From Ramazzottius varieornatus (taxonomy: Eukaryota > Animalia > Tardigrada), in assembly GCA_001949185.1 (NCBI GenBank), contig BDGG01000009.1:1043624-1107623 (forward strand): a DNA stretch of 64,000 nucleotides, in the 5' to 3' direction. Of the stretch, positions 1-64,000 are shown in pieces. The notes under the pieces are model-generated. The model was not told where the DNA came from, searched no databases, and was given only the letters and a program-made list of their open reading frames with translations. The translations under genes and the position numbers were made by a program. Within the stretch, counting starts at the first letter, position 1. The number at the start of each line of letters is the position of its first letter.

Positions 1-3000
1 TTCGCGCCCGTCGTTCCTGTACCGTTGACTGTGTTGAGAGTGCGCCGCTGCCCCGTTTGAGCGGCGCACGGTTCGCGTGACATGTTGGCCGTGTGTGCCA
101 CGGGGACAAATGGGCGCCTAAATGAAAGTCATTTCCGGCCGGCACTAGCTGTAATAGCCAGACGTGTCCTCTTTACATACTTTAGTCCCTTTGAATTGGA
201 AATTGTACTATACACGACGACTGTGTAATGAATATAATGAAAATCACATCCTCTCATTTTCTGGTTCAAGCCTCCCGTTTGACTTTGCGCGCGCTGAATA
301 CTCAACTGCGCCACAAGTGAATATGCATTCCTTTCTCTTAATTTTGCCTGCGACTGTTCTTACTGGCTCTTCATTGAATGATGCTTGCCGAACATTAAAA
401 TATGCGTGATGAATACGGCTGACAGTTTAACAGTGTTGATAGCAGGGTATTTCGATGGCGGCTCCTTGCATGTCGTACAAGGAAGTTTATGGCAGCCAAA
501 GGCTTTGGGTAGCCATCGATATTATAAACTGTGTATATTGACGTGGCCAAATTGATCAGTGTTTAGTAAGATGAGGCGGCTTCTTGTGCATCTGGCGATG
601 ACCATCGTCAAGGGATAATCGTTTCATCAGGCTGATCATTGCCAGAGGAAGATATTTCATAATTACACTCAACCGAAAGGCGGCGACTTGTGATCGGGTT
701 TCTCTTTCGCGAAAGCTATCTTGTATCAACTGGTTACAAGAATGCTTTTGATAATTTGCGAGCTAGGTAAATCAGCTCGACCAGATAGCTTTCCCAAGTG
801 GCGCATGTTTACAGTGTTACTGGCTGGAAACGTGCGGTACTTGCGAGAACAATTTTGCGAGTTTGAATTTCGTCCCAAGTGGCGCATTTTACATTGTTAT
901 CGGCTGGAAACGTGCGCCACCTGAAAAAAGGACCTGGTTGCGTCTGTGTAAGTCCCATGTATGGATCGGACGCCGAAATTTCTGCACTCTTTGACGTGTG
1001 TCGGTTGGTCTTGAAAGGAATTCAATCGTTGGTCAATTAAGAAATTTAATAAAACCGCTGGTGGGTATTGATATATCTTTCGAGTCCTCTGCACGATTAA
1101 CGCTTACAATCTTGCTTATTAACGAGATCCAGCTTGCCACGATTGACGAAGCAAGCCGTATCTCATAGCTTTGATGTATGATACTAAATAAATAGTGAAG
1201 TGAATCAAAATGCAGTTGGGTACTGTACTACTTGGTGAACTCACCAGACAAGTCTGTTGCATGCTGATGTTGCTGCAAACACGCCACTTGGTCCTTGTCA
1301 TGTCAAGGTTTCTCGTTGTGCTCATACTGTGAAAAGCTGATATCTGCTGATTCTGAACGCCTAGTTTTTCTTATTAATATGTATTTGCTTACAATCTATA
1401 AGCCAGTTTTTGTTTGCTTTGTGAAAAACCTCCCCGGAAATATTTATAAAATTTGCATTTGACGTAACATCCCTACCTTGGCGATCCTATAAGCACAGCT
1501 GTCTTTCAAACTGCCGAGAAGCCAATTTATTGCAGAAGAAAATCAGATGGGAACCCGAAAAACTCGGCCAAATCGTTTTCCGAAGTGGCGCAGGCTTCTA
1601 GTGAATATTTTCGAGAGCGTGCGCCACTTGGGGAAACAGTCTGGTCGACTTCGTCTGCCGAGCTCCCATGCTATGAGGTTTCCAGAAGTATGCATGTGGA
1701 TACTCGGAACCAAGAAGTCTGGCTTGTGCTAGGCTTCGTTTTCTTTGCTTCACAGTTTTCCATACTTGAAAGAAAACACCGCAAGAATTTGTGATGCAGT
1801 TATGGCCTTTCGTTCTCCAGTCACTCGTTTTGATTGTGAACTTGTGCAGAAGTATCAAATGTCAAAGCACATTCAGCTGGTCATCAGCGATCATTCAGAG
1901 TTATGTGGTAGTTATGCAGTTGTGATATTGACCGGTCAACTGCTTGACTGCGCTGAGCATTTTCCAGTAAGCTGCATAACACTTCTTGGTTCCATTGTAT
2001 GGAAACCTATAATCAACAAATTTCCAGAGGTTTAGCAATTCAGCTCTGATTGAAAGTCATACAGACGATTGAGGCTGGCATTCTCCTCAAGAATGACTTC
2101 TAACAAGTTGTTGTAACGGACTGACTGCTTCGCTCTGACAGAAAGTAGCGCTTTCGTTCTACACAGCATACTCTTTGTACCCGCTGTAAATTTATGAAAT
2201 TCCTGTCACCGCCTCCAAATGTCTAGCCGAAGATCCGGTGCGTCGCCCACGTAGACGGAATATCTCATCGGCAATATATCTAAGGTATAAGACCCATACG
2301 AGAGGAAATATTCAAGTGCAAAATCAGTCCTAGACTCGGCGCCGCGGCTCCCTGGCTAACTTTTCCTCTTGATCCAGAAAAATATAAGGACCACGGTCCT
2401 AGCTACCACAGGGAACGAGCTGTAGCTGTCACGTGATCGAACAACACCACACCACAAAAAGGGATACCTTTCATGGCCAACAACATTCTTGCTGATGACG
2501 TCATCCAAAACCGTTCTGTCACGTGATTCGACAGAAAAACGCCTCATACCCAATACGAACATTTCACCGTACAATGACTGTGCTCTGGATTATACCGCAG
2601 TTACCCCAGCTTGCGCAGTGTAAAAAACAATGTTTCGCTCGTCGGGCAAGGAAACGTAGGCATATTATAATGGAATGCAAAAGTCGGCATTAACTTAAGG
2701 CAGAATTCTCAAATTGTGATGTCACCAAATGAATTTATTAAGATCGTCTTCGCAAGTGCCACACACCTTTAGCCAATACGAACGAAAACGTGCGCCACTG
2801 GAGACGACGACCTGGGTGAATGGAATCCCAGCACCAGACCTGAACCGCAGGTTGGACGAAAATATAATTTAATTTCCTGCTCATTAATCGATGTTCTCTT
2901 CGGCAGTGATGTCAAATTTCCGCCACTGTTTGCTGTTGGGATTAAATAGTTTGCAGTCCCACTCCAGCAGGATAATCTTTGATTGCACAGTCCCTGTGTC

Positions 3001-3394
3001 AACAACTTGCCTTTTGTGAATTTGTTTGCCTAGTACGTGTAATTACAAAGCCCACTTAACACTCAACAGATTTCGTACGCCTTGAATGAATATTCTCCCG
3101 ATTTTCACACCTGACTGCAGCCGGTCAAAACGTATCATGTTTCCCACCAGGAAGTACTGCCAATGGAGAGAACCTTCTCACTCGGGCCAAATTCGGCTCA
3201 CTTCTACGATCGATCGTCTACTTCAGCTTGCAGCTTTCTGACACGTTTACTTCAAGACCAGCATCACAAGAGCACGAATTGGTAGGGTGAAACTTTGGCC
3301 ACGAGATGAAATCAGCATGTTAAAAAAAACAAAAGCGTGGAGATGGATCTAACTGAACTGTGGATAGGGATATGCTGAATTTCTCGTGAGGGTC

Positions 3395-3466
3395 GGGGCA
3401 ATAGTCTAGGGGTATGATATCCGCTTAGGGTGCGGGTGGTCCCGGGTTCAATTCCCGGTTGCCCCC
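3395..3466 (+). tRNA. tRNA-Pro (AGG)
   Basis: Full cloverleaf: acceptor GGGGCAA/TTGCCCC, D arm GTCTAGGGGTATGAT, anticodon arm TCCGC-TTAGGGT-GCGGG, T arm CCGGG-TTCAATT-CCCGG. A T-run (Pol III terminator) follows immediately. Confidence 0.95.
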
Positions 3467-5500
3467 ATTTTTACATTTTCCGAGACATGATTTTAGTCCC
3501 GGAAGCTGTACACAAGGCCGGAAACGGGGTTCGGAAGGTCCATAGATGTTGCTGGCATTTTTTTAAGTTCACTTCCGAGACTGGAAGTACGCGTAATAGT
3601 TGCATCGTTTCAAGACGCTACAGGCTCGAAATGTTATTGTGGCGCAGTTCGCGCGGCGTTTTTGCATTTTGCACCTAAGCTGTCCTTCATGAACCGGCTT
3701 CACCCACTTCCTTTATGCCGCATTGCACATGCACGCGCTAGAGCCCCAAAAGAAAGAATATGTTCATAACATGAGCGTCAAATGGTCCGACGCCTTGCAT
3801 GTGTCTTGCACTCAATTCCGAGTCTTTCAACTGCAGTTTAGACTTCTTGCCTCGTCGTTGCGCTAAGTGATGATATGACAGGTTTCTCAAGACGATCGAT
3901 CACTTCTTATTAACTATTCGAACCCGTATTGCAGCTTGCCCTATTCAAGACTCGTTCTGAAGTGAATTATTAACTGAAACGCAATCTAGCAGCAATAACT
4001 TGCGTGTCATAAACTCGCTAATAACACCGATATTTTTCGGTACACATCATTGCACAGATCTCTGAAGCCGACGCTACCGTTGTATGGAAGCACCAAACAC
4101 AAAGATGCAAAAGGACGATACATTCGAACCCTTTCTTTTCGAAATTTTGTTTCAAAATTTGAAATAGGTTTTTACTTTTCCGTGACCATTCTCTTGAACT
4201 CCAAATGAAACTAAACAGCCATATTTGGATTTAGTCAAACAAACGCGTCAAGATCTTCAGCCTACATGGCGCACTCATGCAGCCAATAATACTGAGGACA
4301 CACGCCACTTGGGAAAGCTAACTCTACAAGCTAGTCTTCAAAATGGCGCAGTTTATCAGTGTCATTGGCTAAGAACGTGCGCCACTTGGACTGAAAGTAT
4401 TGTTGAGTTCGATTGCCAAGATTGTTTTTGCGGGAAATTTGGTTGTCGAGTTGTATGTGGATCGAGGTGCTTTTTTCGAATGATCGCAGCAAGGTATGAT
4501 GTCAATATGAAATTGATAACAAGGTCAGATGGGTGCCAAGGCGTGTGTGTCGACAGCAACAGCTACTTCTGAGGACCGCTCGGTGATGCAACGAGAACGT
4601 TTTAATTGTTTGTTAGGAGTTGTGTCTTGTAAATTATTTGTGACAGCGATGGCCTGCTGTCTTTTTTCGCACTCGACTAGAAGGAGCCACAGCGGGAACC
4701 TGCCGCACGGCCAGCAGGGTACCAGCAGGACGCCGGTGGAGCCAAGCGGTGAAGGATGTACACAAAGACTACCCTGCTGGATGCTTGCAAGCTTAACCTA
4801 TCGTTACAAGGTCCATACCTTCTCCGTAGGATATGCAAGCTCCGTACGGCGCAAGTATGCATCATTTGAAATCCATCATTCTGCAAAATACGCCACTGAC
4901 ACTACCGACTGAAATTCATTTCTTCCTCTGTGTCGAATTTCTCTCCCCTCATCGTTACAAAAATCTTCTCGCTTTGCTCGAGCGAAACTACGAGAACAAT
5001 ATTTCCATGTCGATTTGAGATTTCACTTTATATTCCGAATAGAAAACGCAACTGATCGCCGAATGGCCGCCGTCATAACAGCTGAGGATACCATAAACCA
5101 CAGTATGCGGTATGCTGCATGTATGCTGCCAGTGGCGACACCTGCAGTTGCGGTTGCAGGCTGGGCGTTGCCTGCGTGGGAACCAGCCAGCGCGTCGCTT
5201 AGCGGAAGTCATGCATGCCGGCAGACGATCTTGCCCCTTCTTCTGAATACTGCCTACCATAATCTGTTTCCCCGAGAACTGGTTCATCTTCGTTATTATT
5301 CATTACTGACAAGACTAAAAACTCAACACTTTGCTAAATCTTCGCAGAAGGAATGAAAGAGAGATCAACTTAAGATCGCAGTAATGTCAGAATCGTGGCA
5401 GGAAACTGAATGGCGCGATCTCTGCGTGAGATGGCGTAAGCACAGCAAGTACAAAAGTACATCTTCCATGCCTTTCCCGTTTTTGAAAGGGGAAGAGAAT

Positions 5501-8477
5501 TCACATGCAAATATTATCGGATTCACCGTGATGATCAGTGTGTGATTGGGAAATACTGTATTTACTTTCGCGCTTCCGCCAGTTACACAGCAAGCGTCGG
5601 AATGCTGCTCGATATTCCCGATTGGTCATGCCTGTAAAAGAGGGAAGATGGTTATTACTAGTCGCTACGCGATCCTTGTGTGTACTCTTGGCGGTTACGA
5701 CGACGGAGTCCTTTGTACAATTTCAGTCACCATCTTCAACACCTCCCCAAAAAATTTTCCCTGATTGTCGGCAGTTCCAATATCGCTCTTATTTACATGA
5801 AAAATTAGCATATAGGAACGTCTACGTGACGAAAAAGATCGATGGGGAAACCTTTACCATAAACAAATGGATTTATACAGGAATTGGAATATCCCATCCA
5901 GAGAAAGACTTCCTCGACCACCGGGTGAATCTGTATTGCGTCAAGAGGGTTGACAGTGAAGCAGGTGAAGTAAGGAAGCCAACACGCGGTGAAGGCTCCT
6001 ACGATGATGAAGAGCGTAATGGTCGCTCTGTGCTGACGCAGTATATGCGTGTGACTACGAAAAACAATATGCGGCTTAGTTTTGAACATCACAATAACAA
6101 ACAATTTTGGAAGAACATCGGAAGTTGCCAACCAAACGTACAATGTTGTTTCACCAAGTGGCGCACGCTGTCATCCAACAAAACTGAGAAGGTGTGCCAC
6201 TTGAGAAAACAACCTAACTCGATAAGATTCTTTTTCGAGTTTGCGCATGCTAGCGGTATTGGCTATGATAAGTGTGCGCCACTTGGATAACAATATTGTC
6301 CAGTCAAATTTTCGTGTCAAGGGCGCACGTTTCCATTATGAATGGCTGCAAGCATGCGCCACTCACACTCTTAGTATTCTGCCTGCTATGTGCCCGTCTC
6401 CTACATGCACTACCTGTGAGTTCGATGCCGATGATGATGACCGTCGTCTTTTGGGATACATTCTTTGCTGATGTAAGTTTGTGCGCGAATTTGTTTGACA
6501 TGGCCATAACTGATTGTCAGGATCTTCATGTACATAATGTACAGGACGATCAGAGGGATGTAGAAGGTGCCTATGCCGATGGTGATGCTATAAGGGAGGG
6601 TCTCCACCAGGAAGACACAGTTGTGCGAGGAAGCTTCGTCAACGTTCTGCACGCGTCCGTCTGACGTGTTCCAGCCGGAATAGATGGGCACGAAGGCAAT
6701 CAAGGCCGACAAAATCCATACAGCGGTCAACATTAGAATGGCCGTCCGCTTAGTTATGATTGATCGGTACAGGAGAGGACGAGTGATGGCATAATATCTG
6801 TCAATCGAAACCTGTAAAGAGACAAAAAGATCAAATTAGATTCCAAGAAAACTGTCTCTGTAACCTGTGGATGTGGATTGCGGTGCGGATAAGCGAACGG
6901 GAAACTGTAGGAACCATTCAGAAACCCACAGCCGAACAGAACCTTCGATCATATACATGCGTACATCGAGTCTCAGTTTCAGTGGGGCGTCCGAGTATGC
7001 AGGTTTACCAATGTTTATAAACCTTCGTTTCCTAGTCACTCATTTCCGGTTCGCTTCCAGAAGCATTCGCTTTTGTGAAATTAGAAGAAACTGCTTCGAA
7101 CTACGGAAATTTCAGCGAAAAAATTTCACACTTAAGAGGTTCCGGTTTATCGAAGTCTAGGGCATCGACCGTAATCAGAAAATGTGATTGGGCGATTAAT
7201 CAGTGAGTCGTGTACATTCAAAGGAACCTGCCGGAAGTACACCCAAGACCTGAATACAGAATACAGGAGCAAAATCCAGGTCGGATTTAGCCATCACAGT
7301 CTAAGGAGGAACTGCCAAAGAATATCTTTCGGCTCCCTTAGAGGATCTCCAACAGGGAAGTCCTGTTGATGTTGCTTGTAGCCGGGTTCGCGCTCTCGGT
7401 TTCAGTGTCATTATAAAGGACGGAAGGTGTCTTGTCATGCAAATTAACAACGGACATGAGATCCTGGGAGTCGGCAAAGAGGGTGCGCCACTTGAATGAT
7501 ATTATGATCTCCCAATGGTGTACGCCATCGTCAATTACTCATCCAGAAACCCTCTGGGAGCAATCTAGACAGCAACACCACTTTCACAAGATTGTAAAGT
7601 GGTGGCGGAATGTTTCCCGGATCGTTAGAATTACTCGAGTATACTTACCACGAATAGGTTTAGGATAGATGCAGTCGACAGAAAGACATCCAAGCAAATG
7701 TACAGATTGCAAACGGTACTTCCCAGTATCCAACTGTTGGTCAAGAGCTTGCCGAAGCTGAACGGAAGGACGAAGAGCCCCAAGAGCAAATCACTACAAA
7801 TACAAACAAACAGTATGCGAAAGTCAAGATTTAGAATTCGAATCCATAGTTGGGATGTTGGCAATTAATTCACTCAGATTGTTTTCAAGTGGCGCACGTC
7901 TTCATCGTTATTTGTTGAAGTTGTGCGCCACTTTGGAGAGCTGCTCTTGCCAGGTTTTGTTGACTTCCCAAGTGGCGCATCTTCATGTTGTTACAGCCCG
8001 TATCGATAAGAGAGTGCGCCACTTGGAAAGCAATCTAGTCGAGTTTGATGGCTTTCCCAAGTAGCGCATATTTGCGTTCTTATTTGGTGCGAGAGTACGC
8101 CACTTAGGAAAACGGTGTGAATGAAATCATTTGCCGACATCACCAGTCGAGTTTTGTCTGGAAGGAAGAAAAAACGTGGAATACCTGACAGCCAAGGAGG
8201 CGCAAAAGCTATTCGTGATATTCAGCCGTAGCTGTCTACTGTGGATAATGGCCACACAAACTAGCAAATTGCCGGCAATAGTCCCAATCACAATAAAGAA
8301 GGTGGGTATAGCAATGAGGATGGCGTTGAGCGTCGGCGGCGTGGTCCCCAGCTGGGACTCTCCAAAGTTCCCTGCTTTAGTTAGTCCATGGAACTCATGG
8401 GAAGTACAGTTGACCAACGGGAAACAGGACTGTGTAACCTCCATAAGAAACTCGCTGGAACCTTCTCCCATTAGCAT
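5501..8477 (-). CDS. Aminergic class A GPCR, histamine H2-receptor-like (5 exons: 8477-8185, 7793-7649, 6811-6414, 6054-5858, 5631-5501)
   Basis: Spliced product has GNLLV (TM1), LAVSDLLLG (TM2), LDVFLSTASI...SIDRY (TM3 with the amine-binding Asp), HRATITL..CWLPYF (TM6), WMGYSNSCINPFVY (TM7) and a helix-8 REYRAAF. All introns are GT-AG. Confidence 0.88.
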
Positions 8478-10041
8478 CCGTCTGAGTGAATAGTTTCATG
8501 TGATGGGATCATCAAAGAACGCTTCATTACTTCTGTGATCTCAAACCAGATCACTGGACCGGATTTGATGGAGCAAGATTAAAAAGACGCCTACAGGGAT
8601 GAAAACACCACATGGAGAAATTCCAATGCCGGAAGTGGATAAACGGGTGGAATTCTAGCACGCAAAAAAAAGCCCAACTTGTCTTCTCTACTTTTCTCGC
8701 GAAACTCGATATCACGACGAAGCCGCCAGACCGTCGCTTGGAATCCTTCAAGATGTGAAAGAGGATATCGTGCCGTACCAGATCTGAAGTATTCAAGCCG
8801 TCATGGGGCACAGTTTAGCAGCAAAACAGACAACAAAGAACAGCAGCTTATTAGATTATCCCAGAAATATCTGGGGTGCGAGAGATTATCCCGCGAGCCT
8901 TCAGGATAGAATCATGGAAGAAAAGGGAAGGAGGGATATTCAACAAGACGAGCTACTGCATTATCCGTGCAATTGAAGACTGGCGATCGGGTCATTAATC
9001 TTCATTAGGCAGATGCTCGGCATTGGTTCTGCCGTGCATCCATGCCATGGTACAAAGAACCCACACTCTCAGAGACATAATGAGAAGCCACGAACTCACG
9101 CTCAACCTTGCTGAAATGATTGATAAGGCACCACGGCATTGCTCCAAGTCATATCAATAAAACAATAACACCTGTCGAGATTGGCAAACAACGTATATCG
9201 GTTACGAATCAACCTGCATACCGGAGGACGACGCGAAAGTACGGGGTCTTTGTATGCAGGTTCGTGATCTTTCTGTCGAACTCAAGCTGCATACACTATT
9301 AACATAAACATTGACATTTCATCAACCTGCATACCGGGTATCGTCACAAAGTATACACCGGCGTGTATGCAGGTTCGTGATGTCTCTGTCGAGCACAAGC
9401 AAAGCAGACTGATAATGAATGCCTCCTGTCGCCCAACCTCACGTTCGAGTTTGCGACTTAAAAATACCGTAATCAAGCTAACCGCGAGCGGCAGTCTAGC
9501 GACGATTACGCCGATTAGTTCAGTTAGAGGCGAGGTACTCTGCTCATAACGGAGAAATGCTTTTGAAATTATTATCGGAAGCTCGATACGAGAGAGAATT
9601 GTAGGCAAACGACAGCGACAATGCAACCGACGTTGTTTACCATCTCTTCTCACTACGGGAGGGGAATGTGCTGACATGAACGGAGAACGTCCATCAAGTC
9701 GTCCAGTCTTCCATCGCGCAGTTCACAACGGAAGTATCAAAGAGATAACTCGTGTACATTTGTATATGCTACCTAATCAAGTACATTCTCCCCAGCATCG
9801 ATCGACACTTACGACTCCTACAGATCCACTCAACTTTGATACATATTTAAAATCTCCCCTTATAAATACTCAGAAATTCCACTATGACGTCAGCGACCCA
9901 ATAACACAAGTAACACATTTTTCAAGGTAAACACAAAACAAAAAGAATTTTCAGTTCTGTCAAGACGTTTTCATGATAAAAACATCACCGAGTCAAAAGA
10001 TATCACAGAAAAAAAACTGAGAAAAAATTTGCCGAAATTGA

Positions 10042-13000
10042 TCAAACGAAAGCAGATAGCCGAGAACCGGAAGAACTCTCGGTCTCGGTTTGGACGCCAT
10101 AGTCATCGCTAACCGAATCGAACTCACTATTGTCTTCACTGTACACGACCTCATGGTCCACCATACCTTCTTCCATACCTTCTTGGGGCTGAGAAGCCTT
10201 CAGCTCTAACCCATCCATCTTCTCCAGGAGCTTGGCTCGTTGGGCTGCCAGGAGCTCTGTGCGACGCTGGAAGCGCCGTCTGAACTCCTGCATCATACTG
10301 GCAGCGTACAAAGTACCCACTGTAATATCTTTGGCTAAAAAAGAACAGATTTTTGCTGCTATTATGAATGTATTTATGCGTTTGAGAAGATGATAATACC
10401 TCCTACAGCTGGGATGACGAGATTTAGAAACTTGTCGGGAATTCTGCTCCAGAGGCTTTTGACTATTCCTCTCAGCCGTTCATTAGCTCCATTGACTTTC
10501 CCTTCCGTTTGTATGCCTAATGCCGTTCGAACCAAGGCGAAGAGCGTCGCGTTGAAGTGGACGGTCCCGTCAGCGTACAGTGGCATATTCATCGCCAGTA
10601 GCTTCTGCAAAGGATGAGATGAAAAATGAACATAAGAGAGTGTGCCAAAAATATCTTAATCTTTCAAATTTTTAACTTTTTCCGGAAACGTTGTCTTCCG
10701 GGAGACTTTAATCCCAGTCACTCTATCCCATCTTCTGAATTTTCACCAGAAATCTTGCAATTCAACTCAACTGTACAGAACACTTTCGCTTAAATTTGCC
10801 TTTCAAGTTCTATCCTTGACTGACCGGTAGGCCGGCTGGACGAAACTTACAAGGATCGTCGTCTCAAGTGGCGCAAACGTCCCACCAATAACAATCAAAA
10901 CGCGCGTCACCTGAAACTGCGATCTCGTACGTCTTTTTGCCGGTTTTCGCCTCAGTTTTGTTGTCCGTTTAGCTTCTGTGTTTCATTGTATTCAACTCGC
11001 GCATTTCATGTATCGGTTTTCAGACATCAGACTATGTGTCGTACTTTGCGAGCTAGGCGACGTGGGCAGAACTTGCCAATGCCCAGCGGTGGGTTCATCC
11101 TCTTGAGCAGCGAGACGACATCGCCATGTTGTATCCTTCCGCTGGCCTTGGGGTCGTAGTCTGCCCACAGGCGGACGAAGTCGTCCAAGTGTTGTGGCCC
11201 TAGGATGGACCAATCACGGGTCAAGTAGTCAAAGTTGTCCATGATGACGGCCACCAAGACGTTCAGGATCATGAAGGTGCAGACAAAGTGGAAGGAGGTG
11301 AAGTAGATGTAGGTGAAAGCCGACCCGCAGATGGCGCCTGCTGGTTCGCCCGCTTCCTCGTCACAGAAGACGCCGTTGCGGTAAGCGCAAGACAGCATAA
11401 TGTCCTGCCAGGCTTCGCCGGTAGCGCAGCGGAAGAGGAGCATGCAGGCTTGGGGAAAGGTGCGGAAGTTGTTGTTGCGGCAGATAGCGCTGTTGACATT
11501 GTCCAGCGCAATCTTGCCGAATATCTAGGAATGAAAATGAATAACTAATTCAAAATATCGTGCGAAAAGCCGAGTAAGTCCAAAAATGAAAAGTCGAAAC
11601 CAAACGTCTGTTTTAATTGAAGTGGAAGTTCGGCGAGAAAGGCGACAAGATCATTTTCAAAAGTGGGGCACCTTTACGGTGTGATTGGCTGACAGCGTGC
11701 GCCACTTGAGAGAACGAGCTTGTCCTGGTTGGTTAAATTTCCAAGTGGCGCACGTTTCCAGTGACACAGGCTAGAAACATGCGATACGTAAACGACCTTT
11801 CCGAGTTTGTGTGCCCGACTGCCATATGCTTTGTGAATTTTCTTACCTGCATGCCAATGACGGCGTAGATGAAGAAGATGACGCCGATCAGCAGCGCCAC
11901 GTACGGGAGAGCCTTAAGGGAGCGTGCGAAAGTCCACAGTAAGATGCGAGTGTCTTCCCCGCGTCCCAGCAGCTTGCCGAGTCGTAGAGCTCGGAATACT
12001 CGGAAGAAGTTTAAATTGAGGGTAAAGTGATTACTCTGTAACACAATATGATTGCTTTCAACGTTTTGCACAGTATTAGGTAACAGTAGATTGATACTTA
12101 CGGTGGCAAAGGCGCCGTAGAGGATGTCAATCAAACTGCCGACTAGTACGGCAAAGTCGAAAGAGTTCCACGGATCTCGAAAATAAGTCTGCAAGACGAA
12201 ATAATCTGACTGTGTGAGGGTTAGAACAACAGCTGGTAGGAATAAAAACGAAATTTTTTCTTACGCGTATTCCATAGCCCATAAGTTTGACAATGGCTTC
12301 AACACCGAAGAAACCTGTGAAGATCATGTTGAGGTATTCCAGAGCATGGGCAGAGGAGGCTGGCTCCCCGTTGTACTGCAAAAGTTTCACCATACAGACT
12401 TATTCACTCAATTCTCTCTAGCACTAATGATTCACAGATGATCCGAGTTCAGACCAAAGTCGAAACGTAAAAACACAACCTAAACAAACAAATTCGACCA
12501 GATCGTTTTCCCAAGTTGCGCACGCTTTCACTGTATTGACTGTAACGTGCGCAACTTGGGGAGAAACAGTTTTGATTGCTTTGCCAAGTGGCGCACACTG
12601 TCGATGTTCTTGGTTGAAGCAATGCGCCACTCGGGAAAAACGACCTTGCCCAGTTGGTTTGCCGAGCTCCCAACCATCGTACCTTGGAGGCCATTGCCAC
12701 AGTGTTGAGGATGATCAAGCCAAACACACAGTACTCAAACGGTTCCGAGGTGACCAGCCACCATATCTTGTACTGTAGTCTATTGGTGGGAATGTAGCGC
12801 TTGATTGGTCGAGCAAAGAGCGCGAACTCCATACACATTCGCTGAAAGAAGGAAATCCGCTCATTTCATAAGAGTCGAAAAGGGTTGTCAAAGAATAAAG
12901 ATGTACTTGATTGCGGTCTAACTGGCAGTGGGCGAACTCCTGTTCGCCTTCCTGCTGGAAGGTAACGATGATGAAGCCGACGAAGATGTTGAGCATGAAG

Positions 13001-16000
13001 AAGCCGACGACGATGATGAAGGCCACGAAGAAGATGACGACGTGCGGACGGTGGTTGAAGATGGGACCGTGGTTCTCGACGTTGGAGTCGATGGCGTTGT
13101 AGGCGTACTCGATCCAGCCTTCCGTGGTAGAGACCGTGAAGAGGGTGATGAGTCCTCGGAGGACGTTGTCGAAGTTGAAATTGTGGTTCGTCCATTCCCG
13201 TTCTCGGATGGGCAGGACGGGAGAACCTTTCTTGTACTCGACAAAGTCTCCTCTAGAACAAAGCAACCTGACTATCACCCATGCTCTATTACCAAAATTG
13301 ATGCAGAAAATACAATGATGGCTTCTGAGCGAAAGCGTAGGCTTGTTAGTAGTGCACCATTTTCCCGAACTTACTGGCATTCTTCGAACGTCTGCTTGGA
13401 AGGATCATTGCAGTAGTAGAATCGGCCCTTGAAGAGCTGCGGAAAAAAACACATAGCGATAAAGCAGATGCCGAAAGCAAGAGGCATCTTGGCGGAAGAA
13501 GCATACCTGCACACCAATGATGGTGAAAATGAATATGACGATGAAGGTTATCAGGATGATGTTCCAGATGGTTTTGACTGCCACGACCACACATCGCACA
13601 ACTCTCTGAAAGGACATACTATCTAGTACCAAGCAATGTACCGTATCCACACAGCGAAGAAAATTCCACTCTGACATACCCTTAATCCTTTGGCTCTGTT
13701 GATGGCAATGAGAGGTCTCAGCACACGGAAAACGCGGAGCGCCTTGACAGCGGAAAAGCTCGTCCTCCTGATGGAAGAAGATTCTTTGCAACACAGAAAG
13801 CACTCAAATCAAGATAAATGAATGAAAACACTCACGTGAGAGCGTATGAGATGATGGACAGAAGCACCACCAGAGCGTCGAGAACATTGAAGTGGTTCCT
13901 ACAGAAGGATCCCGGATGCATCCACAAGCCATACGAAATGATCTTCATGGTGATCTCGATGGCGAAGATGACGGTGAAGCCATAGTCGCAGTAGTCCAGA
14001 ATCTACCAGCACAAGAAGGCAAATTGTACTGGTCGCATGATAGCAAGCAAGCTCGGCAATAAAATCTCGACCAAACTGTTTCCCCCAGCGGCGCATGTTT
14101 AAACTGTCATTGGCTGGAAAAGTGCGCCACTTGGACGAACGATCTTCTCGAGTTTTGTCTGCCGAGCTAGCATAAAGGACACAATCCCATTTCCTACTTA
14201 CGATGTCTTTATAGGCCATAGATGCTCGAACAGGGTCCATAGCCGCCAGCAACGCGCTGCTGAAAATTATGCATACCAAGATGAAGGCGCGAAAGCTTCT
14301 GTCACAGCATATTCGGTGCAGCAAAACTCGAAACTTGTTCTCGCGCCGGAATATGTACAGCGAACGGTAGGGCGGATAAGGATCGGACATGCCAGCCGCT
14401 AGCCGCCATCTTGGCTGCTTTTCCTTCGCGCCATACATTGACTCACTGTCCAGACTGTCAGGAGAGTCATCCCTATCGCAGTTGCTGTAGACATCAAGCT
14501 CCAAACTGGTGTCCGCTCTTGACCGATTCTGCTGGCTGGATGACAGCTCGCTTGCTTCGGAGGATGCCTCCTGGTTTTGGACAAAGTACCCTTCGGGAAC
14601 GAACGGATACCTTCGGCCTTCAGACTTGACTTCTTGCGCGGCTTCAGTCTTCTCTTCCGCTGGTGCTGGCGGTGCTCCTTCCGTCTCGCCTAGGTTATCC
14701 ACCGCGATGGCCAGGAAAACATTCAGTAGAATATCTAAGGAGCCACCGGAGTTAGCTTCTTCAAGCATGGAAAGATATTCAAACCTGATCTGGGACGTCG
14801 GAAAGTGATTCAGTAGATTGTTCGTCTCAAGCGGCGTACTTTCTCAGCCAATAACAATGAAGATGTCCGCCACTTGGGAAAACAATTAAACTCGGCAAGA
14901 TCCTTTTCCCCAGTGGCGCACGCTTTCAGCCAACAACATCGAGAGCATGCGCCGCTTGTAAGAACGATATGGGTCAAATCATTTGCCAACGTCCTAATTA
15001 GAAGTCTTCGGATATTTGCGCATACATTTGCCTCCGACGATGACCGCCACGAAGAAGAGGGCGACGAAGACTCCTCCGGAATGCACACCTCCGTAGGACT
15101 GGATACCTTGGTACATGACTTCTTGCCAGTCTTCTCCAGTTAGAATCTAGCAAGAAAGGACCGAAGGATAACAGCAAAGCATCGAAGCTTCTCCGGAAGG
15201 CTTGGAAGAAAACGATGCAGCTCGAGAGTGGCTGGGGATCGGAAGCAGGACTTACTTGGAAGACCGTCAAGAGCGACTGCCAGAAGGAGTCGAACGTCTG
15301 ACGGAAAGGTTCTTCATCAGGATCAGTGTTGAACCTGCCACCGAAGATCTGCATTCCCAGGACGGAAAAGATGAAAACGAAGAGGAAAAGAAGGAAAAGC
15401 AAGCTGGCAATCGAACGAATTGAATTGACAAGGGAAATGGACAAGCTCCGAAGGTTAAACCAGTGATTGGTCACTTTGAAGATGCGCATTAGTCGCGCTG
15501 TCCGAAGCGCGGCAATGCCAAACTCAGGCACCAGAGAGGCATGCACAAGGGCGTATTCCACTATGCTAGTCACCACAACTAGGAAGTCGAACCGATTGAA
15601 CAAGGACTTGAAGTACCCTCGTGGACCGAAGCAGAGGACTTTCAGCAGCATTTCCAACGTGAAGAAGACTATGAAGAGCAGGTTTGTCACATCTGCAAAC
15701 GTGTAAGTCCACATCACTCCTTTGCACAGTTGATACACGTACCTTACTGTATCAACCAAAGTTATCGAAAGATGTGGATGGAGCTCGGGAAGAACAAATT
15801 CGACTTGACTGCTATCACGAGCGGCCGCACAAGTTCAGTACTATCGGCTGGAAGCGTGCGCCACTTGGAAAAACTGGAAAAGATCGTTTCCCAAGTGGCT
15901 GGCGCACGTTCATAGTATTATTTGGCCGAAAGCGTGCGCCACTTGGGAACGCGTTCTAATCAAATCTGGATACTTTTCATTGTTGTGAGCCTGATGTTGT

Positions 16001-18005
16001 GAAGTTGTCTTAAATTATATACACCGTTCTTAGCTCGTATCGTCTGGCAGAGTAAAACATTCGTACAACGCGGTGGAAGACTTTGACGTACCTTGAAACT
16101 CGTCGAGCCATTGAGGTTCGCCGTGATACTTGGTTGAAAGTACCACGGTATTGAGGAAGACCGCCACGATGATCAGCCAGTAGCACGTACGGGACTGAAG
16201 CATCAGCCTTCCGTTGGCGCGCCACCTCTCAATCTTGCGGAAGGTCTCCGTGTTGCTAATGCGCGGTCTGCTCTTGTCTTTCTTCTCTGTTTTCCGCGAC
16301 CAGCCCGGACCTTGCTTCGTGAGGTTCGTGATTTCCTCGCCTTTGGAGATCCAGTCCAGGTAGCCCTGCACCTCCGCTTCGAACTTTTGCTTCTCCACAC
16401 TGGCGCGATACGCTCCTCTCTTGCTTGCTTTTGCGCGCTCTTTGGAGAACATCCTACAGACAAAAGCACTAAACGCGTCATTGGGGGAACATAACAATGT
16501 CTACCTACGAATCAACAGAAAATGCGATGATTTTCATAGCATACCCACTCAGTACGCCCAATACCGAGTTCAGCACGAAGAACGACCCGATGACGATGAG
16601 CGTCAGAAAGTAGATCCATGGCCAGGAATTACCGACAGAATCGTTGATCTAAGATAGACTACTTATGATGGGAATCTAAAACTTGGAGCCGCCGAAACAT
16701 ACTGAAGATGAGACCAAAGGAAACTTGCCCAGTAAAGTACGGCTGTCCATCCCTCCATCGTCAGACACTGCGTAATAAATACTATCAAATGAGAGGCCGC
16801 CAAAAAAAACGTAGAAAGCCGCTGTCTTGAGTGGCGCACGCTTGCAACCAGTAACAGTGGAAACGTGCGCCGTTTGAGATGGCAAGCTCGTATGTCTCGG
16901 TTAAGGCCTCCCAAATATCAAAAACGAAACGCTATGACACGTTATGAGAAGTTCAGGAGTAAAGCTCTTACAATAACGGAAAAGAGAGGCCTTTTGTGGC
17001 TTAATCTTACCTGGAAGACGGTTAGCATCGCCAGGCCGAAGTTGTCAAAGTTTGTAATGCCATAGTTCGGTCCATCCCATCCTTTCCGGCAGACCTCTCC
17101 TTCGTTACAAACGTCGGCAGATCCGCAGGGTTCCGGCTCGGGAACCATCTTCAATGTGCCTGTTGAGAGTATCGAGACGATCTCGCAGTCATATCGTAAA
17201 CCAGTGCGGGAAAGGGTCACAGTTACCGCTATGATTGACGAAGCATGTCTTCTGCAGCGCGCCCATGAAGAGCTCCACACCGATAATGGCATAAGTCATC
17301 AGCATCAGAAGAACCAGCAATTCCACGTGGAGAAGAGGGACCAGAGCTCTTCCTATGGCGTTAAGAACTACCTGGAGACTTCCGACACCTGACAGGACTC
17401 GCAGTGGGCGAAGAACCCGGAAGGCGCGAAGGGCCTTGACGTCCAAGGCTGCGTCGGTGGTCTTTGTGGAGGACGTCAGAAGAGGCACGACGATGGTCAC
17501 CAAGCCCAGCACCACAATGACAAAGTCGACGATGTTCATGAAGCTTCGGAAGTATCCGTCGGACCTCGTGACGAACCCGTAGGCGCAAATCTTCAGGATG
17601 CATTCGACTGTGAAGATGGCGATGAAGTAGATCTCCATTTCTTCCTAAAAAGTGGACCAATCTTTTCCGACAACTGTTCTGTTACAGCTGTTGAAGATTC
17701 ATACCACAACTGCGTTTCTTCTGTTAGAGTCTCCATTGGGGAAGGGAGTACTGATTGCCAGTCCGATGCAGCTCGCCATGATGGCAGCCAGGATGAAGAA
17801 TTCGAAAGGCCTAATCAGGATAAAACTCATCAGGTTCGAACTTCCGATAGAGTACCGAAAACAAACGCACATTCCTTCGTGAATTTGAGAGCTTCACGTA
17901 CCTTGATCTAACAAATCTTCGACACCCTTTTCTAAATGGAGAGTTCTTGCTGGAAGGACGGCAGGCACATGGAGGAGCTTCGTCGTCCTTCGAAGTAGCA
18001 ATCAT
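10042..18005 (-). CDS. Voltage-gated calcium channel alpha-1 subunit, Cav1 (L-type)-like, divergent; multi-exon, start codon uncertain
   Basis: Four S4 segments; EEEE filter (TMEGW, TGEDW, TTEGW, TGEAW); AID-like [12 protein letters not shown]; Cav1-type [10 protein letters not shown] and [18 protein letters not shown]; IQ-like motif near 10290. Confidence 0.93.
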
Positions 18006-19441
18006 TGTGGCTTGTAAGATAGGGATGAAACTGAGGCGGAAGTCGATGCGCTTCGTGCTTCGACCGTAATTTCTTCAGCTGCACACGTCGAGTTATGTCC
18101 AGAGAACCTTTAGGAAGAGGTGCAGCGTTAGTTGTGTGACCGGGAAGGACGGGATCTGAGGGAACGGATATGGATCAAAACTCAACGGAAGTGTGACCTT
18201 CACTTACAGAATCAACGATTCTTCTCATGGCTTTCGACTAGAGTTATTCCGCGCAGATCCTGCAAGACATTTTATCAGAGATCAAACTCAGAGGAGGGAT
18301 AATAAACGTCTGATCATGCCTAAAGAATTATCAGCCATGATAACACATGAGCCGACACGAACTTTTCTTTCGGAGGAAAGTAACGTTCTCTCATTCAAGA
18401 GTCAAAGGTTGATTCCGAACCTTCAAAGCGTGTCCATATTGGCACTCTACTCACCACTTTTCCTGCTCCTCCTTATCAGCGCGACGGACCGTGAAACTTT
18501 CCGTGTCCTTTCCGGCCGATTGACCGAGACAGCAATAAATCTTCCACGGTGTAGTCTCCAGCTCCGCAAAAGACCCAGCGCACAGACTTCCAGGCCTTGT
18601 CCTTCTATTGATAGATCACAAGATGGCGAGAATGAACTGCCTGGCCTCCCTAATAACTCTGCCATACAGTTCGGTCTCCGCTTATCAAAATGGCCGTTGC
18701 AGATTAATATTTTCACCGGATGTGATTGTTGTTGTCAGACTTTCTGCAAGTGATAAGGAATATTTTCTGCCATTTTTTCTTTCGAGTTTTCCTCACGGCA
18801 GGCTGGGAAAGTCTTTTACTGGCAGCGAACTGCCATCGGCTGCCGTAGAGCCATGTTGAAATGGCGAGGTCTCCCGGGCAAAACGCGTCTCATAGGCAGA
18901 CCGAAGGACAAAGCAGCCAACCGCAGTATTCGGCTGGGCGTGGCCCTATTGATACACTTTACGCCTTACAGTCTGGTTCACTCATCTGGCCTCATTGCGG
19001 CTTGTCCAGATTGTCCACCATTATCCTTTCCAAACAATGCTCTTTGTCGATAAATTCATTCAGAAAAAATTGAAACACAAATTCAGGTGAGTACCTCAAG
19101 GTCTTCAGAAGGTTCTTCAACGAAGATTTGTCCCTATTGATGCACGGACCATTGAATTCTTTGTGGTTCTTCAATCGAGATTTTTTGCCCTAGGTGTGAA
19201 AATTTTCGGGACAAGTTTAAGGTGAATGACTGTATCGTACGTACAACTCTTCTCTGATCTCTTTCAAATTTTAAGACAGATTCGTGCTCTACGAAGAAGC
19301 CATCTTGCTGGATCGACCGACACCTTTGCGTTAATTAGTTTTCGTTCTTTCCGTCAGACATCGGTGGATGTTCTTCTTCCCTGACGTTTTTTGTCAAGGT
19401 GTTGTCTTCCTTTTTTTCAGGGCTTCTTCCTCCTCACCAAC

Positions 19442-22400
19442 ATGAACGGCTCAAACAGTCCTCGAAGTACTCATAGTCGGGCCAGCGCGCCGACGCTGAG
19501 GCACACGTCTTCGTTCAACGATGGACGGCATCCTCGACGACAGACATGCCCAGCGGTCTTCCCAAGAGGTTCAGATGGAAGTCCGGTAGGTACAAAGGAG
19601 GAAACGGAAGGAATCGGTCAAATAGGGAAGAGTTGAGAGAGTTCCGGCTGGAAGTAACCCTTTTCTTGATTTGTTTCTTTAGTTACTTCGCGGAGTTTCC
19701 TCAGAGGACATCCACGCCAGCCTGGAACTTCTGGAACACAACTACGACGAGCTGAAAAAGACAATTGAAGGACGGAAAACCTTATTGCAGGTGAGACTTC
19801 TCTTCTTTGAACGAAAATTTTGTGTTTCAGACGAATCGATGCGGAATCGCTGATCGGCCGATCTGATAACCTCGCTGATAACCTCGGCGGTCATCTGGCT
19901 CTTTTGTTGTTGCACAAGTGTTTTGTCTTGCAGGAAGAACTGAGCAACCAGTTCAGTCGTTTACAGGCAAAGCTGGACCAGATTCGAGAGAAGCGACGGG
20001 CTTTGCTGATCGGACTTCTTCCGGAGAACACCGACAATGACGTCCAAAACTCCGAGTCAGCTGGTATCCTCCACATGGGTAATGGACACCATCAGAATGG
20101 CTTCCAAGTTGGTCGAGAAACTCTGGTAAGTTAAACTGAATGAGACGTTAGTTTCTCCGTCTATCGTACCCCAGTCAGTCGCGCGGTAATTTAGTTTTGA
20201 GCGTCCAGATTCCCGCTTGATTCGTAACTTGCTGCGCGATCGAATCGAGGTAAATTGATGTCACAAAAGGTCATGAAAAAGCTGATGGCGAGCAGTTCCG
20301 TGCCTATGGCGTCTGAAATTAGTTACAGAGGTATGCTGTTACGACTCTTACGTCCTGTGTAACATTACAGTGTAACAGCAACCATTAGATGCACTGCGGT
20401 CAGTGTGTAATAAACAGTATGACATGACACTACTGTAACATATGACCGCTTACATCTTTTCAGAATGTTTTGGCGTCCTTCGATGTGGGTTCGCTGGACC
20501 AAACTGATCCTTGTGAGATGGACTTCTTAGGCGAGTACCGAATGCTATACAAGCTGTCCGAAGGTCAGTTTGGCAACGGTGGAGGTGTGATGTACGACCG
20601 GGAAGGACGTCTGATTCGATCGCCCTTCGGCTTCGGTGTACCCGCTGGTGCAATGTGGAATCCCGGAAGTGGCGACGCGATGAACCTGACGGGAGACTCG
20701 GGCTTCAACATGTTCGAGACGCCATCTTGTCACCGAGGAGCCAGCTTGAGCTCCAGTGGAATCTTCTCATCGACCCCGTTCACTCCAACTTTCCCAGATA
20801 ACGTAAGCAGTGAAGTCTCATGGTGAAATGATGATCTGGTCTTCTGAGTTTGGCCGCTTTTTTGTTGCAGAGCTTTGCTTCCTCATCGGCTTTCGGGGCA
20901 GCTCGAATGCAGATGTCGCCGTTCCTCAGCCCGGAACAGAGCGTCTTCACTTTCAGCGACTCGCGCTCGACCGGCGGACTGGGAAGCTTCAGTTCGCAGT
21001 CTCAACATTCTCCACCACAGTCCATGTAAGAGCGTTCTCTTTCAGGCTTTTTCGTGTTAAAGTTTACTTTGTGGAAAAAACATTTCTCTTCTAACACAGT
21101 TTTTGAGCTTTACATTTCGCTGGGGAAACCAAAAATCAAAATGTGATGCCGGCGAATGAATTCATACGGAACGTTATTCCAAGCGGCGTACGCCTCCAGC
21201 CAATAACAACGCTAAAGTGCGCCACTTGAGGCAACGCTATGGGTGAATTCGTTTGCCGACTCTCCAAATATCGGGTAACGTAGAGTCTTGAAATAAATCT
21301 CTTGTCTGTAGCCCGGAGTACCCGTATCAGAACAACTCGTACTCTGGTGTGCCTCGCGCTCTGCAAGGAGTTCCGGAAGGAAACGGTATCGAAGCTGGCG
21401 ACTCGAGCGCCGCAGCCAACTTGCTGAATCCGGCCAACTTGAATAAGCTATTGAATCTAGCAGATCGCTTCCAACGTAAGTTCCATCATAGCCATCATCA
21501 CATACTCAGGATGAATCTGACTAACCATCGTAATTCCTAACCCGAAAAACTTGCTCAAGTGTAGGATGATCAACAGGAAAGCCAATTTTATTGTCATTTT
21601 TAGGTGTCGGTTTGAACGATGGAAATGGACGAAACCCATTTGGCAATGGGAATGGTGGTGTTCGTCGCACGAACTCCAATCCTCCTCGTCGTCGAAGTCG
21701 ACGTGCCTCCTGCCCGGAAGGAAACGGTAACCGTGGATGGGGTCCCATGTACCAAGGACCACGAAATGGAAATTACGGTACCTCTCGAAGTGCTGTAGAA
21801 CTTCAAATGATTTTTCCCAGATCATTATGTCAAGTGGCGCACGTTTACAATGTAACTGGCTCAAAGAATGCGCCACCTGGGAAAACGAGCTGGGAGAATT
21901 TGTATGCCAACGGTCCCATCTTCTAAAGGCCGAAGCAAAGTTGAAATGGCAACTTGAAATATTTTTCATTCTTCGGTGCGGAGTTATTAAGTGATATTGA
22001 CTGTAGTATACTTTTGCAGAAGAGAACGATAACGTCTTCGCCGAGGTCGGCGAAAATGGGTTCTTGCCGGAAGAGGTGACTGGTCGACCTGGTCGCAACA
22101 TGCACGAACTGGAAATCAGGTTCGTGCAACATTACGAAAGGCAGAGGTGGTTCCGATTGTAGTAAGTTTGTCAGACGTGTCAAGGATTTCTCTCCCTTTT
22201 TAGATGTCGCTTTGGAGAAGTTGGGTGCTCGGAGGGTCAGATGACGGCTCCTCATGGATTCTGCTTGGGCGCAAAGACTCGCACTGGTGGACAAGAGATC
22301 ATCGTGGCTGGTAAGAGACTTCCTCCCTTTCGACTGACTTTAAGGTACTCGATCAGTATGAAAATGATCCCGAGGATAAACTATCGTCATATGGACTGGC

Positions 22401-24459
22401 GGAGAACGAAACGTACGAGACTGAGTTTCAGAATGGCGCATGCTCTCGGTCAATAAAACTGACAGCGTGCGCCGCTTCGAAGAATGACCAGATCGACGTT
22501 CCAAGTGGCGCAAGTGTCCAGCCGATAGCAATGAAAACCTGCGCCACGTGCACTTGCACTTGGAAAAGCGGTCCTGCACGTTTTGTTTTGGCGACTTCTA
22601 TGTACGATACTAAAATGGTGAGGATATCAATTTTGGTTTACATCAGAAGGGTGTTCTTTGCAGATACCAACAACCATCGAATTGAGTTTTTCGATGACGA
22701 AGGACGCTTCTTGTGGCAGTTTGGGCGTTCGGGGAAGCAGAGCGGGCAGCTGTGTCATCCTCGCAAGGTGGCATTCTTTGCCGAGACCAACAAGCTGGTG
22801 GTGTGTGACCGTGGCAGCGAGCGCTCGCGTCTGCAGATCTTCGGGCTGGCCGATCGTCGAGCGAAGTTCGAACGAGCCATCATCCTCGACTACGTGGCCA
22901 TCGTGGCGGGACTGACCACTTTCCGCAACCTGGTAGGAAGAGAAGTTTATGAAAATGGGGTAAAAGTCTTTTGTGCTGTTAGAGTAAAATTCCCAAAGAT
23001 CTTCCGAAAAATCGTGCATGTGGGTTGTTCTTGAAGTCTGAGATCTGTCCAACGAGCATTTCCGCGGCGAATGTGGCGGACTTGACCACTTTCCGGGGCT
23101 TGACAGTAGGAAAAGAGTTCTATGCAAATGGGGTAACGTACTTCATGTGCGTGTTTGTTCTTTACTTCCGGGTTAAGATCCGTCAATATAAACCTGCCGG
23201 TCCCTCGCACAGCTACACACAGAAAACTCTGCAATTCAGCGTGAAAGTTTGGAATGCTGGTGCATGACGATCCTACCGTTTTTGTGCCACTCGATTGTCA
23301 TGCTATCGCGCACCTGCATACAGGTGCTTGAACACTGCCAAGGATTCCGCTGTATGCAGCTGCCGCTAGTCCGCCAGTTTGTCTGCTGACTGTGTTTCCA
23401 CGCGTGTTATCCACCTGCATGCGTGGAACTATTCTGCTGTGGTTTGTCGGTATGCCGGTGCATGAGAAGTTAGTTTCGCCTTTGTCGGCTTCACGATTCA
23501 TGTCGTTTTGTGAACTACTTAGTTTCTTTTAAGGTGTTTGTGTAAGTTTGACGGTAAACTTTCGTATGAGTGAGTTGTTTTTTCTTCTTCTTGTGCAGAT
23601 CGTGGTGGTTGACAGCGTGAACCCTTCGTGCATCGTGATGAACCAGAGCGGGGAAATTCGCTTTAGTTTCCCCTGCAAGCAGGACATGAAGGAGCCTTCG
23701 GACGTGGTGGTGGCCAACAACCTTTTCTACATCTGCGACTTCAAGGGTCACTCGGTGTGCACCTATGATGGTACCGGTGCTTTCGTAGCCAAGATTGGTG
23801 ACAAGAACCACATCAGTTTCCCCAACGGCATCGATGTCACTCCGGAAGGACACGTCTTGGTGGGAGACAGCCACGGTAATCGCTTCCATGTGGCCATGTA
23901 CGACGCCAACGGCACTTTCTTGGCCGACTACGAATGTCCCCATATGAAGGTAGTTTCAACCGAACCTAAACCTGAAATTTGAAACTTTTGTTGATATTAT
24001 ACAAGCTTAAACGAAACATGAAAGCAAACTCTGTATGACTGCTCTCGCAAGTGGCGCACGTTTTCTGTGCTTTCGCCTGACCGCGTGCTTCACTTGGGAA
24101 AATGATCTTGTCGACTCTGTCTACTCATGTCCTAAATCGGGGATCAAAACCGAAACCATCACCGGGAAATTTTTTTACTGCAGAGCAGAAATGAATTGAG
24201 ATAGGGAAGGAATAATCAGTTGAAAATTCAACATGGAAATTGGTAGAATGGAACGAATTGTTATAATATTCAGACTAACTGTTTTCAATTGTAGGTAAGT
24301 CGATGCTGTGGACTGGTGCTGACTCCGCAAGGCCACATTGTGACGATCGCCAAGAATAATAATTTCGTGCTGATCCTGGAACGTCTGGACCGAGAAATCC
24401 AGGGATTTTCGGATGGAGACCACTCGGCCAGCGAGTACCAGAATCAGGTTTCTTATTGA
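19442..24459 (+). CDS. Mei-P26-like TRIM-NHL family protein (coiled coil, low-complexity region, NHL beta-propeller); no RING/B-box visible
   Basis: NHL exons carry motifs typical of Mei-P26: [76 protein letters not shown]. Coiled-coil exons lie at 19683-20125. Confidence 0.85.
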
Positions 24460-25603
24460 GTTCTTGTGAAGTTTAGTCGGCTCTTGCCAAAGTTTTGGTC
24501 CTTTTGACCTGTCACCATCACACTGTGGGTTTTGTCCACTCTGACGGTTGTGCCCATTTGTTGTGTCATCTCCTTTTAGCGTGTTATCGCATCGTATTTT
24601 CCTCGCCAATTGGTTTTCCTTTTTTTGGAGACTTGGGTCATTGCATGGCTGAATGTGGAAAGGCCTCTTTACGGTAGTACCTCGGTTCCTGAATTTTCTT
24701 GATTTCGGTTCGTTATTTCTCTTAACCTCTAACCTTCTCTTACCTCGTTTTGGTAAGGTTCTGTCGGGCCGTTTTATTTTTCTCTGTCATCTTATTACTT
24801 GCAAGTTTTTTCGGTGCGAGACATTCCCTCGGAAATATAAAAAACTAACCATGAAATCCGTCTTTCTGAGTGCCGCAGGCTTCCAGCTTATATAGAAAAG
24901 GTGCGCCACTTCGGCGAACTATTTCGAGGATTTTTTTCACCGAAGTGGCGCGCGTTTACGGTGCTGTTGGCTGGAAGCGTGCGCTACTTGAAAGAACGAC
25001 TTGGTCGAGTTTGTTCAATGAGTTCTCGGTTGAGCATCGAACGGACCTTGGTTAGGTCGCTAGTACATGAAGAACCTCTCATGGACAGCTTGGTCCATCG
25101 GCTCTCATGGCTTGTATGGTATCGGTTATCGAGGATTGCAGATGGACTTTCGCGTCAGCGGATGATCCTTTTGACGTCTTTGTTGAGCGGCAACCGAGCG
25201 CCACACGTAGCGCAAACGCAAGCTTGCAGTGGATCTGGTTACTATTTAGCGGAGCAAGACCTAGTTGGTCCATGATGAAGTGGCGTTTTGGCCGCGCAGG
25301 CAAGATGACGGAGTAGTTATAAAATTTCCTGCTGTTGTAATCAGTCATGAGATGTCTTGTCGCAAATATACACGATCGTATTTCCTACCTGTTGATACTC
25401 TGCAAACACATTTGAGTTCATAGTCGATCGTCATCGAGACAGATAAAAACAGCTTAATTGCCCTGCAGTATCGTTGCAGCACAGCTATAGCTTAAATTGC
25501 TTCTTCGAGAAACGCTGTCGGTAAAAGTTCCCCCGGTTCTGCACGAAGTATGTTTTGAGACAACAGAACATACATCCCTATTCTTATGCGACGAAGTCAG
25601 AGG

Positions 25604-28600
25604 ATGCACCTCCTTGTTTGGAGTAAGACTTTATATCCCAATGCGACTGTGGACTTTTCTACCCATTGATTGACCGGTTGTCTTTACAGGCATCTTCCTG
25701 GTTGCCTCCTGTGTTCCGGATGGCACTCACGCTGTCTTTACTCCCGTCGACACCAGCCAGTTGCATCAGCGGGAACTGGATGCCACAAGACTCGGGGATC
25801 CGTCCTACATGCAGGCGTGGCTGGCCGAGGATTACGGACCTATCGCCACTACGCTCAGCCGCGCCGAAGTGTTAGCGTCATGGGACTACGAGACCAACAT
25901 CACTCCGGAAAACGAAGCGGGCACAGTAAGTACACGGACGAAAGGAAAGTTTGGAACAGCGGCAAAGACGGCAAATTGAGAATTCAACCGTGGTAAATTG
26001 TCGGAAAGTGCATTGGTCTGAATTACATATGTATCAATATGTACGCACATCCAGTCCGCTGTTTCGGAATCGCCTGTTCCAAACTTTCCCTTTGTGTGTG
26101 TACGGCTGCCAATTACGACTGACGAGTAACTTTATCTGGGACGTCGGCAAACGAAGCGTACAAAATCGCTGTGTCAACTGGCGCACCTCTTCATTGTTTT
26201 TGGCTGAGAGCGTGCACCATTTAATCTGTATCTATTTGGTTGTTTATACAAGTGGCGCAAGTTTCCGGTGTTACTCACTGAGAGCGTGCGTCCTTAGACA
26301 CGATCTGGGCAGAATCATTTGTGACGTCCAGGTATTAGAATTTTATTGGAATTTATTCTTCGGTTGTTTTTTCTAGGAGCAAGCGTCACAGGCAGGGGCA
26401 GCATTTTCGCGAATGGTGGCGGAAATCATCGCTCATTTTAATTTTACCAATAGCAGCAGCGATGATCCGCTAGCCATTCAGATGAAAAACGTGCAGAAGT
26501 CCATGGTGGAGCTTGGAGATGCAAATTTGCCCAAGGAAGAACTGAAGGAATTGGTTTCCATTGTCAACTCCATGACTAATATATTTTCTACCGCGAAAAT
26601 CTGCTTCGACCCGGAAATGGAGGTGGCCGAACTGGAGCAAATGAAAGCAGACTGTCCTGCGGACAAGCTGATGGCGCTGGATCCAGGTAAACATTAAGCA
26701 GAATTTTTGCAAGTGTTACCGCTAAGCGCGACATGATTGGTCAACCTCCAACATCTTTGTTAACTTTGCACGCAGGCTTGACCAAGTTCTTTCGTAACAA
26801 TACGTGGGACTCTGCCAAACGTCGGTATGTTTGGCGGGAGTGGCGGACTGCCACCGGAGTTATGCGGACCAATTACACCCGTTACGTGGAGCTGAAAAAT
26901 AAAGCGGCCAGACTCACCGGTAAGTTCGATAACCAAATTATGAAGCTGCTTGGCAAAAACCGTCACAAGATGAATTTACAGGCTACGCGGACCAAGGGGA
27001 GCTGTGGCGTTCGGGTTACACCGAAGACAGTCTTAACGTGACGGACGCGGTTATCCAGAAAGACCTGAATGACTTATGGCTGCAGATCCAGCCGTTGTAC
27101 AGAGAACTCCACGCCTATGTCCGGCGGAAGTTGATCGAAAAGCTACCCAACGAAGAACTTTCATCGACTGGTCCCATACCCGCCCATTTGCTCGGTAAGA
27201 CATTTGAGAGCTCGGCAGACAACATCAGCTAAATTGTTATCCGAAGTGTATCTTTTGGGTCATATTGGCTGCAAGACTGCGCCACTTGGGAATACCAGAT
27301 CGTTTGCTCAAGTGGCGCACCTTCTCGGTTATATCGACTGGAAGTGTGCGCCGCTCGGGAAAACAATCTTGTCGAGGGTTTTTGCCGAGTTCTCAGTTTT
27401 TGCTGCTTTTCCTTAATCAGACCATGGGGAGAAATTCAGAAACAGAGAATATCCGTCTTCGAGCTCGACTGTGAAAACCGTTTGTTGTTTTGCAGGTGAC
27501 ATGTGGAGCCAAGAATGGTCTGCCATGCTCAACTTCACGCAGATTTTTCCCGACAGGCCGTCGTTAGACGTGACGGAAGAGATGAAAGCTCAAAACTACA
27601 CGGTACAGCAAATGTTCCGACTTTCGGAAGACTTCCAGGTTGGACTTGGGTTGATGCCGATGCCCGAATCCTTCTGGGAGCTGAGTATGATGGAGAAACC
27701 CACCGACGGACGAGAAGTTGTTTGCCACGCGTCTGCCAGTGACTTTTATACAGACCAGGACGTTCGGTAGGCATACTCTTAGAATACGGTTTGACAACGA
27801 AAGAGGTCACTTCAGTCTGTTTCAGAATTAAGATGTGCACTGAGAAGAACATGGACGACTTGATCACGATCCACCAGTAAGTAGTAAGCGGTGTGCAACA
27901 GGTGCGCAACAGGTGTTCAGACTGTGACATGCCATTATGTGACATAGCATAACACCACTTATGACATGAATTTCTGGTGTATATAGTGAGATGGGGCACA
28001 TTCAGTACTTCCTGCAGTACAGCGACCAGCTACTGCCTTTCCGGGAAGGAGCCAACTCTGGGTTTCATGAAGCCGGTGATTCTTTCAAGCTCTTATCAGA
28101 AGTCAAGAACTTCGTCTGTTCTTACTTGACCGTGTTCCTTATAGTGGGCGACACTTTGGCGTTGAGTGTGAAAACTCCCAAACATTTGGCCTGGTTGGGT
28201 CTCCTGAAAAACCACACAGATGATGTAGGTACGTATTTTGTAATTTGTGGGATTTCAATTTGTTTTCAGTCTACCATCTCGTTTTGTGAAGCTGAATTTG
28301 TGCTCTTTCTCTTACAGCAAGCGACTTGAATTACCAGTTTGCCACCGCACTGGACAAGATAGCTTTCCTCCCATTCGCATATATAATGGACCGCTGGAGG
28401 TACGACGTCTTCTCCGGCAAGATCTCTTCCGAGAAGTTGAATCAAGGATGGTGGGACTACGCGTGAGTGCTTGTCGGTCTCTATGGTCAGAAGTTAGAAC
28501 AGATGGGCAAGCGGCTAGTGAATTGAACACTATCGTTATCTTCAGTGGCGCATATCTTCGTTGTTAATAACTGTACTGGTGCGTCACTTGGGAAAGTGAT

Positions 28601-29172
28601 CATGTCCAAGTCATTTGCCGACGTCGGAGAGAGCGTTGTGACTGTCGTTTGTTTCTAGATCGGAGTACCAAGGAATCGTCCCACCAGTTCCCCGTTCGGA
28701 GAATGACTTCGATCCAGGAGCCAAATTCCATATAGCATCCGACACGGAATATATGCGCTATTTCATCAGCTTCATCATTCAGGTCAGTTTCACTTCCGGG
28801 TACTTTAACTTCTTCTGATTGCGAATGTTTCTGCAGTTTCAGTTCCACAGAGCACTATGTGATGCTTCCGGTCACGTCGGACCCTTGTACCAATGCGACA
28901 TAAACCAATCCAAGGCGGCAGGAAAGTTATTGAGGTAACTTTCAGATCTTAATAGCACGTAGAGGCCTTCAAAACTGTACTGGCATGGACTTGCTTGTAG
29001 CGACATGCTGTCCCTGGGTGGTTCGCAACCCTGGCCTGTCGCAATGGAAAAGATAACCGGCTCACGAAAAATGGATGCCGCTCCTCTGCTAGAGTTCTTT
29101 CAGCCCCTGTACAAACATTTACAGCAAGTCAATGCTGCTTCCGGTGATATTCCTGGCTGGACAATGTCTTAA
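25604..29172 (+). CDS. Angiotensin-converting enzyme-like peptidase (M2), single domain, secreted
   Basis: Signal peptide MHLLVWSIFLVASC; [16 protein letters not shown]; VVCHASA; HHEMGH (split by an intron); [12 protein letters not shown]; DPGAKFH; YMRYF. Ends at PGWTMS* with no TM anchor. An in-frame ATG at 25586 is an alternative start. Confidence 0.93.
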
Positions 29173-29270
29173 AAACATGCCGACCAAACTTCTGAGTACT
29201 ACAATCCAGTAACGTCTCGATGAACTGTAAAAAGTTTCAAAGAATTTTTATGTGAGATGCAATAAAAAAA

Positions 29271-29451
29271 GGGGTGATGCTACAGGCACCCCCTTGAAAC
29301 CCCGTTAGGCTATAGGCACCCCGGTTTAATTCTTTAATTCCAACACCCGTTTAATGCGATATTACTACGGACACCCCTGTTTTCGAAATGGGGGTGCGAT
29401 AGAGGTGCCTATAGCCAAACGGGGTTTTCAGGGGTGCCTATAGCCATTTCC
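29271..29451. mobile_element. ~180 bp palindromic MITE-like element
   Basis: Left arm GCTACAGGCACCCCCTTGAAACCCCGTTAGGCTATAGGCACC matches the reverse complement of right arm GGTGCCTATAGCCAAACGGGGTTTTCAGGGGTGCCTATAGC. The right end is followed by TAA. Confidence 0.75.
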
Positions 29452-29642
29452 TAAGAAAAACGAACTGGAATAAATTTTATGCGTCCAGGCATTCAACGGG
29501 CAAGAATTACATGGGTAATTGTACACTACAACATCAAACAAATTAATCCACTAATTGATAAAATCTCAAATCATACTGGGGGAGCATTATTCAGTACAGA
29601 AAGATGTCAGAGACAAACAGAAGGAGGCCTCCAGGTCTAAGA

Positions 29643-32600
29643 TCACGTATGGCTCTTCGCTGTCGTTGCCGTTATTACACAAGCATTGCCAATCTTATGA
29701 CGGCGCTTTGCATAAATTAAAACAACATCCAAATGAAAGACACCAGGAACGAACATTACAATTTGATATGTCAGAAGGCGTTTTTGATCCGCTTCGAAAT
29801 CCAGGACGTGATCAAACGTCCCACCGATCAGTCCCACCGTTGGACCTACAACAATACATACAAAGACTCCAAACCCAAAAGACCCGGACAGCTTTTACAA
29901 GCAACTGCATACACCTAACTATTGGTTTTTTGGAGACAAATGTATGCAGGTATCTGAAACACTGAATGGAACCGAATGTACGCAGGTACTTGAAACACAG
30001 AGTTAATACAATGTACTGCGTCCGTCACGGACCTGCATACGTACTGTGAACGGAAAGGCTGGTAGCCGTGATGCTATTCCGCTCATGCGATTCTTCTCTA
30101 AACTCCAAATCCACTTTGAGACCACCTCGTAAAGGTGAGCTAAATCGGTTTGTCAACTCAACGTCGAGATTGAAATACTCCCCGACTTGGACTGAACAGC
30201 CCAGTCCAAGGTACATCTTGTCCTTGCGGAACTTAGCAAGAACTGGTGGCAGGCTGACGACGTCGATTTCATGGTCTTTCCACATCAGGTCACCGATCCA
30301 GCAGTGTCCTCTGGCGTCCTTGTCCACAAACTTCCAGGTCAACTGGACGTCCTGTGCCATCCGATCGCGAACCTGTTCTTGGAGGGTCGCGTCAGGCTTC
30401 ACGGGGATCTTGCCTGTTAGAGCAGGTACTCGTGCTCGATCCTTCCCGATGATCAGCATCTTCTTCTCCGGTGGATAGAAAACCTCAATCTCCTCATCAG
30501 TCCGATTCTCTAAAAAGACAGTAAAGTTTGTTAAATAATATTTACCATTTGGGAGGTCAGTCGGTAAAGAAGACGCACAAGATTGACATCTCAAGTGGCT
30601 GAAGAGTGTGCGCCACTTGGGAAAACTCAACAAGCTTATTTTCCCAAGTGGCGCAAGTTTTCAGCTTTGTTGGCTGAGAGAGTGCGTCACTTGAGAAAAC
30701 GATCTTGGACATTTTGTTCACCGGTTCCCCGCATTTTTGCTCTCGGTTGCGTCCATACTTACCAAAGTCCACCACCAGAAAAAAATGTTCAGAGTCATCG
30801 TCTGCTAAAATACTGCATTCCCGTATCATAACAGATGGTAGCACTTCCACGAAAAAAGCTACGGACAGAAGACGGTAAAAATCCTTCAGAAGGCCTGGTC
30901 CGCCAGAGTAGTCTATCCGGACGATGAACTGAAATGACTGCGGTCCACCGGCTGGATCTTCGGGTTTGACGAGGAAGCTCATGGCTGCCCAGATATCCAG
31001 TTCAACCTCCGCTATAGCGCCTGGCTTGATGGGAAGCGCAGAAGCTAGCTTGGTCGAGTCGAAGGAGATGCATCGTTCAGCCAGCTGTTCGTCTGCACAG
31101 GACACGAGGACGCTCAGGCTTTCCACGAGCTCCTTCCCGATGTTGGAGAGCCTGACTGTGCACTTCCCCCTGCCAACCCAAAAAAAAATAAAACCAACAA
31201 CCATTAACAAGATCTTCGGTATACAGCGTGATACAAAACCAAATCGAAACATCGATTCGACGTGTTGGATAATTGTTTTCAGAATTCCACCACGCACCTA
31301 CATACTCTATGAGAGTGACAGTCATTGGGTCGTGGCATGCCAGTCGTTATCGCTTCATTTGAATAAAGACCACACTTTTACAGATGCGACAGCCACCTGC
31401 ATACCAGAACCCAGGAAAAGTTGCCGCAAGTGCCCAACGCAGGTACGTGATAGAGATAAAGAGATAGTACTAATAAAGATCAAGAGATAGTACTAATAAA
31501 AAGCAGATAATTCTGATCTTTACCGTTGGCCATTGTAAAGGAGGATGTTCGCGGTGGTCACCACCGGTTCTTCAAACTCTACTATCTTGTCACACAGAGG
31601 CAAAGACGTTTCCACTTTCAGTTGAGGTAGGCTAGGTGCCACCCTAACCGCCTTTGGTATGGAACGACCGCTAAGATGGCTTAATTCCGACAGTAGACAC
31701 CTGTTCTCCATCCCGAATACCTGATACGAGTATCCCAGTATACTCAAAGTACCAGCTTCGAGGGGGATGCCGTTGATCAGGACAGGCAGGTAGTGGTTGG
31801 TCAGTGCCGGAAGGACCATGGACGCCTTTGCTGCTTCAAAAGGCGTGTTCTCAGTCACTATTGTCAGGTTGTCCACTTTCAGTTCTCTCGGGAGAAAGTT
31901 GGTGAGGTGCAGGCTGATAGCGCAAGGCTCTTTCGCCACCCACATGAAGTTGGCTTCATCAGCGGTTAGCGCGGCAGCAGCTAACGACGAAGCACTTTTG
32001 ATGGGCGTGTAGAGGAAAGGCCCACTGATACCTGGAAAAGTAGACCATGTAACAGCATGAAAACGCGATAAACGAACTGTACGAGATCAAGCTTCCACCC
32101 AGCAGCAACGGAAACGCACGTCACATGAGAAAACTATCAGAATCCGAGATCGTCTTCCCCAAGTGGCGCAAACACCCAGCCAATAACATGGCGCAAACAC
32201 CCAGCGCCACTTAAGGAACCAATGCGTTTGTCGGCCTTTCACCAAAGTAAACATACCTCGGGCTAGCTTGGGTCTTTGTAATGGTTGAAGGTGAACCGGT
32301 AAAGGTAAGACGAAGAATTCGTGGACGAATGGAATTTTGGTTAACGTTATCACAGCTAGCTTCAGTCCAGGTGTACTGGTCAGTACTTCGCCTTTCGGAG
32401 GACCGCTTTGACTCATCAGTTCATTCAGCGTTCTTATCAAGTCTTCCTTTTCACCGGACGACAGGACTTCCACGAACCGTTCAAGAATGATGAGAAGTAT
32501 CCTTTTGTACACCTACAGGACCAAGAGTTCGGAGAACCATTCCAAAAGAGACGGTATGATATGTGGAGTTAGACCTACTTCCGGTTGGGCTCGGCAAGTT

Positions 32601-34778
32601 GTCGCCAATTTCAACATGACTTGAGCCTGGAGTTCTGGCCATCCTCGGCCGTTTGTAGTTCTGTTGGACAAGGCTAAATCGTACGACGGTAGTGACATCA
32701 TGGTCAGTTCGTAGGCTCTGAGGAAGTCGGAGGGAGAAATGTTGGGACCGACGTATCGATCGGCGGCTAGGAGACGAAATAGCGCTGCCTGACGGTGAAA
32801 CCCTATCCCTTCGTACACAGAGGCCACCGTTAGAAATCTGTCTATTCCTTCCGAGGAGTTTGCGGGAAGGTTGTTCATCTTCACGAAGATCGCCTGCCGT
32901 AAACCTATCATCGAAGAAAACTTTACACAAGTTCCGAAGCAAAGTTAAGTACTTGGCAAACAAACTCGACAAGATGGTTTTCACAAGTGGCGCACATTTA
33001 CAGTGTTTTGGCTGAAATTGTCCGCCACTTAGAGAAGTCGTTTTTCCAAGTGGCGCACAGTTCCAGCCATTAACGCTGTATACGCGAGTTACTTGGGAAA
33101 AAACGGTCTTTTCAAGGTCGTTTGCCTCGACAAGACCCAATTTTTATTTGAACTAGTTACTGAGAAACTTGCAACTACCTTTGTGACCGAGGATTTTGTC
33201 TCCGAGGAAGATGAAAAGTCTGGCCGACTTCAGGCTGACTTCCATCTCGAACTGCCCCAGCTCCATGCTGGAATAGTGTGCCGCCGCCTGACGAAGCTTG
33301 TCGTATATTGCATCGGACAGCAGGCAGGACTTCCGATCCTTGCTTTGTTCCAGTAAGTTCATGTTGAACCCGTTGACGAGGTACCCGTTGAGACTTGCCG
33401 CTTTGGCTTTGGTGAGTATTATCCTTCTTTTCGAGTCGTCCATCGCGGTGAGCTTGAGCGCTAACTGTGGATCGGCAGCCGGAAGCACACACCAGGATGC
33501 AGCAGCCCATCCTTCCAACGCCGTACCTGCCCAACAGGAAACATAACTTAGATTTTTACCCCTGTTCTACTCTGGACGAAGTTAAAGGGACCTACGTTAG
33601 ACAAGAAAACTGGACAACATCGATTTTTCAAGTGGCGCACCCTTTCACACAATAACGCTGCAAAAGCGCGCTACTTGGGAAAGCAATCAAACTCGCCAGG
33701 GTAGTTTTCCCAGGCGGCGCACGTTTTCAGCTAAATAACACTGCAGACATGTATCACTTGAGGACACAACCTTGTCGGGAATGTTTGCCGAGCTCCCTAG
33801 TGTCTTACCTAGCTGAAGGAAGTCTTTCACGGACTGGAGTGTGTCTACAGCTTGAGCAAAATGTTGGCAAGCCGGATAAGAAAGTCCAGCTAAGAGGAGC
33901 CATTCCGCGTACGTCTTCCGCATCCAACCCAGCTTTCTCTTCTTTTGAGCACTGCTACCCAGTTCAAACTTGAAGCCTTCCTTCCTGGAATGGTCCATCT
34001 TGTCGAGTGAGGGGTTTGAGCCTTTCCAGTCCTTCTCATGCTTCTCTGGTGCAGTGGGCGGTCTCTTCTGCTCCAGGTGAGAAAACAACGCTAGCAGGTA
34101 CTCTTCCATCACTTCGGAGACTGTTTTGAGCAAGAACTCATTGAGCACGATCTCGATGTACGTCTTAGCGAACGTCGGAGATGCCGGAGAGACTGGTGGC
34201 TTGTTCAGGTTGTTCTCGGAGGCCGACTTCTGCACTGGTCGAACGTTCAACAGCAACTCGCTTAGTCTCCCTTTATCTGTGAAACCATTGCTAAACTGAA
34301 TGTGCTCCGCAGGTTTGCCAGCTTTATGAGTGGAATGGGAAGCACCATCCACGGTGTGCTTGCCGTTTGCTGCAGGAACAGGTTTGCTGCCATCTTCACT
34401 TCGAAAGACTAGGCAGCGTGATTCCAGCACGGACTGCTCGTACTGGGTGAGGTATTTGGCATATGAGTCTAACAAGTCCCGCTTCTGAGTATCTTGGTCA
34501 ACGGTGGGGTCTGCGACGGCTATGCATATCAGGCCAAAGACCCTGCGAAAGACTTGTAGGTCCGTGCGTTCCAGCTTGACAGACTGGCGCGTCTGGTAGC
34601 GGAAGTGGACTTCGCGTGGAGTGTTCTCGAAGCATAGTTGCTGGTAGTAGCTGACTGCGTCGATGATGCTCGTCCACAGGGATGAGGGGGCTACATTCCG
34701 CCCGCACTGTAGCGGGTGGATGGCTATGAGAATTCCGCGGTTGTCTTCGATGGTGCATTGGAAGTCGGGGAGGGACAT
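29643..34778 (-). CDS. TRAPPC9: Trafficking protein particle complex subunit 9 (NIBP/Trs120), multi-exon
   Basis: N-terminus MSLPDFQCTIEDNRGILIAIHPL, DLQVFRRVFGLI, KKRKLGWMRK...LLAG, YEGIGFHRQAALF, GWPELQ and GPFLYTPI match the TRAPPC9 pattern. Confidence 0.88.
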
Positions 34779-35528
34779 CTCTAGCTCTTTAACGTCAGAC
34801 ACGATTAGCCTATATTAGATTAATATCGGTCACGTCCCAATCCATGTACGCTTTGCGCTACATCTAATGACCAACATACCTCAATCAGACATCATCATTG
34901 CAGGTTGTAGATGCTGTTACGTATTCCACGCTCCATAGCTTCCAAGGTCCAGAATGCCTGTACGATTTGTCATTAAACAATCGATGATTTCCAATCACAT
35001 AATTATGTGAGGTGTCCCGTCAGTCCTGTGCGGTTATCCTTCTAATTCGGCAAGCTTTGCGATCTGACAGCTATGTCTTACGCAACTCCGTCAGCTTCAA
35101 GTTTATGCCAAAAGATCTACCTGATGAGAGACACGAGTCCAGATCAAACGTCTGGAGAATGAGGAGCAAATCCTCTGTAATACGGTAATACCTGGTTCGA
35201 TTAATCGTGTTTACGCAAAATCAACAATCAAAGATGGTGGAATGAATGGGGAAATTGCGAAACTTTGTCCTGATGGTCTATCAACCACACTTCAAAATCT
35301 GTTCGCTGATTGAACGTTCAACAGAACCAATGCGAGCAGAATCCGCAAACTCCCTTATTTTTTTCTCAAAAAATTTTGAAGTATTCCAATTTTTTTATGT
35401 TCTTCAGCGAAGGAACTGCGTCTCCGGCTGCAAACCGTGTGTCTAAGCCAGTCTAAGCTGCCTCCGCATCGGATCTACACCGTATCCCGTGAGCTAGACC
35501 TGTGTGCGGGAGGAAGACCGAAAGGTGC

Positions 35529-39893
<4,365 letters not shown>

Positions 39894-39953
39894 GAAAGTT
39901 TCTTTGCATATTTTTTTGGCATTTCAAGAGAAATATCACATGAAGAAATTCAT

Positions 39954-41959
39954 TCAGCCCTTTTGTTTCCGCGACCTAAGAACTTCTGCTGGCTTGCCAG
40001 CCAGTTGATTGTCCATTTTCAAATCTTGCGATATGGCTGGAATATCAAGATCCAAATAAAAATCTTCATTGAGACAACGGATGGTTTTCAGCGTGTCGTT
40101 GTAGACCTGCGGCGGAAGATTCACAGTAGAAAGCTTGAAGAATGCAGATACTGTTTCTGTTGGAACGGTACCTTGGTCATTTTGGTGACGGATTGCTTTA
40201 GGTCGTTCTTCAGGGTTAGGTTCTTAAGGCATTCTTGTTCTAGCATCTCGATATGATCCAAGGCCTCTTCGGCAGGTATGTGCCCTTGCGAAGCCATGTG
40301 GCGTATTTCCGCTTTTAGTCTGCTGAGCTCCCTGTTGAGGTGGAATGTTTTGTTGCGGACCATGCTGGCCTCCAGACCAACAATATGCTTGGCTTCTTCT
40401 GCTGCCGAAACGTAATTCGCTCGACTGGACTTCACATTCGCTTGGAGCTGTGACCAATACAATCACGGTAAAGATTACGAACTTACTATACTGGAGATTA
40501 GAAGAAAACAGCATATCAAAGAGCGCTGCTAATACACTCATCAGTAGAATCGTTCTCCCCAAGTGGCGCATGTTTGCAGTATTATTGGCCGGAAGTGTGC
40601 GCCACTTAGGAACACGATCTGAGTGGATTTATTTGCCGACGTAGCAATGACACTACCATTTGACATTCCGATTCGAGTTCAGCGATTTCGCGTTGCAGTG
40701 TGGTTCTCTCGTTTTTCAAAAGGGTGATCTCTCTGTTCACCCGAGCAAATGCGGCTTGGTCCTTGCTGAAGAGCTCGACCTGTTTGCGGAGTTCGCCGAG
40801 CTGCTGTTGGCGCTTTTGCATTGGCTGGTGGAACCTCTTGTTGCGAGCTTGCGTTTCGCGGAGACGCTGCGCCAGGTTATTGATGTGTTGTTTGACAGCA
40901 GACGACTGTCCTCGAAGGTCTTGGATCAGTGATAGATTGTGGTATGTCAGTTCCTGATAGTAACGCTTGACATCATGGAAGTTCCGCTCGAAGTTGACTT
41001 GCAGGTGGTGCATGCTGGTCAGACGGTGCTGATCAGCCTTGCGACAACACGTTTCCAAGTCGGTGGCAGCTTCCTCCCACGCTTCTTCCCTCTCTCGTCG
41101 GAAATACTGTCGTCGATCTTCGAGAGCTTCCACAAAATTTTGCCGAACCTCTTGGCTTTCCAAATCCAGTTTCTAAAAAAGCCTCATTGTTAATCCGATA
41201 TTTGAACGGAGGCACAGAGGAGGACGAACCCACATGGCTGAGCTCTTTGATGCTCTGAGCGGCAGCTCGGCGTTCTTCCGTCGTTTCTTTTTGGAGCCTT
41301 TCTGCTTGGGCGCGCAGCTCTTCCCTTTTACGAGCTGTTGCCGTTGCCAGTGCGAGGCTGACTCTATCCTGTGCGCGTTCTTCAACTTCGATTTCTCTAC
41401 TTTGCTCGTACCTCAAGTGTCTTGCTCGTTGCTGGTTGACCTGTCCATCGAAGTCATCATACAGGGAGACGGCGTGGGTTGGGCAAACTGATTATTAATG
41501 TGACATACTTTTTGTTCCAAGTGCTGACTTTCCTTTACTTTATCGATGTCTTTGTGCGTGGAAAGGAACCTGGCTTCATTTTGCACCAGTTCGTCGCGCG
41601 CCACTTCCAGCTGCCGGAAAAAGAGGTCTCGTTCCTGTTCTTCCAATGCTCGCTGCTTCTTGAGACTGTAGAGTTCTTTCACCCGCTCAATAATGTTCTT
41701 CACAATCTGCAGTATAATGTTTTGAAGATTGAACGGCTGTACTGTATACACAGTATATGAACTGAATATATGTCTTCTGAATTGAATTAGGAAAAACATC
41801 TCGCCATCTCAAAGGTGCTTGTTTGGGCCATACGCCAAACTACAGGTAACAAGACAGTAATCGGTATGGGCTTCCAAGTTTTGGTACCTGATCGTCGGTC
41901 ATCGCTAGACCATCTGCTGCGTCCGTGTTCGAACTAGAAATCCCCTCCTCGGTGGACAT
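39954..41959 (-). CDS. GAS8: Dynein regulatory complex subunit 4 / growth-arrest-specific 8-like coiled-coil protein
   Basis: EEQERDLF, FHDVKRYYQELTYHNLSLIQDLR, NKRFHQPMQK and C-terminal KVYNDTL..LAGKPAEV are collinear with GAS8/DRC4, though divergent. Confidence 0.78.
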
Positions 41960-42321
41960 TGTGTGTGGAGTAGGAGAAGAATAAATCAGTCGTTAATAAT
42001 AAGCCGTGGTGAGTAAGGAGTAGCAAAGTATCGACCACGCATTAACCAAGAAGTGTTCGGATCGCGATCAACGCTTAATTGCACAACCTTCCTCGTAGTT
42101 AGGAATACGCAGGAAGATTAAAGAGAGAACTGGAAAAAAAATTACTAGCATCATTCGGTCCGTCGCTCTGAAACTCGTCGGGCAGCTCTTGCCCAGCAAC
42201 TTTCTTTGTGGACTTCAGGACTTAGGAATGGCTGTCGAATTGAAAGAGTTCGCGAGTCTTGACCACCGGTCATTTCAAGCCCGGTGGCGCTACCATGCGG
42301 TAATTACATCTGACACACCCT

Positions 42322-42353
42322 TACATCACATCACATCACATCACATCACATCA
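42322..42353 (+). repeat. (CATCA)n pentanucleotide microsatellite
   Basis: About six tandem copies of ACATC. Confidence 0.9.
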
Positions 42354-42533
42354 CCTTTGTTTATTCACACATTACCTACTGACTGACAATCTGTCATGAG
42401 TTACAGCTGGTTACAGTATGCCTCTTCTCAAAGTGTCAAAGACTCAAAGATGAAAGATCTCATCATTCTGCTGCAGGTTACTCGTTCTGATTACAGGTTC
42501 TACCCCGGGGAAGCAGGAGGGATCGAGGGGAGA

Positions 42534-42791
42534 ATGTCGAGCACCAGCGAAATCGATCAGCTGATCTTTGGTCTACTCTCCAATCGAGCAGCGGGGAAGA
42601 CAATCTGCCCGTCGGAAGTGGCGCGAGCAATGTCCAAGGTGGAAGCAGAATGGCGCGCACTGATGGACCCTGTACGCCAAAGAGCCAACGAACTGGCGGA
42701 CGAAGGAAGACTTCAAGTCACGCAGCACGGAGAAGTCGTGGATGGCAGAAGGGCAAGGGGACCCATTCGACTTCGACTACCACCAGACTGA
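42534..42791 (+). CDS. DUF3253-family small winged-helix-like protein (microbial-type)
   Basis: 85 aa containing LL..R..GKTICPSEVARA...WRALMDPVR..A..L...G.LQVTQ.GEVVD....RGPIRLRL, the DUF3253 signature as recalled from bacterial and fungal proteins. A micro-exon start at 42295 is possible. Confidence 0.85.
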   Translation: MSSTSEIDQLIFGLLSNRAAGKTICPSEVARAMSKVEAEWRALMDPVRQRANELADEGRLQVTQHGEVVDGRRARGPIRLRLPPD

Positions 42792-42831
42792 CGTTCAACA
42801 AAGACATAACAAGCAAGATGTGTTCAGCGCG

Positions 42832-44323
42832 TTACGATAAAGAAACATTGTCTGCGTTTAAACTATGGCTGAATATGGCTCGAGGGGAGTCCTGAGGACC
42901 GATGGGCGTTAGAGGAATGTCGGTGTGATGTCTTGTGCGAGGCGGAATGTCTGTTCCAGTCGAAGTTATCGAGGTAACGCTTCTTCGTTCATCTTGCATT
43001 ACAGCGATATTCGAACCTTCTCTCTGTATAATCTCTCGTATGCTTTCAGAACGAAATATCTGCTCGTAGCTCGGTGGAGGGTGCTCGGTGTGTTCCAGCT
43101 GTCGAGAAGGGATGATTTCGCCGTCAGACGAATAGTCAACAACGATGTGGAAATCGAAGCCTTCTGGCACTGATGGCGAAGAACACAGTCGGTACAGAAC
43201 CAAAGTGATTTCCACCAGGCAGAAACAGAACTCAACTACAAGAAAAGACAATACGTTTATAGTTGCTTGGATAGTCCGAGAGTATACTGAAATTGATGTA
43301 AATTGGGATCTTGGTCACAGGCCAAACAAACTCGACTGCAAGGTCGTTTTCCCAAGTGGCGCATCCTTCCAGTTAATGACACCAGAACCTTGCGTCACTC
43401 GGGAAAGCAATCAAACTCTACACGTTCGTTCGTTCGAAGTGGCGCACGCTTTCAGCCATCGACACCGAGAAGTGCGCCACTTAAGAAAAGAATCTTGTCG
43501 AGTTTATTTATCGAGCTCCTCAATTTCTGATCAACGTTCCAAATTTTGTTTAGTTAGTATGCGATTTTTTCGAGTTCTTTGAACCTGCTCCAAGAAGAGA
43601 TAATATTCCGTGTTGCCACTCCGGTAGAATATTGAGATTGCCATAGACTGCATGCACGGCGCACAGCGAGGCGGCTGAGAAGCCGGAAACAAAACAGAAA
43701 ACAATGTACACGTAAAGCCAGCTCCTCATGTTCTTCGGCGATAGATCGGGATGGGTCGCGTAACTTCCCACCAAGCAAGTAACAAAAAACATGCTGCCTG
43801 TCCATGCTCCGATGCCGCCACGGCCGTACCAGTTGAAATCGGAAGACTTGCTCGCCAGCTGCGTCAAAACACTGCAACCAAACAAGAGCGGTCAGAATTC
43901 GAGCTCGGCGAGATCGTTCTTTCGAGTAGCGCGATTTTACAGACTTAGTAGTTAGAAGCGTGCGTCACTTGGAAAAACGATCGTACTCGAGAAGACTGTT
44001 TCCCCAGTTGGCGCATTTGGGATGTTATTGGTTCAGAGCGTGCGCCACTTGGTGAAACTATTGTCGGGTAGTTTGCCGAGCTTACAAATATGTTCTTTGA
44101 AATCTGGTTATGTATTTTTGGTTGTGTCGAAAGTAATCGTCAACCTGTATACCAAAATAAACCGACGAGGGAATGCAGTCCAGTATGGCAGCGTATAGAA
44201 TCGCGGAAGCCGAGGTGCAGAGGATCGACCCAATGTTCCTGGTGTGAGCAAGGTCCGGGAGTAATATGAAGAACTAAATCGCCGTCTTCTGTTGGAATAA
44301 CAAAGTTGTTGGTCCGAGGCATC
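42832..44323 (-). CDS. Four-TM membrane protein, MS4A/CD20-like, with a C-terminal PPSY motif (3 exons)
   Basis: Hydrophobic segments across exons 44323-44143, ~43880-43583 and ~43287-42832; GIGAWTGSMFFVT resembles the CD20-family G.W.G motif; PPPSYEQ tail. Confidence 0.6.
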
Positions 44324-45246
44324 ACAGACTTCGGCAGCTCAAAGGTCAGGGAAGTGCTGGTGAGACTGGAATATTCGGTGAATGGTTAGCTTTGTAAACT
44401 GAGATATTACAAGTGAATAAGACGGGTCTTCTGTGGGGTGGTCAGGTTCCTTGCTGGAAGCCATCCTGATATCAGTGCAAGTACATCACACCATGCGGAA
44501 CACTGGATTAGAAATAGTCACGCTGACGACAGCCATTGGGATGCTGAAGCCGCTCAAGGTCACTACTGAAGTATTCTATGATACAAACGCCGAATATCCA
44601 AAGGCTCCTCCTTACGCAACGCACAAAAGGAAATTGATAAGTTGTTCGGGGTTCCTCGTCGTTCTGAACGATTCCTCGCCTCGCGATGAATTTCGTACCT
44701 CGCTTTTCCTTTTTCAAAAAGGAGCACTTTGAATATTGTCAAAGAAAGTTTCGTTTTCAAGACTTGATTGCTTGTTTCAGATCAGTTTCCACTTCTTTGG
44801 TCAGGTCGAGTGGGAAGGCGGCAGATCTGACAGACAGACGGTTCGCAGTCAACAAAAAACAGGGTTCCCACGTATCGCTCTATCATTCTCCTCTGCTCTT
44901 TCCGTTTTCCCTTTCCCCCTATATCGTGGGTTGATCTGCCTCGAGTCTGAAGAACCAGCCAGTCAGAAAGTGTACGAGTCGCCGAGTACTGATAAGGAGC
45001 ACCGGTCCCAAGCTCTAGTGGCCGTCCGTGCTGTCTGGCCCTCTTTCTATCAGCCATCTTTTATGGGCACTCCTCCAGCCGCAAATCACCTTTTGATGCA
45101 ATGCTTTCTCCACCTTGTTCTTTCCAATATCAATATTCAATCAAAAGGCCAGAGTTTGTTCTTCTTTTCCTTGTGGAAATCTACAATCTTTCTCTGTAAA
45201 TTGGTTCTTGACAGTACTTGAGAGTTGGAGTTGATTTCTTGGTGCG

Positions 45247-46375
45247 ATGTTTTCTCAGCAGATATTGCCGTTTCGAGTGAGTGACAGTGCCCCAGCAGTG
45301 AAACGTCGGTCGGCTAGCGTCGGAGCCATTCTTGCAGCTACTCAAGCGGAAGACGATCAAGGAAAGTTTGTCAGCCTGTTACGCCGAATGCAGCGCCGGA
45401 AGGAACGCGGACATATCCGAAGCATTCGCGGCATCCTCGGACTGGGTATCCTCAGTTTGATTTTTGGAGCTGCCACAGTTATCGTCGAAACAATCAGTGA
45501 GTGTAATTCTGCTGCAATAGTAGAACATTACAGTTAAGTATTTGGAAAAACTCCAGTTGTAAATCGGGACTCGGACTAACAACCAGAGGAAAATTGACGC
45601 TTCATTTCGGATAATGTCAACGTAAAAAAATGGCACTTCTGTCCTCTGATTCGTGCTCAACCAACACTGCTATATTGAGAAGCAAAATTTTCAGGGGAAT
45701 AGCTCAACTTACTAAGCTTACGTACCATACTATTTCTGATTTTTTGATTCAAAATTTGGAAATATCCACTCCTTTTATTAGTTACGCAGAGAATACGCTC
45801 AACAACTAGAACTTGTTCTTCCAGCCAGGGTCAAGTATCCAAATGCTAGTGCTGCTCTGCTGAGTATGGAGACCGCCGGCATCTTCGTCGGTTCGCTGTC
45901 CATCACCAACGGCATCCTGGCCTTGACACTGTGGAAGACCAGCCGAAGGCAGCCCAAACTGTGGCTTCTTCGTCTCCACAAGAGCCTTTGCAACTTCAAC
46001 CTCTGTTGTGCATTGGCCATGTTCTGTCTCTCACTGGTAGCGCTCGGCATCCTCACCACACTGCGCGACTGGCAGAAGGGCGTCGCACCCTTGCTGGTCT
46101 TCCACGACGACCTGATGAAGTTCTTCAAGCGCGCCGACCTGACATTTCCCTATGAGTACCTGGAAGAGCTGACCATTCTAAGGGGAATGTCCATGAGCTT
46201 CCACCTGTTGATTTTCTTGACCTCCCTCTGCACATCACTCTTTTGTCTTTTCAACCTGTGTGTGGCTGGTTTGCCCAATTTTGGCGGCATTGCTGAATCG
46301 GTGTCGTCTTTCGGCTCTGTCATGAGCAACTTTTCTTTTGTCAAACGCAGCTCCAGCAAAAGCAGCATAGCCTAG
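45247..46375 (+). CDS. Four-TM membrane protein, MS4A/CD20-like (2 exons, 45247-45497 and ~45825-46375)
   Basis: LGILSLIFGAA, AGIFVGSLSITNGILAL and two further hydrophobic helices; phase-compatible GT-AG intron. Confidence 0.55.
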
Positions 46376-46505
46376 ACCTTCAAACCGTTTTCGTTCCCGA
46401 ATTATTGTAGAAAAGATATCTCTCCTTGTTTCGAAACTGAACTCCTCAAAATGTCGATATCAAACTGAAAGCATTTTATACAGCTGGAATTGATTTTCTA
46501 CATTA

Positions 46506-47198
46506 GGGAGCATTCATTAATGACGTCAGGTACTCAGGGAGGGATGATGGGTACCCGAAACCTGACAGCAATTTTATAAAAGCCAGTTGATTGCTTGAAC
46601 TGCCTGACATCGGAGGGGAATGGTCAGTGGCGGCCCTACAAAATGGTTTCCCAGTAAAGACAGATGTTGCCCACATGTACATACGACCTGTGGATGACGT
46701 AATCTCTAAGTACAGGTACTGTAAAATCCAATGACGTAACCTTCCGAAAGTTCCAGTTTTGAAATTTGGCCTTTATTCGAAAACTTCATGTATAGCACAG
46801 TCACAACACGCAACGTAATTTTTTTTCTCCGTCTACAATATCGACTGGTTTGCCGAGAGCCGCTGCTGCAAAGTGATGAATTATGCTAGGACGGCATTCG
46901 GAAAGCACGCCGACAGAAACGATTTTTGTCCAGCCGGGGCCTGTGATCAGTGCGCTTCGTGGAGCATGCCGCATTAGTTGTCGGCATCTCCTAATATCGC
47001 TTCACACCAGATTTCAAAAACTAATTTTCCCACCCGATTACGTCATCGTACTTCTGGTCCACTTTAAAATCTTCGTCATCGAGAGATCATACTTTTGCAG
47101 TACTAGCTGTCTTTACTGGCAAATTTATTTTATGGGCCGCCACGGGGAATGGTCAGGCCTCCTAATATCAAAACCTGACGTTATTGATGAATGCTCCT
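46506..47198. mobile_element. Non-autonomous PIF/Harbinger-type MITE (~690 bp)
   Basis: 25-bp TIRs GGGAGCATTCATTAATGACGTCAGG / CCTGACGTTATTGATGAATGCTCCT, flanked on both sides by TTA (46503-46505 and 47199-47201). No transposase ORF. Confidence 0.85.
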
Positions 47199-47479
47199 TT
47201 AACGGTAAATTTCGCTGAGTCTTTATATGAATGGACGCACCATTGGAAACGTAATGTGCCGCTATGGTTTGGTAGGAAAAGTCGACCGGGCGATATGATG
47301 AAAAGTTTTACGGACTTTGGAACGGTACCGGCGCACAGTCTGCCATACGCCGTAGAAAAAAACTGTCCAGACCTCACGTCGCCGTTTACGACTGTGGCTT
47401 TCTGTTATCAGTCGTGACCTACTGGGATGGATAAGGCGAACATAAACTCAAGGCTTTTGTACATGGCCATCAGTGCAAG

Positions 47480-50421
47480 TCATTTTTGAGAAACTAGCGT
47501 GTTCGTGCGAGATCGATGCATCCTCAAACCAATCAACTTTGTCGTGGCGTAACATCCGGCGGTGGCAAAGGCGAAGACTCCATAGGCCAACCAAGTTGTC
47601 CGCCCACCGTAATACTGGTAGATAAAGCCGGCCGCGACTCCTCCGATGCCTTGCCCTGTTAAATAATTTCAAGGTTATGACAGACTATTCTGGAGCACGG
47701 CAAAGAAACTAGCCGAGATTTTTTCCAAGCGGCGTACGTTCTCAGTCAATAACACTGTAGATATTCGCCACTCCAACAGACAAACCCGACAATACCGTTT
47801 TTGCAAGTGGCGCGCGCTCCCAGTCAATAACACCGAGAGCGTGCGCCACTCTAACAACGGTCTGGTCTACTCTTTTTACCGAGCTCCCATTTGGAAAGAG
47901 ATTGGGCGAACTAGAGGGAAAGAACTTACCAAAGCCTTCGTACGTTGCACCGAACAATCCTTGCAGCATGGCAGCGCCACCTGGCGGGGCTCTTTCGAAG
48001 GCAAAGCTGGTCATGGAGGCGTAGAACAGGCCGAAGCCGATGGAATGGGTGGTCTCGATGAGCATGACGTACCAAGGGTTCCCCAGAAAGTAATAGCCCA
48101 AGAAGCGCACACCGAAAGACACGAGGGAAAGGACCATGCAGTTGTGGTAGCCCACTTCCCGGATGATCCATCCGGACAGCGCCATCATGGGTACTTCGAA
48201 GACACACTGCGAAAAGATGGCAAGGCCGACCAGCAAGTTGCTGGCACCGAGCTCTGTCAGGTACCAGCCGAAATAGCCATACAGCAGGCCAGTACATATC
48301 CCCATTATAAACGTCCCTCCACTGAAAGCAAAACATAACTGAACATTGCAACTGCAATGAGATCTAGAAAAGTGACGAAAATGACAGGAGGGCGTCATTG
48401 GCATGCATTTGTCAATATGATTAATACAGTTATACTGCAACATTTCATAGACAAAGGTCATGAAATTTGCTGAGTGGAATTTCTTCTTTTTCGGTGCACG
48501 CAGGACGAAATATTATGGGCCAGTAAAAATTACGGGCCAGGCCTTTTCGCTACGGCGGCACGCGCAGGTGATTCTTGCTACAAGTGACAACAGCATCGAA
48601 AGCTGCACTGCTGTGTGTACGTGCGGGATATTGGGCCGAAGAGCTAATTAGCTAAAGCTTGTCATGTTATTTTGCTATAGCATTTAGATCTTTTTGTTGT
48701 AACAGTTAGATCTCCATCTTACCGGAACACGCACACCTTCAACAGTTCAGGCTAGTCAAAGGCTTTTCCGGGAGGAAGTCGACAGCAGCGTTAAAGCGTT
48801 AGAGTAAACCAGCTGATCAGCTGGTGGCCATTGTCCATGACAATTTTCTAAGGTTGAATTTCGCTCTGTTGCGTCATTTGTGCGATTTCTGTTTCTCACT
48901 TGAATACAAATTGTAAATTTCCCGTCTTTTCCGCCTGGCCCGTAATTTTTACTGGCCCCTAATATCTCGTCGTGCGTGTACCTTTGATCTTATATTCTGT
49001 ACTTGTGTCTATTGTAGTATCTTGGTTTGGCAACTAAATAATTCAGGAGCTCGGCAGCTAACTCGACCAGATTATTTTCCCGAGTGGCTCACCGTTGCGG
49101 TATAAATGACCGGAAGCGTGTGCCACTTGGGAAAACTAATCTGGTCGAGTTGGCTCCCATTTATAAATAGATTTTTCAGAAACGAGGTGCAGTTAGGGAA
49201 AAGAATGATTACGAGATTGCCGACTCACCAGAATAATAACACGTCAAAGGATATTATTCGGTGTCCTGCCACAGAAACATCTTCATGTCGAGTATCCACG
49301 TTCCTGATGGGAGGAAGAAAGAACGTCGAGGCAATTCCACAACAGCCGATGATCAAGAACGTCAGGAACATGGACGTAAAGCTGTTATCATTCACCGACG
49401 TATCCTCCGAGAAGGTATTTAGTAAGATTCCCACCAACAAGGCGCACAATGCCCACCCAATGGTCCCAAAGACCCGGTTGGTTCCATAGGTCGTCGGGAC
49501 CGGTGAGGTCTCCACCAGCGCGAAGGCCATCGTATCGTTGATAGTGAAGGCTGCACCATAGCCGAACCACCCAAAGACCAGCAACAGTCCCGTCAACCAG
49601 AACTGCAGGGTCCAATGGATGCCGCTTTGGTTTGCCTCGTCTGGATCGTTGGGACGATATTCGCAGTAACATGAGATATTTCTCCCGTTTACGAAGTTTC
49701 GTAACTGCGCAAAGTCATGGAAGTGAACGTGGTCAACAGTAGCGTTGATGCCCGTCCAAGTGACGTTACAGCTGAAGTTGCCCGCAGGAGGTTTGCCGTA
49801 GCGCGGCAGATGGTCGACGGTTTGCCGTAGCATGGTTTGACAGGAAGTGCTGGTCATTAATGGCGGAAGCTCTTTTTCGGCCTCGAGACGCGGGACGAAG
49901 TAGATGGCGAACATGAAGACGATCTGGATGGCCACGAAGATGCGAGAGAGGGTCGCTGGACGGAAGGTGCCGCGGTCGGCCAGGCCGCCGGTGATGGGTT
50001 TCGACAACATGGCCACGAAGGGCAAACCGCCAAAGATGAGGCCATTTTGGGAAGCGCTGAGGCCCAGGTATTGGATGTAAATGGGAATGTATGGAATCAT
50101 ACAAGCGGAAGCTGTGAAGAAACGACGGCGTTAAGAATTGTTGAAGCTTAGTTGGGACGTCGGCAATGACTTGAACAACTATCGTTTTCTCAAGTGGCGC
50201 ACGCTTTCAGACGATAACAACTAAAAAGCGCGCCACTTGAAATAAAGATTATGTTCAATGCATTTGCCGCCGTCATCTTAAAGAACTGAAAATTCCCCAT
50301 CGATGAAGAATTGAGCTGAACTTGCGGACAAACCTCCGAGCACGAAAAAGAACAGTGCTTTGAGCGGCAACAGGTGGGGATGAAATAACGACTTGAGTCT
50401 CGCAGAGCAACGCGGGTCCAT
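47480..50421 (-). CDS. Major facilitator superfamily transporter, MFSD6-like (4 exons)
   Basis: LLPLKALFFF, IPYIPIY..LGLS, KPITGGLADR, YGTNRVFGTIGW, VRFLGYYFLGNPWYVMLIE, LQGLFGATYEGFG.GIGG. Confidence 0.88.
48494..48981. mobile_element. ~490 bp intronic MITE with ~50 bp TIRs
   Basis: GTGCACGCAGGACGAAATATTATGGGCCAGTAAAAATTACGGGCCAGGC (48494-48542) is inverted at 48933-48981 with few mismatches. It lies in an MFSD6-like intron. Confidence 0.85.
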
Positions 50422-51146
50422 TTTGAGATGTTCCAGATTACAGATGGGAGGGACACCAAGTTCAAAATAAGGAAAACTGCGCTCCTGATTATCGATGGTT
50501 TGAGGATGAAGTTGATGGGAGATACCGGAAGTCTGTTCTCCAGCCACAGCAGCTACCCCTGAAATCCATAGCGTTCGTATTCGAGCTTTGACAAAGAGCA
50601 CGCGCCGTCCCGTCTCACATCATTCTTCGGCCTGAAAAGTGATAACCAAAGACGAAGAAAGAGCGACGTGTACTTCACAAGGTAAAGGCAAACAAAATGT
50701 TTGTGCTGTCATTGAATGCCAGTCAATGGTACGCATCCATCCATCATCAAAGTTTTCTGAAATCCGAACCTGGCAAACCGGCTGGATTCGATAAGCAATC
50801 CTGAAACGACTCATAAAACCGAAAACTTTAGACGGCTGACCTGATAATACGGAGAGACCTTCGCACACCGTTCGTTCCTGTGTCGAGACCGGAAGATTCT
50901 AAAAAAAACATGGCTCGGGAATTCGCTAGGCCGAAATTTCTACTAGCAGAATCAATTAGGAATATTGACCCTTGAAAGAGATAAGCTACCCCACAGAACA
51001 ACGCCATCGTACACAAGAGCAGGATTTTCTAGTAAAAATCGTGTAAATAAAATATATGAAAGTCGGATATCTTGTACCGTTCAGAGGTTGAATCAAGCAG
51101 AAAAGCACATGAAAAAAACATAGCAACATGCTGAATGTTGTTGGCT

Positions 51147-54100
51147 TCATCGGCCTTGCTGGGTGATCTTCAAGCCCGAGGTGCTCTTGCCAATCTGTGA
51201 GATTTGGTCAATGTTGCACACTCGACCGGCATACTCTGGGAGGTAGCTAGCTCCACAGTACGCCGACTTGACCTCGGGCTTGCCTCGATAGATGGGAGTG
51301 TATGAGTATGCACAGATAGTAAAAGGGTTATGTTCATCGTAGGCTAAAGGAACAGCGTCAACTGGGTTCTTGTCGGCCACTTGCAAGATCTTCCGCGCTG
51401 TCTGGGCTACTTCCGGCTTCGGACCTAGCTCCAGGAGACGACGCGCTAACGACCCAGCCGTCTTCAGATCGTTCAGCTTGAAGGCCAGGTTCATGGCCGT
51501 TCGTAGTGTCAGAACTTGATGGACCGGCTGAAGGTTACAGTGTGTGAAGTAAACGGCCAACTGAAATGGGAAAAAAGAATGGAACGATGACACGCCCATG
51601 TAATACTTTTCACCCTAAAGTCCTAATATTGCCCCTTGTCTGATCCAATGTATTTTTCCAGCTATTAATCTTCCACAAACGGAAAACGAACGTACAACGT
51701 ATATCTTAAGTGACGCACCCTTCCAGCCAACAACATCGAATACCTGCGCCACTTGGAAGAAAAATCAACTCGACAAGTTCGTTTCTCCCAAGCGACTCAC
51801 GCTTCCAGCTAATAACACTGTAGACATACGCCACTTAGCATAACGATCTTGTACGTCTTCCCATATTTAGGTCAAGATTTTTTATTTGATACTATCAAGT
51901 ATCAAATAATCTTTCTTACTGGTTTTGGTTTATGACAGATTATCTCAATGTAGATTTTTCGGTTTTGTTCGAAAAGTTTTCCTGACATTAGGATACTTTA
52001 CCTCGCAGCTTCTCTTGCGGTCTTCCGGCTTTTCCGACTTGGCCAGCTCCTTCCTGACCAGTTCCATACTGATGCCCAGCACGTACTCCCTGCAAATCTC
52101 CAGTAGCTGCGAGGCTTCCACCTGTTCCTGCTTACTGGGCACCACCAAGAAGGGAATGTTCCACATGATCTGCCTAAGCTTGTCGACGGCTTCCTGGAAC
52201 TTGCCAGCCGTAGTCAGTTGGTAGCAGGACTGTAGCCGCTGTACCAAGTCCGTTAGCTGCAGGACCATCGCGGGTGCGAAGTTCTTAGGCGTACCCTCTT
52301 GCCAGTTGCGCAGAGGGTAGCTCACCATGGACGGACCTAGCGGTTGTGGTTGGAACGAAGTGCGAGACAGACGCATCATCGATAGCATGGTCTCTTTTAA
52401 CGGGTCAAAGGATACTACACCGATCTGGTCGTGCAAGAGACGGCAAGCTGTCTCGAAAGAACCTGCCAGGACGTGGTCGATGGCCAGCTGAGAGTGACTA
52501 GTCCAAGCTTGGGCCATCGAAGTGCCGCGAGGTGGCGGAGCAAAGTAGCCCGATTCTGCCTTGCCTTCTGCCTGTGGAGCGACGTCAACGGGAATGTCCA
52601 GTTCTTCATCCACATCCCAGCCAGCACCTAAAACAATCACATGACTAAGACAACCGGAAATGATGAGCCCAAGTGCCTCGGACAGACTGCTGGCCAAGCC
52701 AGCCAACAATGTGCTACGTCGTCATGCACCTGCACTCTTAATGACGATCGATTAAGTACGGTTCAGCATATGCAGGTACATGAAACCCGTCCTGCTACGT
52801 AACTGTTTACGTGGTTGATACATACAGCCAACTGTATGCAGGTGAATGAAACATCGTTCTGTCACGCACCTGCATACTTAGTCAGCGTGAAATAGATACG
52901 GCTAAGTGTATCTAGGTAAGCGAAACTTTATTTCGACCCTTTAATCTAATGAAAAATTTTAAAATACACAATCGGTATGATTTTCATGCTAGTCTCGAAT
53001 GTATATCTGCGTAGATTACATTACCTTCTTCGCCTTCCTCATTTGTGGCAGCGTCGCCGCTCACATCCACTGCCACGTCGTCATCGTCACCCCAGCCAGC
53101 TTCTTCTCCCATATCGCCCACATCGACTGCAGCCACAAGGTTCTTGGCAGTCTTGCTTGTTGAAGCAGCGCCTTCGAAAAAGGTCTTGGAGATGGCCAAC
53201 AGCGGCCAGTTCTCGTCCAGTTTCTGCAGAGGTGGTGCTGGCTTGAAGAGGACTGCATCTGGACTGGCTTGGGGCACCGCCTCGCCTTCTTGGAAGTTAT
53301 GTGACAGCCGTTCGGCTATCTCCTCAAAACCGTACGTCTGAGCCGCCAAGTACGCCATGCTATACTGGCCACTGTGATCGAGGATCTTGATCTGTTCACC
53401 GACGTCACCGAGGAAAAGCGCGTCACGGAACTGCCCGCTGGTGTCTTTCCTCACTTCGGCAATCTTCATCATCTTGCGCAGCTTCTCCAGGTTGCCGGTT
53501 ATCAGGTACAAGAACGACAATTTGTCAAAGTTCTTCGTACGCTGGTAAGCCATCTCAACCACTTGGTGATTTCCCTGCAAACATAGTTTCGTATTAGAGT
53601 GAAATCTTAGTCTGCACTGGAGTTATCGGCAAATACACTCGACAAGATCGGTCTCTCAAGTGGCGCACGATTGCAGCGAACAATAGCGCAATGTGCGCCA
53701 CTTGATAAAACGATCAAACATCATCACTTGCTGATATCCTTTTCCCAAGCGGCGCACGCTTTCGGTCAACAACAATGAAAACGTGCGCCACTTGGGAATA
53801 CGATCTTGTTGAGTTTGCTTGTCCAGCTCCCGTTTATCTCATAATTTTATGATTCTTTTCGGCTTATTTTGGTTTGTTTGCAAATATATCGTGTTCGTAC
53901 CTGAAGTAGGGCGGCTTCTGCCAAACGTTCCCAGCAGACCTTATCGTCGATGGACCTGGCTGCTTCCAAGGCAATCTCGATGTTGCCACATTCCAGCGCC
54001 AAAGTAAAGCGCGTCTTCTCGTCTTTGACAAAATGCAAGGCAATTTCAGGATAGCCTTTCTGTTGCAGATAAGCGATGATGGATTGGCCAATTAACTTGG

Positions 54101-56893
54101 AATGTTTGACCATGTGCAACACCTACAAAATAAATGACATTCTGTTGCCTAAATACAATGCCAATGTGCGATAAGCGCACTAGTAAATCCGAGTAGGGCT
54201 ACAATACCTCGTCATAGCGGCGCTGTGAGACCGCCAGCTTGAAGCGGTATTCTGTGGGATCGATGGTCAGCACGCGCGGTACGGCTTCCCGATCCAGACA
54301 ATAGACGTTATTGCCCTTGATGCGCGTTATGTAAATGACGAAATCCAACGTGCGGATGATGCCATGATCGCTGAAACCAACAAGACATTTCCACACAAAG
54401 TTCAACATTGTGCCGTGCTGAAACGGAATGAAACCTACCCGTTGGCGATGGCGTATTTGATGTGGTTTCCGGTTGTATAGACGAAGACGTTATTTTCGTC
54501 CCAGGCTCCGCTCTTAACGTTGACCGTTTCTTGAACACTAGTTAGGACTTCCAAGGAGCGTGTGCATAGCGTTACCTCTGCAAAAGACAGAGACGTTACA
54601 ATCATGCATCAAAGTATACAAGCTAGCTTCCATGGTTAGCTTCGACATCTGAACTTACGGCGCTTGCTCATCATCGCCACGAACGTCATATCGTTGGACC
54701 ACACCACGTACTTCACCTTCGGCACGCGTGCTTGGGCCAACGCTCTGCTAGAATAGAACAACTGTGCTACGGGAAATTATCTAACAAACAACACAGGAAC
54801 AGAAAAAACAACAAGCAAAGAGTTGGGAAGTTGGCAAACAGACTCGACACGACTGCCTTTCCAAGTGGCGCACGCGTTCAGGCAGTATTACAGAGCAGGC
54901 GCGCCATATGAAAAAACCATCTTGTCCAGCTTCCACTTACGCTTTTTGTTGAAGATCGTAAAGGATCATCTGTTCGCCGTCGCGGTAGAGAAGAACTCCT
55001 GTTCCAGCGTAGAAGATTTCGTCACAGTTAGACAACTGGATCTTCTTGCCAGCTTCCTCGTTCTTCAGGTTCTTGATCAGAATCTAATAAACGAAAAACG
55101 CTAAACTAAACTGCATTCACACAGGTTTTTCTGGAAGACGTGGAAACTTTACCTGCTTTTGTCGATCTAAGACGGCAAAGCGGTTGCGAGCAACCCACAC
55201 CGCCATCTGCCCCGAGGCTCGCTTGCCATCGGAAATGTCCGCTTCCTTCGAGCCGAAGTTCTTGGGTAGTGTGTACACTTCATAGATGCTATTTTCGCCA
55301 CTGGGGGTCTTCGTAACCAGCAACAGGGCATTCTCTGCCGGGTTGAAGGCGGCCGAGTACTCCGGCGTACGACCGGCATTGCGCAGTTGCAGTACGGGGT
55401 TGTCTTTGTTGGTGGTGAAATCCAGGCAGCGGACGTGGTGGTCCTTCAAGTAGAAGAGGAGGTTCTGGCTGACGGAGAAGGCTGGTCGTTCTCGCTCCAG
55501 CTTGAAGACGATGGAACCGTTGTCGTGTCCAGCAGCATACAAGTTGAGGGTGGGATGGGCAGCCACCACCCAAAAGCGGTCGTGCTCGCGACGGAAGGTG
55601 TACAGGCAGATGCGCTTGTTGACGTCCCAGACGCGAATGCTCTTGTCCTCGGAATCACTGAGAATGATCTCCGAGTAGTTACTGAAGGCCACGCAGGAAA
55701 CGTTGTTGTAATGACCCCGACACGAATCCACTTCCCAGGCTTTCTCCTCTGCAAACGTAAACAGAGTGCCGGTCAACTACAGCGCATTCGTGTAACGGTT
55801 TCATCAGCATGAATACAGACCCAAAGGCACAAATTCAAATGTTAGTGTATGCAAAACCATGAATCGCTTCATGATCCTGCATACATAGAGTTTTCGACCA
55901 TGCAAAATGCAAATATAACAAAGGTCAAGGGTATCCACAACAGGAAAAGTAATGCAGATGATGAATACTTACGGCTGTATCGCCAAATCTTGACTTGACG
56001 ATCATCGGAGCCGGAAACGATCAGCTTCATGGAAGGATGGAAGGTTGCCCAGTTGACTCCACGATCGTGTCCTTCCAGAACAAACTTCACCACCACGTCT
56101 GATTGGCCAAAAAGCTCGGTCTGGCCCGCGGTACGGATGCTGTCGATGGCGCTCGAGCCGGGCGCGACATTCTTCTTTCTCAGACCAGCAATGTCCCAAA
56201 CTCGAATGGTCTGATCGAGAGACGCTGAGATGACCAAGTCTTCTGATGGATGGAACTGTGCGCACATCACATAGTGATTGTGGCCGGTCAGGATGCTGAT
56301 ACAGTTCCGCGACTGCCAGTTCCATATTCGGACAGTCTGATCGTCTGAGCAACTGGAAGAAAAAACCGTCCATCAATGGATATTCAGATAAAAAACCCAA
56401 AATGGGAGCTTGACACGTCTGGTTCCCACAATGGCGCACATTGTCCGTGTATCTATCCGTCAGCATGCGCCACTTCGAAAGAAAATATGTCGAGCTTGTT
56501 TGCCGATCTAATTACTTAACCTAATCGATGTCGAATCGATGATCGTCGAATCGAGGACCTTTACCTGATAATCCAGGGGTATTCATGATGGAAAAAGGTC
56601 GTGCGGATGTAATCCAGATGGCCGAGAAGCGTGAAGATGCACCGATGTAGTTTGTAATTCCATACTTTGATCTTGTAGTCGTCACCACCGGAGACGAATA
56701 GCGGCTGCTGGGAATGGAAGTGAATACCTCGAACGGGACCCTCGTGTTCGTCAAACTTCTCGATCATGGTATTCAGCCTGTAATCCCACAGCTGGATGCT
56801 GCCGGTGTGCAAACTGGAGAGGATCCATGGTCTCTTCGGATGGAAGCAGAGACCCTTCACACGGGCAGATTTGGATTCGAACTTGGTCAGCAT
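51147..56893 (-). CDS. COPA: Coatomer subunit alpha, multi-exon
   Basis: [23 protein letters not shown] start; WD40 repeats; [14 protein letters not shown]; [11 protein letters not shown]; YDEHNPF C-terminus. Confidence 0.97.
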
Positions 56894-57671
56894 CTTCCTG
56901 CAGCGATCCGCGGCGACACTCCTTCAGAGCTTTCCTCCTTATGCAGCTCCCACCTGTCAAAACATGAACCCAAGCAAATGAATCCAGACGAAGTCGTGGG
57001 AAGAACAAACGGCGATGTTGAAGATAATGACACGTTGTCCGCAATAGAGACTGAATAATAAGAGTTTACACACGTGGATACACAGCCGTTGTTTCTAAAT
57101 CGACTATCTTACGTCACGAGAAGACAATAAGGAAGGCAGCAATTCCCTTCTAAACTCTTACGCAAAATGGTCATTTTTTACGTCTGGTTAACTCGTATGA
57201 ATCGACTGGTGGACATAATCCGCACTGAATAGAAACCGGGCATCCCAAATTTGGTCTTTACGGTTCTACTGGGCGATAAAATCATAAGTAACTTACCTTC
57301 TATTTCAACAATACCATAATGCGCCATTTGCTTTACCCTATAGCCAACCAAATAATTTTATTCCGGTTGGAATTTTCATTTCCGGTTCCGGGCTTGTGGC
57401 CGCTTGTCAGCCCTGAGTTAACAGCGCGTATCATAACGGCTTGCAGATCCTTCCTTGTGATCTTGTGCTTCCTTGGACGATCGAATATTTCTGCTGCGGA
57501 GAAGGGTGACGGGAGTTTGCGGGAAAGCTGAGTGGATAATCGTAAGAATTGTACTAGCTATCGAGGATGCTGTATAATAAGCTGTTTTGTATAACTGTGT
57601 AGTGTTTCCGGTCGTTCTGCGCACATATCTCTACCCGTAGATTGGATTGTTCTGCCCCTCCCTGCTCGAGG

Positions 57672-58628
57672 ATGAGCCTCGAGAGCGAGGAAGACCTGCT
57701 GCAGAGGCATCGGAAAGAAATGAAGGACTTGCAGGTGAAGGCAGCCGCCATGAAGAAGTCTGCCCCTGTGTCGGACAAGAAACGCAGGAAAGAAGTCTTG
57801 GCGGAGATTGAAAAGCTCGAGAAAGAACTCACTGACCGACACAGCGCCGAACTTTCTTCTTCAAGAAACACGTCAGCTGATGACACATTCACGGAGCGAA
57901 CGGAAGAGAACAGTTCTCCGAGCGAGCAGGAACACACAGCTAACCACCGGAACGGAATCCGAAATGATCCTACCAATGTACTTACGAACGGAGATTCTCG
58001 GTATGGAATGAAGGATGAAGAAGGAGAGTCTACAGCATCCGGAAGTAAGCTTACCCGTGCACAACGGCGAAGGAACGTGAAACAGAGCAAGCTCGACGAA
58101 CGACTGGCCGCTCTGAAGCTCGTAGCTGGCAAACCCTTCGAAGTATCTGCTCGCACAACAGAGAAGATAAAGCTAAAGAAAATCCTCGATGATTTGAAGT
58201 TACAGCTGGTAGAAATGCGCAGTGATGGAAACTGCATGTACCATTCCTTGAGCTACCAGCTGCAACTGAATGGTAGAGACCTGTCCGTTCAAGAGCTTCG
58301 ACAGCAAACAGCGGACCACATGTCATCGAAGCCAGAGGACTTCCTCCCCTTTCTCGCCCACCATGAAACCGGTGATCCCTTGACAGCGCAAGAGTTCGAG
58401 GAGTACTGTGAGGATATAGCGAAGACGAATGCCTGGGGCAGTCAAGTGGAACTTCGAGCTCTTGCAACTATTTTGAACTGGCCGATCCTAGTCTTGCAGG
58501 CCGAAGGACCGGAAGTGCGTATTGGCGACGAATATTCTTCCGAGGATAAACCTCCTTTAGTTATTGTTTATCATAGACATGTACTAAGTCTTGGAGAACA
58601 TTATAATTCTGTCATGCCTGTGGAGTGA
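57672..58628 (+). CDS. OTUD6B: OTU-domain deubiquitinase OTUD6B-like, intronless
   Basis: LLQRHRKEMKDLQ N-terminus; catalytic SDGNCMY; WGSQVELRAL; YHRH..SLGEHYNS. Confidence 0.93.
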   Translation: MSLESEEDLLQRHRKEMKDLQVKAAAMKKSAPVSDKKRRKEVLAEIEKLEKELTDRHSAELSSSRNTSADDTFTERTEENSSPSEQEHTANHRNGIRNDPTNVLTNGDSRYGMKDEEGESTASGSKLTRAQRRRNVKQSKLDERLAALKLVAGKPFEVSARTTEKIKLKKILDDLKLQLVEMRSDGNCMYHSLSYQLQLNGRDLSVQELRQQTADHMSSKPEDFLPFLAHHETGDPLTAQEFEEYCEDIAKTNAWGSQVELRALATILNWPILVLQAEGPEVRIGDEYSSEDKPPLVIVYHRHVLSLGEHYNSVMPVE

Positions 58629-58988
58629 TGTGTATCTCTTAAGGGATGGCTTGCGTTGATCCGTCCTCTTCGACAGCCATTGATGGTTGCGTATTGAGAA
58701 CTAGTGACAATGGTTTTGAACATAAATACAAACTATAAACTCACTTTAGGAAACGCGGAAGGGCCAAAATGTTGAACCGCTCCAGTACGTTCGATTACTG
58801 TCATGACATGACATCATGACATGTCGCACCCTATCAATCACTATGAAAGACACTGGCATCATCTATATTCTTTAATCGTTTTATAATTATCGAATATCGA
58901 TCCGGATGTCTCGTCTGATTCCGTTTCTGGAACTCCGGCTGCCAGTCTATTGTAAGAGGTGTAAACTAATAATTCGGTTCGCCGAGCG

Positions 58989-59062
58989 AAACCAAACCGA
59001 AACCAGGCGGAAATTTCGCTCAAGATCTGGAAATAATGTTTCCGCCTGGTCCGGTTTGGTTT
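58989..59062. repeat. Hairpin upstream of EMC3, with a partial extra arm at 59301-59362
   Basis: AAACCAAACCGAAACCAGGCGGAAA-N25-TTTCCGCCTGGTCCGGTTTGGTTT. Confidence 0.7.
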
Positions 59063-59508
59063 GTCAGATTTGAGTTTCAAATAGGTTTCCGCTTGAGCAA
59101 AATCAGCAGACTTCCTGAGATAAACTCGAAATTTGCTTGTTCCGAGCTGTTTTACATGGGATAAATTCAAACGTCTGCTAGGGCTACAGATAGTTGAAAT
59201 CTAAGTGAGTTGAGCGACCCTACTTGCAAAAAAGCCGCAACATCACTGATACTGACGGCCAAAAATTCTGCCGGTTCCCGCTTGGTTAGCATCAAAACTA
59301 TTTCCGCCTGGTTCCGTTCAAAAGTTTCCGGTTCTTCAAACCGCTCGCTCTGGTTTGGTTTTGAGATTTTTCGAAAATCTGGTTATGGCTATCACTGGTT
59401 ATGGTTTGGAAAAAGTTGAGCGGATTAGTACTTCAAAGAGGTGTGCTGCAGTTTCCGAATCAGCCGAGTGGGGTGCGTTCCGAAGTAGAACACTAAGGAG
59501 ACACAACC

Positions 59509-60979
59509 ATGGCGGAGCTTTTGCTAGATCCGAACATCCGGACATGGATCTTCATTCCTATCGTTATCATCACATTTTTCATTGGGATCCTCCGCCACTA
59601 TGTGTCCATTCTGATGGCTTCACCCAAGCCAGTGCAACTTCAACAAGTCAAAGACACGTAAGTTACGCGCGGTTATATTGATAGTTCTCGTTTTGGAGCG
59701 TGAAGATGCAAACTTTCTTCTAACCGTATATTTGTTTCATGGTCTGCAGGCAAGCTTTACTGCGAAGTAGGATTCTTCGTGAGAATGGAAAGTACCTTCC
59801 TAAGTCATCATTCCTTATGCGAAAGCACTACTTCAACGACGCTACTTCGGGCATACTCAAAATAGGGCAAGATCGTCCAGCTGCTGCAGCAGCTAACCCT
59901 ATGCAAGGTTCGTAAAGTTTGCCTTATATCACCCGAATCGCTGTCTTCTGTGGCGCACGTTGCTATCGTGATTGACTGAGTGCGTGCGCCACTTTGGCGA
60001 ACGAGCTGGGTGAATTTACAGTATTTGCCGACTTCCGGTCTATACACCGCTGCCGTTGAGCCTTGTTCATGCAACGTACAGAGAATTTCTGGCCTGTATG
60101 CAGATATAAGCCGATTGTTGTGACCAGTTTTGTTGTAGATCCAAATATGTTGCAAGACATGCTGAAAGGCAATCTGGTGAATATGCTGCCTATGATGGCA
60201 GTCGGTGGGTGGATCAACTGGATGTTCTCTGGATTTGTCACGAGTAAGGAGAAGCTAAAAACGCAGCTCTCGGCGTTTTACCAATCAGAACTAAGCGTCA
60301 AAAGAAAATTTTCTGTTTCTAGCGAAAGTTCCATTTCCTTTGACCTGGCGTTTCAAGGACATGCTCCAGAGAGGAATCAATTTACCTTCACTCGACCCTT
60401 CGTGGTAAGTTAGCTGTGGAACCCTCTGCTCTTGGATCAACGATCATATCACACGACTGCTGTAAACTTATTATTTCCGTGCGATCGGTTACCAACTTTA
60501 CGTATGTTTTCAGGGTGAGCTCCGCATCGTGGTACTTTCTGAATGTCTTCGGACTCAGACAGATCTACTCGCTTGTTCTGGGCGCTGACAATGGTGAGTG
60601 CCTTCTAACAACTATAGATTCTGAAGCTCCGACTACGTTCGCTTGCCGTCTTCATCATCGAGTTTTTTTTGCAGCTGCGGATCAGACAAAGTTTATGGAG
60701 GACCAGGTCAACGTGTCGGGCGCACCGCCTGATCCTCGTGCTGCGTTTAAGGTACAGTGTACCACCAACTTGCATACGTTTGCAGTACGGCAGTAGTGGT
60801 ATTTCCTGTATGCACTGTCTTGATGGCTTGGTGGTTGGCTGTGCTGATCACGCTTCGTGTATCAATAGGCTGAATGGGAAGCCATGGAGCTGTACGAGCA
60901 CAAGTACGCTTTGAGAGGCATTGAAGAGGAACTGCTGGCACAGTTCCCTGTTTCAAGAAAGCAAAAGAAGTCTCAGTGA
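59509..60979 (+). CDS. EMC3: ER membrane protein complex subunit 3, multi-exon
   Basis: [80 protein letters not shown]. Confidence 0.96.
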
Positions 60980-61190
60980 AATTTCTTTGAGGTATGTCCA
61001 ACTAGCTGCGCGATTTGTTCTGTTTTTAATTTAGGTTGTGCAGTTTATTGGCTCGTGATAGTAATTATCAGGTGGCAAACGGAGTAGTGAAGAAGAGGGA
61101 GTATGGGCTTTGTTCTTGAGCCGCAGTAGTAGTACACCGAGAACCCGAGAAGGTCTTTGCTTGTTTTGTTTAACAACTTGGAAGTTGGAA

Positions 61191-62024
61191 CTATCTTCCA
61201 AGAAAAGTTCCCGAAGGAAGAAGCATGATAATTAGTACAGGAAGAACTGTCTTTGGCTTCGCGTTTTGAGAAGCAGTGTTTTTGTTGCATCCGTCTCCCG
61301 TACAGCAGCTTGAGCAGGTCCACGACGGTTTCGACTGATCGCACTGTTGATGAAATCCCAAAGCCATAGCACTGGGCAGTCCCAACTCGCAAGGTCCTGT
61401 TTCGCATGATTTGGAGATACGATAGCCACGTTCCGCTGAAATTATTCCAATAACGTTAATTTTCGTTTTTCAAAGTTTATTTCTGAGCAATTTAGGTCTG
61501 ATGATTTTTACTTCATGAGGTCCTCGAGACTTACGGGATGATGTGATTTTGGTAGAGCAGACGACATTGGATGCGTGAATAGTAGGGTTACACGTTTTGA
61601 GATTGCTGTCCCTTGAGCAGTTGTCGTTGGAAGACTCGTCGGCACAATAGTAGCATTTCAGGCCGGGGTCGTTGGGTTTCTGCTTACTCCGCATTTGTGT
61701 GGGTGAATAGTCCCCCGTTTCTCCATGAACCATCAATAGGGATGCTAAAGCTACAGCCGAACCTTCAATCAAAACAGTAAATTTTATTGTGCGTGAAACA
61801 CTGCGAAGCTCAGCACATAAAGTCGACGAGATCATTTTCTGCAGTGGCGCACTTGTTCGGTAACATTGGCTAGAAGCCTGCGCCACTTGATAAAGCAATG
61901 TGGTCAACTTCGCTTGCCGAGCTCCCATTGAGTCCATGGTTTCTGGGCATCTGTTCTTACCGTAGAAGATCCAAATATATGATGGCGAACGAGGAAGTTC
62001 CAAATTCACGATGAAGGCTTTCAT
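61191..62024 (-). CDS. Ly6/uPAR three-finger protein, predicted GPI-anchored (3 exons)
   Basis: Signal-like N-terminus, LKCYYC..C..C..C, ISKSC, CSSCCTGDGCN and a hydrophobic C-terminal tail. Confidence 0.82.
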
Positions 62025-63117
62025 TTTATATGGCGGTTTCCCGAATCGTAAAGCAATTACTCTTTGAACCCATAGGCGGGACAACGGTTGCGACTTTAGC
62101 CGGGAGAAAGGATGGCGACTATTCCCAACTTGATCGTAAAGACGCGATGGAAATCAAAAGGCCTTTGCAAGTGTCTAAGGGAGACTTGCGCGTTAACATG
62201 TCTTGTCAAATTACCGGAAGCTGCCTCGCGACATCGATACCCCGCTGACACTCTTAACTTCCCGTCTTTCGAACAATGAAGGACGATTGGAGTGAGGCGG
62301 AGTTGCCCAACCGAGAAAGCGTTCAGGCCGATATCGGACCTAACATCTCTGATACTTGCGGTGCAGTAGGCTTACTGGGAAGCTTGCTGGATGAGCTGGC
62401 ATGAACTACTGCCGTGTGGGTCCTCGCGTACGTTGGCGGTTGTTCGGGAGGCGACAGCTGGGCTAATCAGCTGGAAGTCATGAACGAGATGATTGGGACT
62501 TCGAGGATTTGTTAGACTTGTGGGATGAGCGAGTAAACGTTTTCCTGAATTAGGAAGTCAAAGCTCGTTAAGGAGAGAGTTTTGTTCTTGTAGGTCGTGC
62601 CCTTCTCCTTGCCGAGCGCTCGAGCACGCGGTGGTTCTTTTTATTTGTTCAGTGAATAACGCACACTTGACGCCTTGATTGAAGGCGGATCCGGAAATTG
62701 GATGAATCTGGTGGATGGTATAACATTGCTAAAACTACCATTCTTATCACGCGAGGCTCGTTCGAATACATCATTCAGATCCAAATCAACCTCACTTACC
62801 AATAATACCAGTTGCATCAAAATCCATCCACTTTTTCTGCATCTTGCTGGTGTGAACCTAGGCTCTATCGGCCTTACCCACAGCAAAGGTTATGGGTGGC
62901 TTTTACTGTACTTTGGAAAAGCTTGGCTGCAAGTCGTGAAAATTTATTTGTCACACCAAGGAGGAAACTCGAAGAATTTGATAACTTGATATAGGATTAT
63001 AGGTCCATTTCTCGGCGAACGAGCCCAATTTTAGAAAAATGACTTTATTAGTCATCGGTTCCGCCGGGATGGGTTGACAGGTTGATGAAACACTTTTAGC
63101 TCAAATGTTCAAAGTGA

Positions 63118-63892
63118 TTAATCCAGAACATGCATCCTTGGCAAAAGGAGGAGATATATTGCCTTGAGCACTGTGTAGCTGGAAGTTCGGCTTCCGGCAT
63201 TGTAGTTGCAGAGATCAGTGGAGCAACAATTGGTACACACCCATTCTTCTGGCTCGTTCACGTCGCAGGGAGCGTGCATCTCCAACGCACGCTTTTGTGT
63301 CAGGCAGGAATCTCTCTTGCTGCATCGCTTCGTGATTTGTAACTTCCCCACTTCCGCTAGGAAAAACCCACCGTGCATTCTTTTCGACAAGATTATTCCA
63401 GCAGTCTGTATAACTTACCTGCGTATCTGACCATGGTCAGACATGTATCGTATGTGATAGGACATTGCCGAACGCTTTCCGTTCCGTTGCATTCGCTGTT
63501 GTCGTGGGCGATATCACAGCTGAAACACTCAATGCCAGAGACTGCAAAAACAACCCTTTTCAGGTTCAAAAATATACGAATGAAATATGGGACGTCGGCA
63601 AATGATTTCGGCTAGATCGTTTCCCCAATTGGCCCTCGAACCCGACGAATCGCAATTTAAACACGCGCCATTTGAGAAAACGATCATCTCGAGCTCACTT
63701 TTCAAGTGGCGCACAATGTCAGTGTTATTGACAGATATCACGCGCCCCTTGACAAAGCAACCCCAGTGATTTCATTGCCGACGTCCCGTATTCACCTAGA
63801 TTGCTTGATATATTACCTTCTGGGATTTTCCAAAGTACCATGGTCAGCAGAAGGCAAAAAGGAAGAATTGAGCTATAGAAATGTTGTGGCAT
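63118..63892 (-). CDS. Ly6/uPAR three-finger protein, predicted GPI-anchored (exons 63892-63817, ~63541-63419, ~63356-63118)
   Basis: MPQHFYSSILPFCLLLTMVLW signal; IECFSC..ECN..CP..YDTCLT; ITKRC; CTNCCSTDLCN; hydrophobic tail. Confidence 0.85.
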
Positions 63893-64000
63893 TTCCTGAC
63901 AATGTCCATCAATATAGGGCGTTGACGATGATGCCAGAGTTTTAGGAAGTCCGCTTTGCCATTAACGCCACTGTCAACGCACTGATCCAGAAAGCAAATG

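Follow-up and report, generated by a model that had tools for sequence, protein, structure and literature searches.

A palindromic repeat lies largely in short introns across the window

Among exons of predicted ion-channel, MFS and coatomer-alpha genes, the window (the whole 64-kb stretch of tardigrade DNA analysed here) carries many copies of one short palindromic repeat. Its 11-nt core, CAAGTGGCGCA, matched 75 times with at most one mismatch, compared with 1.28 expected matches and a maximum of 4 in shuffled sequences. A profile search with nhmmer found 65 hairpin units grouped into 41 loci, of which 19 are single, 20 double and two triple, close to the ~42 loci and more than 60 units of the preliminary description. 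The loci are listed below by the coordinates of their profile matches, with strand given as '.'; "core pairs" marks those where paired cores were identified in addition to the profile match.

752..947, strand., 2 units (array), cores 795/833 and 876/913
1536..1675, strand., 1 full-length unit, element 1549-1667, cores 1582-1592 and 1620-1630, loop 1593-1619
2711..2820, strand., 1 unit
4222..4433, strand., 2 units
6102..6363, strand., 3 units
7843..8144, strand., 3 units, period ~82 bp, core pairs
10843..10946, strand., 1 unit
11618..11837, strand., 2 units
12484..12673, strand., 2 units, core pairs
14046..14172, strand., 1 unit
14782..15002, strand., 2 units
15780..15967, strand., 2 units
16778..16918, strand., 1 unit
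21135..21272, strand., 1 full-length unit, element 21143-21265, cores 21180-21190 and 21218-21228
21804..21921, strand., 1 unit
22381..22598, strand., 2 units
24001..24139, strand., 1 unit
24893..25036, strand., 1 unit
26128..26321, strand., 2 units
27197..27401, strand., 2 units
28500..28626, strand., 1 unit
30542..30738, strand., 2 units
32089..32241, strand., 2 units, one with a 32-nt spacer, core pairs
32951..33126, strand., 2 units
33598..33807, strand., 2 units
36637..36767, strand., 1 full-length unit (36639-36761)
38196..38327, strand., 1 unit
38945..39175, strand., 2 units
40520..40648, strand., 1 unit, GACGTC-type outer arms
43294..43527, strand., 2 units, one with a 26-nt spacer, core pairs
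43870..44098, strand., 2 units
47686..47898, strand., 2 units, adjoining MFS exon
49032..49164, strand., 1 unit, between MFS exons
50144..50274, strand., 1 unit
51702..51854, strand., 2 units, adjoining coatomer-alpha exon
53616..53839, strand., 2 units, one perfect core pair with 26-nt spacer at 53657-53704
54816..54937, strand., 1 unit
56406..56508, strand., 1 unit
59929..60043, strand., 1 unit
61798..61929, strand., 1 full-length unit, core pairs
63571..63803, strand., 2 units

Copies in the window lie largely in short introns, mostly as one insertion per intron. In two predicted minus-strand introns read by eye, the 14782..15002 locus fills most of the intron at ~14759-15025, adjoining an ion-channel exon, and the 15780..15967 locus lies within the intron at ~15747-16024. 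Candidate GT/AG sites stand 30-50 bp outside the element in both cases, and the two host introns look like pre-existing introns of 60-85 bp. What had been described as a window-wide lattice is explained by short introns that each took up one insertion and are set apart by exons, not by a chromatin grid. Introner elements are MITE-like transposons that create introns, and the repeat resembles them as an abundant short DNA transposon, present once per intron and making up most of its length. However, because the splice sites of these two introns lie outside it, the element does not supply them; nor do their boundaries coincide with element plus target-site duplication (TSD), and these two introns do not fit the introner reading. 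One gene of the window has tardigrade orthologues, and a metagenome scan returned only a chance bacterial match.

The repeat is a Sola1-type MITE by its sequence features

The consensus unit is a 123-bp perfect palindrome, in which a 37-nt arm and the 11-nt core are followed by a 27-nt non-palindromic loop and then by the inverted core and arm. The loop occurs in both orientations, and the element exists in forms of one, two or three modules with a period of 82 bp. When plus-then-minus cores in the window were paired (at most two mismatches, spacers of 24-36 nt), the spacer was exactly 27 nt in 33 of 41 pairs, the others measuring 25 (2), 26 (4), 32 (1) and 35 nt (1); the 26-nt cases noted previously at ~877 and 43440 were confirmed, as were most of the 27-nt ones. 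Genome-wide, we counted 7,237 perfect cores, where the reversed control gave 20; perfect core-N27-core pairs numbered 638. The total is estimated at ~14,700 units in the 55.8-Mb genome, roughly 2.5% of it, and the density in the window is ~3-5 times the genome average.

The consensus has terminal inverted repeats (TIRs), small size and no ORF. No clear TSD had been resolved in the preliminary description, yet a 4-bp duplication at AWWT targets can be made out: it is perfect at the exact element boundary in 9 of 52 copies (for example AAAT at 21139-21142 and 21266-21269, in the 21135..21272 locus). The rate is 2.6% when flanks are unrelated, and shifting the boundary leaves a perfect duplication in 0-3 of 52 copies. 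Other lengths gave 0/52 (k = 3, 5, 6 and 8) or 6/52 (k = 2). Across the same 52 copies, the four flanking positions were A 36, W 40, W 37 and T 28 on the left and A 35, W 38, W 38 and T 37 on the right. An AWWT/AWDT target is a hallmark of Sola1 (PMC3845634, citing Bao et al. 2009), and the Sola superfamily is present in tardigrade transposable-element libraries (PMC11071193). Given the 4-bp duplication at AWWT targets, the repeat is, judged by these features, an ancient MITE of Sola1 type, a DNA transposon of the non-autonomous kind. The earlier view of a MITE-like dispersed palindrome is borne out, and this analysis assigns the family to Sola1.

A 10-bp box decays three times more slowly than the rest of the element

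The cores had been called nearly invariant amid diverged flanks, which could simply reflect an ordinary old MITE under uniform neutral decay whose copies were found through their cores; indeed, both the preliminary description and our own first counts did find copies in this way. We therefore masked both cores during detection. Core identity was still 0.88, compared with 0.67-0.75 elsewhere in the element, while a simulation of uniform decay through the same pipeline gave 0.71-0.72. In copies detected by one half only, the unseen core was 0.85-0.86 identical. The core showed a p-distance of 0.105 [0.094-0.115], where loop and inner arm stood at 0.290 and 0.266, respectively, and the JC ratio of non-core to core, a within-genome comparison with cores masked in detection, was 3.1 [2.8-3.5]. 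These three results led us to reject the artefact, which is now barely credible: divergence is not uniform across the element, and the contrast between cores and flanks persists in copies that were located without using the cores.

The slowly decaying segment is a 10-bp box, AAGTGGCGCA, together with its inverted twin at a gap of N29; box and twin have diverged by ~10% and all other parts by ~28%. Its edges are sharp, with identity passing from 0.70-0.71 to 0.86-0.94 and then to 0.81 and 0.62. The slow decay is seen alike in G/C and A/T columns and alike in the window and in random genome pieces. The element termini are not conserved like the box, and the TSDs, which are host DNA, also decay faster than the core. 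After controls for ascertainment, alignment and subfamilies (core-masked detection, the uniform-decay simulation, and subfamily, Yule and star models), the core decays ~3 times more slowly than arms, loop and TSD.

Spacer indels are not as frequent as those of the flanks: the rate per site is 0.0057-0.0067 in the loop, half that of the arms at 0.013-0.014 (p = 0.006 and 0.03; the estimator was unbiased in simulation), although homopolymer runs are commoner in the arms and could account for part of this difference. We infer from these rates that loop length is mildly constrained.

Non-core divergence arose mostly as private mutations

Slow decay of the box could also have been set at the source. 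Were the box a transposase-binding site conserved only in transposing lineages, whether by copy-of-copy spread or from many masters, every copy would decay neutrally after insertion and the extra non-core divergence would predate it. Source evolution did happen, as the outer arms fall into at least two co-varying subfamilies in which arm complementarity is kept, the subfamily differences being compensatory between the two arms. Moreover, the TIR of an insect Sola1 MITE contains AAGTGGTG, close to the tardigrade box (7/8 identical; PMC3845634). Nearest-neighbour identity in the sample was also slightly above the star null (0.687 versus 0.666), and one copy's best relative was a little closer than in star simulations.

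However, models with 10-300 subfamilies predict nearest-neighbour identities of 0.71-0.84, and a mixture of up to six subfamilies raised non-core identity only to 0.70-0.75. With one query copy, 27-36% of derived states were shared with its best relatives genome-wide, where a star predicts 22-26% and Yule copy-of-copy growth 39-52%; the closest relatives of the three copies tested reached a ceiling of 79-82% identity. This comparison comprises that one query copy and two identity-only repeats, run with a heuristic search tool. Yule and multi-subfamily models thus call for far more sharing and far closer relatives than are seen. Furthermore, all subfamilies share a single loop consensus, but the loops of individual copies decay at the full rate, and the termini, which transposition needs, lack the conservation of the box. 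In nearly every non-core column all three other bases occur, with transitions over-represented, which is the mark of mutations arising repeatedly and independently. Non-core decay is made up of independent, transition-rich private mutations, and we regard a filter at the source as unlikely.

The box is probably constrained as double-stranded DNA

A structural signal had also been proposed. In one such reading, a GC-rich stem beside the loop would be kept for a needed RNA or DNA hairpin, be it to fold insertions away from splicing, to yield small RNAs or to form a cruciform. Copies sit in short introns (read by eye) and are hence transcribed, 80% of the full-length copies retain a fold much more stable than that of shuffled sequences (mean z -4.5), and palindromic boxes give the same RNA stem whichever their orientation. 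Against this, the arms mutate independently: double changes in the core were observed at 0.013 with 0.010 expected, and neither core nor inner arm showed a compensatory excess above independence. Sense-strand core transitions (strand assigned from ORFs, n = 51) were wobble-compatible in 32 cases and incompatible in 30, where a 3:1 expectation gives ~46:16, so that G:U-compatible changes are not favoured. Protection extends to only 10 of the ~48 pairs in the stem, and an Rfam search found no matching family. As the arms change independently with neither compensatory nor wobble bias, the constraint would act on double-stranded DNA sequence rather than on a hairpin, and the structural proposal fails; we consider it quite improbable.

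The preliminary description had further suggested a dimeric DNA-binding protein site. Core damage is binomially distributed across copies (p = 0.13); a copy usually has 2-3 of its 22 positions changed, and how far the left box is damaged shows no correlation with damage in the right one (rho = -0.13, p = 0.15). Perfect pairs number 638 where ~710 are expected under independence, and the probability of a perfect right core at 27 nt given a perfect left one is 638/3623 = 0.18, against ~0.21 unconditionally; there is no excess of intact pairs. Since damage is binomial and the boxes are independent, neither a selected subset of copies nor an obligate dimer site is supported. Indeed, no functional subset is visible in these data, and nothing in them suggests that the two boxes work as one. 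As to the other half of the suggestion, neither uniform divergence nor equal indel rates in spacer and flanks was found, and a sequence-specific DNA-binding site is the best reading. The slow decay of the paired motif, ~3 times slower than the rest, makes it probable that a protein binds this 10-letter inner motif.

A putative binding site proposed to be kept after insertion

Our preferred reading, which we put at roughly even odds (about 0.5), joins a Sola1-type MITE to a 10-bp box that would be a sequence-specific double-stranded-DNA binding site kept after insertion. The box was probably first a subterminal docking site of the Sola1 transposase. Following insertion, it would have been retained in essentially all copies, either by weak, uniform purifying selection or by being protein-bound; as a guess, the binder might be a domesticated transposase or a factor of THAP-like type. 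That weak purifying selection holds the boxes of ~14,700 mostly intronic units on essentially every copy is a tentative proposal. Uniform constraint on so many copies would be unusual for selection, and a non-selective cause would also fit.

Such a cause would be rate heterogeneity, with the box hypomutable or better repaired, intrinsically or through a bound protein, and no host function implied; in one variant, the mutations date from transposition itself, when the box would have been covered by the bound transposase. Uniform binomial damage, independent boxes and unenriched intact pairs are what a rate effect predicts, and the same uniformity is hard to square with selection that acts on a functional subset. 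On the other hand, the protected block has sharp edges, and G/C and A/T positions, a CpG included, are protected equally. Mutation is usually AT-biased, under which GC-rich sequence should decay faster, and we know of no mutational process that gives a sharp-edged, base-independent pattern of protection. Most versions of this account still need a protein at the box, and we judge a non-selective rate effect rather unlikely.

Related systems place the proposed binding site in context. The Sola1_NA elements of Bombyx mori and Rhodnius prolixus likewise have 4-bp AWWT TSDs, TIRs starting with GG and no coding capacity (PMC3845634). Unlike these, the tardigrade 123-bp unit is a single perfect palindrome with 1-3 internal core-loop-core modules, reaches ~14,700 copies in 56 Mb, and has an internal 10-bp box that decays 3 times more slowly than its termini. 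In Caenorhabditis, the m1m2 motif pairs of the CERP2/CELE2 MITEs are bound by the THAP protein HIM-17, and ChIP and cross-species evidence shows that a subset became germline promoters (PMC9757741). There too, the motifs lie within the inverted repeats of an abundant MITE, form thousands of pairs at a preferred spacing and outconserve the adjacent element sequence. In the tardigrade, by contrast, the observed copies lie in introns, a single box and its inverse make up the motif pair, and conservation within the genome is uniform over all copies rather than limited to a subset. In primates, SETMAR is a domesticated transposase that has retained its binding sites in the Hsmar1/MADE1 TIRs. As there, thousands of MITE-borne transposase-binding motifs could form a genome-wide docking network, although the tardigrade case is built on post-insertion conservation of the sites and not on protein biochemistry.

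Transcription-factor sites carried by MITEs are already known; what is unusual here is measurable post-insertion protection of one short box across nearly all of the ~14,700 copies that an old element has left in a compact animal genome of 56 Mb. If weak purifying selection does act on essentially every copy, this would be an undescribed genome-wide protein-DNA system of tardigrades seeded by a Sola1 MITE, for example a domesticated transposase or THAP-like factor marking gene bodies at roughly one site per gene. Under either explanation, the arms, loop and TSD provide a built-in neutral control beside the test sites: if selection keeps the box, tardigrades would harbour a large undescribed DNA-binding network, and if it does not, the family would be a clean natural case of motif-specific mutation or repair bias.

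A dispersed 123-bp palindrome

In the window, the 11-nt core CAAGTGGCGCA occurred 75 times with at most one mismatch (1.28 matches expected), and 33 of the 41 plus-then-minus core pairs enclosed a spacer of exactly 27 nt. The inverted repeat extended beyond the core, and the whole unit was a 123-bp palindrome in which a 37-nt arm (starting GGGAGCTCGGC) and the core lead into a 27-nt loop, followed by the inverted core and the inverted arm. The loop itself is non-palindromic, and both of its orientations occur. Its consensus carries a CCAAT-box-like CAGCCAAT (e.g. window 21191-21217), which decays neutrally (identity 0.69-0.81) and without protection. The folding energy of the consensus was -103 kcal/mol, while real copies had a mean of -45 kcal/mol (z = -4.5). 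A profile built from the copies recovered 65 units at 41 loci, of which 19 hold one unit, 20 hold two and 2 hold three; this agrees with the number of loci and units counted in the preliminary description.

Across the tardigrade genome assembly (55.8 Mb, 200 contigs), in which the window spans C9:1043624-1107623, we counted 638 perfect core-N27-core pairs and 7,237 perfect cores, whereas the reversed control of the core gave 20. Given that 24-26% of the cores in an unbiased sample were perfect, this count corresponds to about 14,700 units, or roughly 2.5% of the genome, and the density in the window is 3-5 times the genome average. Outside the window, we sampled 200 kb of genome sequence plus 30 loci. 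The family is very unevenly spread: random 10-kb genome pieces (L001-L020) held 0 to 13 units each, with four of them empty, and with 10 units per 10 kb the window falls at the high end of this range. A metagenome scan for the exact box pair at N27 yielded a single contig (L051, 196-242); this GC-rich, bacterial-looking sequence lacks the arms and the match was attributed to chance.

Almost half of the units belong to arrays of 2-3 modules with a period of ~82 bp (core, 27, core, 33), for example at 7843-8144 and 6102-6363, wherein the 33-nt linker consists of two joined inner arms and is itself palindromic. Array neighbours had a common loop orientation in 41 of 55 pairs. The identity of units within an array was 0.587, compared to 0.570 for random pairs. 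With neighbours no closer to each other than random copies, the arrays either predate insertion or came with it, and multi-module forms therefore already existed when the family spread. Only two orphan half-elements were found, and the 'one-arm' units turned out to be array members. The outer arms fall into at least two co-varying types, GAGCTC...CTCGAC and GACGTC...TTCACC, whose differences are complementary between the two arms.

Target-site duplications and class assignment

We placed the element termini by profile before scoring target-site duplications (TSDs) in 52 copies. A perfect 4-bp duplication was present exactly at the boundary in 9/52 copies compared to 2.6% of unrelated flank pairs, and in only 0-3/52 copies when the boundaries were shifted. 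The flank composition on both sides was A-W-W-T, as in the following example:

21139-21142 and 21266-21269, AAAT, the two halves of a TSD

A TSD can hence be resolved, even though none had been clear on first reading of the window. The combination of AWWT and a 4-bp TSD has been named the hallmark of Sola1 transposons (PMC3845634), and curated tardigrade transposable element libraries include Sola elements (PMC11071193). By its duplication and target, the family is probably a Sola1-type MITE. Our literature search returned no paper describing the family, its box (the 10-bp slowly decaying part of the core) or the differential decay of this box, and searching for the letters of the box matched primers but no paper mentioning it.

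Slow decay of the core

Since the copies were initially located via the core, we removed this bias in three steps. When detection relied on a profile of one half of the element, the identity of the unseen core was 0.85-0.86, with neighbours on either side at ~0.65. With both cores masked at detection, the core reached 0.88 compared to 0.67-0.75 elsewhere (n = 140). These two results rule out an ascertainment artefact and bear out the initial claim of conserved cores within a strongly diverged remainder. Synthetic copies with a uniform decay of 30%, passed through the identical pipeline, gave only 0.71-0.72 for the core, which rules out an alignment artefact. In the final step, the 2 x 10 box columns had a p-distance of 0.105 [0.094-0.115], the loop one of 0.290 and the inner arm one of 0.266, with a Jukes-Cantor ratio of 3.1 [2.8-3.5]. 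The block is sharply bounded, identity moving from 0.70-0.71 to 0.86-0.94 and then to 0.81 and 0.62. Within the box, protection did not depend on base type, G/C columns having a p-distance of 0.094 and A/T columns of 0.122 (0.31 and 0.26 for non-core columns). The pattern was alike in the window, the random 10-kb pieces and the other loci.

As an outside reference for the decay rate we used the TSDs, which are host DNA outside the palindrome. Their halves matched at 0.49 per position and 17% were perfect, close to the non-core rate and far lower than the ~0.80 per position and 0.41 perfect that decay at the core's rate would give. It is therefore the core that is slow and not the rest that is fast. 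Plain uniform decay of an ordinary MITE is rejected.

Divergence before or after insertion

Had transposing lineages acquired the differences outside the core before insertion, relatives would have them in common. When up to 6 subfamilies were fitted as a mixture, non-core identity rose only to 0.70-0.75, and the mean nearest-neighbour identity in the sample was 0.687, compared to 0.666 +/- 0.002 under a star null and 0.71-0.84 in models with 10-300 subfamilies. For the copy at 1537-1673, the 30 best genome-wide relatives averaged 0.667 non-core identity and had 27% of derived states in common with it (36% for the best one); the predictions were 0.67 and 22-26% for a star, and 0.75 and 39-52% for Yule copy-of-copy descent. 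Two further copies had no relative above 79-81% identity. Together, the mixture, nearest-neighbour and Yule-versus-star analyses disfavour an origin of the non-core divergence in subfamily or master structure. Moreover, in nearly all non-core columns each of the three alternative bases was present, with a bias towards transitions, which points to recurrent private mutation. The terminal-length statistic in FastTree leaned to a star, the internal-branch statistic being without power, and the variance of divergence among copies was near binomial, which under a clock says nothing on topology. A filter acting only at the level of the source is quite unlikely: the element termini, which transposition requires, were without protection, and the loop, whose consensus does not differ between subfamilies, has fully decayed in the copies. 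We concluded that insertion preceded most of the core/non-core difference; sequences were compared genome-wide for one query copy, using a heuristic search.

Nature of the constraint on the box

Double changes in the core had a frequency of 0.013 (0.010 expected under independent arms), those in the inner arm 0.084 (0.077 expected), and compensation was confined to the outer arm, which defines the subfamilies. The double changes gave no signal of gene conversion between the arms or of a maintained hairpin. For 51 copies whose gene strand was inferred from flanking open frames, sense-strand core transitions comprised 32 G:U-compatible and 30 incompatible changes, and this absence of a wobble bias argues against an RNA-level constraint. 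The two boxes were equally conserved in either orientation. Independent arms, the lack of wobble bias and orientation-equal boxes indicate that what is constrained may be recognition of a double-stranded DNA sequence and not an RNA or DNA stem. A hairpin, or a structural signal as one of the options in the preliminary description, is very unlikely given the same counts.

Core damage was binomial (mean 2.9 of 22 positions, variance 3.5 versus 2.5), so the copies do not fall into an intact and a dead class. Damage to the left and right boxes was uncorrelated, and genome-wide the probability of a perfect right core at 27 nt given a perfect left one was 0.18, compared to ~0.21 unconditionally. The damage distribution, left-right independence and perfect-pair frequency therefore lend no support to an obligate dimer, the strict form of the dimeric site suggested earlier, or to a selected subset.

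Conservation of the spacing fared better. With an estimator that was unbiased in simulation, the spacer had 0.0057-0.0067 indels per site and the arms 0.013-0.014 (p = 0.006 and 0.03), and 83% of copies kept the exact 27-nt spacer compared to 66-68% for arm stretches of equal length, although homopolymer runs in the arms may explain part of this difference.

Spacing of loci and residence in introns

Gaps between loci were under-dispersed (minimum 343 bp; CV 0.65 versus 0.98, P about 0.001), with 3 gaps below 500 bp compared to 12.1 expected, and this trend was also seen in other genome pieces. The window contains multi-exon genes for TRAPPC9, an OTU deubiquitinase, an MFS transporter, coatomer alpha and an ion channel, and the MITE loci occupy short gaps between successive same-strand exons. 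The deubiquitinase has OTUD6B orthologues in H. exemplaris (54% identical to the window protein), P. metropolitanus and one closer relative (P0002, from short Logan/ENA contigs; 66% identical). A tRNA-Pro (anticodon AGG) at window 3395-3466 (+) was the sole Rfam/ARAGORN match in the window. Two introns were read by eye:

about 14759-15025, minus strand, intron with candidate splice sites 30-50 bp outside the element
about 15747-16024, minus strand, intron with candidate splice sites 30-50 bp outside the element

The MITE makes up ~70% of both, and the remainder looks like a pre-existing intron of 60-85 bp. In these two introns, the position of the candidate splice sites outside the element speaks against an introner mechanism. 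Together with the loci lying between same-strand exons, it suggests that the lattice would be one insertion per short intron, with the exons as spacers. The window-wide lattice described initially is thus real as under-dispersion, but intron residence explains the spacing and nothing suggests a chromatin grid.

Possible origin and retention of the box

The 36-bp terminal inverted repeat (TIR) of insect Sola1_NA MITEs contains AAGTGGTG (PMC3845634, Table 1). Compared with the tardigrade box AAGTGGCG, 7 of 8 positions are identical (chance probability ~0.02), and both could possibly reflect a common Sola1 transposase-binding motif. The box was probably a transposase docking site originally. It may also resemble NK-2, E2F, NRF1, CTCF or ZNF143 sites, none of which fits all 10 conserved positions.

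Non-selective hypomutability of the box, or a footprint left at the birth of each copy, would fit the uniform damage across copies well, but most versions would still need a bound protein, and we consider this explanation unlikely. At a probability of roughly one half, we favour the reading that the family is a Sola1-type MITE and its internal box a putative protein-binding DNA site that, after insertion, would have been kept by a weak constraint acting uniformly on the copies.
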